Positions 1 through 64,000 are shown, counted from the stretch's first letter. The stretch: 64,000 nucleotides of DNA from a virus (IMGVR_UViG_3300032307_000705:19723-83722), one strand, 5' to 3'. Numbers and translations: made by a program. Notes: generated by a model not told the origin, from the sequence alone.

Positions 1-346
1 ATACTGTGTTAGAATACTTCGATAGGGCATCTTTGATGACTAGTGGTCGTTGAATTAAAATCTTATAAATTGTTGGATTTTTTCTATCAATATAGAAATT
101 ATTATTATTTTTAAGATAAAGTTCATTCGATAAATCATTAATTTGTAAGTCCCATCTTATTGTTTTGGTATTTGAGACTTCAACTTGTTTGTCTGAGTTT
201 ATGAGATAGACTATAACAGGTAATTCACTGAATTCTCTAATAGATTTTACGCATTCGGTAAGAATATCAAAATAGTTTTCAGTTGAACACAAAACGAATG
301 ATTTATCGAATTTTGTTATATTTTCATTGGTGTTTGAATTATTCAT
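1..346 (-). CDS. Partial ORF running off the window, possible glycosyltransferase-like protein
   Basis: Manual translation MNNSNTNENITKFDKSFVLCSTENYFDILTECVKSIREFSELPVIVY... open to position 1; directly downstream of the GT9 gene. Confidence 0.55.
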   Translation of the reverse strand, partial: MNNSNTNENITKFDKSFVLCSTENYFDILTECVKSIREFSELPVIVYLINSDKQVEVSNTKTIRWDLQINDLSNELYLKNNNNFYIDRKNPTIYKILIQRPLVIKDALSKYSNTV

Positions 347-349
347 GGA

Positions 350-1297
350 TTAACTAAATTTTATAATTTCATTTACTTTATTGAATACTTGTGAAACGCT
401 CGGGTGACAAACAAATTCTTTTTTATTCTCCAAACAATTAACGATTGGAGGAACTCCACGGATGGAACCCCATTCTCTCACACCGTATCTCATATCAGAT
501 GCACACGCAATTTTACAATCACCATCAACATAGTGGTGTTTATATTCTTGTTTCCCATTTCGGAATGGAGCCCGTAATTTCCAATTAATTGAACTTCCAA
601 GTTGAATAATTTCAGAGTCAGTTGTGCCCGCAAGATGTAGAAGACCCGAATCCATAGTAACGAACGCCATACTTTTTTGTATTAACCACCAAGTTTGTGA
701 TATAGTAGTTTGATTCATTAAGTTAAGACCTAATTTAATCGGGAAATCAAAAACAGGTTTTTGAACCATATGCCATCCAACCTCACTTGAAGATTTACCA
801 ACAGAAACTACGGCAATTCCGTTATCATTTAACATGTTTGTCAATAATTTCCATTTTTCATAGTCCCAAGTTCTTGAGTCCCAACTTTGTACTGGATGGA
901 TTAAGATAAATTTATCAGGTAGATTTTCGATTGGTTCCCATTCATCTGGAGTATATTCTACAGTGCATTCTTCAGGTAATAATTGAAACCCTAAACCTGA
1001 TGCGTGAAACTGCCGAATGTCCATTACGTTATGACGTAACCCTAATTTATATTCATTTTCTAAATTAGGGGCAAAACTGACTAAAAGTTCGAATTCTTCT
1101 TGTAACCCTTCCCGTGAAATTTCTGTTGAATTGAAAATTCTGTCAACGTATTTGTTATTCTTGAAGATATTAGGGTGTTCTGTTAATACGGATATTTTTT
1201 TACCGTATGCAAAAAATAATTTACGTAGAGATGGGGTTGAACAAATGGTGTCTCCAAGTCCTCTACATAGATGTAAATCTAATAATGGTTCTTTCAT
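350..1297 (-). CDS. Glycosyltransferase family 9 (heptosyltransferase-like)
   Basis: RGLGDTI N-terminal motif and FVTMDSGLLHLA motif; ATG at 1297 lies just after a TATATTTG box (1304-1311, minus). Confidence 0.8.
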   Translation of the reverse strand: MKEPLLDLHLCRGLGDTICSTPSLRKLFFAYGKKISVLTEHPNIFKNNKYVDRIFNSTEISREGLQEEFELLVSFAPNLENEYKLGLRHNVMDIRQFHASGLGFQLLPEECTVEYTPDEWEPIENLPDKFILIHPVQSWDSRTWDYEKWKLLTNMLNDNGIAVVSVGKSSSEVGWHMVQKPVFDFPIKLGLNLMNQTTISQTWWLIQKSMAFVTMDSGLLHLAGTTDSEIIQLGSSINWKLRAPFRNGKQEYKHHYVDGDCKIACASDMRYGVREWGSIRGVPPIVNCLENKKEFVCHPSVSQVFNKVNEIIKFS

Positions 1298-1350
1298 ATT
1301 GAACAAATATATGAAAGGTGTGTAGAAAAATCTATTGACTTGGGATTAAA

Positions 1351-1521
1351 TTATCGTTTCTTTTTTTCTTCAGACTGATATAATCTGAGGAGTTTGAGAG
1401 AATCTTTGTAGCGCTTTTCAAGTTTATCCAATTCTTCAACTGGAACACAAGAATCACATGCATTGTTATATTGTTCCTCGGCTTCCTGAATAATTTTTTC
1501 GATAGTCTTTATAAGTTTCAT
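1351..1521 (-). CDS. 56-aa protein not in ORF track, with IxE-type leader
   Basis: MKLIKTIEKIIQEAEEQYNNACDSCVPVEELDKLEKRYKDSLKLLRLYQSEEKKKR; TATTTATA box at 1527-1534 (minus). Confidence 0.65.
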   Translation of the reverse strand: MKLIKTIEKIIQEAEEQYNNACDSCVPVEELDKLEKRYKDSLKLLRLYQSEEKKKR

Positions 1522-1632
1522 ACACATATAAATATTATTGGGATACTACTTTATTTAGTTTTCAACAAAACTATATTATTCAATGTGTAAAAACCTGTAA
1601 TCTGGTTATTTATATTATAAGAAAAAAATTTT

Positions 1633-4600
1633 ATGTCGAGTTGTGGTACAATCTTAAATAGTGGATACACAGGGTTTGATTCAATAACCCAAGTTTATGA
1701 CTTGGATTTTACGGGGTTAGCTAATGGGTCGTCTATTGATATTACAGTTGGTTCTGTTGAAAGACCTGATTATTTTACAGTTCGAATCGATGGAACTCCT
1801 GTTGAAAATTCTGGATGGATAGGATTCGCAACCTACGCCGGACCTTGGGGAGCAACCTTGAATGGACCAACTTCATACTTTTTTTCAACAATTACTTACG
1901 ATAATACAAAGTCATATTCAGTTGATATACTCATCGGACCTGCAGATCCAGGTGCTCCAACCTCTGATGCCTATGATATCGAAGTTGATTGTGGACCAGC
2001 GCCGACACCAAATCCAACACCTGACTCGACTCCTCCTGTAACACCATCAAATACGCCTACTAATCAAACACCAACACAAACTCCTACAAATACCGAAACT
2101 CCAAGTCCCACCCCAACATTAACTCCTACTTCAACTCTTCCCCTTGGACAATGTTGGAGATTACAGTCAGCTCCATTTGGAGGATGTACATTTGTATATG
2201 TAAATCAATTTGGAGGTACAACAACCCTCAACATACCACCAGAAGATGTGGGATTGTGTTTTACAGAGTGTGTTGTATCTGTAATAAGTGATGATTGCGG
2301 ATTCTTAAATGAACTAATTCCTTGTAATGATCCACAATGCGATTGTAGTGCAATTACGCCTACTCCCACCGCTACTCCAACTGAAACTCCTACCGAAACT
2401 CCAACACAAACTCCGACTACTACTACGACTGCAACAAGTGGAACAAGTCCAACCCCTACCGAAACTCCTACCGAAACTCCTACCGAAACTCCAACACAGA
2501 CTCAAACTCAGACTGCAACCAATACGAATACTCCAACAGAAACACCAACCCAAACACCTACAGAAACACCAACACAGACAGCGACTAATACTGCAACTCC
2601 AACTGAGACACCTACGCAAACTCCAACTGAGACACCTACACAAACTCAAACTGCGACTAATACTGCTACTCCAACTGAAACACCAACCCAAACCGCAACT
2701 GCAACTGAAACACCAACATCTACCCCAACAGAAACTCCTACACAGACTCAAACGCAAACCCCAACTCAGACCGCGACTAATACCGCTACTCCAACTGAGA
2801 CTCCTACACAGACCGCGACTCAAACCCAAACCCCAACTCAGACCGCGACAAACACTTCTACTCCAACTCAAACTCCAACTCAAACTTCGACCCAAACACA
2901 AACACCTACACCAACAAATAGTATAGTTGTACAATTCCAAGATTGTACAAATGGTTCAAATATTTTCAGATTTGGTGGGCCAAGTATTCCAACAGTAATC
3001 GGAAATGTATATTATATTACAGGGAGCACTGAGTTTGAGGGTTGTGCCACAATCGTGAGTGGATTCACTGCAGGGCCATTATACGATTCTGTAGGAGTCA
3101 CCTTTACACAAGTACCAACATGTGCTGACTCATTTTGTCCAAGAACTGCCGTCACAGCGGCTTTACTAACAAAGTGCTCAAATGGTGAAGTGTTATACGC
3201 TAACGTAAATGAAGACACTGCATTTGTTGGAGCTGCCTATCTTTACAATGGTGAATGTTATAGTTTTGTGGAATTTTCTGGACCAGGTGGTCCTGATTTT
3301 GGTGATCCTGACTTCGAGGATTGTTTATTATGTGTTCCAACGCCAACTCCAACTAATACTCCACAACCAACACCAACTAATACTCCAACTATTTCACCGT
3401 CCCCTTCGGCATGTGCATTTACAGATTTTTGTTTTTACACGACTTTACCGTCTTTTTCAGGTTACAATGGAAATTACGAGGTTGCTGGAAATTATAATTC
3501 AAGATTGTACTATACAGGAGATGGAATAACTTCTGCGGTCATTTATTACACAGGAAATTATTGGTGTTTAAGCACATCTTTGGGCGGATCTTGTCTGTTG
3601 AGAGGTTCTTACCCTTGTAATTCTCAATGTCCTGATATATCTGCTAACGATTTTAGTGGAGGTATTTGTCCAACACCAACACCGACAGGAGTTGATTGTT
3701 CTACGTTCGATTTCAATGCGTACTTCGATTGCGCTTATACTCCGCCAGTAACTCCAACTCCAAGTATTGCTTGTGATGATGTTAATTTTACAATCAGTTC
3801 ATTTGGAGTAACTCCAACACCATCCCCCACAGGTAACTTCTGTGTTGGTGTTGGGATTGATTTTAGTTTGAGTGGATATACTTCAACCACTCCGTCTGTA
3901 ACCTTAACTCCTTCGGTAACATTAACGAGAACTGTATCTATTGGAGGCAGTGTATCTTTCGAGTTAATGGATCAAACCTTCAGTTGTGTATCTGTAAAAG
4001 TATTAACTGATTGTAACACAGGTGAGGAATTCTATACTAATGATTCATTATCATTTGCAGGAACACCTGTATTGATTGGTATGACAATGTTCGTTCAAGT
4101 TAATGGAGTAAATCGTTGTGTTGTATATACAAGAGATGATAATAACTTGTCATCTAACAGTAATCTTGGAAGTATTGTACAAATTTACTCTTCTTGTGAA
4201 TTCTGCAGTGTAATACCTACACCAACTCCAACGGTAACATCAACACCAACAAATACTCCAACATCAACTGCGGGTATTACACCAAGTGTAACCGCGACTC
4301 AAACGGCAACACCATCTCAAACAGCTACAAATGGTACTACACCTCCACCGACACCAACTCAAACTAGAACTCCAACGGCTACAAACACACCTACACCATC
4401 TATAACCGCATCCCCATCGGCTACTCCTAATTTCCTATATGTTTATCAATCTTGTAATCGTATTGGTGGAGGAAGAGGGACGATAACTCAAGTTATTCAA
4501 ACTCAACCAGTATCTTTCCCAATTGTTGTAAACGAAACATTCAAAGATAACGATGCTAACTGTTGGTATTTTGTTGGTCAGTTTAATACATCTTATATTC

Positions 4601-4938
4601 CATCACCAAAAGTTACACCAATAAACTTTGGAGGTAATTATTTCACAGGTGTTCCAAGTCAAACTTATTCTAATTGTGAGACATGCGCAACAGGAAACAT
4701 CGGGGCTTTCGGAAATAGTGGAGTAAGTGATGTAAGTGTTACGGACGCTTGTTCTGATGCTATTATCAATCCGAAAACATTATATTCAAATTGTCAGACG
4801 ATTAGTGTTGGGTGTACATTATACACAGATTCAACATTACAGAATGTGGTTAGTGAAATATATGTATTCCACCAAGGGGCGAATTGGGACTTAAATGGTT
4901 CGGGAGTTGTAACTGGATTATCATCAACACAATGTTAA
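1633..4938 (+). CDS. Large Pro/Thr-rich (mucin-like), Cys-rich putative virion surface/fibre protein
   Basis: Long TPTETPTQT tracts separating Cys-paired domains; no signal peptide; TATTTATA at 1607-1614. Confidence 0.7.
2355..2915 (+). repeat. Degenerate tandem coding repeat ([16 protein letters not shown] units)
   Basis: Recurrent actcctaccgaa/actccaactgag/gcgactaatac units. Confidence 0.85.
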
Positions 4939-4950
4939 AAAAAATATAAT

Positions 4951-6375
4951 ATGGCTGTACAAGTAACTATAAACGATATTTCAGGGCAAACTCCGTATGA
5001 CATTTATGTTTGTCAGGTAGATGGGTCAGGTTGTTTTTATATATCAACAATAACGGATTCATCATTTCCATATGTTTTTGATATACCGGCCCCTAATGAT
5101 ACATCTGCGAATTATATGATAAAGGCAATTGACGCAAACAATTGTGTAATATCGGGAACAAGTTCGGTTAATTTCTTTGTAACTCCAACTCCAACTCCAA
5201 GTTCAACACCTTGGAACTATTGCTTTAGTTTTAACGGGGGGTTCAATAATCAACCTGAAGACGCTGTCGAAGATAGTAGTGGTCGAATTATATTCGTAGG
5301 GGGTTTTACAACGTATAGTGGATTACCGTTCAATAGGATAGTTAGAATAAATGGAGATGCGACCGTAGATAATACATTCAATATAGGTACTGGATTCAAC
5401 GACGTGGTAACTGAAGTTAAGATACAACCTGATGGAAAAATACTTATTGGGGGTATTTTTACTTCTTATAATGGAACCCCCGCAAATAAAATTATTAGAT
5501 TGAATAGTGATGGGACTGTGGATGGTACATTTAATAGTGGTACGGGATTCGATCAAATTATTTATGCAATTAGTATTCAATCAGATGGTAAAATTTTGGT
5601 TGGAGGATTTTTCTCACAATATAACGGAGTTCCTTACAATCGTCTGATTAGGTTAAATAGTGATGGAAGTGTAGATAACTCATTTACAATCGGCACTGGG
5701 TTCAACAATACTATATTTGACATTAAACAACAGGTTGATGGTAAAAAGTTAATCTTTGGTGGATTTACAATATTTAATGGGGTAGCACACAATAGTCTGG
5801 TTAGATTGAATAATGATGGTTCGATAGATAATACTTTCAATACTGGAGTTGAATTTAATGGGGCGACTTATTCTGGATTAATTGACAATGGAAAAATAGT
5901 AGCAGTTGGAGATTTTTTTGAATATAGTGGACAAACAAATCGAAACATTGTGAGACTTAATCAAGACGGATCGATTGATAATACATTTAATTCTGGAAAC
6001 GGATTTACACGGACATCTGGATTATCTTATGCTTTGAGTATATCGAACTATCTTGGTAAATATTTCATCACAGGAGATTTTAATACATATAACGGAGGTT
6101 CATCAAATGGACTAATAATGCTGAACAATGATGGTAGTATTGACCCTACATTCAATGTGGGTACTGGATTAATTTTTGGATCTTCTACGGATAACCGTGG
6201 GTTTATACTATCTAATGGGATTCATGTTGTATATGGGACATTTATAGGATATAATGGGTATGAGGCTAATGATATTGCATTCTTAAACCCATTTGGAACA
6301 TTATTAAATTGTTTGTTACCCACCCCTACTCCAACGGCAACACCAACATATACTCCAACACCAAGTTCAACTTAA
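4951..6375 (+). CDS. Delta-60 repeat (beta-propeller) protein, putative receptor-binding/virion protein
   Basis: Repeats of QxDGKILxGGxFxxYNG..xRLNxDGSxDxTFxxGTGF. Confidence 0.8.
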   Translation: MAVQVTINDISGQTPYDIYVCQVDGSGCFYISTITDSSFPYVFDIPAPNDTSANYMIKAIDANNCVISGTSSVNFFVTPTPTPSSTPWNYCFSFNGGFNNQPEDAVEDSSGRIIFVGGFTTYSGLPFNRIVRINGDATVDNTFNIGTGFNDVVTEVKIQPDGKILIGGIFTSYNGTPANKIIRLNSDGTVDGTFNSGTGFDQIIYAISIQSDGKILVGGFFSQYNGVPYNRLIRLNSDGSVDNSFTIGTGFNNTIFDIKQQVDGKKLIFGGFTIFNGVAHNSLVRLNNDGSIDNTFNTGVEFNGATYSGLIDNGKIVAVGDFFEYSGQTNRNIVRLNQDGSIDNTFNSGNGFTRTSGLSYALSISNYLGKYFITGDFNTYNGGSSNGLIMLNNDGSIDPTFNVGTGLIFGSSTDNRGFILSNGIHVVYGTFIGYNGYEANDIAFLNPFGTLLNCLLPTPTPTATPTYTPTPSST

Positions 6376-6387
6376 CATTTTATAGAT

Positions 6388-7035
6388 ATGAGTCAACAAG
6401 TAACAATAACTTCAGTAACCGCAAACACTCCAGTAGATGTATACTACTGTAATGCATTTAGTGCAAGTTGTGTGTCTGTTGGAACAGTATCGACTTTTCC
6501 GTTTACTTTCTCTGTTCCACCACCATATGACCAAACAAATATTGTTATCAAAATAGAAGATAATAATGGTTGTATTGATGGTGAAATAATCTACATCACC
6601 CCAACGCCAACATCTACTGTTACTCCTACAGTTACGAAGACACCAACAAACACTCCTACCCCAACTCAGACTCGAACTAATACTCCGACAGTAAGTCCTA
6701 CCCAAACAAGTACTCCAACAACAACTCCCACATTCACACCAACACCATCTGTGACACCTGCGTTCTCACTTCATTTGATTGGACAAAATACCTTTTCAAC
6801 TTCAGCAAACACCTGTAGTGATGCACTTACACTTGTAAATTATTACACGTATATTAACCAGGCGAATATTATCCCTGTGGTTGGAGTAAAGATATATCAA
6901 ACTGCTTTTGGTGGAACATTATTCAACCCATACAATGGTAATAATCGATTTACTAAATTTACCTTTGGAGGAAACAATTATGCTGTTCAGGTAGATGGAG
7001 ATGGGACAATAACAAGTTTTGTTGCATGTTCATAA
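6388..7035 (+). CDS. Pro/Thr-linker putative virion protein
   Basis: Two Cys-containing domains joined by a PT tract; N-domain resembles that of 4951..6375. Confidence 0.65.
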   Translation: MSQQVTITSVTANTPVDVYYCNAFSASCVSVGTVSTFPFTFSVPPPYDQTNIVIKIEDNNGCIDGEIIYITPTPTSTVTPTVTKTPTNTPTPTQTRTNTPTVSPTQTSTPTTTPTFTPTPSVTPAFSLHLIGQNTFSTSANTCSDALTLVNYYTYINQANIIPVVGVKIYQTAFGGTLFNPYNGNNRFTKFTFGGNNYAVQVDGDGTITSFVACS

Positions 7036-7098
7036 ACTTCACAAATATATACAAAATATTGTGAGTTCTTATAATTATAGGATATAATAAATTAATAG

Positions 7099-9594
7099 AT
7101 GTCGGCTTGTACCTGTTATTACATTGAAGTCCCTTATGATTTAGCCACCAGTGGAGGCCAGGATTTATACGTTGTGTATACTGACTGTGATGGGCAAGCG
7201 GATAGTGCAGTTGCATTGAACTTACCTACCATTAATCTTGGAAGTTCATTTGCATTTTATATTTGTTCATCTATATTAGATACTCCAACATTCAAATATG
7301 GTTTCTTTGGAGATACAGTATTAATTGAAGGAATTACCGTGACTGACACGGAAACCGTTTGTACTAGTAATTCAAGTTGTTATCCGGTAGTTTCACCCGA
7401 ACCATCAGCAACACCAACACAAACTCCAACAAATACTCAAACTCAAACTGCGACTATAACGCCAACCCGAACACCAAGACCGACTCCTACTATTACATCT
7501 TCACCAACTGCGACACCAACTCAAACAAGGACTCCGAATCCAACTCCATCTTCTACCCCAATTTTATGTGGACAAGCGTTCACTTCAGTAAACCCTGGTA
7601 GTACGTATTTTTACACGGATTGTTGTGGCAATTTCCAACAAGGAAATCAGAGTGGATTATCCATTACAATGGATTATACCAAGCCATCAAATGGTGTTGT
7701 AAAATTGAACATAACTGCTTCAGTTAGTTGCCCAACTCCAACACCAACACAGACTCCAACCACAACACCTACAAATACTACTACTCCGACTATTACTCCT
7801 ACAAGTTCATCAACTCCATCAGTTACAAGAACTCCAACACAAACACCGACTAATAGTCAAGTTTTCTCATTAAAAAATAACTGTGATGTGTTTACCCTTT
7901 TCGATATGGGAGTGACTTGTTTTCCCATATCCATGCCAAGTTCTTCAAGTTCTTTGGATGGTATTTTATCTTTGAAAATTACTGGAGGTACAAGTCCTTA
8001 TTCTATTTATTGGGAAGGAGGACAGAGAACACAAACTTTGGTTGGTATACCTCAAGGAAATTATCAAGTAACTGTTGTCGATTATTATGGGGATTATACC
8101 GCAAATACTGTTTGTAGTTTGTTTCCTCCAACTGCAACTATTACTCCGAGTCCAACTGCAACACCAACAGTTACTCCATCAGGAGTTTGCCCTCAATTGT
8201 GTTTAATAGCTTTAAGTACTTCAACCGCTTATGGTCCATTACAATTTAATTGCAATGGAATGAGAAATGGACGAACTACTTGGACAACTGTAGATGGACA
8301 ATATAATATTGTTTGGAACTCCACATTAACGAGATGGGAAGTAACCGGATCTAATCCGACAATACCATTCAACCCTGTAGGTGGAGGTATATTCATTAGC
8401 ACATCTTCATCTTCAGTTCCGACTTCAGGTTGGGTCATTGCTGGTGGAGTTAATACATATAGTGTAACTATGACTCAAGGTGTTTGTCCTTCGGTGATAC
8501 CAATGCAAGTGGCCTTGTCTGTAAATAATAACTCATGTGATAGTGTTGTGAATTGTGATGGTGATATAACGGTCAATGCTCAATATGGTTATCCTCCATA
8601 TCTATTCTCTATTAATGGAGGATCTACTTATCAGTCGACAAATGTTTTTGAAGATTTGTGTGCTGGAACATATACAATAACAGTAAGAGATTCTGCTGGT
8701 AATACTGAAATAGAAAGTATTACAGTTGGATTCACTCAACAACCTGTAACTTATCAATTGTCCTTGAGTGCTAATACGTTAGCAACTCAAACCATTACTT
8801 TGAGTAATTACAATTCTAATACAACATATTATCAAGTTGTAAGCACTCCACCATTACCACCTGGAGTTACCATACCATTCAATTTGACACTATCATCCAT
8901 AAAAACTTATAACGGACCTGGTACTGGATTAATTACTGATACGTTCTCCATCACTGAGAATGGAGTGACTAAAACTCCAACAACAACTCAGACAGTAGTT
9001 CAGACTGGTAGCAGACCAAATTGTAGTCCTGAAACATTTACTGCGGTTACTGAGGCGGACACCTACCAATTACAGATTGGACTAAACTCTCCTGTCTTAA
9101 TAACCAGTACTTCTGTATTGTCTATTACAAGTGGACAAACTAACACTCAAAGCAACTGTATAACTAATCTTCAACAACAAATTAGTGCTCAGTTCACTCA
9201 AGCAAGTATTAATGGATGTAGATGTTGTACGGTGATTTCTGATACAACTTCGAATACAATTAATAGTAACAGTGTGAACTTCAGTTCGACAGGTAATATT
9301 CCATCCAAACCATTGGTTGCAACATCTAATGTACTTTGTGGATTTGGAGGAATTAATTCTGTGTTCATCACAGGTATCGCTGGAGGATCTGGTCAGTACG
9401 ACATGACAGATACATATTACACAACTTGTAATGATGCGTTGAACGGGATATTCAACTCGATACAAGGAAATACAACAGATTATCTTTACGTACCAAATGG
9501 AACGGTTTATTTTGGTTTGAGAGATACGAATAATCCAACCAACGTTACTTGTATAACTGTTGTAGTAAATTGCGACTTCGGACCGATATCATAA
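7099..9594 (+). CDS. Pro/Thr-rich protein with SprB-like repeats, putative virion adhesin
   Basis: GGTSPYSIYW..GNYQVTVVD and GYPPYLFSING..LCAGTYTITVRD repeats; PT tracts. Confidence 0.7.
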   Translation: MSACTCYYIEVPYDLATSGGQDLYVVYTDCDGQADSAVALNLPTINLGSSFAFYICSSILDTPTFKYGFFGDTVLIEGITVTDTETVCTSNSSCYPVVSPEPSATPTQTPTNTQTQTATITPTRTPRPTPTITSSPTATPTQTRTPNPTPSSTPILCGQAFTSVNPGSTYFYTDCCGNFQQGNQSGLSITMDYTKPSNGVVKLNITASVSCPTPTPTQTPTTTPTNTTTPTITPTSSSTPSVTRTPTQTPTNSQVFSLKNNCDVFTLFDMGVTCFPISMPSSSSSLDGILSLKITGGTSPYSIYWEGGQRTQTLVGIPQGNYQVTVVDYYGDYTANTVCSLFPPTATITPSPTATPTVTPSGVCPQLCLIALSTSTAYGPLQFNCNGMRNGRTTWTTVDGQYNIVWNSTLTRWEVTGSNPTIPFNPVGGGIFISTSSSSVPTSGWVIAGGVNTYSVTMTQGVCPSVIPMQVALSVNNNSCDSVVNCDGDITVNAQYGYPPYLFSINGGSTYQSTNVFEDLCAGTYTITVRDSAGNTEIESITVGFTQQPVTYQLSLSANTLATQTITLSNYNSNTTYYQVVSTPPLPPGVTIPFNLTLSSIKTYNGPGTGLITDTFSITENGVTKTPTTTQTVVQTGSRPNCSPETFTAVTEADTYQLQIGLNSPVLITSTSVLSITSGQTNTQSNCITNLQQQISAQFTQASINGCRCCTVISDTTSNTINSNSVNFSSTGNIPSKPLVATSNVLCGFGGINSVFITGIAGGSGQYDMTDTYYTTCNDALNGIFNSIQGNTTDYLYVPNGTVYFGLRDTNNPTNVTCITVVVNCDFGPIS

Positions 9595-9620
9595 AAAAAC
9601 AGAACAACTATTTATAGACA

Positions 9621-11807
9621 ATGGCTTATATTATTAAAAATACTGCAGGACTTATTAACACCCGACTTACAGACGTTGGACGTAGAAACCTTTCTCAAGG
9701 TAACTTCAATATTTCCTATTTCCAAATTGGAGATAGTGAGGTGAGTTATACTGCAGTACCGAACTATAATCAGACCAATAATAATATTTTGATGCCGGCG
9801 TTTAACGCACAAAATGATACAGGTTCACCGCAGTCGAACAAACAAAATATAAAATATCCATACTATGTACAAGGTTCGACAGGTAACACTTATGGAATAC
9901 CTTTTATGGATAGTAACTTCCAACAGGTCTATAATTCTGCGGGAGTAAAAGGATTTTTCACAACTGGAGTCACTCAAATACAGACAAGTACCGCATATAC
10001 AATGACCACAAGTTATTGGGTTGATATGTCAACGTTGTCAGGACAAACTTCCATGCAAATCGAATTTGATAATTCACCAACAAGTTGTTTGACATCAGGT
10101 ACTCCGTCTATTAATGATTTTGTTACGATTGTATATGATGGAAATGGAGGATGTGGAGATTTTACTACAAACCAAATTTTAACATATAAGATTCAGAATA
10201 TGAGTCCTGTTACAGGAACTACAGGAAGTACATTTACATTAACCTTAGATAGATCGTTACCAACGTTTGATAACTTACCAGTTCAAACGAACTTTGCAAG
10301 ACTATATGTTTATCCGTCAGGTATGACTGAATTGTATGATTTCATTACACCGGCACCTTATTGGCAAACAGATACTCTTAACTTTGAATCACCTTGTGAT
10401 GTAAGTAATCGAGAGAATACTCTTATTTGGAACATGAACATTCCTTGGACCGAGAGCCCCGCTGGATTATTCAGTAGTACATATGAAGACTATACCAAGT
10501 TTGGGTCAGTATCATACATAGGCACTAAAGAATATTTGGGATACAACGAACCATCAGGACAGACTGACACGAGTCAAGTGTTTTATTATAATTCCTTCGA
10601 TGAGAAAATTGTTGTAAGACCTCAGGACCAAAAAGCCATTGCGATTATTCATTATACTAATCAAGATATTGATAATGTCTATGGTGAGAAATTCTCAACA
10701 CAGCCATTTGACCCACAGAATCCGACAGACGATATTGGATTAGCGAGACACTTCAAATTGAACATGCCAACATTGATGTGGCATAAATCAACAGGAACTA
10801 CCATCGGACAAACTTTCTTTATTGACCCTCCAGGATATGACTTGTGCAAACCATATTACATCAAGTCAACTAAAAACATTGACATGAATGACCCTGGTAT
10901 AAGATACTATCATTTGTGGGACACCAATGCGGATAGTAATGGTAACTTGAATAGAATAGGTAAAGTATTCCCTGACCAAGAAATTATTGTGGTTGATGAT
11001 GAAGAAGTAATTGCTGCGTTATCCTATAAATCAAACAGGAACTTTACATTACCTGCACCAAAGTTGAGTTTATTAACTCCAAACATTTGTGATACGGGAA
11101 ACAATTCTAACGGACTCATGACAAATCCGGATCAGAGATTTTGGGTAAGTTATTTATTTGAATCACAAACTGGTGTTACAAGTTCGCTTCATTGTAATTA
11201 TTATTCTGTGGTACAACCAACAAGTTCGGTTACGGCAAACACTCAAAACGTTGCAGTAAGATTCGGAGGAGAATTTGGATTCTTGGGGGTTAATGAATTT
11301 ACAGGATACACCGCTACCTCCATGAAGATTATTTGTCAAATGGTGACAGGTGATACAAGACCATCACCAACTGCTTGGAGACAGATAGATGTAACCTCAG
11401 CGATGACATTATCAAATGGGTATATCACTCAAGCATCATTGACAGGAACAACATTCCAAATAGGACTTGATGATTATAACGGTGCGGCGGCATATCAGTT
11501 ACAGAATTATTTGGACATTCCATTGAATGGACAGACCGATGTTCTGAACTTTGGCGATGAGTATTATTTTTATGGGAACTTAGAAACTGATATCTCGGCA
11601 ACGATTTATGAGATGAAATATTTGGTAAACTTGAATCGAAATCAGTTTACAAATACATCTAACCCCACATGGACACAAGGGACAAAATCATATATTACTG
11701 AAATTGGCCTTTACGATCAAAATAATGATCTTATAGTTATATCTAAGCTACAATCTCCTGAATTAAGACAGGGTATTCAACAATTTGTAGTTAAGTTAGA
11801 TTTTTAA
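9621..11807 (+). CDS. Putative baseplate/tail-collar fibre structural protein
   Basis: N-terminal LTDVGRRNL..FQIGD and C-terminal ITEIGLYDQNNDLIVISKL resemble tail-collar fibre motifs; TATTTATA at 9609-9616. Confidence 0.6.
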   Translation: MAYIIKNTAGLINTRLTDVGRRNLSQGNFNISYFQIGDSEVSYTAVPNYNQTNNNILMPAFNAQNDTGSPQSNKQNIKYPYYVQGSTGNTYGIPFMDSNFQQVYNSAGVKGFFTTGVTQIQTSTAYTMTTSYWVDMSTLSGQTSMQIEFDNSPTSCLTSGTPSINDFVTIVYDGNGGCGDFTTNQILTYKIQNMSPVTGTTGSTFTLTLDRSLPTFDNLPVQTNFARLYVYPSGMTELYDFITPAPYWQTDTLNFESPCDVSNRENTLIWNMNIPWTESPAGLFSSTYEDYTKFGSVSYIGTKEYLGYNEPSGQTDTSQVFYYNSFDEKIVVRPQDQKAIAIIHYTNQDIDNVYGEKFSTQPFDPQNPTDDIGLARHFKLNMPTLMWHKSTGTTIGQTFFIDPPGYDLCKPYYIKSTKNIDMNDPGIRYYHLWDTNADSNGNLNRIGKVFPDQEIIVVDDEEVIAALSYKSNRNFTLPAPKLSLLTPNICDTGNNSNGLMTNPDQRFWVSYLFESQTGVTSSLHCNYYSVVQPTSSVTANTQNVAVRFGGEFGFLGVNEFTGYTATSMKIICQMVTGDTRPSPTAWRQIDVTSAMTLSNGYITQASLTGTTFQIGLDDYNGAAAYQLQNYLDIPLNGQTDVLNFGDEYYFYGNLETDISATIYEMKYLVNLNRNQFTNTSNPTWTQGTKSYITEIGLYDQNNDLIVISKLQSPELRQGIQQFVVKLDF

Positions 11808-11809
11808 TT

Positions 11810-12412
11810 ATGTCAAAAAACATTAGGAAAGATTCGCCCAAAGTACTTGGGCTTGATGTGTCGACCAAAACGATAGGTTGGTCTTTATTCGACATCGGTA
11901 CTGGAAATTTATTAGAATTAACTCACATCTCACCAGTTCCAAAACCAAAGGTAGAAAATAAAATTGAAGAATTGCTACTCAAGGCACAAATCTTCAGAGA
12001 AAAATTATTATCCTATAAAGAACTTGGTATTCAGTATGTTGTCATCGAAGAACCTTTATTGAACTCCAATAACGTTTACACGGTCAGTACTTTGATGAGA
12101 TTCAATACATTAATTTGTAAAGAAGTTTATGATGTATTGGGAGTAGTTCCTGAATTTATTTCGACGTACAATTCACGAAAATTTGCATTCCCTCATTTAG
12201 TTCAACCTAATGACAAAGACAAATATGTTTTGTTTGGTGGTATGCCAAAAGATATTGATAAGAAAGTGGTTATATGGGAATTAGTTGCAAAGAGAGAACC
12301 ACAAATTACTTGGCAATACACAAAGAACAATACTCTCAAAAAAGAAAATTATGACCAAACTGACGCCTATTGTGCCGCACTTGGTTATATGAAGATGAAA
12401 GAAATTTGGTAG
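11810..12412 (+). CDS. RuvC-like Holliday junction resolvase
   Basis: VLGLDVSTKTIGW, VVIEEP and DQTDA acidic motifs. Confidence 0.75.
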   Translation: MSKNIRKDSPKVLGLDVSTKTIGWSLFDIGTGNLLELTHISPVPKPKVENKIEELLLKAQIFREKLLSYKELGIQYVVIEEPLLNSNNVYTVSTLMRFNTLICKEVYDVLGVVPEFISTYNSRKFAFPHLVQPNDKDKYVLFGGMPKDIDKKVVIWELVAKREPQITWQYTKNNTLKKENYDQTDAYCAALGYMKMKEIW

Positions 12413-12440
12413 GTTAATTTTTTTATAGTATCTTAGCTTT

Positions 12441-12806
12441 ATGAAAGGATACGTGACAAAAACCCCCGAAGCAAAAGCACTCAGACGAGTTGTCAAAAAG
12501 TACGGCACTTTGAATATCAAGGATGATAATATCGAAGGTACCATTCAGATTACTCACTATCGTCAGTATGACTACCAAGAAGAAGTTGATGTTACTTTCG
12601 TGGGTAAAATTCATGTTAGATACGGAGGTGGTCTAATGTGGATCGACCATCAAAGGATTACCAAAGACATGAAAAATATTTCCAAGTTAAAACTCAACAG
12701 AGTTTTACGAAAATTCTTTATCAGTCACTTACGATCACACCTGTCGATTTTTAGTGTTCAATTAAACTACGCCGCAGATATAAAAACCGTAAAATGGATT
12801 GGTTAA
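12441..12806 (+). CDS. Hypothetical protein
   Basis: ORF fills the gap; TATCTTAG promoter-like variant just upstream. Confidence 0.6.
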   Translation: MKGYVTKTPEAKALRRVVKKYGTLNIKDDNIEGTIQITHYRQYDYQEEVDVTFVGKIHVRYGGGLMWIDHQRITKDMKNISKLKLNRVLRKFFISHLRSHLSIFSVQLNYAADIKTVKWIG

Positions 12807-12961
12807 TTCTATTCTATTTCGTTTGTTTGGTTATAACAACCGTCTTCGCGATTGCATATTATTTTATTGAGAGGTATCTTGATGAAACTCACCCTGTTAT
12901 GAAGTGGTGGAGAAAAAACATTGTTGGTTTGAATTCATATCCTGATGATAATCAGGAATAA
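12794..12961 (+). CDS. 55-aa membrane protein not in ORF track
   Basis: MDWLILFYFVCLVITTVFAIAYYFIERYLDETHPVMKWWRKNIVGLNSYPDDNQE; one TM helix. Confidence 0.6.
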   Translation: MDWLILFYFVCLVITTVFAIAYYFIERYLDETHPVMKWWRKNIVGLNSYPDDNQE

Positions 12962-12966
12962 TTGAT

Positions 12967-12974
12967 TATATTTG
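12967..12974 (+). promoter_or_regulatory. Bacteroidota-type -7 box TATATTTG
   Basis: Matches TAnnTTTG, 4 nt before the primase ATG. Confidence 0.6.
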
Positions 12975-12978
12975 TAGA

Positions 12979-13893
12979 ATGACAGACGAGGTTGACGTAT
13001 TAGTTGAATTACTCACGGAGTTTCTTGGTGACTTCCACCAACACTACGAATCAAAAGGGCAAATATCTTTTGACTGTCCTGTCTGTGCTGAAGAAAAAGG
13101 TTTGGATGGTGGTGATGGTAAAGGTAACTTGGAAATTAACTATGGTAAACACGTTTATAAGTGTTGGTCCTGTGGTGAGACTCACGGAACTCACGGACCA
13201 TTGGGTAAACTATTTGACCAATACGCGACCAAAAGTCAAAAGAAAGTCTACAACTTAATCAAACCTGAGGAACTCAAACAAGAGGATGTCAAACGACCCA
13301 AACTCAGACTACCTGAAGGTTATACCACCTTCCAAGATTCCAACCCAAGATTCATTCCACATATGGAAGCATACAGATACCTCCAATCAAGAGGTATTAC
13401 TGATGAGATGATTGAGAGGTTCAAGATAGGTTATACCGTAAGTGGGGACTTTGCCTACAGAATTATTGTACCTTCATTCAACAAGGAAGGAGCGTTAAAT
13501 TATTTTGTCGCCAGATCTTGGGTGCCCAAGAAGATGAAGTATAAGAACCCTTCCGTTCCCAAAGATGAGATAATCTTCAATGAGAGTTTGATTGATTGGG
13601 ATAAGGACGTATATTTGTGTGAAGGTGCGTTTGACTCCTTCTTCCTATCCAACTCTATTGTAATGTTGGGAAAGAAGATGAGTAAGTTGTTGTTTGAAAC
13701 TTTATACACCAAGGCGAATGCTCAAGTCATCATCTGTTGTGATGGAGATGCGTTTGAAGATGGACTCCGAGTTTATCATGAACTAAATGGAGGTAGGTTG
13801 TATAATAAAATTAAAATAGTTAAATTGCCAGTCGATAAGGACGTTTGTGACCTACGTGGGCAAATTGACGAGTATTACTACGAAATAAGATAG
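12979..13893 (+). CDS. DNA primase (Zn finger + TOPRIM, T4 gp61-like)
   Basis: CPVC..CWSC Zn finger, LCEGAFD and CDGD TOPRIM motifs. Confidence 0.9.
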   Translation: MTDEVDVLVELLTEFLGDFHQHYESKGQISFDCPVCAEEKGLDGGDGKGNLEINYGKHVYKCWSCGETHGTHGPLGKLFDQYATKSQKKVYNLIKPEELKQEDVKRPKLRLPEGYTTFQDSNPRFIPHMEAYRYLQSRGITDEMIERFKIGYTVSGDFAYRIIVPSFNKEGALNYFVARSWVPKKMKYKNPSVPKDEIIFNESLIDWDKDVYLCEGAFDSFFLSNSIVMLGKKMSKLLFETLYTKANAQVIICCDGDAFEDGLRVYHELNGGRLYNKIKIVKLPVDKDVCDLRGQIDEYYYEIR

Positions 13894-13894
13894 A

Positions 13895-14740
13895 ATGATA
13901 GATTTGAAATCGGTCGCCTCAGAGATACGTGAAATTATCTCTGAGAGACAAAAAAGTTTGGGATTGGTCTTTGAAGAAGACAATCACATTTACACTATGG
14001 GTGGTAGACAAGACTACCCTTCAGTATCCAAAATACTAAAAAAATTCTATAGAGAGTTTCCTTTAGATGAGGCGGCGTTGAAGAAGTCTGGTGGAGACCC
14101 TGAGGAGGCGGAGAGATTAAAAGAAGAGTGGGCAGCCGCAGGTGACTATTCCACGAACATGGGGTCTCGTGTTCACTTTATATTGGAGAAAAAAACCATC
14201 GAGAGAAACGGAAACTATAAGGAAGTAAGACAGCCTATTTTTACTTGTGACCCATCCCAACTTATCAAAGGAGACGCAATGATTAAGGGAGGTGAACAAT
14301 ATATCAAACTGATGGAAGAGAGAGGAGCGGTTCTTCTTGATACTGAAATGGTTTTGGGGGATCCTGAATTAGGATATGTTGGGCAACCAGATAAAGTTTG
14401 GATTATCCCTAACCGACAGAAAACTGAGTTCGGATTGGTGATAACTGATTGGAAAACCAACAAAGCAAAAAACTTTGTTGAAACGAGATATACTGATAGG
14501 ATGTATGAACCATTCCAAAAGTATCCAAATACAGCGTTAGGACACTACTATCTTCAATTACCTTTCTATGGTAAGTTGCTTGTAAAAATGTTACAGGGAA
14601 CCAAGTATGAAAATCTTAAGTTGTATGGATGTGTAATCTCCCATTTGAAAGAAGATTCTATGTATGATGAATACAAAGTTCCTCAAGAAGTTATCGATAT
14701 CATCATGGGAATGGATATGAAAAAGTATCTAAAGAAATAA
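13895..14740 (+). CDS. PD-(D/E)XK exonuclease-like protein
   Basis: GSRVH, GQPD, ITDWKT, YYLQL motifs. Confidence 0.75.
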   Translation: MIDLKSVASEIREIISERQKSLGLVFEEDNHIYTMGGRQDYPSVSKILKKFYREFPLDEAALKKSGGDPEEAERLKEEWAAAGDYSTNMGSRVHFILEKKTIERNGNYKEVRQPIFTCDPSQLIKGDAMIKGGEQYIKLMEERGAVLLDTEMVLGDPELGYVGQPDKVWIIPNRQKTEFGLVITDWKTNKAKNFVETRYTDRMYEPFQKYPNTALGHYYLQLPFYGKLLVKMLQGTKYENLKLYGCVISHLKEDSMYDEYKVPQEVIDIIMGMDMKKYLKK

Positions 14741-14763
14741 CCACCGAAGGGTGGTTTTTTTTT
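14739..14763 (+). terminator. Rho-independent terminator
   Basis: AACCACC-GAAG-GGTGGTT followed by T run. Confidence 0.8.
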
Positions 14764-14817
14764 GAAAAGTCAAAAATTATTCGTACTATTGTGTCTAACA
14801 TTAATTGTAAAGTCGAT

Positions 14818-15699
14818 ATGTCAAAGGTAGATGATTTGAAAAAAAAATATTCTGAGGTTTCCACGGCAAGTTTTACCAAATTTGTTGAAGGGGATACTAC
14901 ACCCACAAAAAAGTATTTGGAATTCATGTTGAAGACTTGGGAGGATAGGAAACTTGGAGGACATTACAGAACGACTAGTACCATCATTAAACATGTTACT
15001 AAGTTTAATGAGCTACTACCATACATCAGCAACAAAGACATTTATTCCAAAGAATATGGCAATTATCAAAAGTTAATTGATGTTATTGAAAATGCGGAAC
15101 AAGCAAGAGAAGAAAAATATTTCGTAAAAGAAGACCATATCAATGTTCTCCTTGAGACGGAAGAGTTTATTTTACTTCAACCCAAAACCCATAAAGGTTC
15201 CATGAAGTATGGTGCGAACACAAAATGGTGTACTACAACTAAAAACAACGAATCAATTTTTAAGAACTACACTCGAGACGGATTTCTTGCATACCTGATT
15301 GATAAATCAGAAACTAAGAATGAGAACTACAGGAAAGTTGCTTTGTACCTTGAGTTTGCTCAAGGAGGGTTGAACGAAAGTATTAAGATATATGATGTGA
15401 AGGATAAGTATGCCCATGAGAGTCACTTAATTGCTAGTGAATGGGAACTTGAAAAGTTATTTCAAATCTTCACAACCTTTAGATATCACTTTATTAAAAC
15501 GAGAGAGTGTAAACTGAGTAGAGATTTCGTCAACTCATTTGTCAATACAATCAGTAAACTTGATTTTACAAAGTTCGAGTTACACTTGTCTAGACTTGAT
15601 GAAGGTGGAGATTTATCTTATATTAATAAGGCACAAACAAAAGTAGAATCATTTATAGAAACATTAAACAATACAAAATATGGAGTTAGAAAAACCTAA
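14818..15699 (+). CDS. Hypothetical protein with YG..TxWCT domain
   Basis: SMKYGANTKWCTT; related to 34183..35523. Confidence 0.7.
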   Translation: MSKVDDLKKKYSEVSTASFTKFVEGDTTPTKKYLEFMLKTWEDRKLGGHYRTTSTIIKHVTKFNELLPYISNKDIYSKEYGNYQKLIDVIENAEQAREEKYFVKEDHINVLLETEEFILLQPKTHKGSMKYGANTKWCTTTKNNESIFKNYTRDGFLAYLIDKSETKNENYRKVALYLEFAQGGLNESIKIYDVKDKYAHESHLIASEWELEKLFQIFTTFRYHFIKTRECKLSRDFVNSFVNTISKLDFTKFELHLSRLDEGGDLSYINKAQTKVESFIETLNNTKYGVRKT

Positions 15700-15916
15700 A
15701 ATTAATTTAAGAGACGTACCGACCATCAAGTGCGATAATTGTGGAGGAGTTTATTTCAGAGAAGTTACTTACCTGAAGTTAGTCCCAAAGTTGATGACTG
15801 GTTCATCCGAAGACACAACTGTACCATTTCCAATCTACAAGTGTGATTCTTGTGGACACATAAACAAAGGGTTTAATCCCTTCGAAGAAGAACCGAAAGT
15901 TATCATTAATGATTAA
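15680..15916 (+). CDS. Small Zn-ribbon protein
   Basis: CDNC..CDSC. Confidence 0.7.
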   Translation: MELEKPKINLRDVPTIKCDNCGGVYFREVTYLKLVPKLMTGSSEDTTVPFPIYKCDSCGHINKGFNPFEEEPKVIIND

Positions 15917-16688
15917 TAGATTAGTTCATTTTTCTGACTTACACGTAAGACTATTCAAGGACCATGATTTGTATCGTGGAATCCTTGAGTCTGCGTTGAA
16001 AGAATGGAAAACACTACAACCTGATAGAATAGTTTTCACTGGAGATTTGGTTCATTCCAAAAATCAAATGACACCAGAGTTGGTGGAGTTTGTTGCTTGG
16101 ATATTGACCGAGTGTGCAAAAATTACAAAGACTATTGTAATTATTGGTAACCACGACTTCCTTGAGAATAACAATACTCGTTTGGATGCTTTGACTCCGA
16201 TTATCGATTCGTTGAAGAATGATAACATAGTTTATTATAAGAACCGTGGGGTGTATGAGGATGAGAATATTAATTGGTGTGTGTATTCTTTGATGGAACA
16301 CAACATTCAACCTGATATTCAGAAGTCCAAGAACAAGAACATTGGATTATTTCACGGACCTGTCACTGGTCTTTACACCGATATTGGATATAAGTTTGAG
16401 GATGGGTTTGATACGAGTAAGTTCAAGGGGTGTGACTTGGTACTTTGTGGAGACATTCACAAGAGACAAGTGTTTGACATTCCTGGTGGAAAGAAAGCGT
16501 ACATGGTTGGGTCAACTATCCAACAGAACTTTGGAGAGAGAGTAACTAAACATGGATATGGTGTTTATGACATTGAGAAAGACCAGTATGACTTTGTTGA
16601 CCTTCCGAACCCAAAACCTTTTCTATCATTCTATATAAACTCAATTGATAACTTGGTTAACGGAACCGAGAAACTTGTAAATTACTAA
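15909..16688 (+). CDS. Mre11/SbcD-like metallophosphoesterase nuclease (T4 gp47-like)
   Basis: SDLH, GDLVH, GNHD, GDIH motifs; upstream of Rad50-like gene. Confidence 0.85.
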   Translation: MINRLVHFSDLHVRLFKDHDLYRGILESALKEWKTLQPDRIVFTGDLVHSKNQMTPELVEFVAWILTECAKITKTIVIIGNHDFLENNNTRLDALTPIIDSLKNDNIVYYKNRGVYEDENINWCVYSLMEHNIQPDIQKSKNKNIGLFHGPVTGLYTDIGYKFEDGFDTSKFKGCDLVLCGDIHKRQVFDIPGGKKAYMVGSTIQQNFGERVTKHGYGVYDIEKDQYDFVDLPNPKPFLSFYINSIDNLVNGTEKLVNY

Positions 16689-17456
16689 ATGGAATATAAA
16701 CTAAACCTTTCTTCCACTGAAAACAAAGATCTCATATCATATTGTAATATGAATGACTTGAGAATTAGTGAGGTGATTAAGAAATCTTACCTTGAAGGAT
16801 TTAACATTGAGAGGTATGGTTTGTTAAATGTGGGTGGGACTCGTGAAAAACAGGTGGAAAAAGAGGTCATTGTTGAAAAACGGGTGGAGATTCCTGTTGA
16901 GGTAATTAAAGAGGTTGTCAAGATTGAGTATATTGAAGTTGAAAAACCTGTTGAAAAGATTATAGAAATTATTAAAGAGGTTCCGATTGAACGAGTTGTT
17001 GAAAAAATAGTCGAGATAGTTAAGGAAATACCTGTTGAAAAAGTTGTTTTGAAAGATGTAATCAAAGAGGTGGTTGTTGAGAAAGTTGTTAGAGTCTCTG
17101 ATGACACTCAAGTAAATGAACTGTTGTTGAAAATAGAAGAGTTAGAAAATAAACCTCCAAAAGTTTTAGAAGTGATTAGAGAAGTTCCTGTTGAGAAGAT
17201 AGTTGAAATTATTAAAGAAGTTCAAGTTGAAGTCATCAAGGAAGTAGTAGTTGAAAAAGAAAGTACCGATATTGGATTGAAATCAAAGTTGGATGCAATT
17301 CAGAATACTGTCCAAAAGTTGAAACAAGACAATATCGAGAAAGATAATAAAATCAGAGAATACGAAAAAACTATCGAAGACATTCAAAAGTTTCAAACAG
17401 ATAGGAAAGCGGCTTTTCTTAAAGGGTCCAACTTGGACGACACATTATATAAATAA
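16689..17456 (+). CDS. V/I-E-K repeat (alveolin/articulin-like) coiled-coil protein
   Basis: Repeated VEKIVEIVKEIP units followed by a heptad coil. Confidence 0.7.
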   Translation: MEYKLNLSSTENKDLISYCNMNDLRISEVIKKSYLEGFNIERYGLLNVGGTREKQVEKEVIVEKRVEIPVEVIKEVVKIEYIEVEKPVEKIIEIIKEVPIERVVEKIVEIVKEIPVEKVVLKDVIKEVVVEKVVRVSDDTQVNELLLKIEELENKPPKVLEVIREVPVEKIVEIIKEVQVEVIKEVVVEKESTDIGLKSKLDAIQNTVQKLKQDNIEKDNKIREYEKTIEDIQKFQTDRKAAFLKGSNLDDTLYK

Positions 17457-17461
17457 AAATT

Positions 17462-17812
17462 ATGGTACAAATATTAATATGGATGATTATGGCTTATGGT
17501 ATGAGCAACATCCTCGTTTATGGAAGTATTTTCAATAGACCAAGAAATGCAATAAACAAATGGGCGGCAGATGTTGACTCAATTTTCCAAGATTTTTGGA
17601 TATTCTTATCCGATATGTTAAGATGTATGATGTGTACATCAACTTGGGTTGGATTCTTTATTGGAATTTTTGTATATTCGCCTTGGAATATAATCATTGG
17701 AGAATCATTATGGTACTCTTGGTTTTTTGATGGGATGTTTGCCTCAGGAGCCGTATGGGCAATAAATGCAATCGTAGAATGGTTCGAGGTAAACCGACCA
17801 AAATCAGAATAA
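17462..17812 (+). CDS. DUF1360-like membrane protein
   Basis: TM helices with CMMCTSTW motif. Confidence 0.65.
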   Translation: MVQILIWMIMAYGMSNILVYGSIFNRPRNAINKWAADVDSIFQDFWIFLSDMLRCMMCTSTWVGFFIGIFVYSPWNIIIGESLWYSWFFDGMFASGAVWAINAIVEWFEVNRPKSE

Positions 17813-17839
17813 AAAAACAAACAACAAAATAAAAACAAG

Positions 17840-18433
17840 ATGGCAAAGTATCAATTAAAAGTTTACGGGTGGGAATTGAATGCATCCGCACAATCTATTA
17901 CTGACCAACAGGTTCAAGATATTCAAGAATATCAAGAAGAAAATGGATATGAGGATCTGAGTGAAATGGCTTGGGACTTGGAAACAATCGTTGAAGGTTA
18001 TGAGCCCTTTAACACAAATATGTGGGTTATTGACAAACCTATGGACAATGATGGACTTAGTTTCATAATCGCAGATGAAAATGGTGAGGACATTGCTACA
18101 TTCAATTTGGATGAAATGACTGACCACTATGAAATTGATGAAAATTATGAAAGTATTGATTATCATGGATTTCCTTCTGAAGGAGAGAATGAGAATGTTT
18201 TGCTTTTCATGGAAGAGAATAAAGGAATGGTTTATGGATTCAATTTTGAATCTGAAGAAGTTCCAACACCAAAAGATTTTTCATATATTCCTGGTACAAT
18301 AGGAACTGACTACGCAGATTATGATTTCATTGATAAAGTTTTCTTCAAAGGAAGTGAATTGGAAGTGGATTATGACTTTCAAGCAACCAATGGAAAAGGT
18401 GTAACGGTTCAATTATTTACATTAAACGACTAA
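17840..18433 (+). CDS. Acidic hypothetical protein
   Basis: ORF in operon. Confidence 0.7.
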   Translation: MAKYQLKVYGWELNASAQSITDQQVQDIQEYQEENGYEDLSEMAWDLETIVEGYEPFNTNMWVIDKPMDNDGLSFIIADENGEDIATFNLDEMTDHYEIDENYESIDYHGFPSEGENENVLLFMEENKGMVYGFNFESEEVPTPKDFSYIPGTIGTDYADYDFIDKVFFKGSELEVDYDFQATNGKGVTVQLFTLND

Positions 18434-18437
18434 TAAG

Positions 18438-18626
18438 ATGGGAAAATCAAAAGTAAGAGGTGGAGCTAAGGCTCACAGAAAAAGAGTTGAGAACAGAAAC
18501 CAAAACATTAAGACGCAACAATCTGCAATTCAAAAACTTTTCAATGAAACGATGAAACTTCAAATGGAAGAGTTCAAGAAAAAACAAGAAGCTGAACAAA
18601 ACGGAACTTCTGAAACAAACCAATAA
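18438..18626 (+). CDS. Small basic hypothetical protein
   Basis: ORF tightly packed in operon. Confidence 0.6.
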   Translation: MGKSKVRGGAKAHRKRVENRNQNIKTQQSAIQKLFNETMKLQMEEFKKKQEAEQNGTSETNQ

Positions 18627-18627
18627 A

Positions 18628-21009
18628 ATGAAATGGGATTTATTCAATCCATATCCAACTTACAACTATTCAAATATGCCAACTAATTTAGATGTATCTA
18701 CATTAGAAACCCCTTACATTCAGGTAATTTGGGAAGACACACCCGAAAACTTTACTCAGGAAAGAATTAAGTCTGTGAAGCAGTACTTTATGAAAAAGTA
18801 TTATTCAACAAACATTAATGTGATTACCAAAGTGAAGACATCGGATGAAGACTCCATGCAGACCATTGATGTTTCAGTGAACATCATGGATAAGAATTAT
18901 CAGACAGAGTTGGTAAAAACTTATTTGGAATCCAAAGGTCAAGAACAATATTTCGACCAACTAATGAACATCGACCTTGCGGTTGAAAACAGAATGTTGG
19001 CAAACGAAGTTGAGGTAACTCCATTCAAAAGATGGTATATCAAAAAAATTGAGTTCGATAACTTCTTATCTTATGGACAGAATCAAGTAATTGATTTTGA
19101 CAAGTGTAATGGGATTACTGTAGTTGAATCGGATCCACCAAACTTTGGAGGGAAGACGGTATTAACCGTTGACCTTCTATTGTTTTTGTTCTTCAACACA
19201 ACAACCAAAACTCAAAAGGCTGAAGAAATCTTCAACAGATTTACTGATGTAAACAAAGTTAGTGTTAAGGGTGACATCACAATCGATGGTGAAGACTATG
19301 TGATTGTTCGTCAGATTGAAAGAAAGAAGTCCAAGGCGGGTGAATGGAACATTAAGACTGAACTTGAGTTCTTTAAGAAACTTGCTGATGGTCAACTTCA
19401 AAACTTCACTGGTGAACAAAGACGTGAGACAGAAAACTTCATGAAGAAATCCATCGGAAGTATGGAAGACTTTTTGATGACCATTGTTACAACTGCATCC
19501 AATCTTGAAGACTTGTTGGATGCAAAACCAACTGCTCGTGGACAGGTATTGACTCGATTCTTGGGATTAGAATTTCTTAAGAAAAAGGAAGAGACTGGCA
19601 AAGAACTTTATTCAGAGTTCTCCAAAGGAATGATTTCTAATGTGTATAACACAGAGTCTCTTAAACAGGATAATGAGACCTCTGGTGAGGAGATTATCCG
19701 AATGAAGGATGAGATTATCGAGATGTCCAAAAACATCTCAGATGTCGACAAAAGACTTCAGAAGGGACAGGATTATAAAGATAATTTGTTGAAATCCAAA
19801 TTCACTGATTTGGATAAGGAACTCATTACCTTGAATCCATTGTTATTACAATCTTCAATAAGCAACTTAGAGGACTCAAAACAAAAGACCGAACAGGACA
19901 TCAAGAATATTAAGATAGTTGAACCCAAAGAATTTTATCATGAGGATAAACATGATAACGTAAAAGAGGTTATCAAATCAAGATTCGCTGAACTTGTTAC
20001 TTGCGAGAATAAAGTTGAGGAAATTCAAGACCTTATCGAAAAGTATGGTGACGGAATTCAATGTGACCACTGTGGTATCAAATTGATGGAAGCTAAATTG
20101 ACCAACGAGAAAATTAAACAACTCGATTCATTCAAAAGACTTGTTCAGGACTTCAAAGAAGAAATTGATGGGTACGAAAAGAAAGAACAATCCTTTACAC
20201 AACTCAAAAAAGATTTTGATGAATATGAGAGAAATAAGCTCATAAAAGAAAAATATGAGTTATCTTTGGAATCCACTCAACTCAAATTGGAGCAAGTTAA
20301 AGATAAACTCAAAAGATATGAGGAAGTCCAAGACAAAATTAAGAAGAACAATGAGATTGATGCTCAGTTGTTAAAGGCTGGATTACGTATTGACGAATTG
20401 ATTAATGAGAAGAGAGGATATGAAAAGGTTCAAAATACAAACTCAACTCGTATTGAAACTATTGAATCAAGAATCGAAAAGAATAAAGACCTCATCTCGA
20501 AAATTGCTGAAGAGTTTGAAAGAGAAAAGATTTATAAAATCTATGTTGAAGTTTATGGTAAGAATGGTATCACCAAAATGATTATGAAAACCATGATGCC
20601 GTTAATCAATTCAGAACTTCAGAGACTCTTACAAGATTCTGCTTACTTCAATTTGGAGATTCGTATCAATGACAAGAATGAGGTGGAGTTCATGATGATT
20701 GATAATTCAACTGGTATTGAAAAACTGATGGTCTCAGGATCTGGTTATGAACGAACAATTGCTGCGATGGCGTTAAGAGCGGTGTTGTCTAAAGTATGTT
20801 CATTACCAAAACCAAATATCATAGTTTGGGACGAAGTTTTTGGTAAAATTTCCAATGACAATTTGGAAATGGTTGGAGAATTTTTTACCAAAATGAAAGA
20901 ATATTTTGAAAAGATATTCGTTATTACCCACAATCCTTTAGTGAATAACTGGGCGAACAACACCGTCAGAATTAATAAAATAGACAATATATCAAAAGTA
21001 ACACAATAA
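18628..21009 (+). CDS. Rad50/SbcC-like SMC ATPase (T4 gp46-like) with N-terminal extension
   Basis: NFLSYG, NFGGKT Walker A, CDHC Zn hook in coiled coil, SGSGYE signature, WDEVFG Walker B, ITH. Confidence 0.9.
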   Translation: MKWDLFNPYPTYNYSNMPTNLDVSTLETPYIQVIWEDTPENFTQERIKSVKQYFMKKYYSTNINVITKVKTSDEDSMQTIDVSVNIMDKNYQTELVKTYLESKGQEQYFDQLMNIDLAVENRMLANEVEVTPFKRWYIKKIEFDNFLSYGQNQVIDFDKCNGITVVESDPPNFGGKTVLTVDLLLFLFFNTTTKTQKAEEIFNRFTDVNKVSVKGDITIDGEDYVIVRQIERKKSKAGEWNIKTELEFFKKLADGQLQNFTGEQRRETENFMKKSIGSMEDFLMTIVTTASNLEDLLDAKPTARGQVLTRFLGLEFLKKKEETGKELYSEFSKGMISNVYNTESLKQDNETSGEEIIRMKDEIIEMSKNISDVDKRLQKGQDYKDNLLKSKFTDLDKELITLNPLLLQSSISNLEDSKQKTEQDIKNIKIVEPKEFYHEDKHDNVKEVIKSRFAELVTCENKVEEIQDLIEKYGDGIQCDHCGIKLMEAKLTNEKIKQLDSFKRLVQDFKEEIDGYEKKEQSFTQLKKDFDEYERNKLIKEKYELSLESTQLKLEQVKDKLKRYEEVQDKIKKNNEIDAQLLKAGLRIDELINEKRGYEKVQNTNSTRIETIESRIEKNKDLISKIAEEFEREKIYKIYVEVYGKNGITKMIMKTMMPLINSELQRLLQDSAYFNLEIRINDKNEVEFMMIDNSTGIEKLMVSGSGYERTIAAMALRAVLSKVCSLPKPNIIVWDEVFGKISNDNLEMVGEFFTKMKEYFEKIFVITHNPLVNNWANNTVRINKIDNISKVTQ

Positions 21010-21013
21010 AAAT

Positions 21014-21607
21014 ATGAGTGCAATTAAAGAATACATTAAAGAGTTATTATCCCAAAACTTAGTTGATTTTGAATTAGTTGATGGGGGAATGCAAAGAACT
21101 GTTGGTGATTTAATTGAAAACAAAATCAGTGATATATTGTTCAATTCTAATAGTGAATTGATTACAGAGAAACGGGAACCAAGAAGTAAAAAGTCAATCG
21201 AAGATGTTACACTTGTGTCAGATGGGGTTTTATACTACATCGACCCTAAGACTCATGATACAAATTCTGATTTTTCAATGCCGAATCTTACGTCGATAGA
21301 TAAGATTAAGAAATTATTTTCCTCTGATGAACAGGAACTAATCTATGTCTTTGTAAGTTATGGATTGGATAACGGAATGGTAGTTATTAGCGACATCAAA
21401 GTATTCTTTATTTGGGAATTGGATATTTCAATATTAGGTATTGGGGCGTTAGGTAAAGGTCAACTTCAAATAAAAAACGCAAACAATGAACTTGTTTTTA
21501 CAAACAAAGGAAAAGAGGAATGGTTTGAGGACTTTAAGAAATTGGTACAGGAGTATTTGAAAAAACAAATTACCAAGACAAACAAACAAATTTCTGAGTG
21601 GGTGTAA
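21014..21607 (+). CDS. Restriction-endonuclease-like PD-(D/E)xK protein
   Basis: VGDLIE helix, SIEDV..YIDPKT spacing. Confidence 0.5.
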   Translation: MSAIKEYIKELLSQNLVDFELVDGGMQRTVGDLIENKISDILFNSNSELITEKREPRSKKSIEDVTLVSDGVLYYIDPKTHDTNSDFSMPNLTSIDKIKKLFSSDEQELIYVFVSYGLDNGMVVISDIKVFFIWELDISILGIGALGKGQLQIKNANNELVFTNKGKEEWFEDFKKLVQEYLKKQITKTNKQISEWV

Positions 21608-21626
21608 ATAATTGAAATCTTTCACA

Positions 21627-21634
21627 TATCTTTG
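21627..21634 (+). promoter_or_regulatory. Bacteroidota-type -7 box TATCTTTG
   Basis: 5 nt before ATG 21640; same box at 22129-22136 and 22631-22638. Confidence 0.65.
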
Positions 21635-21639
21635 TCTTT

Positions 21640-22113
21640 ATGAAGAGAACATTAAACCAAAATCAATTATCTAACATCGAAGAAACCTTGGAAGACTTCA
21701 AGGTATTGTTGGCACGTTATCGAAATATTAAAGGTGATGAGAACAAATTAAGACAATTCTTTGTCAGAAATAGAAATCCGATTTGGGATATTACCAACTG
21801 TAAATTTTTTAAGACAGGGTTAATGTCAGAGTCTGCAAAAAATATGACGTTAACACAATTGGTGGATGACCACTTCATTCAAAGAAGTAAAGCAATGAGA
21901 TTTATCTTTTCTGAGTTGGATAAAGACGAGAACATGGGATTGGATAGGTTCATTGGGTTATTAAAAAAATATTGTTCTACAGTAAAGTTATCGAAAGAGG
22001 AACATTCTAAGGTTACAGTTGTTGCGAAACAAAATCCAACTTATTTGAATTACGAAAGTTATTTGGCGTGTAAGATTCAAATAGATGGATTATCTGATTT
22101 AATGTTGAGCTAA
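21640..22113 (+). CDS. Hypothetical protein
   Basis: ORF with its own promoter box. Confidence 0.7.
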   Translation: MKRTLNQNQLSNIEETLEDFKVLLARYRNIKGDENKLRQFFVRNRNPIWDITNCKFFKTGLMSESAKNMTLTQLVDDHFIQRSKAMRFIFSELDKDENMGLDRFIGLLKKYCSTVKLSKEEHSKVTVVAKQNPTYLNYESYLACKIQIDGLSDLMLS

Positions 22114-22140
22114 TATCAAATTAATTCATATCTTTGTGGT

Positions 22141-22641
22141 ATGCAAACATTCCTACCATACGCGGATTTAACCGAATCACTCAGAGTCCTTGATAATAAG
22201 AGACTTGGCAAACAACGAGTTGAAACCTATCAAATTATCAGTGCAATCACTGGCAGATTAAAGCTGGATGGTACCCCCTACAAAGGGTGGATTAACCATC
22301 CATGCTCTGTTATGTGGAGAAACCATGTTCCACTCCTTAAGATGTACTTGAACGCAAGTATAGATGAGTGGGTTAGTCGTGGATTCAAGAACACAATGGA
22401 TAAGGAGGATATCGATGAGGAGGTGACTTATCCTGATTGGTTCGGTAATCAAAAGTTTCATGACTCACACAAATCCAATCTATTAAAAAAAGACTTCGAC
22501 TTCTATTCTCAATATAGATGGAGTGTTGACCCAACCAATCCTTACGTTTGGAAAGATAAAGAAGGTAAGTGGTACGAGCAACATTCGGGAACTAAAGGAA
22601 GAGTATATTTTGTTAGTAATATTAAATCAGTATCTTTGTAA
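22141..22641 (+). CDS. Pyrimidine-dimer DNA glycosylase/endonuclease V family protein
   Basis: MQTFLPY..LDNKRLGKQRVE..NHP..MW..SHKSNL. Confidence 0.8.
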   Translation: MQTFLPYADLTESLRVLDNKRLGKQRVETYQIISAITGRLKLDGTPYKGWINHPCSVMWRNHVPLLKMYLNASIDEWVSRGFKNTMDKEDIDEEVTYPDWFGNQKFHDSHKSNLLKKDFDFYSQYRWSVDPTNPYVWKDKEGKWYEQHSGTKGRVYFVSNIKSVSL

Positions 22642-22655
22642 AAAAAATCAAACAC

Positions 22656-23228
22656 ATGAAAAACTATTTAGCCACAGTTATCGGTAATTTCATCACAGAC
22701 GAAAGTTGTAATCAACTAGTAATGGCAGTCGCGCCATTGGTGGATTCACCAAACATGAAGTATCAATTCGGAGGAGGAATTGTAATGATGTATTTCGCAA
22801 CAGATGTTCCCAAAGACGAAATCTTTGAATATATCACTGGACTTATCCATGTTGATAGTGAAATACTAATTTTGACAGAAGTATCTGACAAAGTGTCAGT
22901 TCACGTTCCTTATGAAAAGTCTGGTCATTTATTTGATTTGGATAATCCTGGTCAAAATAATGACTATTCAATCGACATGAAAGGTGTTGTTGAGAATACT
23001 GATTTGTATAGTGACTATGATGAGGATGATATCGACATCAGTTTTTCAAATGAAATGATTCTTCCAAACGAATTACATTCAGAGATTAAGTCTAAGATTT
23101 CACAATGGATGGGTACTCCAGCAACTAAAACAACTTTGGATTCCATCTTGGATAAGATTAATGTCTTAGGAATGGACTCACTTACTAAACACGAATTAAC
23201 TCTACTTCAAAACTACAGTAATAGCTAA
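22656..23228 (+). CDS. Hypothetical protein with DUF6576-like C-terminus
   Basis: LDSILDKINVLGMDSLTKHE. Confidence 0.6.
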   Translation: MKNYLATVIGNFITDESCNQLVMAVAPLVDSPNMKYQFGGGIVMMYFATDVPKDEIFEYITGLIHVDSEILILTEVSDKVSVHVPYEKSGHLFDLDNPGQNNDYSIDMKGVVENTDLYSDYDEDDIDISFSNEMILPNELHSEIKSKISQWMGTPATKTTLDSILDKINVLGMDSLTKHELTLLQNYSNS

Positions 23229-23229
23229 T

Positions 23230-24027
23230 ATGAAAGAAAAATCTTCAATTCCCATCAACCAAGAAGAGATAAGTCATTATCTAAAAGACATCAGAAAGAT
23301 TAGGGTCATGACTCCTGAGAGGGAGCGTGAACTTGCTGAAAGAATGTTATCAGGGTTTATTACTGAAGAAGAGAAGAAAGAAATCCAAAAAGAATTATTG
23401 GAAGGTAACTTACGTTTCGTTATCACCGTATCGAAACAATATCAGAATCAAGGTTTGGATTTGTGTGACTTGATTGCTGAAGGTAATCTTGGATTGATGA
23501 AGGCGATTGAAAACTTTGATTGGACAAAAAGATTAAGATTCATCTCTTATGCGGTATGGTGGGTTAGACAATCTATTTTGCAATCTTTGAATGAGAATGC
23601 AAGAACTATTCGTCTACCAGTCAATGTAGTTCAAGAACTTCATAAGGCTAAGAAAGAACTTGAAAAGGCTGGTGTTGAATTACCTGAAAAGATGGTGAAT
23701 CTACCTTATACCATTAACTTGGACAATCCACTTAATGAAGAAGGTGATACATTGTTGGATATTTTGGTAAACCCAAATGCTGATTTGGCGGACAAAAACT
23801 TATCTACAGAAGACACTTTGAAAGAAAAACTTTTGAATATGTTGGATGTTTTGGACGAGAGAGAAAAGGTTATTATCGAAGATTATTTTGGGTTATCTGG
23901 TTCAACAAGAACCCTTGAGGACATTGGAACTGACTTCGATTTAACCAAAGAAAGGGTTAGACAAATCAAAGAAAAGGCTTTGAGAAAGTTACGAAACGAA
24001 ACAGGTATTCTCTTCGACTATCTGTAA
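23230..24027 (+). CDS. Sigma-70 family factor, Bacteroidota primary-sigma-like (no region 1.1)
   Basis: NLRFVITVSKQYQNQGL, EGNLGL, FISYAVWWVRQSI, TLEDIG..LTKERVRQIKEKALRKLR. Confidence 0.92.
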   Translation: MKEKSSIPINQEEISHYLKDIRKIRVMTPERERELAERMLSGFITEEEKKEIQKELLEGNLRFVITVSKQYQNQGLDLCDLIAEGNLGLMKAIENFDWTKRLRFISYAVWWVRQSILQSLNENARTIRLPVNVVQELHKAKKELEKAGVELPEKMVNLPYTINLDNPLNEEGDTLLDILVNPNADLADKNLSTEDTLKEKLLNMLDVLDEREKVIIEDYFGLSGSTRTLEDIGTDFDLTKERVRQIKEKALRKLRNETGILFDYL

Positions 24028-24096
24028 TTTAGAATAAAGGGTGTATTTATTTAATACACCTTTTATATTTTAAGGATAAATCAAAATAAAATTGTT

Positions 24097-24384
24097 ATGA
24101 AAAAATTTATTGAAAACAACTTTGTTATAATCGTTTTGGTAATCACCTTGCTCACATTATTCAAGTCCTGTGGTGATTCAAGAGAGTTAACCAAAGTAAG
24201 ACAAGAGATTACCGCAATCAAAGACTCAACATATACCAAACAAGAATTAAACATTGAACTACAAATCTCAGGATTGGAAGCGGAAAAAAGAATGATTCAG
24301 GCTACCGATAGAAAATTATTTGATGTCAGAAGACAAACTGAAATCGAAGATGAGATAAAGAAACTTAAATCACAGAGAAAATGA
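24097..24384 (+). CDS. Membrane-anchored coiled-coil protein
   Basis: N-terminal hydrophobic helix ending FKSCG; TATTTAT at 24044-24050. Confidence 0.65.
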   Translation: MKKFIENNFVIIVLVITLLTLFKSCGDSRELTKVRQEITAIKDSTYTKQELNIELQISGLEAEKRMIQATDRKLFDVRRQTEIEDEIKKLKSQRK

Positions 24385-25091
24385 ATTGGGTTCAGAAGAA
24401 TTTCAAGGCGATAATTTATATCTCATTTTTAGTTCCAATCTTAACCGTTGCATTTGTATCCATATCTCACGTAACTTCTTGGTATGGATTATCAAATCCA
24501 TTAAGTTGGGCAATTTATTTGTCAGTGGGTATTGAAATCGCGGCACTTTCTGCATTGGCGGCAATCTCAGCACAGATGGGATCTAAGGTATATTTCCCAT
24601 TCGGTATTGTGACACTTATTCAATTCATAGGAAATATTTTCTTTGCCTATCAATACATTGATGTTGATTCACAATCATTTAAGGATTGGGTTGATTTAGT
24701 TGACCCTTTTGTTAGTTATTTGGGTGTTGAATCTGGTGATTTTGTTGGTCATAAAAGATTTTTGGCTTTGTTTGCTGGAGGTATGTTACCAATAATTTCT
24801 CTTTCATTCTTGCACATGTTAGTTAAGTTTGAAGAAGAGGAAAAGAAAAAAACACCAACACCACAACCTCAAGTTTTGGATATTGACCAATTAAGTATTC
24901 AGGCTGGCAAAATGGAGGCGGAAGTTGATAAAGAAAAATATACACCGACTCAAGAAGAATTGGAAAAGTTGGAGAATGAATTAAGAAAACTGAATGAACA
25001 AAAATTTGGAGTTTTAGAAAATGAACTCCAAGAAGAATCAAATTCTGATTCTGAAGTTAAAAGGCTCAGTTATTTGAGAAGTCATGGTTAA
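24381..25091 (+). CDS. Multi-TM membrane protein (holin candidate)
   Basis: Four hydrophobic segments plus charged tail, overlaps amidase gene. Confidence 0.55.
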   Translation: MNWVQKNFKAIIYISFLVPILTVAFVSISHVTSWYGLSNPLSWAIYLSVGIEIAALSALAAISAQMGSKVYFPFGIVTLIQFIGNIFFAYQYIDVDSQSFKDWVDLVDPFVSYLGVESGDFVGHKRFLALFAGGMLPIISLSFLHMLVKFEEEEKKKTPTPQPQVLDIDQLSIQAGKMEAEVDKEKYTPTQEELEKLENELRKLNEQKFGVLENELQEESNSDSEVKRLSYLRSHG

Positions 25092-25689
25092 TATTGAAAG
25101 ATACGGAAAATTCAAACCAACAGGAAAATACAAACAAAAGACGCAAATAATTTTGTGTCATACTTCAAGGGAAGTCGAGGAATACTTGGCTTCCCTTACG
25201 TTTAGATACAACACCAAATACGATAAAATACCAAACTATGTTGTGACTCGAGATGGAAGGGTATTACAATTATTGTCCAATGAAGGATATAGTAATTTCT
25301 TTAACGATGTAATAACAAACAAACTTTCGATAGTTGTGAGTTTGGAGAATTTGGGATGGTTGGAAAAGAAACCATTATCTAACCATTATATTAACTGGAA
25401 AGGAAGTATTTATAATCAACAGGTTTACGAAAAAAAATGGAGAGACTATTATTTTTGGCAACCTTACACTCCTGAGCAAATTCAAACAACTGCTGAGCTG
25501 TGTAAGTATTTGACAGATACTCTTCAGATTGAAAAGACGTGTGTAGGTCATAACACGAAAGTGGATGGTATAGAAAACTTCGAGGGTATTTGCTCGAGAA
25601 GTAACTACGACTCCACATTCACAGACTTAAGCCCATCATTCAATTTCGAAACCTTTATTAAATTTTTGGAAAATGAGCAATTTGCATAA
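25084..25689 (+). CDS. N-acetylmuramoyl-L-alanine amidase (Amidase_2-like), endolysin candidate
   Basis: IILCHTS, YVVTRDG, SLENLG, YTPEQI, VGHN, DLSP. Confidence 0.7.
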   Translation: MVNIERYGKFKPTGKYKQKTQIILCHTSREVEEYLASLTFRYNTKYDKIPNYVVTRDGRVLQLLSNEGYSNFFNDVITNKLSIVVSLENLGWLEKKPLSNHYINWKGSIYNQQVYEKKWRDYYFWQPYTPEQIQTTAELCKYLTDTLQIEKTCVGHNTKVDGIENFEGICSRSNYDSTFTDLSPSFNFETFIKFLENEQFA

Positions 25690-26245
25690 CGAAAGGTACG
25701 ACGAGATTAAATCTCTATTAAAGAAGTCTAAATTACTCTTTGAGCAAGACGGACAAATAAACGTTGCTAAAGATGTTGAGAGTAGAATCCAACAGGATGT
25801 TGAGTATGATACTGCTGAGACTGAGGTTGATGCTGGTGAAGAACCAACTCCAAAAGATAAGTCCCAAAAATACAGAATTTCTGGAGGTATCTTGAAACTT
25901 CACGGTAAAGATAGAAGTGATTTGGATATCACCACAGATGAGAAAGTTGCTTTCCAAGAGACTATGGACGAATTCGTTGAGGAGGTTTCTGACTTGGTTG
26001 ATTTCAACACATTGAATGTATATAAAAATAGTGTTGAGTGGTCGGGAAAACTTATTGACGAGGACATTGACTTCATTTTTACAATCGGAGAAGACAGTGG
26101 AATCTATATCAACGGAGAAATGATTAAAGTTGACCAAGAGTTCTTGGATATGATTAATAAACTTCAACAATTCTATCAAAAGTTTAAGTCCAAGTGGGGT
26201 AAAGTTTTGGCGAATAGAAAAAAGACAGCAGAATCACCAGTTTAA
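25673..26245 (+). CDS. Hypothetical protein with LFEQ-ending leader
   Basis: YDEIKSLLKKSKLLFEQ N-terminus. Confidence 0.7.
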   Translation: MSNLHNERYDEIKSLLKKSKLLFEQDGQINVAKDVESRIQQDVEYDTAETEVDAGEEPTPKDKSQKYRISGGILKLHGKDRSDLDITTDEKVAFQETMDEFVEEVSDLVDFNTLNVYKNSVEWSGKLIDEDIDFIFTIGEDSGIYINGEMIKVDQEFLDMINKLQQFYQKFKSKWGKVLANRKKTAESPV

Positions 26246-26246
26246 G

Positions 26247-26597
26247 ATGAGAGAGAAAATAATCAATAACAGACAAGACATATTACTTGCAATAGTAATG
26301 GTGTTAGCGTTATGGAATATTTTTAATACAAATGGGATTAAAACAGATGTGAAATCCTATAAAGAAAAGATTGAGAATATTCAAGTTGAAATTGATTCAG
26401 CTCAATCTGTCAACAAAGAGATGGATGAAAAAGTTTTGGTAATAAAAGAAACAGTAAATTCTATTACCAACGAAATTCATGAAATCGATAACAATATAGA
26501 AATGGTAAAAGAACAAACTGATGAAAAAGTTATTAGTGTTGGTTTTATTGGTAATGATGAGCTCGAGAAGCTTTTCGCAGACCGTTATTCAAACTGA
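26247..26597 (+). CDS. N-anchored coiled-coil protein (inner-spanin candidate)
   Basis: TM then heptads; overlaps next gene by 77 nt. Confidence 0.55.
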   Translation: MREKIINNRQDILLAIVMVLALWNIFNTNGIKTDVKSYKEKIENIQVEIDSAQSVNKEMDEKVLVIKETVNSITNEIHEIDNNIEMVKEQTDEKVISVGFIGNDELEKLFADRYSN

Positions 26598-26946
26598 AAC
26601 AACAGATTCTTCCAAAGTAGTATTAAGTGTTAGAGTTGCTAGATTGGTCTATCAAGATTTGTTAAAATATGATGGATTGAAGGAAGAGATGGGATTTATG
26701 AAACTTAAACTTCAAAAAGTAGAGGAAAGAGAGTTTCAAAAAGATAATATCATTACTATTTTGACACAAAAAGATGAGAACAATCAGTTCATCATTGGAA
26801 AAAAAGATGAACAACTTAAACTATCCAAAGAATTAACGGATAGTTTACATAAAGAATTAAAAGGTCAAAGAGCCCAAACATTCCTATGGAAAGTTGGGAC
26901 TTTTGTTGGCTTGGGATTAACATCGTTTTTATTAATAGGTAACTAA
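26521..26946 (+). CDS. Signal-peptide coiled-coil protein with C-terminal TM (spanin-like candidate)
   Basis: MKKLLVLVLLVMMSSRSFSQ signal; FLWKVGTFVGLGLTSFLLI tail. Confidence 0.55.
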   Translation: MKKLLVLVLLVMMSSRSFSQTVIQTETTDSSKVVLSVRVARLVYQDLLKYDGLKEEMGFMKLKLQKVEEREFQKDNIITILTQKDENNQFIIGKKDEQLKLSKELTDSLHKELKGQRAQTFLWKVGTFVGLGLTSFLLIGN

Positions 26947-27191
26947 TGGCACTCACAAGTTCAGAAGCTAAAGAAATAGAAGTTATGATTCGTAAAGAAA
27001 TAAAATCCTTTATGAATAATAACACTATCAAACAATTTGAAGACCAATTGATGGACAGAATTCAAAAAGAAATAAAAAGAGGGAAGCTCGAAGGAGAAGT
27101 CAAAGACATTACTCTAAGAATGTTCCGAGAATTCTACCAATTCATGTGGATGAATAGAAGTTATTGGGAGCCAAGGCTTAAGAATGCCTAA
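26946..27191 (+). CDS. Hypothetical protein
   Basis: TAATG coupling to previous gene. Confidence 0.65.
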   Translation: MALTSSEAKEIEVMIRKEIKSFMNNNTIKQFEDQLMDRIQKEIKRGKLEGEVKDITLRMFREFYQFMWMNRSYWEPRLKNA

Positions 27192-27202
27192 AAATAAATG
27201 AA

Positions 27203-28180
27203 ATGAAAAGTTCAGCAGATTTATTCAAGAATAGTTTAGATAAAGCGTTTTCGCAGATAAGTCTGAACTCATCAACATTACAAGATCATATGAAATACAA
27301 ACAAGGATTCACAGAGGAAAATTTAGAAGGTGGTATCGCTGACAAAAAAACCGTTGAAGACATTGCAAAAAAATATAAGTTAGATGTTGAAGTCATCAAT
27401 AAACACTTGAATGATGGGATAAAAGTTGAAATGGAACATACCAATCTGAAAACTAAGGCAAAAGAAATTGCCATGGACCATTTATTTGAAGACCCTAATT
27501 ATTACACAAAATTAAAAAAAATGGAAGCAAAAGAATCTAAAGATTTGAAATTAAGTAAAAATGATAATGAGATGGTACGTGGTATCGTTGATATCATTAA
27601 TCAAGTCAAAGATGTTGAAAATAAAAAACAGATTGCTCGAAACATGGTTAAACAATTCAAAAAGGAAAACATTGAAGTCGACACCAATGAATTTTTGAAG
27701 ATGTGTAAGTTGAATGGTATGAAGAAAGAGGAAAATAACGAGGCGACAGGTTCTGGATCATCAGGAGCATATGTTGGGCCAGTATTTGGTGGTGATGATG
27801 AGTTTTGGGAAAGAAGTAGAAGTGAGACACCTAAATTGAAGGAAAGTGATGTGGAAAAGGTTGAAGCAAAAGAAGCGACGACAACAGGATCTTCAGGAGG
27901 ATATGAGACACCGGCAATGTGGGCAAAGTCTACAAAGAAAAAAGATTGGGGACCAAGTAGAAAAACTCAATACAAAGGTGGATCGTTTGTAAAGATTAAG
28001 AAGAAATGTACAACATTCCCATATTGTAATCAGGGTGATATCACAAACTTGAAACTAAGTAAAAATGAATCAGTTAAAGAAGCAATTAAGAATGTTGCGA
28101 GTAAATTGAATATTGATGAATCTCTTATTATAACTATTTTGGAACATGAGTACCAAATGAAGAATAAAAGGAACAAATAA
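27203..28180 (+). CDS. DUF5661-like domain protein, putative head-internal protein
   Basis: GIKVEMEHT..EIAMDHLFEDPNYYTKL; two EA(T)TG/SSG(A/G)Y segments. Confidence 0.65.
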   Translation: MKSSADLFKNSLDKAFSQISLNSSTLQDHMKYKQGFTEENLEGGIADKKTVEDIAKKYKLDVEVINKHLNDGIKVEMEHTNLKTKAKEIAMDHLFEDPNYYTKLKKMEAKESKDLKLSKNDNEMVRGIVDIINQVKDVENKKQIARNMVKQFKKENIEVDTNEFLKMCKLNGMKKEENNEATGSGSSGAYVGPVFGGDDEFWERSRSETPKLKESDVEKVEAKEATTTGSSGGYETPAMWAKSTKKKDWGPSRKTQYKGGSFVKIKKKCTTFPYCNQGDITNLKLSKNESVKEAIKNVASKLNIDESLIITILEHEYQMKNKRNK

Positions 28181-28207
28181 AGATATTTATTATAAAAAAT
28201 AAAAACA

Positions 28208-29641
28208 ATGAGAATCAACATAGACAAATTAGTTTCCAAAATATTGAACGAGGAAATTGAAAATAAAGCAAAACAAATTTCTGAACAGTTAGAAGAAGGA
28301 GAGTGGACTGAAATTGAAGTTGACGAACAACTTAAAGGTGGTCAAAAAAAGATTGATGTCGCCGAACCAAAAGGTAAAATCACAGCAGCAGACTTCAAAA
28401 AACTTAGAGATAATAAAACGAATAAAAAAGAAGTTGACGAGTTTTACTTTGAGTTTGATGGGGATGATTCTGAAGATGAAGAAATGGAAATGGGTAGAGA
28501 TAAATTTCATGTGACTCGTAAACCAAAAATGATGGGTTCATTTGATGATGATCACGGATTTTATGACGAAGACGAAAGACGATATACTGGAGATTTTGAC
28601 TTTGACTATGATGAAGAAGAGTTTGACGATTTCGATTCATTTGATTCTAAGTATGGAGGGAAACAAAGATTATTCGCGCCAGGTAAAGAGGGTAAAAAAT
28701 TCTTCGACATGTATAAAGAAAGGTTCGGTAAACCATTTAGAGTTAGAACTCCAAGAGACATGGGAGAAGCTGAGACTGAAGAAGGAAATGCATTTAGTGG
28801 AGCATTAGCAGACGCGAAGAAATCTGGTAAAGATTCATTTGAAGTTGATGGAAAAACATACAATGTTAAGGAAAATAGAAAATCTTCTTTGAAATTGACT
28901 GAAGATGAATTGATTGACCTAATCGAACAAATCGTGTTGGAGCAATCAGTAAAAGATAAAGACGAAAAATCAAATATTTCTAACAAGAGTCCTGAAGGTT
29001 TGAAAAAAACTGATAAGGTGTTGGGTCTTAATAAGAAAGAAAATGATGATTATGCTAAAGAGGTTGTCAAGAAGATGACAGATTATATGAAGGATATGGT
29101 TTCAGGTGGTAAAGGATATGATGAAAATCCTGACGACTTCCCTCAAAGTAATTATGACATGGAAAAAGACCATAAAGAAAAGAAATACCATCCGTCTGAT
29201 GCTGTTGAAGAATATATTGAAGCCTTTGCTTATCCTGGTATGACTAATTTGGTTTATGACGAAATCAAACCTGATGATGAAATGATTGAAAAACAAATCA
29301 AGGGAGATTCTAAAAATGGAAATGCGGTTACTGGTAAAGATGGTAAAGCATTAGGTAATGTTTCAAAAAGAAGTGAAAAAGTTGGAGAGAGATTCAAAAA
29401 GAATTTTGACGAAAACTTGTACGGAGCGGAACAAATGAACGTATCATATAAAAGACAACCACAACCTGTAGATATCGCTGGTGAAAAGAAAGAATCAGGT
29501 GGATTGAAGAAAGGTTCTACCGCAAAGGCTCAGAAAATAATGAACCAACTTGAGTCAAAAGAAGATAAGAAGTCTAAAGTTATTTCTGAAGAGATGGAAA
29601 AGATGAAAAATCTTATCGGATACAACAGAAAAACACAATAA
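28208..29641 (+). CDS. Highly charged putative prohead scaffold/internal protein
   Basis: KILNEE leader, internal LKLTEDELIDLIEQIVLEQ, terminal VISEEMEKMKNLIGY; TATTTAT at 28184-28190. Confidence 0.55.
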   Translation: MRINIDKLVSKILNEEIENKAKQISEQLEEGEWTEIEVDEQLKGGQKKIDVAEPKGKITAADFKKLRDNKTNKKEVDEFYFEFDGDDSEDEEMEMGRDKFHVTRKPKMMGSFDDDHGFYDEDERRYTGDFDFDYDEEEFDDFDSFDSKYGGKQRLFAPGKEGKKFFDMYKERFGKPFRVRTPRDMGEAETEEGNAFSGALADAKKSGKDSFEVDGKTYNVKENRKSSLKLTEDELIDLIEQIVLEQSVKDKDEKSNISNKSPEGLKKTDKVLGLNKKENDDYAKEVVKKMTDYMKDMVSGGKGYDENPDDFPQSNYDMEKDHKEKKYHPSDAVEEYIEAFAYPGMTNLVYDEIKPDDEMIEKQIKGDSKNGNAVTGKDGKALGNVSKRSEKVGERFKKNFDENLYGAEQMNVSYKRQPQPVDIAGEKKESGGLKKGSTAKAQKIMNQLESKEDKKSKVISEEMEKMKNLIGYNRKTQ

Positions 29642-29680
29642 AAATTCACATTTATTTTATTTATATTATATTCTCCATAG

Positions 29681-30157
29681 ATGAACTCTATGGAGAATTT
29701 TTTTAATTGGATAGCCAAACCAGTTCCCAATGACGAAGTGGTCATTTGGTTTAACGTGCACAATATGATTTATGAAAAAATTGAATTATATGGTGATATA
29801 TTCAAATCATTGAACTATGTGATTACTGATACCTATATGGGTGATTCAAATGGCAACGCAATTGAAACTAAAATAGTTTTATCTCAAGATGATAAAAAAT
29901 CTCATTTTGACTGGTGCTGGGAGAAAATGATTGAAAATTTCAAGAAAGAAAATATAGTAATTACTTTGAATGGAGAACATAAAGACTATTTGAAATCATT
30001 TTACATGGATACGTTTTATAACCAAAGTGAAAAAAAAGTTAAAGACTCCGTTCCAATATTTCTAAACGATATATTCAATATGTCAAAACCATTTAGCAAG
30101 TCAGATTTAGATATGCTCACGGAGATTTACAAAATGATGGAAAAAAATGTTAAGTAG
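29681..30157 (+). CDS. Hypothetical protein
   Basis: ORF track. Confidence 0.7.
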   Translation: MNSMENFFNWIAKPVPNDEVVIWFNVHNMIYEKIELYGDIFKSLNYVITDTYMGDSNGNAIETKIVLSQDDKKSHFDWCWEKMIENFKKENIVITLNGEHKDYLKSFYMDTFYNQSEKKVKDSVPIFLNDIFNMSKPFSKSDLDMLTEIYKMMEKNVK

Positions 30158-30237
30158 AAAAAAACCATACTCTATTTACACAGGGACAAATAAAGTTATT
30201 TTTATCACATAAACAATAAACATTAATTAGATTAGAA

Positions 30238-30420
30238 ATGGAAACATTAGAACAAATTAAAGAACTTACTGAACTATTGTCAGTTGATGCTGCTAAATTC
30301 TATAAAGGTAATAAAAGTGCGGGTACCCGTGCAAGAAAATCTGCACAAGAACTAAAAGCGTTACTTCAACAATTCAGAACTGAAGTTCTTGAACACAGCA
30401 AAACTGAAAAGAATGCATAA
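30238..30420 (+). CDS. Histone H1-like (Hc1 family) nucleoid protein
   Basis: KGNKSAGTRARKSAQELK motif. Confidence 0.8.
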   Translation: METLEQIKELTELLSVDAAKFYKGNKSAGTRARKSAQELKALLQQFRTEVLEHSKTEKNA

Positions 30421-30601
30421 CATTAATACAATATATTTTTTTATATTTGTGTTTACAATATTAGTGTCATTACGGCACGTGTTGAAATTTATAAGAGCCC
30501 TGTTAGCTAAAGAGCCAAAACCTTTGGTTTATTCTAACAGGGAACTTATAACCTTAGGATTATCAATAAGTTACATCATCACCTACATATATCTATCATG
30601 A
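30413..30601 (+). CDS. Small two-TM protein
   Basis: Two hydrophobic segments; overlaps neighbours. Confidence 0.6.
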   Translation: MHNINTIYFFIFVFTILVSLRHVLKFIRALLAKEPKPLVYSNRELITLGLSISYIITYIYLS

Positions 30602-31068
30602 GTTTTTATAAAGAATTATTGCCATTTGTTGAGTATCTACACTCAATTAGAAAACTAAAAACTTACTTAAGTTTTGACATGGTTTTTCCTACTAAATGGT
30701 CTTTACCTAAAAGTATTGTTGAAGAAGGCCAGATCGTCGGATTTGAGGCAGAAAATCAAAACCTGAAAGGGATTTCATTTGTTTCTCCTATAGATGATTC
30801 TGAAGTCTCTAAGACTATGATAAAAATATCTAAGGTTATTAAGTTGAACAAAGAAAAAGAATTAAAAGAAAGACTATTCAAAGAAACTGTTGAACGATTG
30901 AAATCCACATTTGAAAAAACTGATTTAGATAAACTCCAAAATTTATATTTTGACTTCGATGATGGTGATACACCAGAATTAGATGTTGAATTGGATGATG
31001 ACGATAATGATTCTGACTATGAGCAAGACGAACAGGGACCAGTCGATACTGAATTGGTTGGAAAGTGA
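30598..31068 (+). CDS. Hypothetical protein
   Basis: ATGA coupling; acidic tail. Confidence 0.7.
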   Translation: MSFYKELLPFVEYLHSIRKLKTYLSFDMVFPTKWSLPKSIVEEGQIVGFEAENQNLKGISFVSPIDDSEVSKTMIKISKVIKLNKEKELKERLFKETVERLKSTFEKTDLDKLQNLYFDFDDGDTPELDVELDDDDNDSDYEQDEQGPVDTELVGK

Positions 31069-31213
31069 AAAATTAAAAGATACCAAAGATATTGAGAATA
31101 CTAAAAGAAAATATATTGAGGAGATTCGAGGTATCAAGAAAGAAGAATTGTTTAGAGTACCTAAAAAACTAACATTATGGCAGAAAATAAAGATAATAAT
31201 TTTGGGGAGTTAG
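31019..31213 (+). CDS. Hypothetical protein
   Basis: MSKTNRDQ..LTLWQKIK; overlapping operon gene. Confidence 0.6.
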   Translation: MSKTNRDQSILNWLESEKLKDTKDIENTKRKYIEEIRGIKKEELFRVPKKLTLWQKIKIIILGS

Positions 31214-31407
31214 AAAAGTTGGCGTTAATTGCTGAGTCCTGTCAGACTATTTTTAGTGGCAAGGCGACCGTTGTGTTTGAGTTACCAAAGGGAGAATATA
31301 CCAGCGTTATTAATCATTTTAGAGAGGTTGACAGACATCACAAACAATTTTCTATTGATATTTCAGGTACGGAATTTCATTTCATTTTGACTGAGGTAGA
31401 GTCGTAA
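31177..31407 (+). CDS. Hypothetical protein
   Basis: ORF track. Confidence 0.6.
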   Translation: MAENKDNNFGELEKLALIAESCQTIFSGKATVVFELPKGEYTSVINHFREVDRHHKQFSIDISGTEFHFILTEVES

Positions 31408-32026
31408 ATTTCCGATATAATATTTTTTTATCGATACCTGCAGATTCCAATAATGTGTATAATGATTTCCTTTGTGCTGTGGAATAATCTTTTACAAACA
31501 AACAATCTCCTCTTTTGATTTTGAAAAAGTGCGAGGAAAGATTATCAACAAATCTTGAAGATTCACTTTCTGACTTTAATGTAAAGATGTGAATCTTTTC
31601 ATCTTCCTGAAGTACAATTTTATTGTTAAGGACTGAAATCATTTTCAAACCATCTCCCTTCAAATATTTTTTAATAAAGGATTGTGTTGTTATTTTTTTC
31701 TGTTCCTTGATGTCGTAAATGGTTTCTTCTTTTTTGTAAGGGTTAATCTTAAATAAAGTCATACCATCCTCATCTAATTTCACTTTGATATTCCTTCCAT
31801 ACTCGTCAGTCATGTAAACTGGTATTAATTGTTTTGAACTCATTTCAACAATTCCAACTTCATACCTACATTCAGATCCACCTTCAACTTTAACTTCGAA
31901 TAATACTTCATTTGATTCTTCGATTAATTTGTCATAAAATTGTTTTGCGCGGGAGAATGTTATAAACTTCTTTATAATTTTTTTCTTTTTTTTATTCTTG
32001 AATAAGACTACCACGTAGTTCTCCAT
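31382..32026 (-). CDS. Basic hypothetical protein
   Basis: Likely start MENYVVVLFK at 32026, since an earlier start would overlap dnaJ. Confidence 0.65.
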   Translation of the reverse strand: MENYVVVLFKNKKKKKIIKKFITFSRAKQFYDKLIEESNEVLFEVKVEGGSECRYEVGIVEMSSKQLIPVYMTDEYGRNIKVKLDEDGMTLFKINPYKKEETIYDIKEQKKITTQSFIKKYLKGDGLKMISVLNNKIVLQEDEKIHIFTLKSESESSRFVDNLSSHFFKIKRGDCLFVKDYSTAQRKSLYTLLESAGIDKKILYRKFTTLPQSK

Positions 32027-32028
32027 AT

Positions 32029-32946
32029 ATGAAAGATTACTATAAAATATTAGAAGTTGAAGAGAAAGCCTCTCAGGATGAAATAAAAAAGTCTTATCGA
32101 AGACTTGCAGCACAATACCATCCAGATAGAAACCCTCAAGGTGAAGAAAAGTTCAAAGAAATTGCCGAGGCATATGAAACTTTAGGTAATCCTGATAAAA
32201 GGACTGAATACGACAATCGAGGAAACAATCCATTTCAAGGTACCGCTTACGAACAAATGTTTTCACAAATGTTTGGTGGAGGAGGATTTCAACAACCAAA
32301 ACGAAAGAGCGCTCCTGATAAGATTGTACGAGTACAAATCAATCCTATTGAATCATATAAGGGTGAGGAGAAGACTATCCAATACATGAAGGATACTCAT
32401 TGTAATGTATGTAGTGGCGCTGGTGGAGAACAACAAAAGTGTGTATCTTGTAATGGACAAGGGTTCTTTATGAAATCTTTTGGTACTGGATTTATGACTC
32501 AACAAGTTAGATCTGCTTGTCCAACTTGTGGAGGTAGGGGATATACTTTGGTTCACAAATGTTATGGGTGTGATGGTAGAGGTACCAAACAAAACGCTGC
32601 AGACTTAAGGTTTATGATACCTAAAGGAGTTGACAGTGGACAGTACTTGAAAATAGAAAGGGCTGGAGATTTTAAGAATGGAGAGTATGGTGATTTGGTA
32701 ATTCAAATTGAGGTTGTACCTAAAGACGGTTTTGAGAAATTCAACAACGACTTAATTTATAACTTATTTTTGAACTTGGAAGATTTGAAAAAGGATAAAT
32801 ACAATATCCCACATCCTGATGGTGAGTTAAGAATTGACTCACCAAAGATATTTGATACTTCCAAACCTCTGAGATTGAGAGGTAAGGGTTATAATGGTGG
32901 GGATATGTATTTGAAATTGAACGTAAAGTTCGAGAGGACTAATTAA
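32029..32946 (+). CDS. dnaJ: DnaJ chaperone
   Basis: DYY..HPD J-domain, four CxxCxGxG repeats, C-terminal GDL/GDMY motifs. Confidence 0.92.
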   Translation: MKDYYKILEVEEKASQDEIKKSYRRLAAQYHPDRNPQGEEKFKEIAEAYETLGNPDKRTEYDNRGNNPFQGTAYEQMFSQMFGGGGFQQPKRKSAPDKIVRVQINPIESYKGEEKTIQYMKDTHCNVCSGAGGEQQKCVSCNGQGFFMKSFGTGFMTQQVRSACPTCGGRGYTLVHKCYGCDGRGTKQNAADLRFMIPKGVDSGQYLKIERAGDFKNGEYGDLVIQIEVVPKDGFEKFNNDLIYNLFLNLEDLKKDKYNIPHPDGELRIDSPKIFDTSKPLRLRGKGYNGGDMYLKLNVKFERTN

Positions 32947-33079
32947 TTAATCCAATTAGTAATTCAAATATTTTTACTGTTCCGTAAATTGATGAACCTA
33001 ACAGATAGAAACCTGCGGCTATTGTAAAATATTGAGTTTTACTTGTTGGTTTTTGATTACATTTTTTACATTCTGCCAT
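32939..33079 (-). CDS. 46-aa CxxC + TM protein not in ORF track
   Basis: MAECKKCNQKPTSKTQYFTIAAGFYLLGSSIYGTVKIFELLIGLIN. Confidence 0.55.
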   Translation of the reverse strand: MAECKKCNQKPTSKTQYFTIAAGFYLLGSSIYGTVKIFELLIGLIN

Positions 33080-33089
33080 AATTATAAGT

Positions 33090-33263
33090 ATGTTAAGTGA
33101 ACAAATTCGTAGAATCCTTTATATGTACCTTGACGAGAAGGAACAAGGAAAATATAAAAAACCTCGCAAATATAGTAAATCGTATTGTGAATCTACACCA
33201 TGTGATGAAATGGGATTCACACAGAAAGCATCTTGTCGCCCATACAAAAATTGTTATAAGTAA
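33090..33263 (+). CDS. 57-aa Cys-rich basic protein with leader, not in ORF track
   Basis: MLSEQIRRILYMYLDEKEQGKYKKPRKYSKSYCESTPCDEMGFTQKASCRPYKNCYK. Confidence 0.65.
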   Translation: MLSEQIRRILYMYLDEKEQGKYKKPRKYSKSYCESTPCDEMGFTQKASCRPYKNCYK

Positions 33264-33298
33264 TTGCCTTTGTTGAATTTTTTTATTATCATTGTGTC

Positions 33299-34138
33299 AT
33301 GATAAGTTATATTGGAGGTAAATCAAAAATAGGTAAGTGGATAGTACCATTTTATCCAACAGACATGGAAACATACGTAGAACCTTTTTCAGGTATGTTC
33401 TGGTGTTTTTTTAATATGGACTTGGAGAAGTATCCAAACCTGAAGAAAGTCGTTTACAATGACTTTAATCCACTAAATTACAATCTATTTCAGTGTGTTC
33501 AAAATCCATCAGAACTTCAACGTGTGATGGATGAAATTGAAGTACAACAAGTTGGGGTAATCGATACCTCAATCGAACTTAAAGAAAAGTTTAATACGTT
33601 CCAATCTGAAATTTTTGGAGAGGGGTTCAAAGTTGGGAACTGTGATTATCTAACTGCTGCTAAGTACGTTTATGTATTGTCTCAAGTCTTCAGTGGTAGT
33701 AAACCTGAAATATCTAATTTCATTGATTTGAAAGGTAAGTATAGATCGAAATATCTTGCGTTCAGGGACAAACTTAGTAAACCAAATTGGGTCGACCATT
33801 TCCTTAAAATTACTGACGTGGAGAATTTAGACTTCCAAGATGTAATTGAGAAATATGATTCTCCATCCACTTATTTTTATGTTGACCCACCTTATTGGAA
33901 AACTGAAAACTATTACAGTAACCATGATTTTGATAGGGATGACCATGAAAGATTGGCGATTGCGTTGAATAATATACAAGGTAAGTTCAGTTTATCCTAC
34001 TACGATTTTGAACTATTACACGATTGGTTTCCTGAAACCAAAAATCGATGGGAGAAAAAAGAATTTGCAAAGGCGGCGGCAGCGAAAAAAGGTACAAAAC
34101 AAAATATGGGAGAAGAGCTGTTAATATTGAATTATTAA
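33299..34138 (+). CDS. Dam-like (D12 class) DNA adenine methyltransferase
   Basis: YIGGKS, YVEPFSG, YNDFN, YVDPPY. Confidence 0.9.
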   Translation: MISYIGGKSKIGKWIVPFYPTDMETYVEPFSGMFWCFFNMDLEKYPNLKKVVYNDFNPLNYNLFQCVQNPSELQRVMDEIEVQQVGVIDTSIELKEKFNTFQSEIFGEGFKVGNCDYLTAAKYVYVLSQVFSGSKPEISNFIDLKGKYRSKYLAFRDKLSKPNWVDHFLKITDVENLDFQDVIEKYDSPSTYFYVDPPYWKTENYYSNHDFDRDDHERLAIALNNIQGKFSLSYYDFELLHDWFPETKNRWEKKEFAKAAAAKKGTKQNMGEELLILNY

Positions 34139-34182
34139 TTATTTTTGTAATAACAATATATTTATTAATAAATTAAAGTTAA

Positions 34183-35523
34183 ATGAAATTTACTTCGTTA
34201 TTAAAGTCAATCATAGTTGAACAGTCAAGATTTGAGGTTTTGATGAACGCTTTAACTAAATCTGGTAAGGACAAAGAGGGCAATAAGTTAAGACCTAAAC
34301 TTTCAAAGAAAGAGTTTGTTGATTTGGTATTGGCAGACCCAACAACTAGATTAAACAATGTGGACATAGAAACCGCAACTCCTGAGGAATTGGGTAAAAT
34401 TAAAGCGGGAAGTTATGTTCCATGGTTGGTGAAACATTATTTGATACCAAAAACTGAGACAAGTCCTGGTGACTATACCTATGAAAAAGATGTAAAACGG
34501 GCGAAGGATGTTTTCATGGAAGACCTTTACAAGGTTACTGATGACCTTAAAAAGTTTGATAGATTCAAAGGACGACTTCCTAAAGAAATGAGAGACATCA
34601 ACAAGTTAACACCAGATCAACTTTATGATGCGGTTAAAGATTTTGATTTAACATTAGCGACTACAACAAAGGCAGAAAGAAAGTCTGCACCTGTTCATCC
34701 AGGAGCAAAGTTAGTTTATGACGGGGAAAATTGGAGGGTTGTTGAAATTGAGGACAAAGGACAAGTAGGTAAGGAGGCGGCTTGTTTCTATGGTGGAAAC
34801 AACCAAGAAACGAGATGGTGTACTTCAGCACCAGGGGCTAGTTGGTTCGACAGATACATAAAAGACGGACCGTTATATGTTATTTTCAATCCTAATGATA
34901 CTGATGTCAGTCCAATGACAGGTCTTCCTAAAGAAAGATATCAATTCCATTTCCAATCTAATCAATTCATGGATAAGGATGACAGACAACAAGATTTAGT
35001 TCAATTATTGAATGGGTCTATGTCTGAGTTGAAACCTTTCTTCAAACCTGAATTTGCAAAAAATATTGTACTCGGAGGTAAAGAATTGAAAATTGAGAGT
35101 TTAACTTCAGGTTCTGTTGGTAAATTCATTGCATTATATGGTTTAGAGGATTTGATGGACAGTTTACCTAAATCTTTGGAAAGAATTCTAATTCAAAACA
35201 GAGACAGTAAAGACCCAATACATGTGGAATTACCTGAAGATATCGGCAAGCTTCAAAACTTGACGAATATTCTTACAGACAATATTACATTCTCAAAAAT
35301 ACCTGATTCAATATGTAATCTTAAAAATTTGAATTTTTTAGCGATTACTAGAAATCCTGAATTAACAACAATACCTGATTGTGTTGCTGATTTACCGAAT
35401 CTTATGTTTTTGAATCTAAAAGGATCTGACAACGCAAGAATACCTAAGAAAATAGAAGAAAAAGGTGATCCAATAGGCCCTAACATGTGGGATTTGGAAT
35501 TAATGGACAAAAGTGAAGATTAG
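34183..35523 (+). CDS. Leader + YG..TRWCT domain + C-terminal leucine-rich repeats
   Basis: MKFTSLLKSIIVEQ; AACFYGGNNQETRWCTS; LPEDIGKLQNL/IPDSICNLKNL; TATTTAT at 34159-34165. Confidence 0.75.
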   Translation: MKFTSLLKSIIVEQSRFEVLMNALTKSGKDKEGNKLRPKLSKKEFVDLVLADPTTRLNNVDIETATPEELGKIKAGSYVPWLVKHYLIPKTETSPGDYTYEKDVKRAKDVFMEDLYKVTDDLKKFDRFKGRLPKEMRDINKLTPDQLYDAVKDFDLTLATTTKAERKSAPVHPGAKLVYDGENWRVVEIEDKGQVGKEAACFYGGNNQETRWCTSAPGASWFDRYIKDGPLYVIFNPNDTDVSPMTGLPKERYQFHFQSNQFMDKDDRQQDLVQLLNGSMSELKPFFKPEFAKNIVLGGKELKIESLTSGSVGKFIALYGLEDLMDSLPKSLERILIQNRDSKDPIHVELPEDIGKLQNLTNILTDNITFSKIPDSICNLKNLNFLAITRNPELTTIPDCVADLPNLMFLNLKGSDNARIPKKIEEKGDPIGPNMWDLELMDKSED

Positions 35524-35549
35524 TATTTCGTAAATTAATTTTAATTGAT

Positions 35550-35831
35550 ATGGTTGATGTTGAAATATACATGAATAACATCATTAAGTTTTTTAGGGAA
35601 AATCCTACTGACTTATTGAATCTGGTCCCCAAAGACAAGGAAGAATACTTTTACACAAAAATCAAAAAAGTGGCGATTGAAAATTATGAGAAGGGTGAGG
35701 ACGTAAGCCTCACCCAATCTCAATTAATTGATGTCTGCTCCGAAATTAATCAACCTGATAAACAGGTAGTTGAGGAAATTTCAAAAAATTTTATTCAAAA
35801 AACGAAATTTGGTTATCTTTTTTTGAATTGA
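35550..35831 (+). CDS. Hypothetical protein
   Basis: ORF track. Confidence 0.65.
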   Translation: MVDVEIYMNNIIKFFRENPTDLLNLVPKDKEEYFYTKIKKVAIENYEKGEDVSLTQSQLIDVCSEINQPDKQVVEEISKNFIQKTKFGYLFLN

Positions 35832-35832
35832 G

Positions 35833-35864
35833 TTTGGCGAATTAAATTTCTTATCATATCTTTG
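35833..35864 (+). promoter_or_regulatory. Full Bacteroidota-type promoter TTTG-N20-TATCTTTG
   Basis: TTTG 35833-35836, TATCTTTG 35857-35864. Confidence 0.75.
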
Positions 35865-35883
35865 AATTCTAAATCAATAAGAC

Positions 35884-36633
35884 ATGATAACGACAGACTA
35901 CCTCAAGAGAATCGCTCCCTCAGTGTTCACCACCTCTCCATCTCCAAAAATGTCGAACAAGTACACTTTTGTACCGACTTTGGATATTCTCGAAAACTTT
36001 GAGAATGAAGGATGGAAAGTATTCTCCGCTAAACAAAATGGTAGAGGAGATTACAATCAACATGAGTTAAGACTACGTAATGTGGAATTTCCACAGGTAG
36101 GAGATTCTTTGGTAGAGGCGATTATTAGAAACTCCCACAACGGAATGAGTACGTTCTCAGTAAGTGCTGGTCTTCATCGATTAGTTTGTTCCAATGGTTT
36201 AACAGTACCAACATCCCTTTCGGATAAAATTTCTGTTAAACACATGAAGTTTGACATGGGGACAGTGAGACAAATCACAGACCAATTTGCGGAAAGACTG
36301 CCAGTAATCCAAAGGTCTGTAGGTAAGATGGAGACCACATTCTTGGATGAAGAAAAAGTGGTTGACTTTGTCACCAAAGCCACCTCAATCCGTTGGGAAA
36401 GTGGGTCAATCCCTAAAATCAAATTTGAGGACTTCCTTCGTCCTATCAGACATGAGGATTCAGGAAGTTCAGTTTGGACTACGTTCAACGTAATTCAAGA
36501 GAAGTTTGTTCGAGGGGGTTTGAGATACCAATCCGAAAAAGGAAGATTCACTTCGATGAAAGAATTGAAAAACTTCCAATCCATCAACAAGATTAATACT
36601 AATCTTTGGGAGTTGGCTGAGTCTTATTGTTAA
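35884..36633 (+). CDS. DUF932/DUF945 family protein
   Basis: NSHNG..AGLHRLVCSNGL..WTTFNVIQE. Confidence 0.85.
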   Translation: MITTDYLKRIAPSVFTTSPSPKMSNKYTFVPTLDILENFENEGWKVFSAKQNGRGDYNQHELRLRNVEFPQVGDSLVEAIIRNSHNGMSTFSVSAGLHRLVCSNGLTVPTSLSDKISVKHMKFDMGTVRQITDQFAERLPVIQRSVGKMETTFLDEEKVVDFVTKATSIRWESGSIPKIKFEDFLRPIRHEDSGSSVWTTFNVIQEKFVRGGLRYQSEKGRFTSMKELKNFQSINKINTNLWELAESYC

Positions 36634-36635
36634 TT

Positions 36636-36666
36636 AAATGGGGGGTTTATATCCCCCATTTTTTTT
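36636..36666 (+). terminator. Rho-independent terminator
   Basis: AAATGGGGG..CCCCCATTT plus T run. Confidence 0.75.
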
Positions 36667-36680
36667 ATTATAATTAAAAT

Positions 36681-38357
36681 ATGAAAGAAGAAATTTTCAA
36701 AGTTAGTTATGAGGCTTACACTACGATCGTATTCCACGACACCGTCCCGATTACCTTCCCACACTCAAGGAACAAATATTTTTTCGAGGACGAAAATGAG
36801 GCGGATATTTGGGACCAATTACTTTATGCAAATGATAGAGTAAACTTATCGAAAAAATCTGATGTTTATTTAGAGGATTTCGTTTCTAATGTTGAGGAGG
36901 ACTTTGTGTTACACTACGGAAATCCTTTAGCCAGAGTACTCAAATCTTATTTGATGATTCTGGTCGAACGTGATGGAGATAAGGTCTCTATGAAGGTCTT
37001 TAATGGGTTCAGGGAAAGAAGAGTTGGAAACAAGTGGTTCAAAGTTGCTCGGAGCGTGGACTATATTACCGTCAACACCAAAACTGGTGATGTATACTCA
37101 GGATTTCTACACAATTATCAAAATAAGAAGAAGGTACGGAAAAAACTTAACAAAAACTTTTTTTTGAATGAACCAATAGCACAAGTAATGTATACCATTA
37201 GAGACAAAGGGTGGTCATACTCACACAATAGTTCCGAGATTGCTAATGACGCGGTATCAAAATTCATGTATGAGATTGACGGTAGGGAAGAACCATACGA
37301 ATTCAACTTCGAAAAGAGATTATTCAAGTTCTATTTGGATAAAAAAAGAATAAGATACCCGAACAATTTCCGTTTGTATTCTTCTAAATTAGTTGGTCCA
37401 ATCTTTAGAAAGATACTCAAAAAGAATGACAATCGATTGGTGGACGCGTTTATGATACATAATGGACTGACTGGAAAGAAATTAAAAAAATGTCTTCATA
37501 GTTGTAAATCACTTAACTTGGACTTGTACTTGATAGCAAGAAAATTATTCGGTGATGATTGGATTAATCAGGATGATGATTTTATTTTACAAACTTTGAA
37601 TTCTGAATTCAACATCAAAGATAGGGATATTCCCGCTGAGTTTGTAAATGTAATTGGTAAAGATGAACTACGTAGGGTATTCAATCTATTCAAGAAAGTA
37701 TATTTTGAGGAAATGCTAGACACCTATACATTCATCGACCACATTGAAATTTACACCCAATTAAAAATGTATGGTGAAACTGATTTGAGGTGGATGAGTA
37801 ATGATGTGGATGTCTTTAGAAATGAACATTTGGATTGGTCGGATAAATTAACATTCTATAAAAATGGCCACTATGAAAGGATTTATCCCATCTATTCTTA
37901 CGAACATTTGGAACAACCATTGGGAGAGTATTACCCTGTATTATTGGATGATTCAACATCATATAATCAAGAAAGTTCAATTCAATCAAACTGTGTAAAA
38001 ACTTATATTGGTAAGTCGTCAAATATAATATTATCTTTGAGAAAGGGTTCAAGATATTCTGAGGAAAGGGCGACTATTGAATATCAGTTATATCGAGAAG
38101 ATGATAAGGTCAAATGTCGTAGAGTACAAAGTTTGGGGAAATACAATGGGAAATTATCAGATGAATGGACACACTGGCTATTGAAATTGGATTTGAAAAT
38201 GTTATATTACGTAAACGATGACAGATTTGAACCTGTAAAAATAACCAAAAAGTGTTACAATGGGGCTTTCTTTGAATCTGGTTCATATTGGGATGAGGAT
38301 GGTTTCTTGAAATGGACACATAAAACAATCGAGGGACCTCGTACATTAGACTTTTAA
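36681..38357 (+). CDS. PcfJ-like domain protein
   Basis: C-terminal ESSIQSNCVKTY..LSLRK..ATIEY..VQSLGKYN. Confidence 0.7.
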   Translation: MKEEIFKVSYEAYTTIVFHDTVPITFPHSRNKYFFEDENEADIWDQLLYANDRVNLSKKSDVYLEDFVSNVEEDFVLHYGNPLARVLKSYLMILVERDGDKVSMKVFNGFRERRVGNKWFKVARSVDYITVNTKTGDVYSGFLHNYQNKKKVRKKLNKNFFLNEPIAQVMYTIRDKGWSYSHNSSEIANDAVSKFMYEIDGREEPYEFNFEKRLFKFYLDKKRIRYPNNFRLYSSKLVGPIFRKILKKNDNRLVDAFMIHNGLTGKKLKKCLHSCKSLNLDLYLIARKLFGDDWINQDDDFILQTLNSEFNIKDRDIPAEFVNVIGKDELRRVFNLFKKVYFEEMLDTYTFIDHIEIYTQLKMYGETDLRWMSNDVDVFRNEHLDWSDKLTFYKNGHYERIYPIYSYEHLEQPLGEYYPVLLDDSTSYNQESSIQSNCVKTYIGKSSNIILSLRKGSRYSEERATIEYQLYREDDKVKCRRVQSLGKYNGKLSDEWTHWLLKLDLKMLYYVNDDRFEPVKITKKCYNGAFFESGSYWDEDGFLKWTHKTIEGPRTLDF

Positions 38358-38362
38358 TTACT

Positions 38363-38701
38363 ATGATAAAAAAACCAAAATTTATAAAGAATAATGAAAA
38401 ATCTTTAGGAGTTTTTTCCAGTTTAAGATTGGATTTTCCTGGTCATTCTATTTATAAATTCATCGATAATAGAAGTTTAGAAGTCGTTTGGAGTGAGGCA
38501 TTCACAGGTATTATTAATGTAAAAACTGAATTCAATAAAAAAATTTATAAAACAAAACAGGGATTTTATTTATATTTATTGTTAGGTGAAGTTGAATCGA
38601 ATTTGATTGTCTATTACAATCAGAGCCAATACAGTGAACTAACAATTTTTATACAACAACTATTAAAACAATTTAACAATGACAAAACAACTAACAAGTG
38701 A
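38363..38701 (+). CDS. Hypothetical protein
   Basis: ORF track. Confidence 0.6.
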   Translation: MIKKPKFIKNNEKSLGVFSSLRLDFPGHSIYKFIDNRSLEVVWSEAFTGIINVKTEFNKKIYKTKQGFYLYLLLGEVESNLIVYYNQSQYSELTIFIQQLLKQFNNDKTTNK

Positions 38702-38996
38702 AGAACTAAAACAAAAAATTAACAACAAGGAAAACTTCGTCCTTGACCTATTTGCAACTTGGTGTGGACCGTGCAAAATAATGTTGGGGAACCTTGAAAA
38801 AGTTAATGAATCTTTAATTCAAAAAGGAACACCAAAATACAGTGTTTATAAATTTGACATTGAACAAGATATGGACCTTATGAAAGAGTGGAACGTTAGA
38901 GGAGTTCCGACGATTAAAATATTCGAGAATGGTGAGGAAACTTTCTCAAGACCAGGTGTGATGTCACCAGATCAACTTCTTAAATTATTAGATTAA
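38679..38996 (+). CDS. trxA: Thioredoxin
   Basis: FATWCGPCK, VRGVPT. Confidence 0.9.
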   Translation: MTKQLTSEELKQKINNKENFVLDLFATWCGPCKIMLGNLEKVNESLIQKGTPKYSVYKFDIEQDMDLMKEWNVRGVPTIKIFENGEETFSRPGVMSPDQLLKLLD

Positions 38997-39001
38997 AGGT
39001 T

Positions 39002-39301
39002 ATGAAGGATCTGAATGTAATTGTCTATACTATGAAAGGATGTCCTTTTTGTGTCGACTTCAAAAAAATGTTGAAGGAAGAAGGAGTTGAATTTTTTGAT
39101 AGAGATATCGATGAGTATAAAGATGAGTACGACATTTTCAGTGAAATAACTGACAATGACATGATTCCAGCATTATTGATTATTGAAGGTAGTGGGAAGG
39201 ATTATAAATCCTTCCTATACACACCTGAAAAAAATTATAACGAGTTAACCGAGGCACTTCAAATAATCAATGAACATCGAAAGAATGTTGGGATTATTTA
39301 G
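39002..39301 (+). CDS. Glutaredoxin-like protein
   Basis: VYTMKGCPFC, MIP. Confidence 0.85.
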   Translation: MKDLNVIVYTMKGCPFCVDFKKMLKEEGVEFFDRDIDEYKDEYDIFSEITDNDMIPALLIIEGSGKDYKSFLYTPEKNYNELTEALQIINEHRKNVGII

Positions 39302-40044
39302 AAAATAATAAAGTCCTTATTTTTCTTTTTAATAAAAGAATATTCCTCAAGTGGATTTGTGAGTTCAATACTCCAATCCACTTTTTTCATTTCAGATGAT
39401 AACCAAGACATATCAAAATCGAACACATCTAAGATTGCCGATTTCAAAGTTTCATCTTCAGAGTTTTTGTCTACATTAAAGATTGATATGATATTATCAT
39501 TATCATCATCTTTATCCAAAGACAGATTAAAAATAATGGATGAATCTGTGTAGTTAGTTGGGATACTATAAAAAATATGTTTTCCGTAAAGATAGATAAG
39601 TCTTCCTTGACTCAATGAATAACCATGAGGAAATTCGGATGTAACAATTAATTCATCATCAGATACTTCTGATGGATAACAACTGAAATCAAATGATGAC
39701 TCACTTGATAAGAATTTTTCTATTTGGGTTTTATGATAAGAACAGTTTTCTGACTTATGTAAGATGAACTCCAAATTTTTTACTTTGGATAACTTACAAT
39801 CATATTCAATTAAATCTATTGTATGGGAGATTGGTGTCTCAGGTTCGTATTTTTCGTTAAACTCTTTTGTTATTGAACTGATATCCAAAATTTCTTTATG
39901 GGAGGTCTTACCTTTTATAATAATGAAATTTTTACAATCTACGACAGAGAAAATTGATTCTTCTGTGTTTGGGATTTTGGTTAGTAGATAGTCTGAAAAT
40001 AAATTTATTGTATAAACCCTGCTGTTAGTCTTCTTTAATATCAT
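39298..40044 (-). CDS. Hypothetical protein
   Basis: Long ORF; see finding on faint MetK resemblance. Confidence 0.7.
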   Translation of the reverse strand: MILKKTNSRVYTINLFSDYLLTKIPNTEESIFSVVDCKNFIIIKGKTSHKEILDISSITKEFNEKYEPETPISHTIDLIEYDCKLSKVKNLEFILHKSENCSYHKTQIEKFLSSESSFDFSCYPSEVSDDELIVTSEFPHGYSLSQGRLIYLYGKHIFYSIPTNYTDSSIIFNLSLDKDDDNDNIISIFNVDKNSEDETLKSAILDVFDFDMSWLSSEMKKVDWSIELTNPLEEYSFIKKKNKDFIIF

Positions 40045-40101
40045 TTAATTAACTGATTTGTTGAATGATAATAAATTGTACTTACAAAAAGAATAGAATA
40101 A

Positions 40102-41097
40102 CTAGATGTAATCTGTGAAAATTTCATTGATATTATTTTTAACTTCACTAAAGTCAGGATAGTCTGGATAGTATGCTGTTAAACAATCTTGTTCATCTTG
40201 AACCATTGGTATGTAATCACCCCAATATTCTAATAATCCACGAGATCCTTGATTTTTGTTTGAAATTAAATAGTCCAAAATTATTTCGTCAAAGTTTGAT
40301 GCAACAGGAACTCTGAAACGTTGTGTCATGGTATCTTTTTTGAAACGGTGAGGTTTCGAATAATATTCACCATTACCATTTATATATTCTTGTAATTCAC
40401 TGAAAATTTTTCCGTAAAGTTCACTCTCATATGCTTGGCTGTAAGCACTATTGTGAATGGACTTTAGTTGGTCATCTAAGTCTTCAAGATAAGTATTCAA
40501 AAGGTAATTCATTGACTCTTCATCGTCTATGATAGTCTGTGCTGTTGTAGGATTATCAACTGTCACGTATTCTGGATGACCTTGTTCTTTAGCAATATCT
40601 TGTAGTTCAATAGTTTCAGTTTCTATTTTTTGACCTTTTAGATTTTCGACTACATATTCTCTAAGGTGTTTCATATTTTTTGGGGATAGTTCTTCAATAA
40701 CATCACTATAAACATTACCAGTTGTGTCGTAATCGAAGAAGTTATCGTATTCACCTGAAAGAATTTCCTTAATACTATCCATTGAAAGACCATTTCGGGA
40801 ACGGTCACAGAAAAAATTTGATAATTCAGACCTATCATCCAAATCCAAATAAATTGTACCGTTTTCGTCCATATCAACATCGGACAATTTATCTATGACA
40901 AATTCATGAAATCGTTTACGGTCTCGTCCATGAAGCCAAATTAACAATGAATTCTGTACTTCCGTGTTTTCAATATCGATTTGAGAAATCAATCCTCTCT
41001 TATCCAATACGGTAAAAAATGTGTTCCAGTCACCGAAAAAAAGTTCAGCGTCAAACTCACCATCATTGAAGTCGTCAATTATTTTTTGAAAATCCAT
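40102..41097 (-). CDS. Acidic hypothetical protein
   Basis: Start MDFQKIIDD after TATTTAT (41102-41108, minus). Confidence 0.75.
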   Translation of the reverse strand: MDFQKIIDDFNDGEFDAELFFGDWNTFFTVLDKRGLISQIDIENTEVQNSLLIWLHGRDRKRFHEFVIDKLSDVDMDENGTIYLDLDDRSELSNFFCDRSRNGLSMDSIKEILSGEYDNFFDYDTTGNVYSDVIEELSPKNMKHLREYVVENLKGQKIETETIELQDIAKEQGHPEYVTVDNPTTAQTIIDDEESMNYLLNTYLEDLDDQLKSIHNSAYSQAYESELYGKIFSELQEYINGNGEYYSKPHRFKKDTMTQRFRVPVASNFDEIILDYLISNKNQGSRGLLEYWGDYIPMVQDEQDCLTAYYPDYPDFSEVKNNINEIFTDYI

Positions 41098-41158
41098 ATT
41101 AATAAATACAAAAAAGGGACAAAAAATTGTCCCTCTCATAAATCCCTTACACTAAAAC

Positions 41159-41314
41159 TTAGTTAGAAGTTTTATTTACGTTGTAATACTTCTCCACAGT
41201 TTTTTTGATAGCCGCCTTAACACTCTCATTTTGTTGTTCTTTTACTAATTGAGTTGTTGTTGGTTGTTGAGCCTGAGGCTGAGGTTGATTATTGTTTTTG
41301 CATCCGCATCCCAT
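41159..41314 (-). CDS. 51-aa MGCGCK protein not in ORF track
   Basis: MGCGCKNNNQPQPQAQQPTTTQLVKEQQNESVKAAIKKTVEKYYNVNKTSN; TATTTATA at 41343-41350; hairpin 41112-41137 downstream. Confidence 0.65.
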   Translation of the reverse strand: MGCGCKNNNQPQPQAQQPTTTQLVKEQQNESVKAAIKKTVEKYYNVNKTSN

Positions 41315-41400
41315 AGTGATGATAATTTAATTTGTTTATGTCTATAAATAGTTCCTTACTTTAATTATATTGCATAAAGATATTTATTAAATAAAAACTG

Positions 41401-42246
41401 ATGAATTTTTTAGAACAAAATGAATCCGCTGAAGATAGAACCAAATTATACATGGAAAATAATCCCTCACTAAAAACAAGAGCTAAACTTCTTTTGAGTT
41501 GGTTGAAAGATGTTGGGGATTTAGGTGAGGACGCTACATTGGAAGATATCATCTTCGTTGGAGATTACTACGATTTAGATAGATTCAGTGTTGAAGGTTC
41601 TGAATATGCGGTAGGTAGTGAATATGACACACATGCATCTGCTGAACAATATATCAAAGATATGATAGATTCCGAAGGGGTATCGGTATTTAATCAAGAT
41701 TTCCTAAAAAGTCACTTGGACATCAAAAGAGTCATGGAATACGCCCAAGATTATTATACTGAAGATGTTTATGATTACGCTGAAGGGTATTTCGATGATA
41801 CAGATAGGATGTTGTCATCTAAACAACAAGAACAAGTTGAAATTTTAACAAACAAACAAAAAAGATTAGAAAATGGAGTAAAACAATTTCAAAATTTTAT
41901 GGAGAAAGGGAATGAAGATTTTTATTCATCCAAAATATCTGAGTTTGAAGAATTAATTGATGATTATGTTTTAGAAATTTTGGAAATAAGATCTGATCCG
42001 CAAGGAGAATTCCCTGATGAATTAATTGATGATATGATTGAAACCAAATTACGTGAGGTTAAAGCCGACCCTTGGGAGTTTATAGGGAGTTTAGATTTAG
42101 ACTATGAACCATTTATAGATGTTGATAGTCTAATAGAAGAAGCGATAGACACGGACGGTTACGGACATTTCCTTGCGACCTACGATGGAGAAGCTCACGA
42201 GGTTTATGATGACAGAGACTTATTTTATATAATGAGAATTGATTAA
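41401..42246 (+). CDS. Acidic hypothetical protein
   Basis: TATTTAT at 41381-41387. Confidence 0.75.
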   Translation: MNFLEQNESAEDRTKLYMENNPSLKTRAKLLLSWLKDVGDLGEDATLEDIIFVGDYYDLDRFSVEGSEYAVGSEYDTHASAEQYIKDMIDSEGVSVFNQDFLKSHLDIKRVMEYAQDYYTEDVYDYAEGYFDDTDRMLSSKQQEQVEILTNKQKRLENGVKQFQNFMEKGNEDFYSSKISEFEELIDDYVLEILEIRSDPQGEFPDELIDDMIETKLREVKADPWEFIGSLDLDYEPFIDVDSLIEEAIDTDGYGHFLATYDGEAHEVYDDRDLFYIMRID

Positions 42247-42272
42247 TAGTTAATAACTATTATAATTTCCCT

Positions 42273-43052
42273 ATGGGTAGAAAGAAAAAAATATCATTCA
42301 AACTAAATCCCGAATGGATGTTCAAAGAGCCATTGGATTTCGAGTACAACAAATATACCTTGTTGGACTATCTTCAGAAATGTGACCAAAGTTTTGACAA
42401 GTTTGAGTTATACCCAAATTTTGTAGAATTATCATTACATTTAGCAAATGTTCAATCAATCTCAAAGGAGAATACACTTTTATTAACCAACAAGAAATTC
42501 GAATCTCCTGATGATGAAATACTTGTTAAAGAATTAACTCCAAAGAAACCAAGACAGTTAACCGAACAAGAAGAAAATGAATTAGACAAAACTCTGAGGT
42601 TTTCGGGGCCAAAACTATTTGACGCCTTCAACATTGCCAAATCAATATGGAACATCGCATTCGAATCTATTGATTTGTATTTACGAAAAAACAAAAACAA
42701 TTTAGTATCAAGTTTAGGATATATTTTTTTCTATCGAAAATCCGAAGAAAAGATGTATGTGTGGGAGTATGAAATTAAGTCTGACAAAAAGGATAAATCC
42801 ACAAACAGAACACATTTGAGTTTGATATCTGAGGGTGGAATTGATGAACGGACACTTACTGAAATTATTGATTCAAATTCAAAATGGAATCAAACCGAAT
42901 TTTACAAATCCTTACCAATATTCGAAATCAAATGTTCGCAGAATTTTCCATTCGAGGAAACGATGGTACCCATCATCAAAAGAAAAGTTATGTCTTACAT
43001 TTTTCAAGTTGTTAATTTCGAAAAAATTAATAACTTTGACTCTCAGAACTAA
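42273..43052 (+). CDS. Hypothetical protein
   Basis: ORF track. Confidence 0.75.
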   Translation: MGRKKKISFKLNPEWMFKEPLDFEYNKYTLLDYLQKCDQSFDKFELYPNFVELSLHLANVQSISKENTLLLTNKKFESPDDEILVKELTPKKPRQLTEQEENELDKTLRFSGPKLFDAFNIAKSIWNIAFESIDLYLRKNKNNLVSSLGYIFFYRKSEEKMYVWEYEIKSDKKDKSTNRTHLSLISEGGIDERTLTEIIDSNSKWNQTEFYKSLPIFEIKCSQNFPFEETMVPIIKRKVMSYIFQVVNFEKINNFDSQN

Positions 43053-43070
43053 CTTTATTATATTTTCAAA

Positions 43071-43253
43071 ATGAGCGTTAACAAGAGATGGGTAAAACTT
43101 GACCAGTGTGTCTCTGCCCTAAAAGAAGGAAGATTGAAAGAATACTACGGAAAAAGTGATATGTTGTATTTTGAGAATGATACTTGTTCTCTTATTTTTA
43201 ACTTGTATGTGGAGGGAAAAACTGATAAAGAAATATTGAATCTAATTAAATAA
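43071..43253 (+). CDS. Hypothetical protein
   Basis: ORF track. Confidence 0.6.
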   Translation: MSVNKRWVKLDQCVSALKEGRLKEYYGKSDMLYFENDTCSLIFNLYVEGKTDKEILNLIK

Positions 43254-43255
43254 AA

Positions 43256-43477
43256 ATGAAAGTTATGAATAAAAATCTAATCAAAATGTTAAAGACCTCA
43301 GCGGAGGCAGATAAAGCAAAAGCACTATTAACTTTAGACTTGTTGGGTAATACTGGTGTAGGTATTGGTGACCACTCAACAAAAGACTTTTATGAGAATG
43401 CTGAAGAAGCTCTCCGTATGTTGGCAGATGCTGATGAACGACTTGAAACTATTGAACAATATTTTGGAAAAAATTAA
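43256..43477 (+). CDS. Hypothetical protein
   Basis: GVGIGDHS motif, helical. Confidence 0.7.
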   Translation: MKVMNKNLIKMLKTSAEADKAKALLTLDLLGNTGVGIGDHSTKDFYENAEEALRMLADADERLETIEQYFGKN

Positions 43478-43593
43478 AAAAGGACTTAAAAAGATAGAAT
43501 GGTTCATTGATATCTATTTTGTTTGGATGTTGTATAGTCCAAGAAAATATGATAGATACAATGAATACATCGGAAAAAAGTGGGGTAAAAACA

Positions 43594-43818
43594 ATGAGTA
43601 AAGAAATGGTAAATCATCCTAACCATTATGGTGGTGAAGACAATACGTACGAGGTTATTAAAGTATGTGAGGCTTGGGAACTTGATAAAGATGCTTACCT
43701 ATTCAACGTGGTTAAATACGTTGCAAGGGCGGGTAAAAAAGACCAAACCAAAGAACTTGAAGACCTGAAGAAAGCAGCATTTTATTTGGACAGAAAAATC
43801 AAAAATTTAGAAAAATGA
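43594..43818 (+). CDS. DUF3310 family (T7 gp1.7 nucleotide-kinase-like) protein
   Basis: VNHPNHY..YEVI..NVVKYVARAGKK..EDLKKA. Confidence 0.85.
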   Translation: MSKEMVNHPNHYGGEDNTYEVIKVCEAWELDKDAYLFNVVKYVARAGKKDQTKELEDLKKAAFYLDRKIKNLEK

Positions 43819-44258
43819 TAATTTGGTTAACAGGACAACCTGGTTCGGGTAAGACAACTCTATGTAAACAAATGATGTTAAACATGGGTTCGGATGTATT
43901 TCATATTGATGGTGATGATTTGAGGGATTTATTTGATAATAAGGATTACTCTGAAGTTGGACGTAGAAAAAATATTGAACTTGCACAACAAATCTCAGAA
44001 TATCTTCATAATAAAGGTAAACACGTATTTGTTTCTTTGGTATCTCCATATAAAGACCAAAGAGATAAGTTCAAATTAAAGATGGAAGATAATCTTTTCG
44101 AAGTTTATCTTTATACAAGTGAGATTAGAGGAAGGGAAGATTACTTCGTAAATGAATATGAACCACCAACTGAAAAGTATCTCAGATTAGACACAACAAA
44201 CGATAGTGTTGAAGAATCAGTAAAAAAAGTTTTAGAGTATGCAAAAAATTCACGTTGA
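43815..44258 (+). CDS. cysC: Adenylylsulfate (APS) kinase-like protein
   Basis: IIWLTGQPGSGKTT, IDGDDLR, YSEVGRRKNI, LVSPY, YEPP. Confidence 0.85.
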   Translation: MIIWLTGQPGSGKTTLCKQMMLNMGSDVFHIDGDDLRDLFDNKDYSEVGRRKNIELAQQISEYLHNKGKHVFVSLVSPYKDQRDKFKLKMEDNLFEVYLYTSEIRGREDYFVNEYEPPTEKYLRLDTTNDSVEESVKKVLEYAKNSR

Positions 44259-44646
44259 GGGAGACCCAAAGTTAAAAAATACTGGTGGGAAACAATATTC
44301 TATGTTTGTGGGGAGATTTCAACCTTTTCATGCAGGACATAGGTGGATTGTGGATGAAATATTAAACGAAGGTAAAAATGTTCTAATTTGTATCAGGGAC
44401 ATTGAACCTGACGATAAAAATCCTTATACTTCACAAGAGGTTGAGAATAGAATTACTGGAGAACTTATAGACTTAATTATGGACGGTAGAGTTAGAGTTA
44501 TGATAATACCTGATATTGAATCGATAAACTTCGGAAGAGGAGTTGGATACGATATTATAGAACATATTCCACCTCAAGAAGTTAGTGATATTTCTGCAAC
44601 CAAAATTAGAGAACAATTAAGAAACGAAGGTAAATTACGATGTTAG
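44239..44646 (+). CDS. Minimal HxGH nucleotidyltransferase (cytidylyl/adenylyltransferase superfamily)
   Basis: GRFQPFHAGH, NPYT, ISATKIRE. Confidence 0.8.
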   Translation: MQKIHVEGDPKLKNTGGKQYSMFVGRFQPFHAGHRWIVDEILNEGKNVLICIRDIEPDDKNPYTSQEVENRITGELIDLIMDGRVRVMIIPDIESINFGRGVGYDIIEHIPPQEVSDISATKIREQLRNEGKLRC

Positions 44647-45500
44647 AAACAAATAAGATTATAAATGGTGACTGTGTTGAGGAAATGGGTAAACTACCTG
44701 AGTCATCAATCGATTTGGTTGTTACATCACCACCATATAATGTGGGGATTGATTATGATACACATGATGACAATCAATCAATGGAGGATTATTGGAAGTT
44801 CACTGAGGATTGGTTGACCCAAGCGTTTCGTATTCTTAAAGATGACGGTAGAGTTGCTATCAACATACCCTACGAAATCAATGTACAAGATAGAGGAGGT
44901 AGAGTATTATTCATGTCTGAATTTTGGTCAGTTATGAAAAAGGTTGGATTCAAATTTTATGGACTTGTTGACCTTGATGAGAACTCACCACACAGAAGTA
45001 AGACCACCGCTTGGGGTTCTTGGATGTCTCCCTCTTCACCTTACATTTACAATCCAAAAGAATGTGTAATCCTTGCTTACAAGAAAGATAGAATCAAGAA
45101 AGTTAAAGGGGAAACACAGTGGGAGTTTGAGATTGTGGATGTAGAACAAGAAGATGGTACATTGAAAAAGAAAACGGTATACAAAGAAGAGGATAAAAAA
45201 GAATTCATGTCTTTGGTTTATGGCCAGTGGGAATATTTCGCAGATACAAAACAACAAACAAAGGCGACATTCTCAATGGATATTCCATCTAAAGCGATTA
45301 AGATTCTTACTTATAAGAATGATATTGTGATGGATCCCTTCACTGGAAGCGGAACTAGTTTGGTCGCTGCGGAAATCTTAGGACGCAGGTGGATTGGGAT
45401 TGAACTAAGTCCTAATTATTCTGAAGTGGCGAGTAAGAGAGTACAACATTTTATTAATCAAAAAAAACAAGGGGTTTTTGATTTTGAATCTAAAACTTAA
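44640..45500 (+). CDS. Beta-class N4-C/N6-A DNA methyltransferase
   Basis: TSPPYN before DPFTGSGTS, IGIEL. Confidence 0.9.
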   Translation: MLETNKIINGDCVEEMGKLPESSIDLVVTSPPYNVGIDYDTHDDNQSMEDYWKFTEDWLTQAFRILKDDGRVAINIPYEINVQDRGGRVLFMSEFWSVMKKVGFKFYGLVDLDENSPHRSKTTAWGSWMSPSSPYIYNPKECVILAYKKDRIKKVKGETQWEFEIVDVEQEDGTLKKKTVYKEEDKKEFMSLVYGQWEYFADTKQQTKATFSMDIPSKAIKILTYKNDIVMDPFTGSGTSLVAAEILGRRWIGIELSPNYSEVASKRVQHFINQKKQGVFDFESKT

Positions 45501-45524
45501 AAAGGTCTTCAGGACCTTTTTTTT
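45499..45524 (+). terminator. Rho-independent terminator
   Basis: AAAAAGGTC-TTCAG-GACCTTTTT plus T run. Confidence 0.75.
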
Positions 45525-45546
45525 GTTTATTGTTATATTTATGAAG

Positions 45547-45918
45547 ATGAAAGAAGAATTAATTAAAAAATTGGTACAAGTACAACTTCAATGGAAGTTT
45601 TTACATTGGCAAACATACGGAGATGCGAAACACAGAACTTATGGTGAATTATATGACGGACTTGGTGATTTAATTGATGAATTCACTGAAGTGATGATGG
45701 GAAAATACGGTAGACCTGAATTCGAACCTGAATTTGCTTTGATGTTTCAAGACATTTCCTCCATCAGTATACAAAATTTTATGGATGGGATTACAGAATT
45801 TTTAGTTAGTTTTTCAGACCAATTGGATACAAGATATGATACAGACTTGTTGAATATTAGAGATGAAATGTTGGCATTGATTAACAAATCTAAATTCTTA
45901 TTAACCTTAAAATCTTAA
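45547..45918 (+). CDS. Ferritin/Dps-like four-helix protein (DUF5856-like)
   Basis: LHWQT..H..YD.L..LIDEFTE..G; TATTTAT at 45536-45542. Confidence 0.7.
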   Translation: MKEELIKKLVQVQLQWKFLHWQTYGDAKHRTYGELYDGLGDLIDEFTEVMMGKYGRPEFEPEFALMFQDISSISIQNFMDGITEFLVSFSDQLDTRYDTDLLNIRDEMLALINKSKFLLTLKS

Positions 45919-45920
45919 TC

Positions 45921-46283
45921 ATGGCAAAAGTAATAAAATTAACTGAATCGGATTTAACAAGAGTTGTTAGAAGAGTGATTAACGAACAAATGTATCACCG
46001 AGAACATATTTACAGAATACAGGCTTTTCTGAATAAAAGAATGAATGCGGGTTTGGTAGTTGATGGTAGAACTGGTCGAAATTCAAAGACTGAGGAAGCA
46101 ATTGCTAAATACCAAGACATGATCGGAGTATATCCTACAGATGGACAATTTGGGGACAAAACTTACGCCAAAATGCCTGAAAAGGACAAAATTATGTTGA
46201 AAAACATAAATGCTAATGAGTATGGTGTACACGAAGATTATTGGGGAAATTTTCTCGATTGGGTCAAAAAACAGTTCCAATGA
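45921..46283 (+). CDS. Leader + peptidoglycan-binding domain protein
   Basis: MAKVIKLTESDLTRVVRRVINEQ; IQAFLN..VVDGRTG..AIAKYQ..DGQFGDKT. Confidence 0.75.
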   Translation: MAKVIKLTESDLTRVVRRVINEQMYHREHIYRIQAFLNKRMNAGLVVDGRTGRNSKTEEAIAKYQDMIGVYPTDGQFGDKTYAKMPEKDKIMLKNINANEYGVHEDYWGNFLDWVKKQFQ

Positions 46284-47683
46284 AAAAAATATTAAAAGAG
46301 AGTGGTATTCGGGATATTAAAGAATTAAGTAAACGATATCCCAAGGCAGAAATCTACTTCCATCAGGATTTAGATGGGGTAACGACTGCGATTGCAATGA
46401 AAAAGTACCTTGAGAGTAATGGTATTGATGTTGTTGACGCTCACGTAATTCAATACGGGGACAAAGAATTCGCAGTAAAAAAGAATGACGCAATGGGAGA
46501 TACCATGCCAGTACTTGTTGACTTTGCACATGGAAAACCAATGTTTGTTATTCACACAGACCATCATGATAGACAGGCTGGTGCTGAAGATACAAAGTCT
46601 ACATCATTTCGACAGTCTCGATCTAATGTTGCAACAATATCACAGGTTGTTTCACCAAAAGACCTTTTTCCATCATCAGATATATTGTTAATCAATACAG
46701 TTGACTCAGCAGATTTTGCAAGACAAAACTTAAGTCCCGAAGACGTAGTTAATTATCTTTACCGATTTGATAGAGAAACTTCCCTTCAAGGAAATAAGAT
46801 GTTGTTAGGATTGGTGATTAACAAATTATTGCTAGCGTTCAAGAACAAACCTGGTTTCTTAGAGATGTTAGTTATGGATTCACAACCATCTCTGATGTCT
46901 ATTTTGAATAATATCAAATCTTGGATGAAGTCTGTTGGAGCTCCAACACCTGAAGAACTACAGAAGAACGCCGAAGATTATACACAGAAAATGAAATCAT
47001 TTCCAACTGTAACGGATAATATCATTTTCCAATATGGTGGAGGAAGTATGTTTAAGCCAGGTTCTTATGATAGATACACTCCTTATAAGAACAATCCTGA
47101 GGCAGATTTTTTAATTATGGCATGGCCGATGGGACTTGTCCAAGCATCTTGTAACCCATTCAAACAAGATAGAGAACTTAAAGGTGTAAATTTGGGTGAG
47201 ATTGCTCAGGAAGTATTGGGTAAATGGGAAGAACAATTAAGACAAAAAACTGTCCCATTATCAACAATAAAGTGGGTTAGTGAAACAAGTGTTGGACCTG
47301 AGAGTATTGGATTCACATTCAAAGATTTTAAGGCGTTGTATGGGGACAAAATAATGTTCATGGATAATGGTGAAAAAGTCATGAGTAAAATTGAATCTAT
47401 GATGGAAAAACCTTTCAAGAGTTTGACTGAAGATGAGATGAGAATTTTGGATAAAATTGGAGTCAATGCTTGGGATTTGATACAATCTAACTCAGGTGGA
47501 CACAAATGTATTACAAATATATCAGGGTTAAACTATCTTGGTAGAAGTACAAGACCTCCTCAAGGTGGATACAAGTATAATGATTCAGAAGATAGTCCAA
47601 CAGTTAAGTTTACAAAAATGATTGCAAATCAATTCCAAAAAATTTTGAAGGAAAAAATAGCGGAATCTAAAACAAGTAATTAA
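46280..47683 (+). CDS. DHH-family phosphoesterase-like protein
   Basis: HQDLDG, LVDF, TDHHD, late SGGHK; MKKILKES start coupled to previous stop. Confidence 0.7.
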   Translation: MKKILKESGIRDIKELSKRYPKAEIYFHQDLDGVTTAIAMKKYLESNGIDVVDAHVIQYGDKEFAVKKNDAMGDTMPVLVDFAHGKPMFVIHTDHHDRQAGAEDTKSTSFRQSRSNVATISQVVSPKDLFPSSDILLINTVDSADFARQNLSPEDVVNYLYRFDRETSLQGNKMLLGLVINKLLLAFKNKPGFLEMLVMDSQPSLMSILNNIKSWMKSVGAPTPEELQKNAEDYTQKMKSFPTVTDNIIFQYGGGSMFKPGSYDRYTPYKNNPEADFLIMAWPMGLVQASCNPFKQDRELKGVNLGEIAQEVLGKWEEQLRQKTVPLSTIKWVSETSVGPESIGFTFKDFKALYGDKIMFMDNGEKVMSKIESMMEKPFKSLTEDEMRILDKIGVNAWDLIQSNSGGHKCITNISGLNYLGRSTRPPQGGYKYNDSEDSPTVKFTKMIANQFQKILKEKIAESKTSN

Positions 47684-48014
47684 CTGTATCTCCAGGTTTG
47701 ATATCTAACTTTTGACAAGCACCTCCACGTAATTCTAATACGATATTCCCATTACCGCAATAAGAAGGACAATCATCTTGAAGACACGGAGGACAATCAT
47801 GATGGATGTTGACAATGACATTATTTTTTATTATAATAATGTCCAAAGGTATAATACAGTTTTTCATCCAAAAACATTGTTCCTTTCCTCCCATTAAAAA
47901 TAACATACCTTGTTTGATATGGGAAAATCTTTTACCCATCATTCCAATTTGTTGAGAACGTGGGTCTAAAAGAGTAATAACTTCGAATCTGTGATTATTT
48001 ATTGAAACATCCAT
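47667..48014 (-). CDS. DUF192 family protein
   Basis: GMLF..FWMKNCIIPLDII..VLEL; TATTTAT at 48019-48025 (minus). Confidence 0.85.
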   Translation of the reverse strand: MDVSINNHRFEVITLLDPRSQQIGMMGKRFSHIKQGMLFLMGGKEQCFWMKNCIIPLDIIIIKNNVIVNIHHDCPPCLQDDCPSYCGNGNIVLELRGGACQKLDIKPGDTVNYLF

Positions 48015-48039
48015 AATTATAAATACAAATTAAGTTAAA

Positions 48040-48450
48040 ATGTACTCAGGTGTAATACTAAAATACAGAGATAAGTTTTTATTATGTAAACGTAATGAAA
48101 ACCAATCTCATGCAAATCAATGGTTCATTCCCACAGGTAAAATTGAGAGGGGAGAAACTCCAAGAGAAGCTGCGGTTCGTGAATTATATGAGGAGACTGA
48201 CTTTGAATTATCAGAGAATGATATAGATTTCATTGGAACAATTCCTACAATTGACAATGATGAGTCCAACAATAACTTTATTTATGTGTTTATATCTGAA
48301 TTGAGTGATGAAATACTACCTGATTTGGATGCAGCATCAGATGGACACGAGCATAGTAAATGTGGATATTTCACTTTGAAAGAAACAAAAAAATTGGGAT
48401 TGGAGTCGAATTTACGGACAATATTAAAAAAATATTTTTCTACCAGTTGA
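48040..48450 (+). CDS. NUDIX hydrolase
   Basis: GKIERGETPREAAVRELYEETD Nudix box. Confidence 0.9.
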   Translation: MYSGVILKYRDKFLLCKRNENQSHANQWFIPTGKIERGETPREAAVRELYEETDFELSENDIDFIGTIPTIDNDESNNNFIYVFISELSDEILPDLDAASDGHEHSKCGYFTLKETKKLGLESNLRTILKKYFSTS

Positions 48451-48526
48451 TTTTTAATAAATGTTGTCTATATTTATATAACTGAATCGAGAGATTCAAC
48501 ACCCCCACAAAAAAGTTTCACTACAA

Positions 48527-48558
48527 TTTGATTTTGAAAAAGAGAATTGTTATCTTTG
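48527..48558 (+). promoter_or_regulatory. Bacteroidota-type promoter TTTG-N20-TATCTTTG upstream of the tRNA
   Basis: TTTG 48527-48530, TATCTTTG 48551-48558. Confidence 0.7.
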
Positions 48559-48640
48559 TGAAACATTTGTCCCACAAATGAGAATTCGAGAGAAAAGGAG
48601 TTTGTGGGACTTTTTTGTCGAAAGTTCTTAAAAAATATAT

Positions 48641-48712
48641 CGCAGGATAGAGCAGTGGAAGCTCGTCAGGCTCATAACCTGAAGGTCGAAAGTTCGAATC
48701 TTTCTCCTGCTA
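48641..48712 (+). tRNA. tRNA-Met(CAT), initiator-like; CCA not encoded
   Basis: Cloverleaf CGCAGGA/TCCTGCT, GAGC/GCTC, TCAGG-CTCATAA-CCTGA, GAAAG-TTCGAAT-CTTTC; C1:U72 mismatch and A11:U24. Confidence 0.92.
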
Positions 48713-48889
48713 CATCGTGAGTTAGAGAACCGGTTATCTAAACGTTAGTTCGTGAAGAGCCATACGTCATACTAACTCACAAAACTTGAGATAAATTTTA
48801 TTTTTATTCTCACCCCTACTAAAAAAAGTAGGGGATTTTTTTTTATTATTGTAGGAGTTTACTATATTTGTAAGACAAACGACGAAGAT

Positions 48890-49171
48890 ATGAACATGAC
48901 ATCCCACAACATCAAGATTCAACACGAAAAGTTCGGAATTCTTTTGAATGAGACATTTGTGAATGGAACTCAATTCAAACTTTTTCTTAAGATGATTCAG
49001 GGAAGTATTGAATTGAAAAATGATTTGACGTTTTTCAATGGTGTGGATTTCTTTGTTCACGTTCCTTATAAACACTTGGTAGATTCCATCATTACCACGA
49101 ATGTGGATAGTTATACATTAGCAGAACATCTTATTAATAAATCTAAAATCGAAGCGGAGGTAACAAAATGA
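48890..49171 (+). CDS. Hypothetical protein
   Basis: TATATTTG box at 48863-48870. Confidence 0.7.
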   Translation: MNMTSHNIKIQHEKFGILLNETFVNGTQFKLFLKMIQGSIELKNDLTFFNGVDFFVHVPYKHLVDSIITTNVDSYTLAEHLINKSKIEAEVTK

Positions 49172-49467
49172 TAACAATCGAAGATATTAAAAGTTATTCA
49201 AAACCACATCCAGTTGGTAAGGGTGGAAGAGTTACAAACATATTCAACAATAAATATGAACTATCAATTGTTGGCGGAGCTACAGGTTTGTATGGTGATT
49301 TCGATGAGACATTCGAAGTTGCAATTTTTGACACTGAAAGTAGGAACTTTATCACAAGATATTTCTTCCCTGAACTTGGTGATGATGTGATAGGTCATAT
49401 GAAAGCTGAAAAGTTGGAGGAATTGGCTAACTCTATTTTCAGAAACAACGGTTTCCAAGTCCGATAA
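49168..49467 (+). CDS. Hypothetical protein
   Basis: ATGA coupling; GLYG..FEVAI motif. Confidence 0.7.
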   Translation: MITIEDIKSYSKPHPVGKGGRVTNIFNNKYELSIVGGATGLYGDFDETFEVAIFDTESRNFITRYFFPELGDDVIGHMKAEKLEELANSIFRNNGFQVR

Positions 49468-49508
49468 AACTTGGTGGTGGAAGTTGTACAAAACCTGTAC
49501 AGCCCTAT

Positions 49509-49532
49509 AAAGGAGACTTCGGTCTCCTTTTT
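49509..49532. terminator. Bidirectional terminator between convergent genes
   Basis: AAAGGAGAC-TTCG-GTCTCCTTT. Confidence 0.8.
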
Positions 49533-50363
49533 CTATTTCAAATAATCTAAATCTCGAATGTATCTATTTCGTGGTCTGATGAGCATGTTTTTTTGTAAGT
49601 GCATTTCAGGTTCGTTAGAGTAATCAAGACAGTACATTTGGTCTTTATCTATATTAAGTTCGGCTGATCCGTCCCATCTAGTCAACTGTAAATAATCGTT
49701 GCTTAACCTGAGAAATTGTGTCAAAGACATAACGGGTTCTAATGACTCAGCACGTAATTCACAAAGATCTTGAATTTGTTTGTTCCAAGTAGCGATGAAA
49801 TAAATCTCATAGGATACTTCATCTTCACTTGTGATTTCACCTTCACCTCCACATGTTTCACAAACTGTTTCACCATCCCTATTACATGAAGGGCAATATA
49901 CTCCGCCGCTACCTTCACAGTTATTACAATTCATAGTTTCACTTCCATTACATTCCTCACATTCATCACCGTCATAGTCGTCGCACCATTCACAAGATAC
50001 TTCACCATCACCATCACATGTTGGACATTCTATAATACCTGAACCTTTACATCTTTCACATCTTTCCATACCACTTCCATCACATGATTCACACTCCTTT
50101 ATTGTTGATTTATTTTCGGTTGTCAAAAGTTGTACAAAAGATAAATTGTTAATCATTTTTTCACCTAATTTCAAATCTCCAGTTTTCTTGAGTGAATAGA
50201 TGTATAATGCCAATTTGATTATATTGTCAGGGCCTAAGTAATAGAAGTAATCACTTTGGGTTTCGGCGATCTTTCTAACATCGTAATAAACTTCACCAGG
50301 GTCATCGTAATGTTTTACTAAACCCTGAAGTTTGGTGGCGGTTTTTTTTATTTTCTCATCCAT
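49533..50363 (-). CDS. Protein with DnaJ-type CxxCxGxG zinc-finger repeats, no J-domain
   Basis: Eight CxxC units. Confidence 0.75.
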   Translation of the reverse strand: MDEKIKKTATKLQGLVKHYDDPGEVYYDVRKIAETQSDYFYYLGPDNIIKLALYIYSLKKTGDLKLGEKMINNLSFVQLLTTENKSTIKECESCDGSGMERCERCKGSGIIECPTCDGDGEVSCEWCDDYDGDECEECNGSETMNCNNCEGSGGVYCPSCNRDGETVCETCGGEGEITSEDEVSYEIYFIATWNKQIQDLCELRAESLEPVMSLTQFLRLSNDYLQLTRWDGSAELNIDKDQMYCLDYSNEPEMHLQKNMLIRPRNRYIRDLDYLK

Positions 50364-50366
50364 AAT

Positions 50367-50732
50367 TTAATCTTTGTCAAGATAATGAACTAAAAAAGAA
50401 ATAGTAAAAATATGTGTATCTTCAATCTTATACTCAATTTGATCGATAAAAGATTCGACCTCAACTTTCTGAGATAAAGATAATTTTCTTTCAGGGGTGA
50501 TTGTAACTTTGGATACAATTTTTTCTATTTTTTCTATCATTTTAGATATATCCGTGGCAAAGCCAGGCATCTGAGAATTGATTACCCCAAAGTAATCAAA
50601 CTTAATGATTAATTGATAACCACTGTTTCCGTCATAAAAATCCACATCCAAATCCAATATTTCGAATTGTCGATTCGATTCTTCTCCGATTAAGTATTTT
50701 AACTTTTCTGATAATGTTTTTATGTTAATCAT
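50367..50732 (-). CDS. Hypothetical protein
   Basis: TATTTAT at 50737-50743 (minus); MINIKTLSE start. Confidence 0.7.
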   Translation of the reverse strand: MINIKTLSEKLKYLIGEESNRQFEILDLDVDFYDGNSGYQLIIKFDYFGVINSQMPGFATDISKMIEKIEKIVSKVTITPERKLSLSQKVEVESFIDQIEYKIEDTHIFTISFLVHYLDKD

Positions 50733-50794
50733 ATTGATAAATACATTTATTTTTTCTTTTTAACTAATTATGTTTTGAATATAAAAAACATATT

Positions 50795-51109
50795 ATGTCA
50801 ATCAAAATTACTTTTACTGAAGAAGAGATTTTATCAACGTCAAATTATTATGATATGGGTAAGAAAGTCCATGATAGATTTTGGCAAGCAAAGAGGGACT
50901 TAGAAGGACCTCAAATTGATGATGAACATGTTGGACTAACTATTAATGAAGATGGATTGGTGACAGCTATAAATCGTCCTGATGACTATGATACTTGCGT
51001 TGTGTGTGGGAAGAAAACTCCGTACCTCAAAAGTACAAATATTAATCTTAGATATGGATATATTGAAGGAGCTGGTCAAGCTTGTCCTCACCCTGATAAT
51101 TGCGATTGA
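50795..51109 (+). CDS. Hypothetical protein
   Basis: C-terminal CVVC..YIEGAGQAC. Confidence 0.65.
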   Translation: MSIKITFTEEEILSTSNYYDMGKKVHDRFWQAKRDLEGPQIDDEHVGLTINEDGLVTAINRPDDYDTCVVCGKKTPYLKSTNINLRYGYIEGAGQACPHPDNCD

Positions 51110-51120
51110 ATTTTAGTATA

Positions 51121-52203
51121 ATGTTGAATGTTTATCATACGTACATACCCAAACAAATAATTTGGAAGGAAGAAATGTACCCACAATTATTGAGTGTACT
51201 TGAGGCAAAGAAAAATTACGGGAATATTTCAATTTACACCAATACTTCTACTAAAAAACAAATGAAGGATATAGGATTACCCTATGACTATGTTAACACC
51301 TCATTGTTGAACAAAGAGAAAAGTAGGATGTACAGTTATTATAAACTCAAGGTTTATGAAAATATTAAAGAAGAGTTCTTACATATAGATACTGACACAA
51401 TATTATACAAGAATTTTCATTTCCAAGATTCAAATAAAGAATTCATATTTTCAAGTCCTAGTGACGTAGGACCCGAAGGATTGAATGAACATGATTTTCC
51501 GAATCTTGTCAAAACATACGCTGGACTTTTTTATGTTTTGGAGAAACAACACAGTGATTTCAAGAAAGATAATTTCAAGGTTTCTGAGATACCAAATATG
51601 TCAGTCATATATGCCAAGGATTATGAGTCAATGAACTTGGCAGCAAAGAAATCTATTGAACACTATCAAAAAAATAAGAAATTTATTGACGATGCTGGTG
51701 GGGAATGTTACATCGAACAACTGATGATTCATTTGAATTTAATGGAAATCAATGAAACTTACAAGAATCAAGTTAGAAATAAAGAAACTTTCTTATCACA
51801 CAAAGAATTTTTGATGGTTGAACAAGAGTATCAAGGGATTACGAATAGTAATTATACTTTTCCATTCAAATTTATTGTAACAACACCGAAAGGTTATAAC
51901 CAATGTAATAGTCTATTATCGTATTCTCATGATGATAGAAATGAAAAGGAACTGACACTCAGAAGTGAAGAAGATATAATTAAACTTTTCGATTTTGATT
52001 TTTTCGGAGTTCAACATCTTACATATAGGAAATGGGATAGAATATTACAATGTATTTGTATTGGATACTTACATAAAAACTATGGAGAACATTGGATTAG
52101 ACAGATACATGATTACTACAAATCTATCTATCCAAGTTATGTTAGAGAAACACTTTCAGAAGGGGAAAAACTTTACGAAAGACTCACAGGGTTCAAATTT
52201 TAA
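51121..52203 (+). CDS. DxD glycosyltransferase-like (DUF6734-like) protein
   Basis: KLKVY..FLHIDTDTIL, PNMS, YIEQ. Confidence 0.55.
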   Translation: MLNVYHTYIPKQIIWKEEMYPQLLSVLEAKKNYGNISIYTNTSTKKQMKDIGLPYDYVNTSLLNKEKSRMYSYYKLKVYENIKEEFLHIDTDTILYKNFHFQDSNKEFIFSSPSDVGPEGLNEHDFPNLVKTYAGLFYVLEKQHSDFKKDNFKVSEIPNMSVIYAKDYESMNLAAKKSIEHYQKNKKFIDDAGGECYIEQLMIHLNLMEINETYKNQVRNKETFLSHKEFLMVEQEYQGITNSNYTFPFKFIVTTPKGYNQCNSLLSYSHDDRNEKELTLRSEEDIIKLFDFDFFGVQHLTYRKWDRILQCICIGYLHKNYGEHWIRQIHDYYKSIYPSYVRETLSEGEKLYERLTGFKF

Positions 52204-52248
52204 TTTTTTCTAAATTCTTGATATATATGTAAGAAATTACATAATAAA

Positions 52249-52650
52249 TTGATGGAAAAATTTAATCCTTACCACCAACATTTATTACTTAGATGTTGGG
52301 CTACTAATCCACCTAAAAAGGTGGAAGAATTGAATAATTGGTTCATAAACTTGGTTGAAAATGTGGGGATGAAGGTTGTTGCTGGGCCAACAAGTGTCTA
52401 TGTTTCAGATCCAGGTAATGAAGGCCTGACAGGAACTGTAACTTTGGCAACCTCACATGCATCAATTCACATTTGGGACAATTTGGAATTACCGATGGTG
52501 CAATTCGACATTTATTCCTGTAAATCTTTTACCTTAGAACAAGTAATGGAATGTTTCGAATCATTCGGATTGACCAGAGCGGAATGGATTATGATTGACA
52601 GAAATAGTAAACCCATCATCACTTCTGAAGGTGTGTGGGAGAAAAAATAA
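52249..52650 (+). CDS. speD: S-adenosylmethionine decarboxylase proenzyme
   Basis: GLTG..LATSHASIHIW..DIYSCK pyruvoyl-enzyme pattern. Confidence 0.8.
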   Translation: MMEKFNPYHQHLLLRCWATNPPKKVEELNNWFINLVENVGMKVVAGPTSVYVSDPGNEGLTGTVTLATSHASIHIWDNLELPMVQFDIYSCKSFTLEQVMECFESFGLTRAEWIMIDRNSKPIITSEGVWEKK

Positions 52651-52680
52651 GTGGTTAAAATTAACCACTTATTTTTTTTT
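52646..52680 (+). terminator. Terminator hairpin
   Basis: AATAAGTGGTT-AAAATT-AACCACTTATT plus T run. Confidence 0.7.
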
Positions 52681-52729
52681 ATGGATTATTTTCTTTACTT
52701 TTAGGGATTGAAACTCACTAAAAAAAGAT

Positions 52730-52981
52730 ATGAAGAAGGAAATAAATATTGAAAATAGAAAATCAGCGTTTGTTGATTTGGAAGATTTTTGTCACCATTC
52801 ATTAGGTGATAGAAAAGGGAAAGGTGATTTTTTGGAAGTTACTGAATGGTCAAATGGTGATGGGTATGATATACATATTGAGGACGTGAACGGTCCACTT
52901 CGATTCATGTTAACTTGGGGTCAGTTCGAAGCTATGAAAAAGTGTATTAAAGCAATTGACAAATCACACAACACCAAATAA
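52730..52981 (+). CDS. Hypothetical protein
   Basis: FLEVTEWSNGDGYDI. Confidence 0.7.
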   Translation: MKKEINIENRKSAFVDLEDFCHHSLGDRKGKGDFLEVTEWSNGDGYDIHIEDVNGPLRFMLTWGQFEAMKKCIKAIDKSHNTK

Positions 52982-53023
52982 TATTTGGTTAGAAACAAGT
53001 ATTTATTAAATAAACAAAATATC

Positions 53024-53158
53024 ATGAAAGTAAGAACATTAGAATCGGAAACCCGAATGAGATACCTATTAGGAAATAATCCTATGGGAGAGTTGGTCAA
53101 AGTCGTATCGGCTGCATATAAAGTAAGAGAGAATAGAAAACAAAAAGTTACCGTCTGA
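53024..53158 (+). CDS. 44-aa protein not in ORF track
   Basis: MKVRTLESETRMRYLLGNNPMGELVKVVSAAYKVRENRKQKVTV; TATTTAT at 53000-53006. Confidence 0.5.
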   Translation: MKVRTLESETRMRYLLGNNPMGELVKVVSAAYKVRENRKQKVTV

Positions 53159-53213
53159 GTAAACGGAATTCACCCATCACGAAAATAACCATATTTCATA
53201 ATATTTATACCTG

Positions 53214-54032
53214 ATGAAAGTTTGTATTAAAAGTCCAAAATCAGAAGTTAATCAGGAACAATTAGAGGTTATTTCTTCATTTATTAAATTTCTACAAAGC
53301 CAACTCCCACTGTCTTCAGATGTGGAGGTTAATCTTACTGGTGACCAATCCACCACAGGTACTACTGGTGTAAGAATGCCAGGAAGTAAAATGTATATTT
53401 TGGCTAAAGGTAGAATGCTAATTGACATCTTGAGAACCATATCTCATGAATGGGTTCATGAATATCAATATCAAGAGATGGGATTGGACGACAAGAAAAA
53501 GATACAAGACATTGGGGGACCTGAGGAGAACATGAGTAACGTTCTCTCAGGTATTTTTATTAAAAAGTTTGACAAACAAAATCCTGATTTCAAAGAAAGA
53601 CTTTACGAAGATAAAAAAGTCGTTTCTCTTCGGAGAAAAAAAGATCCCATCGATGATGAAATAGAAGAAATCGAAAGAACGGTGGAGGATTTATCGAGGA
53701 ATTATGGGGTCGATACATCAGTTAAAGATATTGTAAAAGCATTCAGAAACGGTGTTGAAATTGAAATTCCTTATGAAGTGTGGAGTAAATTGGAAAACAC
53801 ACATTCCAACAAAATCAAGGTGGGAGAAATGGATAAGGTAAGGCAAATTGCCAAAGAATTCAACAAAACCAATCCAACAAAATTATCCAAAGCTCTCATG
53901 GGTGGAGTTTATGATAGGCCAATGATACTTAAGTTTGGTGATAGATATTACTTGGTTGCAGGTAATACAAGACTTTCAACCGCTGCCGCATTAGGGATGA
54001 CTCCTATGGTTTTGATTGGTGAACTACAATAG
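53214..54032 (+). CDS. HExxH zincin-like domain fused to ParB/Srx-like domain
   Basis: LRTISHEWVH; PMILKFGDRYYLVAGNTRL; TATTTATA at 53202-53209. Confidence 0.65.
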   Translation: MKVCIKSPKSEVNQEQLEVISSFIKFLQSQLPLSSDVEVNLTGDQSTTGTTGVRMPGSKMYILAKGRMLIDILRTISHEWVHEYQYQEMGLDDKKKIQDIGGPEENMSNVLSGIFIKKFDKQNPDFKERLYEDKKVVSLRRKKDPIDDEIEEIERTVEDLSRNYGVDTSVKDIVKAFRNGVEIEIPYEVWSKLENTHSNKIKVGEMDKVRQIAKEFNKTNPTKLSKALMGGVYDRPMILKFGDRYYLVAGNTRLSTAAALGMTPMVLIGELQ

Positions 54033-54035
54033 TCA

Positions 54036-54689
54036 TTAGGGATTATAGTCCCAATTCTCATCTGAAGGACGCCATTTACTATAGTCCTCTGATTTCCAAA
54101 TTTTTGTCGAATATCTGAAATAAGGGATTTGTGATATATCCGAGGTTCTACTCGGTTGATACCATCTTGTTCGGTTATTAGGTTGAGCACATATCTGTCC
54201 ATTTTCTAATTTGGATATATTGTAACATTTGTGTTCATTAGGAGTTTCACTCCATCCACAATCTATTTCATTTGGATCCGAGTGAGTCGTATCGATAGTA
54301 AACAAATACTCACCTTCAACAATACTTTGGTCCTTCATCGTAGTGTAGGTTTTAACACCTCTAAGGACACGTTTCTCAATTACAGATATGTTGTATGACA
54401 GGCAATCCCAAAGTTGTAAGAAATCCAAAGGAAACACCTTATCGTTCGGTTGTGGTTCCCTCCAACGAAATGCGTGTATTGGTAATTTATCGTAAACTGC
54501 TCCGAACTTATCGACATAAGTTTCGAATAATAATGCACGGTTTGGAATAGATTTTACGCTGACCCAATGTCCTTTTTCCCATTCACCATCACCCAAGTAT
54601 TTTCCTGATTCATCTTTTTGAAAATCGTATAAAAACTTTTTATCTATAAAAACTTCTACGGGTGGGATGTTTGCGACTAAGTAACTCAT
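54036..54689 (-). CDS. Conserved-looking phage hypothetical protein
   Basis: YLVANIPP, LQLWDC, YLFTID, AQPNNR. Confidence 0.75.
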   Translation of the reverse strand: MSYLVANIPPVEVFIDKKFLYDFQKDESGKYLGDGEWEKGHWVSVKSIPNRALLFETYVDKFGAVYDKLPIHAFRWREPQPNDKVFPLDFLQLWDCLSYNISVIEKRVLRGVKTYTTMKDQSIVEGEYLFTIDTTHSDPNEIDCGWSETPNEHKCYNISKLENGQICAQPNNRTRWYQPSRTSDISQIPYFRYSTKIWKSEDYSKWRPSDENWDYNP

Positions 54690-54701
54690 ACTGGTAAATA
54701 G

Positions 54702-54965
54702 TTATTCTATTTCTTTTACATCAAGTTTATATGTCTTTTTGAACCAATAAGAAACTACGGTCAAAAGGACATTATCAATATAACCCTTCCCGAATCTTTT
54801 GTATAGTTCATTTCGAGCGATGTCAGAGATAAACATTGTTTGTGTTTTTATATCAAATAGAAAAAACTCATTTACCCATGTCTGTTCTTCTCGGCTATAA
54901 TGTAAATAAGGAAATCCAAACTTATCATCAATATATTTTACAATATGTTTTTCGATGGTTGTCAT
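54702..54965 (-). CDS. Hypothetical protein, distant relative of the MKYIISE family
   Basis: IVKYIDDKF..MFIS..WFKKTYKLDVK. Confidence 0.6.
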   Translation of the reverse strand: MTTIEKHIVKYIDDKFGFPYLHYSREEQTWVNEFFLFDIKTQTMFISDIARNELYKRFGKGYIDNVLLTVVSYWFKKTYKLDVKEIE

Positions 54966-55047
54966 ATTAAGAAATATACACAAAAATAAGATTGGAAAAA
55001 CGTATTCGCTTTCTTTATAATCAGAAACTTTTTATTATTTTTACAAT

Positions 55048-55392
55048 ATGGGTATAAATAAGTTTTTAGAGAAAGTTTCATGGAAACTACATAGAGTCAG
55101 TTTCAAAGTTAGTTTATTTACTATTGGATATTATGGAGATTCTTCTTCATTTAACTTCAGAGTTTTTACAGTCCTTAATAAACTTCAGGAGAGTTCATTA
55201 TTATCTTTTTCTTTTAGGTTACCAAATAAAACTTATGTAAAGAGGTTTGTTGTTGACCATTGGGATTTTTTGTTTCTAAGACATTACCTTTACAAGAAAT
55301 ATGATAGTTTGATTGATAAGGAGTTATGGACTATAAAAGGGACCACAAAGATAGATAACATTAAACTCAAAGTCTTACGAAAGTTATTTTAA
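55048..55392 (+). CDS. Hypothetical protein
   Basis: ORF track. Confidence 0.55.
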   Translation: MGINKFLEKVSWKLHRVSFKVSLFTIGYYGDSSSFNFRVFTVLNKLQESSLLSFSFRLPNKTYVKRFVVDHWDFLFLRHYLYKKYDSLIDKELWTIKGTTKIDNIKLKVLRKLF

Positions 55393-55429
55393 TCAGCAAA
55401 GTATTTCGTTCTTTGTGTATTTATATATA

Positions 55430-55861
55430 ATGAGAGACCTTATCCGAAAAATATTAAGAGAAGAACGAAACGTTGATTATACTCGTCTAATACAGAAACT
55501 AGTTGATAGCTCTATAGTTTCCAAATATCCTGATGATATTTGTAAAATAGAAGTTGATGGGAATACTAAAAATGTTCAATATCCAAGATATTGGGTTTCA
55601 GTGATATTCAAAGTCAGTCTCAATCATCTTACGGTCCATGATTTAGCAAAAAATATAATGAATGAAATTTACACTACTGTAAATGATTACTTTGGGATCC
55701 CACCTCAAATGCGTTCGGCATTTGTCCGTAATTGTGAGGAGGATACTACAGATTTATTCGAAGGTGAAATAACTGAAAGATGTTGGAAAGGATATACTCA
55801 GAAAGGGATGAAAACCATGTTTGGAAAAAGATATCCGAACTGTGTTAAGAAAAAGAAATAA
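55430..55861 (+). CDS. Leader protein with C-terminal CWKGY..PNCV peptide
   Basis: MRDLIRKILREE; ITE-RCWKGY..YPNCVKKKK; TATTTAT at 55418-55424. Confidence 0.75.
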   Translation: MRDLIRKILREERNVDYTRLIQKLVDSSIVSKYPDDICKIEVDGNTKNVQYPRYWVSVIFKVSLNHLTVHDLAKNIMNEIYTTVNDYFGIPPQMRSAFVRNCEEDTTDLFEGEITERCWKGYTQKGMKTMFGKRYPNCVKKKK

Positions 55862-55877
55862 TATTTAACAAATCAGG

Positions 55878-55905
55878 AACCTCACCATAACGGTGAGGTT
55901 TTTTT
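55878..55905 (+). terminator. Rho-independent terminator
   Basis: AACCTCACC-ATAAC-GGTGAGGTT plus T run. Confidence 0.8.
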
Positions 55906-56137
55906 ATTCAGATATTTTTTTTATATTTGGTACACACCTAAAATAAAAATAACACATGTTACGACTTATCAATGTTTTGATTGTAGGATTCATTGTTGTT
56001 TGGGGGATAAACAATATCCCGAACTTTATGATGTACCTTATCATCGGAGCAATAGCATTATATTTCTTAAAAGGAAAATAGGTATTGTGTTTATTTGACA
56101 ATATCAAAATAAATTATTACCGTTAAATAAAAAAGTT

Positions 56138-56386
56138 ATGGCAAAAAAGAAATTTACATTTATTGGTGAAAGAACACTCGTTACCGCTTGGACGTATAGT
56201 GTATTGGCAGAAGATGAAGACGAAGCACGTGATCTTATCGAGTCATGCGCTGATGGTGGATGCGATGACATTTACCACCACGACGATGAAAAGGTTTACA
56301 CTGATGACATCGAATTTTCATATGACGATGAAGTAGAATTAAACGAAGAAGAATTAGAACGATTAACACAATTATATAAAAAATAA
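56138..56386 (+). CDS. Acidic small protein, paralog 1
   Basis: MAKKKF..ER..AW..V.AE.E.EA. Confidence 0.75.
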   Translation: MAKKKFTFIGERTLVTAWTYSVLAEDEDEARDLIESCADGGCDDIYHHDDEKVYTDDIEFSYDDEVELNEEELERLTQLYKK

Positions 56387-56393
56387 AAAAGTT

Positions 56394-56618
56394 ATGGCAA
56401 AGAAGAAATTTATCATTGTTGCAGAACGATATGTAGAAGAGGCGTGGACCCTTCACGTTGAGGCTGAAACAGAAGAAGAAGCGTTACAAATAGTTGAAGA
56501 TTGTCCTTGGGACGAATGCGATGGAGTGGAACACCAACAAGATGTCACTTCATACAGAGATGAGGTTGAATACCGTTGTAGTGGAGAAATAGATGAAGAG
56601 GAAGATACAGAAGAATAA
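56394..56618 (+). CDS. Acidic small protein, paralog 2
   Basis: Same pattern; duplicated AAATAAAAAAGTTATGGCAAA start. Confidence 0.75.
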   Translation: MAKKKFIIVAERYVEEAWTLHVEAETEEEALQIVEDCPWDECDGVEHQQDVTSYRDEVEYRCSGEIDEEEDTEE

Positions 56619-56652
56619 GAAAAAATAACAAACAAATACAAAAAATAAAACT

Positions 56653-56991
56653 ATGGAAATTTTATCAATTATCGGATGGGCACTATCCGTTGTAACCGCA
56701 CTCTTTTTAGGAAAAGGTGCAATCGATAAACTTGTTGGAACACAAGAAATGGTGGGGAACTTCGCATTCATGAAGTTAGAGAAGTACAGAGTCGTTACAG
56801 GATTAGGTGAATTGTTAGGAGTTGTACTACTATTGATTCCTGCAACATCATTGTTCGGAGCAATTCTAATCGCGTCATTCATGAGTGCGGCGGCAGTAAT
56901 GCACCTATCACTAATGGGTGGAGCAAAAACCTACATTCCAATTATGATCGGAGTAACGGGTCTCTTGGGACATTTTCTAAGAGTATTTTAA
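56653..56991 (+). CDS. DoxX-like membrane protein
   Basis: Four TM; GLGELLG..LLIP..MSAAAVMH. Confidence 0.75.
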   Translation: MEILSIIGWALSVVTALFLGKGAIDKLVGTQEMVGNFAFMKLEKYRVVTGLGELLGVVLLLIPATSLFGAILIASFMSAAAVMHLSLMGGAKTYIPIMIGVTGLLGHFLRVF

Positions 56992-56997
56992 TTAAGG

Positions 56998-57024
56998 CCC
57001 TCACCCAAAAGGTGGGGGTTTTTT
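56998..57024 (+). terminator. Terminator of a repeated family (also near 60940 and 62182)
   Basis: CCCTCACC-CAAAA-GGTGGGGG plus T run. Confidence 0.75.
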
Positions 57025-57045
57025 ATTTCCTGTATATTTATCTAT

Positions 57046-57927
57046 ATGAATTTGCATGAAGACATAAATAGGATTAAGGAAGTCATGGGACTCGACAGGA
57101 AACCTGAAGTTGTTAGGAAAGGTGAACTTACTAACAAATACGGTGAAGAGATAACTATGATATTATTTGATGATGGGGAAGTAAATTTCAAACATACTGA
57201 CTATGGTAATGAATTCCTACCACTAAGAAGTCTGTTACGTAAAGATTCTGAAGGAAACTCAATGTTTATGGTGGTTCTGAATCAAGAGGAAAAAGATTTT
57301 GTTAATAACTTCCTCCGAGATACAAAATATCAAAATGAAAGTTACAATCCGACAATCACTGAAAGCCGTGATATGTTCTTCAGGAGAAGACAGGACGAAT
57401 TTCTTGATGATCTTATTACTTCTTTCGAGTGGATGGAGGTAGAAGAAGCGGATAGTTTTGAAGAATATCTTGAGATGATTTTAACACATTCAATAGATGG
57501 TTTCTTTGGTCATAATAATATTCTTCTGACTTATGAAGAAATAGAGGAGCTAATCCCATTTGCTCTTCAAACATTACGTAATGACGAAAGATTATTTAGA
57601 AAAATCAGACACCATTACTATTCAAGTGAAGACTCATCAATCAATGAATCCAAGGAACTTGTTCGTGTCAAAAGAAGAATGGATGCTTTGCTTGATTATA
57701 TTGAAGCTTCATATGATTGGTTGTCACCACGTAGATTCAAAGACTTTGATGATTTTTTAGAAAGGGTTGCATTCTCAGCAACAAGAGATTTTGTTGCCGA
57801 TGAAATAGGAGGGGAATACCAAGAACAGTTAAAAATATGTGACGAGTTAGAGCCAATGGTATTGGATTTAATAAAGAAACATTCGATATACGATGAGATT
57901 TACGATCACTATATCTCCAACATATAA
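57046..57927 (+). CDS. Leader-bearing multi-module protein (apparent polyprotein)
   Basis: MNLHEDINRIKEVMG leader; modules start after ITE-S and INE-S; TATTTAT at 57035-57041. Confidence 0.75.
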   Translation: MNLHEDINRIKEVMGLDRKPEVVRKGELTNKYGEEITMILFDDGEVNFKHTDYGNEFLPLRSLLRKDSEGNSMFMVVLNQEEKDFVNNFLRDTKYQNESYNPTITESRDMFFRRRQDEFLDDLITSFEWMEVEEADSFEEYLEMILTHSIDGFFGHNNILLTYEEIEELIPFALQTLRNDERLFRKIRHHYYSSEDSSINESKELVRVKRRMDALLDYIEASYDWLSPRRFKDFDDFLERVAFSATRDFVADEIGGEYQEQLKICDELEPMVLDLIKKHSIYDEIYDHYISNI

Positions 57928-57931
57928 CCAA

Positions 57932-58276
57932 ATGAATTTACAAGAAGATATAAATAGAATCAAGGAGGTTATGGGGATCAATGAAGGTTTCCTTAATACT
58001 TTTCTAAGAAGAAGAATTCCTGCGTTTTTAGATGCAGTTGTTGATGTTGCTGACCAAATATATGTTAGGGGAGACAGAGAATATTCTGACGATGATTTCA
58101 GGAATTTTTTAGACAGGTCAATATTTGCTTCAGTAAGAGACGTAGTAGAAACTTATGATTTAACCCACGAAGAATTAAGGGAACTTGAAATTATTTTATT
58201 AAGAACAATCAATAGAGACAGAGAACTGTTTCAAACACTCAAACAAATCTACATAAGCAAACTCCATTTAGAATGA
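57932..58276 (+). CDS. Leader + RR-module paralog
   Basis: MNLQEDINRIKEVMGINE-GFLNTFLRRR. Confidence 0.75.
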   Translation: MNLQEDINRIKEVMGINEGFLNTFLRRRIPAFLDAVVDVADQIYVRGDREYSDDDFRNFLDRSIFASVRDVVETYDLTHEELRELEIILLRTINRDRELFQTLKQIYISKLHLE

Positions 58277-58608
58277 ACTTAAAAGAAGATATAGATAGAA
58301 TCAAAGAAGTGATGGGGATTAATGAGAGTAACCCATATCTTAAGAGAAGATTCCCTGAACTTATTCCTGCGGTTATTCAAGCCGCAGAGTGGTACGTTCC
58401 ATCATTCATGCCTGACTTTGAGACATATGTAGATAGAGCAATATACTCGGGGATTATAAGTGTAATACCTGATAGTTATGCTGATTCACACGCGGATGAA
58501 ATGTATGAGTTAGAAGATATGGTCAGAAATTACATCTACAATAATGAGGAAGCACACGAGAAGTTTAAGTCTTTATATATGGGTAGTGGCAAAAAATATA
58601 AAGGGTAG
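58273..58608 (+). CDS. Leader + RR-module paralog
   Basis: MNLKEDIDRIKEVMGINE-SNPYLKRR. Confidence 0.75.
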   Translation: MNLKEDIDRIKEVMGINESNPYLKRRFPELIPAVIQAAEWYVPSFMPDFETYVDRAIYSGIISVIPDSYADSHADEMYELEDMVRNYIYNNEEAHEKFKSLYMGSGKKYKG

Positions 58609-58615
58609 TAACCAA

Positions 58616-58900
58616 TTACCCAGCCATATAAACTTTCACATGAAATTCATTCTCAAACCAATTCGTAATGAATCTAACTGCTTCCTTTCGAGTAAGACCG
58701 AACATAGTTTCGAACTCATCCAAGAATTCGCCCAATATGAATAGTTCTCTTTTTCTTGGGAAATATTCTAAATAGTTCTCCTCATCATCATACACGGCGA
58801 TACCCGCTTGATTATCGATTACATCCTTACTTAATAAGAAAGAATCCAAATACTTTTTCATGATGTTATCAAGTCGACTCTCGGAGATAATATATTTCAT
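58616..58900 (-). CDS. MKYIISE family paralog 4
   Basis: MKYIISESRLDNIMKKYLDSFL..WFENEF. Confidence 0.8.
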   Translation of the reverse strand: MKYIISESRLDNIMKKYLDSFLLSKDVIDNQAGIAVYDDEENYLEYFPRKRELFILGEFLDEFETMFGLTRKEAVRFITNWFENEFHVKVYMAG

Positions 58901-59190
58901 TTTACATTGAATTCTTTCTTGAACCAATCTTTTATAAAGGTAATAGATTCTTCATAATCTTTATTAAACAAATAGCTGAATTCCTCAATAAATTGATTGT
59001 TCACCCATAAGTCCTCATCGTCATGGTTATAGAACATATATTCAGTCCAAAAAGAAGTGTCATCATCAGTATTCCGATCCGCGATTACCAAACTATCACC
59101 ATAATCCAAGATTTGTTTGGAGGTTAAGAATGAATCCAAATAACTTGTCATGATTTTATCAAGCCGACCCTCAGATATAATATATTTCAT
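58897..59190 (-). CDS. MKYIISE family paralog 3
   Basis: TATTTAT at 59195-59201 (minus). Confidence 0.8.
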   Translation of the reverse strand: MKYIISEGRLDKIMTSYLDSFLTSKQILDYGDSLVIADRNTDDDTSFWTEYMFYNHDDEDLWVNNQFIEEFSYLFNKDYEESITFIKDWFKKEFNVK

Positions 59191-59209
59191 ATAGATAAAT
59201 ATAAGGAAA

Positions 59210-59503
59210 TTAAAACGAGGTCATTGATTTTCGGACTGTAACTCCAAATTGGTTTTCAAACCAACCGAGAATGAATTGGAGAGCTTGGGGTCTTGTAAGG
59301 TTAAACATGGTTTCGAAAGTATCTAAAAAGTCCTCTAATGTAAATAACTCTCTTGGTCTTGGCAAGTAAGTAAAAAGTAAGTTATCTCCATCGTACACGA
59401 GGGTACTTGTTTGGGTATTAATTATATCTTTATCCAATAAAAAACTGTCCAAGTATTTTATCATGATTTTATCAAGCTGACTTTCAGATATAATATATTT
59501 CAT
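59210..59503 (-). CDS. MKYIISE family paralog 2
   Basis: TATTTAT at 59508-59514 (minus). Confidence 0.8.
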   Translation of the reverse strand: MKYIISESQLDKIMIKYLDSFLLDKDIINTQTSTLVYDGDNLLFTYLPRPRELFTLEDFLDTFETMFNLTRPQALQFILGWFENQFGVTVRKSMTSF

Positions 59504-59565
59504 GTTAATAAATATCGGTTAAATAAAAAGGGGGTTGGGGGAAAATCGAACCCGGTGTACGACAG
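59483..59565. repeat. Direct repeat copy 1 (about 83 bp: gene start, TATTTAT box, G-rich element); copy 2 at 59858-59941
   Basis: ttcagatataatatatttcatgttaataaatatcggt..gggggttggggga..atcga.cccgg..tacgacag in both. Confidence 0.85.
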
Positions 59566-59566
59566 A

Positions 59567-59878
59567 TTAATAGGTGAATGGTTCATCAGGAAATAACAAC
59601 CATACTGTCCTTGCTCGTGTATTATATTCGTCCTGAAACCAATTTCTAATATATCTCATACTTTCTTTTCGACTTAAATTAAAAATGGTGTCTATATCTT
59701 CAATTAAATCAGTGCTAATGTATAATCTCTCTTCTTCATAACGGTAAGCCAGTACTTCACTATTACCCTGCATTATATCGAACCCATCGGCATCATCATT
59801 CCCTTCTGTGAACCCCAAAGAACTTAAGTACTTATTCACCAATCTCTCTAATCTTTGTTCAGATATAATATATTTCAT
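59567..59878 (-). CDS. MKYIISE family paralog 1
   Basis: TATTTAT at 59883-59889 (minus). Confidence 0.8.
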   Translation of the reverse strand: MKYIISEQRLERLVNKYLSSLGFTEGNDDADGFDIMQGNSEVLAYRYEEERLYISTDLIEDIDTIFNLSRKESMRYIRNWFQDEYNTRARTVWLLFPDEPFTY

Positions 59879-59994
59879 GTTAATAAATATCGGTAAAATA
59901 AAAAAGGGGGTTGGGGGATAATCGACCCCGGCATACGACAGTTATATTGTTACAAACTATTTAATATTATAATAATATAAGTATATTAGAAATT

Positions 59995-60477
59995 ATGTAC
60001 AAAAAATTATTCACTAAAAATGAATGTGACGACCTTATATCCTTTGCTGAAGGTCAAAACGAATGGGAGAAAATTACTGATTTTTCAAGTTATCAGATTT
60101 TTACTTTCCAACCGGGTAATCATGTTTCCGATAGGATAATTAATTACGGAAAAGAAAAATTAGGACTATCAATTTTATCCGTCAACCTGGCGATATTAAA
60201 GTATGAGGTGGGAGACCATTTTCCGAGACACATAGATAGAACTCAAGAAAAAGAATTCAACAAAGATTTTTTATATAACATTAATGTTAAACTTAATGAC
60301 GACTACGAAGGTGGGGAATTTTTCCTCAATGATAAATTGTTTGTCGCAGATGTGGGAGATGTCTATCATTATAAATCTACGGAGTTTCATGAAGTTAAAC
60401 TTGTAACCAAAGGATTAAGATATTCAGGATTATTCTACATCAGAGAAAGAGATCTCGGAGTATCAAAATTAATATGA
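59995..60477 (+). CDS. 2OG-Fe(II) oxygenase
   Basis: LKYEVGDHFPRHID, YEGGEF, HEV..V..G.RYS. Confidence 0.85.
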   Translation: MYKKLFTKNECDDLISFAEGQNEWEKITDFSSYQIFTFQPGNHVSDRIINYGKEKLGLSILSVNLAILKYEVGDHFPRHIDRTQEKEFNKDFLYNINVKLNDDYEGGEFFLNDKLFVADVGDVYHYKSTEFHEVKLVTKGLRYSGLFYIRERDLGVSKLI

Positions 60478-60480
60478 CAG

Positions 60481-60894
60481 TTACAATGTCATACCACATT
60501 CCTTAGTCACGGGTTCTAGGACCCATTCTTCCTTTAATACTTCAGGTAAGTCACTTATTTTATTTGTCACGGGTACAAGAACTTGCTCGTCCATAGACTT
60601 TCTCACGTACTTATACTTAGGTCGACAGTCCACCCAATGATTCACTACGGTGTCAGCGGTGATATAATTCACAGAGAACATCAACTCCAATCTGGCGATG
60701 ATTTCCTTTCTCATGTCAAACCAACTATTTTTAGACCTACCGACTCTTCTATCGTCAAACCAATTTCCTTGTGCATCCTTATCAAAGGTCTCTACCACAT
60801 CGCCCAAGTGATTTAACTCCAATAGATAAATCTCAGGGTACATGGAGTCCAAGTACGACATCATCAATCTCTTAAGTTTCAGGGTATTCTTCAT
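60481..60894 (-). CDS. Hypothetical protein, leaderless relative of the MKYIISE family
   Basis: LKRLMMSYLDSM..LELMFSV..VNHWV; TACCTTTG box at 60900-60907 (minus). Confidence 0.65.
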   Translation of the reverse strand: MKNTLKLKRLMMSYLDSMYPEIYLLELNHLGDVVETFDKDAQGNWFDDRRVGRSKNSWFDMRKEIIARLELMFSVNYITADTVVNHWVDCRPKYKYVRKSMDEQVLVPVTNKISDLPEVLKEEWVLEPVTKECGMTL

Positions 60895-60974
60895 AGTTCC
60901 AAAGGTACGAATAATAATCAGATTATCCAACAAGTTCGTTCATTCAAAAGGTGGGGGTTTTATATTTATTAAAG

Positions 60975-62177
60975 ATGAGAGAACTTATTAGACATATTAT
61001 TCGAGAACAAACGAGGGAAGTTATTTTAGAGATGCCAAAAAAATCAACCCAAGATGAATTTATTACGAAAGCTAAGGGAATTCATGGTGATAAATACGAC
61101 TATTCTGAAGTAGAATATAAATCTAATCATGTACCTGTCACTATTATTTGTCCGATTCATGGGTCATTTTCACAAACGCCTGCTTCTCATTTAATGGGAA
61201 GGGGTTGTAAACCATGTGGTTACAAAACCACTACAGAAAAAAATACATTTTGGACTAAAGAGGAAGCATTCAAAGAGGCTTCAAAATATGAAAACCTGAC
61301 TGATTTCCAAAGGTTCTCTGGAGGTGCATATGCTTCAGCAAAAAAAAATGGTTGGGTAGAGGATATTACAAAAAACTACGTAGTAAAAAAAATAGATTGG
61401 ACAATCGATAAATTGAGGGATATTACCTTACAATACGATAATGTCAAAGATTTTAGAAGAGACTATTATAATGCATATCATGCCCTTAGAAGAAAAGGAC
61501 TTCTTTATGACTTCACATCTCATATGGTCAGACCAAATGAATGGTCTGATGAGGATATAGAGAACGAGGCACGTAAATATAAAACAATTCAAGATTTTTG
61601 TAATGCCTCTCCGAATTTGTGTAATTATGCTAGACGCAGGGGATTAATGTCAAAGTTCAAAGAGTTTTTAGATTCTAAACTAACAAATTGGACTGATGAT
61701 ATGTTAAAAAAAGAAGCATTAAAATATCAAACATCTGTGGATTTCGCTCGAGAATCAGGAGGAGCTTATAAAGCAGCAATTAAGAGAGGAATTTATAATC
61801 AAATAACTTCTCATTTCTTAACAAAAGTATCTTCAGGCGAAATACTTATCGAAAACTTATTGGTTAAAAATAAAATCAAATTCTATAAACAACATAAATT
61901 TTTAGATTGTCATAATAGTAGACAAGGAACTGCATGTAAACAATTACCATTCGATTTTTATTTACCAAAATATAATTGTTGTATCGAATATGATGGTGAA
62001 CAACATTTCAAACCTAAAAAATTTTTCGGAGGAGAAGAAGGGTTTTTAAGAAGGCAACAATTAGATAAAATCAAAGACCAATACTGTGAAGAAAACGGAA
62101 TCAAACTTATCCGAATTCCTTACACGATGAAGAAGGAAGATATAGAACCATATATCTTAAGTGAATTAGGAATGTAA
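60975..62177 (+). CDS. Homing-endonuclease-like protein (CPxHG Zn domain, helical repeats, C-terminal Vsr/DUF559-like nuclease) with leader
   Basis: MRELIRHIIREQ; YDYS..ICPIHG..GCKPC; WTxE..EAxKY repeats; LPFDFYLP..IEYDGEQH; TATTTAT at 60963-60969. Confidence 0.8.
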   Translation: MRELIRHIIREQTREVILEMPKKSTQDEFITKAKGIHGDKYDYSEVEYKSNHVPVTIICPIHGSFSQTPASHLMGRGCKPCGYKTTTEKNTFWTKEEAFKEASKYENLTDFQRFSGGAYASAKKNGWVEDITKNYVVKKIDWTIDKLRDITLQYDNVKDFRRDYYNAYHALRRKGLLYDFTSHMVRPNEWSDEDIENEARKYKTIQDFCNASPNLCNYARRRGLMSKFKEFLDSKLTNWTDDMLKKEALKYQTSVDFARESGGAYKAAIKRGIYNQITSHFLTKVSSGEILIENLLVKNKIKFYKQHKFLDCHNSRQGTACKQLPFDFYLPKYNCCIEYDGEQHFKPKKFFGGEEGFLRRQQLDKIKDQYCEENGIKLIRIPYTMKKEDIEPYILSELGM

Positions 62178-62998
62178 TCAGACCCTCACTCAAAAGGTGG
62201 GGGTTTATTTTTAACAGTCCTTAAAGATTATCCAATAAGAGAACTCATTTCGGGACAGACATGATCCACTACACTTCGTTCCGTGGATTGTCCCTCCATT
62301 CATTCTCTCATCGTATAATCTTCCAAATCTTATTTTTTAACACACATTTGGAGAGTTATACCTTATCGGGATAGTTTTTTCAATATTCACGTATAAAGGA
62401 AACTTTACATCCCTAAAGGGTATAATTCCTACATGGGGACAAACTGTCCCCACCTAATAGAGTGTCCCCCGCCAAATGATAGGACATCAAATGACATGGT
62501 GATATTGTGTGAAGGTGAGATGTTAAATAAAACTATCCTATTCGGATAATTTCCGAATTAACATACATTATTTCACATTACAATTCTATGGTGAGATAAC
62601 ATTAAAGATAAGACCTTCGGTAGTAATTAGATGTTATATTCATTAGTCCCACCATCTACGATATGTCGTTGAAGGGGACTATAATCATCCATACGAGGTG
62701 ACCATAATAACCTATGGGATTCGTTGAAGAGGGGATAAAACACTCACTACGTTCGTTCCCCGCGACCTTACACTTACTATTACTTTTTTTGCTAGGTTTT
62801 ACATATAGTAAAAATATGGTCCTCACACTATCGTCAGGGGGGAAAAAGTGGTCATTACACTATAACCAGCCATAAATACACTACTCATGGTGGGGGAAAG
62901 TGGTAGAGTGTGGGGGAACCAAAACCCCCCAAAGGGATTATCCCCCATGTAACGCTCCCCTGACATTATGACAAAGTCAAGTTTTTCCCCCTATTTAT

Positions 62999-63064
62999 TT
63001 ATCCACAAAGGAAAAAGTTTTCCACATGTTGCCCCCTACAGACAGAATGTCAGTATGTGGATAA
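62999..63064. promoter_or_regulatory. Cluster of three DnaA-box-like 9-mers
   Basis: TTATCCACA 62999-63007, TTTTCCACA 63018-63026, TGTGGATAA 63056-63064. Confidence 0.65.
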
Positions 63065-63101
63065 CTTTATTTTTATATGTTCCGATGATATACTTATCAA
63101 C

Positions 63102-63356
63102 ATGACAGATTTTATTTATAAGATGGATAAGATGGAGGATAGGATAAGGTTCATTATCTCCTTCAATGAGCAAGAGGTTGGTTCTCTGTATTTTGAGAAA
63201 GCAAAGAGGGGATTTAACAGGAAACCTATTGGCATGGATGCTTGGGTATGTGTTGACGCCAAGATTGAGAAGTTATACGAAGTGTCTGACTATGAGATAT
63301 TCCCCAAGGAAATTGTGGAGGTATGCCAAAAGATGATTAAGACTGAGTATTTATAA
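63102..63356 (+). CDS. Hypothetical protein
   Basis: Likely start MTDFIYK after TACTTAT variant box. Confidence 0.55.
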   Translation: MTDFIYKMDKMEDRIRFIISFNEQEVGSLYFEKAKRGFNRKPIGMDAWVCVDAKIEKLYEVSDYEIFPKEIVEVCQKMIKTEYL

Positions 63357-63370
63357 TAAACAATATTGAC

Positions 63371-63805
63371 ATGTGGTTACCAACCCCCGAAAAAATTTAT
63401 GACATATATGCTTTCAAGTTGATTAAGAGAGCATTAAAAAAGAAGTTCCCATGGATTAAGGATGTGTTTGTCAGACAGGATGACTTGAATAATTATACAA
63501 CACTTTTTTTGAACTTTGAGTTCGATCCCACCGAATTTTCTAAGGCTTATGGTCATGAGACAAAGGCATGGATTCAGGAGTTGATTGATGCGGGGTATTA
63601 CATTGACTACTCCTACCCCAACCTTATTAACGATATGTCCTATGAGGAATACAAGACAGTCCGTGAAGATATAAGGAGAACAATCAAAGATGTATCTGAG
63701 AACCCCGCCCTTCCTGATGAGTTTAAGTTTGACAAACGTAATATTGAATTGGGGACATGGCATATCAATCGTAAGCCAGGGGAAACTCCTTACATGTCCA
63801 TCTAA
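63371..63805 (+). CDS. Hypothetical protein
   Basis: TATTTATA at 63348-63355. Confidence 0.7.
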   Translation: MWLPTPEKIYDIYAFKLIKRALKKKFPWIKDVFVRQDDLNNYTTLFLNFEFDPTEFSKAYGHETKAWIQELIDAGYYIDYSYPNLINDMSYEEYKTVREDIRRTIKDVSENPALPDEFKFDKRNIELGTWHINRKPGETPYMSI

Positions 63806-64000
63806 ACTTTTTAGGTGTGTCTAAACATTCCCCACATAATACAATAAAAGGTTGGGGGAGTTATAGAAGTATGTTACATAATCTGGATTATGTTAAGTAG
63901 TGCGTACGATTCCAAGATATAATTGTACTGTGTATACAGAACATTCTTTGGTTACCCCTACGTGGTTTTTATTCCTGACTGCATGTCATACCACTTATCC

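Follow-up and report, generated by a model that had tools for sequence, protein, structure and literature searches.

In phage T4, the internal proteins IPI, IPII, IPIII, and Alt carry a capsid-targeting sequence (CTS) that is removed by the prohead protease gp21; these leaders of 10–19 residues stand on otherwise unrelated internal proteins and are cleaved at L/I-x-E (PMC9026906, PMC3012670), and Asp in place of that Glu is not tolerated in T4 processing (PMC9026906). Head and inner-body propeptides of phiKZ, 201phi2-1, and SPN3US are also cut by gp21-like proteases (PMC9026906, PMC7411985, PMC10052503). Here, we compared with these systems a 64,000-nt stretch of DNA (the window) from the ~320-kb genome of an uncultured freshwater phage whose host is probably a member of the Bacteroidota. 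The window's own contig is 84 kb long and 24% complete, and the wider comparison was made with three complete ~320-kb relatives. Short conserved leader peptides form the start of roughly 7–12% of genes (25–48 genes per genome), and these leaders are selected as peptides, modular, and interchangeable. Our best reading, to which we assign a probability of about 0.5, is that they may be T4-like capsid-targeting and cleavage signals, because a gp21-type protease with its His and Ser is encoded by all complete relatives and the capsid protein has I-N-E↓A at the T4 position.

Prohead protease, candidate capsid cleavage site, and comparison with described phages

A gp21-family prohead protease (Peptidase_S77, 77–92 bits) is encoded by all five complete relatives (5/5) and by all five additional complete genomes with leaders (5/5); when it was aligned with T4 gp21, the catalytic His85 and Ser140 did not vary. 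The gp21-like protease expected in the original prediction was thus recovered in 10/10 complete leader-bearing genomes, outside the window's contig (84 kb, 24% complete), from which it is absent. Leader genes co-occur with a protease having intact catalytic residues, although this co-occurrence is weak evidence because the leader-bearing genomes may all be one clade. In alignments, L-I-N-E↓A of the capsid protein corresponded to F-L-T-E↓A of T4 gp23, which is cut at L-T-E↓A, and I-L-I-E at the protease N-terminus corresponded to the L-I-E site of T4; L/I-x-E-type sites were contained in the N-termini of both the protease and the scaffold. In three genomes, the capsid gene is immediately followed by leader genes.

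Like the T4 CTS, the leaders are short N-terminal peptides on unrelated proteins with hydrophobic-x-Glu within the first 7–22 residues, and their removal is proposed here. Further features in common with T4 are the gp21-family protease, the order of the head genes (portal, small core proteins, protease, scaffold, and gp23-type capsid protein), and cargo loci that are hypervariable among close relatives. In contrast, T4 has essentially one leader class and about five leader genes, rather than at least seven classes and 25–48 genes per genome, and the leaders here reach ~25 residues with two or three candidate sites and frequent internal motif copies. The hydrophobic-x-Glu pattern alone is common to these leaders and the N-termini of T4 head proteins. 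In phiKZ-type jumbo phages, many head proteins, some of them paralogue families, are similarly processed after Glu at a three-residue motif, with redundant sites within a single propeptide. However, the sites cut in those phages are S/A/G-x-E, and no portable tag is shared among their long propeptides, whereas the capsid protein here is of the T4 gp23 type and its candidate site has a hydrophobic P3 residue. Encapsulin cargo-loading peptides, which are usually C-terminal and uncleaved and bind the shell protein itself, are also short portable peptides that direct unrelated enzymes into an HK97-fold shell, as is proposed here, but they have no sequence relation to the leaders.

At about even odds, the leaders may be portable N-terminal propeptides, that is, functional analogues of the CTS of T4 internal proteins expanded to several classes. 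The core binding, cleavage, virion presence, and injection that we infer for the leader proteins would proceed as follows. Leader genes would be transcribed from a phage-specific promoter, ATATTTAT, which would also drive the head-morphogenesis operon, and many of these transcripts would be leaderless. The amphipathic leader would bind the prohead scaffolding core, so that the attached cargo would be enclosed. The gp21-type protease would cut after the Glu of [I/L/V]-x-E at about residues 7–9 and again at about residue 22, as well as at the I-x-E junctions between modules, and cleavage would release the cargo within the head, from which it would be delivered together with the DNA. More tentatively, and with the odds against it, a multi-class address code, used by a large clade of jumbo phages from fresh water that probably infect Bacteroidota, could make about a tenth of the proteome (PPK2, GNAT, DHH, and PG-binding proteins included) protease-released, injected capsid cargo. 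If such a code exists, each class could set a different amount, position, or release step, and sequence data could directly reveal which effectors uncultured phages inject.

Leader classes and their conservation

Among proteins without body homology in the three complete relatives, 433 pairs of N-terminal 30-mers scored at least 50, compared with 8 internal, 12 C-terminal, and 1 shuffled pair. A stricter motif, defined post hoc, was significant in every genome (p 1e−7 to 1e−10), and [IL]xE was concentrated at residue 7 (65 occurrences for an expectation of 12.9), with further peaks at residue 9 (44) and residues 22–23 (33 and 32). For the window, the corresponding comparison gave 9 N-terminal pairs scoring at least 35, compared with 8 internal, 4 C-terminal, and 5 shuffled pairs. 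The original prediction had placed leaders on unrelated proteins within the window itself; such sharing is massive in the relatives but not significant in the window alone. The N-termini that it quoted were all present where it had located them, but its loose defining pattern, (I/L/V)-x-E, had no discriminating power, occurring in 38/111 window N-termini (34%) and in 31.7% of internal 25-aa windows (p = 0.34). [ILV]-x-E is frequent in any Glu/Lys/Ile-rich amphipathic helix, and its presence in the conserved leaders is for this reason not independent evidence of cutting.

Seven leader classes were defined, of which A–D are represented in the window. Their consensus sequences are KLTESDLxRVVKRVIxEQ (class A), MNLxEDIxRIKEVMG (class B), MKYIITE (class C), and MRDLIRKILREE (class D). 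Class A comprised about 21–24 members on 20 body families in the relatives, class B 13 members on 9 body families, class C 52 members on 32 body families in four genomes, and class D 7 members on 6 body families. The leader-bearing cargo included PPK2 (238 bits), MORN, LRR, GNAT, DHH, and PG-binding domains, and homologous bodies were found with different leader classes, in agreement with the earlier proposal of several interchangeable classes. By inspection, the leaders lacked Sec/Tat signal features: their helices are amphipathic and charged, without a hydrophobic stretch. The rate at which identical leader residues used the same codon was close to the codon-usage expectation (0.565 compared with an expected 0.445, 0.56 with 0.52, and 0.525 with 0.49), indicating that the leaders are selected at the peptide level and not as DNA.

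Besides Met1, the only invariant residues of class A are E9 and E22, both in an [ILV]-x-E context. A class A profile search of metagenomes matched 8,846 protein clusters. Among the 150 best matches, the second Glu position, which was unconstrained in the search pattern, held Glu in 185/189 occurrences and Asp in 0; about a quarter of the occurrences (48/189) were internal, and 38/150 proteins had at least two copies. Internal class A copies are not needed for simple N-terminal targeting. In an AlphaFold model, the class A leader was predicted, with low confidence (pLDDT 51–68), to prolong the first helix of its domain.

This predicted continuity of helix and domain would fit an alternative that we consider unlikely but worth weighing, namely that the leaders stay uncleaved and act as helices for docking or oligomerisation with one common partner (the virion surface, an assembly hub, or another phage-made complex) rather than capsid-interior signals. 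The helix is amphipathic and its hydrophobic positions are kept, internal motifs in two or three copies per protein would allow multivalency, and co-expression with structural genes is also compatible with external attachment to the virion. However, strict invariance is confined to the two Glu of [ILV]-x-E, with Asp never replacing them, and does not extend to the hydrophobic face. Moreover, I-x-E-S coincides with module boundaries, and leaders of 7 to 25 residues with very different sequences interchange on the same body, which is hard to reconcile with one specific groove.

Leader genes in the window

The class A leader MAKVIKLTESDLTRVVRRVINE (45921–45986, plus strand, with Glu9 and Glu22) stands on a 120-aa PG-binding-like protein (45921–46283), whose orthologues P0036 and P0037 have the same domain and another leader class. 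The class D leader MRDLIRKILRE (55430–55462, plus strand) stands on a 143-aa protein (55430–55861) with TATTTAT at 55418–55424 (box start at −12); a body homologue, G004_223085 (E = 3e−17), bears a class-A-like leader. The class B leader MNLHEDINRIKEVMG begins a 293-aa protein of two ~95-aa modules (57046–57927, plus strand; TATTTAT at 57035–57041, box start at −11), with I-x-E-S ahead of each module (57352–57366 and 57637–57651). Downstream are two single-module genes (57932–58276 and 58273–58608, plus strand) with class B leaders ending in G-I-N-E and without a box of their own. When the four modules were aligned, each started immediately past I-[TN]-E-[SG]. Four tandem class C genes (MKYIISE...) occupy 58616–58900, 58897–59190, 59210–59503, and 59567–59878 on the minus strand, with TATTTAT at 59195–59201, 59508–59514, and 59883–59889 on the same strand.

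An HNH/homing-type endonuclease (60975–62177, plus strand; PHROG 559, 163 bits) has the class D-like start MRELIRHIIRE and TATTTAT at 60963–60969, and its cassette is missing from relative G001 (88% identical) as well as from other contigs. It is doubtful that this leader is functional. A leader-bearing homing endonuclease is an odd cargo and counts against the capsid-cargo reading.

Five further leaders named in the original prediction proved to be weak or confined to their own orthologues. A 477-aa charged low-complexity protein (28208–29641, plus strand; TATTTAT at 28184–28190) has a leader-like N-terminus conserved among its orthologues in G001, G004, and G005, an internal class-A-like motif (28889–28945), and a C-terminal class-H-like motif (29582–29623). 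For a 446-aa LRR protein starting with MKFTSLLKSIIVE (34183–35523, plus strand; TATTTAT at 34159–34165), class membership is weak because the leader was found only in orthologues. A DHH-family protein (46280–47683, plus strand; Pfam DHH 24.5 bits, below the cut-off) has the short start MKKILKE, and its body homologue in G005 (E = 1.5e−26) has a class G leader and adjoins the capsid gene. A 56–58-aa ORF, MKLIKTIEKIIQE (1351–1534, minus strand; TATTTAT at 1528–1534, box start at −13), is conserved in G001, G004, and G005; its leader is known from its own orthologues, and its predicted start at 1521 agrees with these and with the box spacing. Finally, a 57-aa ORF, MLSEQIRRILYMYLDE... (33090–33263, plus strand), is a conserved small gene with no box and has orthologues in G001 and G004 by tblastn; its status as a leader gene is weak.

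Within the window, classes B and C each consist of paralogues, classes A and D are represented by one and two members, respectively, and the unbiased test was not significant. These features, together with the conservation that in many class C proteins continues well beyond Glu7 in the manner of an ordinary paralogue family, are those expected if there is no addressing and the similarity stems from distant paralogy among small, rapidly evolving proteins that have conserved their first helix best. First-codon constraints of leaderless AT-rich mRNAs may contribute, since many of the genes would be leaderless and the MKYIITE codons are very AT-rich. We regard this explanation as improbable, because class A, B, and G leaders stand on the well-defined, unrelated families PPK2, GNAT, DHH, and PG-binding and differing leaders occur on orthologous bodies. 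Furthermore, leader codon choice varies freely, and translation initiation cannot use internal copies.

In the relatives' contigs, whole cassettes were deleted or swapped, and the joints coincided exactly with gene starts (58901→59192, 58900→59896, and 60939→62245), and the differences between G000 and G001 were concentrated in the leader-gene cluster. PeSLs are promoter/stem-loop cassettes that mediate modular shuffling in T4-type genomes. Here, too, terminator-promoter joints flank small accessory genes, which are gained, lost, and swapped there, but the conserved unit reaches into the coding region, as peptide and not DNA. The exact joints and the clustered differences would suit a DNA-level recombination cassette of promoter and first codons, homogenised by gene conversion, with the similarity as a by-product of shuffling. 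This is very improbable: DNA identity is not maintained (the synonymous leader codons of the paralogues tested were not near-identical), and leaders are kept across thousands of clusters and across genomes in which a conserved 728-aa protein is only ~70% identical. The shuffling at joints is real and accounts for the spread of the leaders, not for their conservation. Least credible is that the leaders are RiPP-like recognition peptides for candidate upstream tailoring enzymes (radical SAM/SPASM, ATP-grasp-Hint, and 2OG oxygenases); RiPPs do combine many precursors and a conserved leader with a variable remainder, but the leader bodies here are folded domains of 100–500 residues, enzymes among them, the leader genes are scattered with none beside tailoring genes, and no RRE-type partner was identified.

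Promoter class and sigma factor

TATTTAT occurred in 44 copies in the window, compared with 32 ± 6 expected. Although weak by count, it was sharply placed, its start relative to the ATG lying at −11/−12 in 107 genes and at −20 to −25 in ~90 genes; it is a phage promoter at a fixed spacing from the ATG. It lay ahead of 58/95 leader genes (61%), and the predicted association between TATTTAT and leader genes was positive in every genome (odds ratio 4–15, p 8e−4 to 1e−12). However, it was borne by ~20–26% of all genes, head genes included, and is a general phage promoter rather than part of an address tag. The earlier interpretation stands for the protease and the interchangeable classes and is abandoned for discrimination by (I/L/V)-x-E and for TATTTAT as a component of the tag. 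Neither TATTTAT nor ATATTTAT matches the Bacteroidota housekeeping −7 box, TAnnTTTG. This host-type box preceded other genes at the same two spacings (159, compared with 64 for a control pattern) and was found ahead of 0/95 leader genes. Leader genes share their promoter class with head genes. Because the box can lie 4–5 nt before the ATG, many leader mRNAs would be leaderless.

In T4, a phage sigma factor reads the late promoter, which consists of one −10-type box. Similarly, the promoter here consists of one AT-rich octamer, lacks a clear upstream element, and precedes head genes and many small accessory genes, and a phage sigma-family gene is present (23230–24027, plus strand). In contrast to T4, the box is ATATTTAT, from which transcripts would probably begin at the ATG or ~10 nt upstream of it, and the encoded sigma-70-family factor, with regions 1.2, 2, and 4 (Pfam Sigma70_r2 53 bits, r4 54 bits), is a full sigma-70-type protein. 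We infer that this factor is a candidate reader of the TATTTAT promoters.

Leaders shared by unrelated proteins

The 83.7-kb IMG/VR virus contig, of which the window forms bases 19723–83722, had a CheckV completeness of 24%. Its conserved 728-aa protein (9621–11807) had relatives on 486 viral contigs, including complete genomes of 309–326 kb. The complete relatives G001, G004, and G005 were taken whole, and their genes were called with one simple caller; in G001, the 728-aa protein was 98% identical to that of the window, and the DNA about 88%. The sequence was present in lake, freshwater, and estuary metagenome runs. The nearest cultured phage was Flavobacterium phage vB_FspM_immuto (NC_055915, grown on Flavobacterium sp. 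LMO8; capsid protein 42% identical, primase 29%), and this kinship, together with the TAnnTTTG boxes that precede many genes (159 versus 64 with a control pattern; TATCTTTG is the most frequent form), supports Bacteroidota as the putative host.

The original prediction was that short leaders containing (I/L/V)-x-E are placed on unrelated proteins. All the N-termini quoted for it were found in the window sequence, and the motif itself was without power as a criterion, occurring in the first 25 residues of 38 of 111 proteins versus 31.7% of internal windows. Sharing was scored by local alignment of N-terminal 30-mers from protein pairs with no BLASTP similarity between their bodies (the remainder after the leader). 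In the window alone, this unbiased test showed no significant excess; there, the members of class B are paralogues of one another, as are those of class C, and classes A and D are represented by one and two proteins, respectively. The case consequently rests on the complete relatives, in which sharing among unrelated proteins was evident: among 507,694 pairs without body homology, 433 N-terminal pairs scored at least 50, as against 8 for residues 37–66, 12 for C-termini, and 1 for shuffled N-termini. A stricter motif derived from the window was enriched in every other genome (p 1e−7 to 1e−10). [IL]-x-E was also position-specific, with Glu at residue 7 in 65 cases (12.9 expected), at residue 9 in 44, and at residues 22–23 in 33 and 32, and with Ser or Gln favored after Glu and Thr before it.

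Single linkage at a score of 42 chained unrelated N-termini into one 131-member component and was dropped, and the leader classes were defined by explicit patterns instead. Because these patterns are post hoc, the per-class counts are approximate: class A (M-x-K-I-I-K-L-T-E-S-D-L-x-R-L-V-K-R-V-I-x-E-Q) had 24 members in 20 body families; class B (M-N-L-x-E-D-I-x-R-I-K-E-V-M-G), 13 in 9; class C (M-K-Y-I-I-T-E, often running on to L-I-x-E-Q), 52 in 32; class D (M-R-D-L-I-R-K-I-L-R-E-E), 7 in 6; class G (..E-E-K-x-R-I-L-x-L-H-E-S-A..Y-L-x-E-Q), 4 in 4; and classes H and N, 2 in 2 and 4 in 4, respectively. All seven classes end in or hold two or three [ILV]-x-E sites. Each complete genome had 25–38 leader genes by the class patterns and 36–48 by a looser similarity graph. 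In Pfam and PHROGs, no family covers any leader, and AlphaFold models the leader of the class A protein, at low confidence, as a continuation of helix 1.

The bodies include polyphosphate kinase 2 (PPK2, 238 bits), MORN repeats, LRR, GNAT acetyltransferase, DHH, and peptidoglycan (PG)-binding domains. The PPK2, an unexpected enzyme for a putative capsid cargo, is encoded by G004 (165560–166666, or 5560–6666 of piece L127, minus strand) and has a class B leader with an N-terminal extension of ~110 residues.

Homologous bodies in the window and its relatives carried different leaders. The PG-binding protein of the window has a class A leader, and that of its orthologues P0036 and P0037 is class-G-like; this set is invariant only in two Glu and in the Gln that comes next. 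In G004, the body of the class D protein at 55430 recurred (E = 3e−17) with a class-A-like leader, and further swaps were C to D, C to B, and B to D-like. A DHH homologue of the protein at 46280 has a class G leader and adjoins the capsid gene in G005. At identical residues, the same codon was used at frequencies of 0.565, 0.561, and 0.525, versus 0.445, 0.516, and 0.491 expected from codon usage. Since these values are barely above expectation, selection acts on the peptide, and conservation at the DNA level, by gene conversion of a cassette of promoter and first codons, was rejected.

The turnover of cassettes is real. In contigs of relatives from other metagenomes, entire cassettes are missing or exchanged for others (58901 to 59192, 58900 to 59896, 59208 to 59566, and 60939 to 62245), with the joints at gene starts, and the differences between the window and G001 are concentrated at 56.4–62.2 kb. 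The HNH endonuclease cassette (60975–62177) is missing from the 88%-identical G001, which has two other genes at the site. A ~95-aa module occurs in four copies in the window, each starting directly after I-[TN]-E-[SG]; one pair consists of separate genes with class B leaders, and the other lies in tandem within 57046–57927.

The class D protein ends in a Cys motif (C-W-K-G-Y-T-Q-K-G..K-R-Y-P-N-C, 55781–55861) that matches the C-termini of several PHROGs without assigned function and is retained in the G004 homologue despite the different leader. A looser version ends the 57-aa ORF at 33090 (33177–33263).

TATTTAT promoters and a phage sigma factor

TATTTAT was mildly enriched in the window (44 versus 32 ± 6 expected). 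The box started at −11/−12 in 107 genes and at −20 to −25 in about 90, and was elsewhere near background; its extended consensus is ATATTTAT, and a clear upstream element was absent. It was found before 58 of 95 leader genes versus 197 of 1059 others, whereas the host-type TAnnTTTG box preceded none of the 95 leader genes and 83 of the 1059 others (p = 0.001). TATTTAT also lies upstream of the protease-scaffold-capsid operon, the gene for a 232-aa protein in the core position, and other conserved late-looking genes. The association of box and leaders that had been proposed thus held; the box is not part of an address tag, and its position and its distribution over head and leader genes indicate a promoter class that leader genes have in common with head genes.

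Both ATATTTAT and TAnnTTTG occurred at the same two sharp distances, ending 4–5 nt or about 13–18 nt before the ATG; examples in the window span 55418–55432, 57035–57048, 59188–59201, and 60963–60977 from box to ATG. By the known geometry of Bacteroidota promoters, a −7 box so placed would start transcripts either on the first base of the start codon or about 10 nt before it. Many transcripts would then be leaderless or have a 5' UTR of ~10 nt, and so constant a spacing suggests that leaderless translation is widespread in Bacteroidota phages. A candidate reader of the TATTTAT promoters is a sigma-70-family factor encoded in the window (23230–24027, plus strand; regions 1.2, 2, and 4). The genes ahead of it (21640, 22141, and 22656) carry host-type TATCTTTG boxes.

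Head module, class A spread, and readings of the leaders

The head module of the lineage is T4-type, comprising a portal, 232-aa and 149-aa proteins, a Peptidase_S77 protease, a 70-aa protein, a 525-aa scaffold-like protein, and a gp23-type capsid protein; a PHROGs search of ten head-module proteins recognized the portal alone. The gp21-like protease that the original prediction entailed was found as Peptidase_S77 in 5 of the 5 complete relatives first tested; in G001, its gene lies at 140410–141126. It was also present in 9 of 15 long contigs retrieved by a class A DNA pattern, among them every one of the five with a completeness of 90% or more; completeness in the six that lack it is 37–71%. 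On alignment with T4 gp21, His85 and Ser140 are kept, and I-L-I-E stands near the N-terminus in place of the L-I-E site of T4. At the very position of the T4 gp23 cut (F-L-T-E|A), the capsid protein reads L-I-N-E|A-S.

In T4, cleavage occurs after L/I-x-E, N-terminal targeting sequences of 10–19 residues are carried by otherwise unrelated internal proteins, and a Glu-to-Asp change prevents processing while leaving targeting intact (PMC9026906, PMC3012670). In kind, such a system is already known from T4. As far as the literature and family databases searched show, its scale is new (several interchangeable classes, about one-tenth of genes, thousands of clusters), as are the internal copies and the link to a single promoter class of fixed, probably leaderless spacing.

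A class A profile built from 21 leaders was searched against 1.84 billion representatives of clusters at 50% identity and matched 8,846 clusters at E ≤ 1e−3 and 389 at E ≤ 1e−10. Among the best 150 proteins, 141 motif positions were N-terminal and 48 internal, and 38 proteins had at least two copies. The position of the second Glu, left free in the search pattern, was occupied by Glu in 185 of 189 occurrences and never by Asp. Many metagenome proteins (P0049–P0112) have a second or third full copy between domains (e.g., P0049, P0050, P0054, P0065, and P0112), usually without a preceding Met, and these are genuine internal copies rather than fused gene calls. Within the window, a low-complexity, highly charged 477-aa protein (28208–29641, plus strand), which follows a DUF5661 protein (27203–28180), has leader-like motifs at its N-terminus, internally (28889–28945, LKLTEDELIDLIEQIVLEQ), and near its C-terminus (29582–29623); it is possibly a scaffold-like or internal head protein.

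We give a probability of about 0.5 to the reading that the leaders act as T4-like capsid-targeting sequences processed by the protease. This would explain why Glu, instead of a hydrophobic face, is invariant, why dissimilar leaders are equivalent, and why I-x-E stands at the junctions between modules, as well as the promoter class common to leader and head genes, the leader genes adjoining the capsid gene, and the co-occurrence of leaders and protease. Against it, [ILV]-x-E is common in any charged amphipathic helix, targeting needs no internal or repeated copies, the endonuclease at 60975 is an odd cargo, class C in part resembles an ordinary paralogue family, and the leader-bearing genomes may all belong to one clade. 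The leader as an uncleaved docking helix is unlikely; that shared starts reflect paralogy or translation constraints seems still less probable. The remaining alternatives are more improbable again.

If the leaders are capsid-loading signals, sequence alone would suffice to list the proteins that an entire clade of jumbo phages, uncultured but abundant in lakes and estuaries, injects into its hosts; anti-defense and host-takeover factors would probably be among them. Foreign proteins could also be packaged into large capsids with the leaders as natural tags, and the T4 mechanism, far from being peculiar to a few internal proteins, would have been scaled up widely.

Leaders in the cultured phage immuto

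A full-text literature search for the leader strings returned no relevant paper quoting them, and a search for a virion proteome of immuto found none. When the class A, class B, and immuto leaders were compared with 50,697 phage records by tblastn, immuto alone was matched. Because immuto is cultured, shares the head module and the box (TATTTAT precedes its portal and neighboring structural genes), and has two small groups of proteins with common leaders, the idea is directly testable. One group, MKKQILSEQFKRMQ.LAGIITES on gp230 and gp083, resembles class B and ends in I-I-T-E-S; the other, MENFDLKKFLVENKLT.NSK, is found on gp003, gp076, and gp077 (annotated PduO-type adenosyltransferase).
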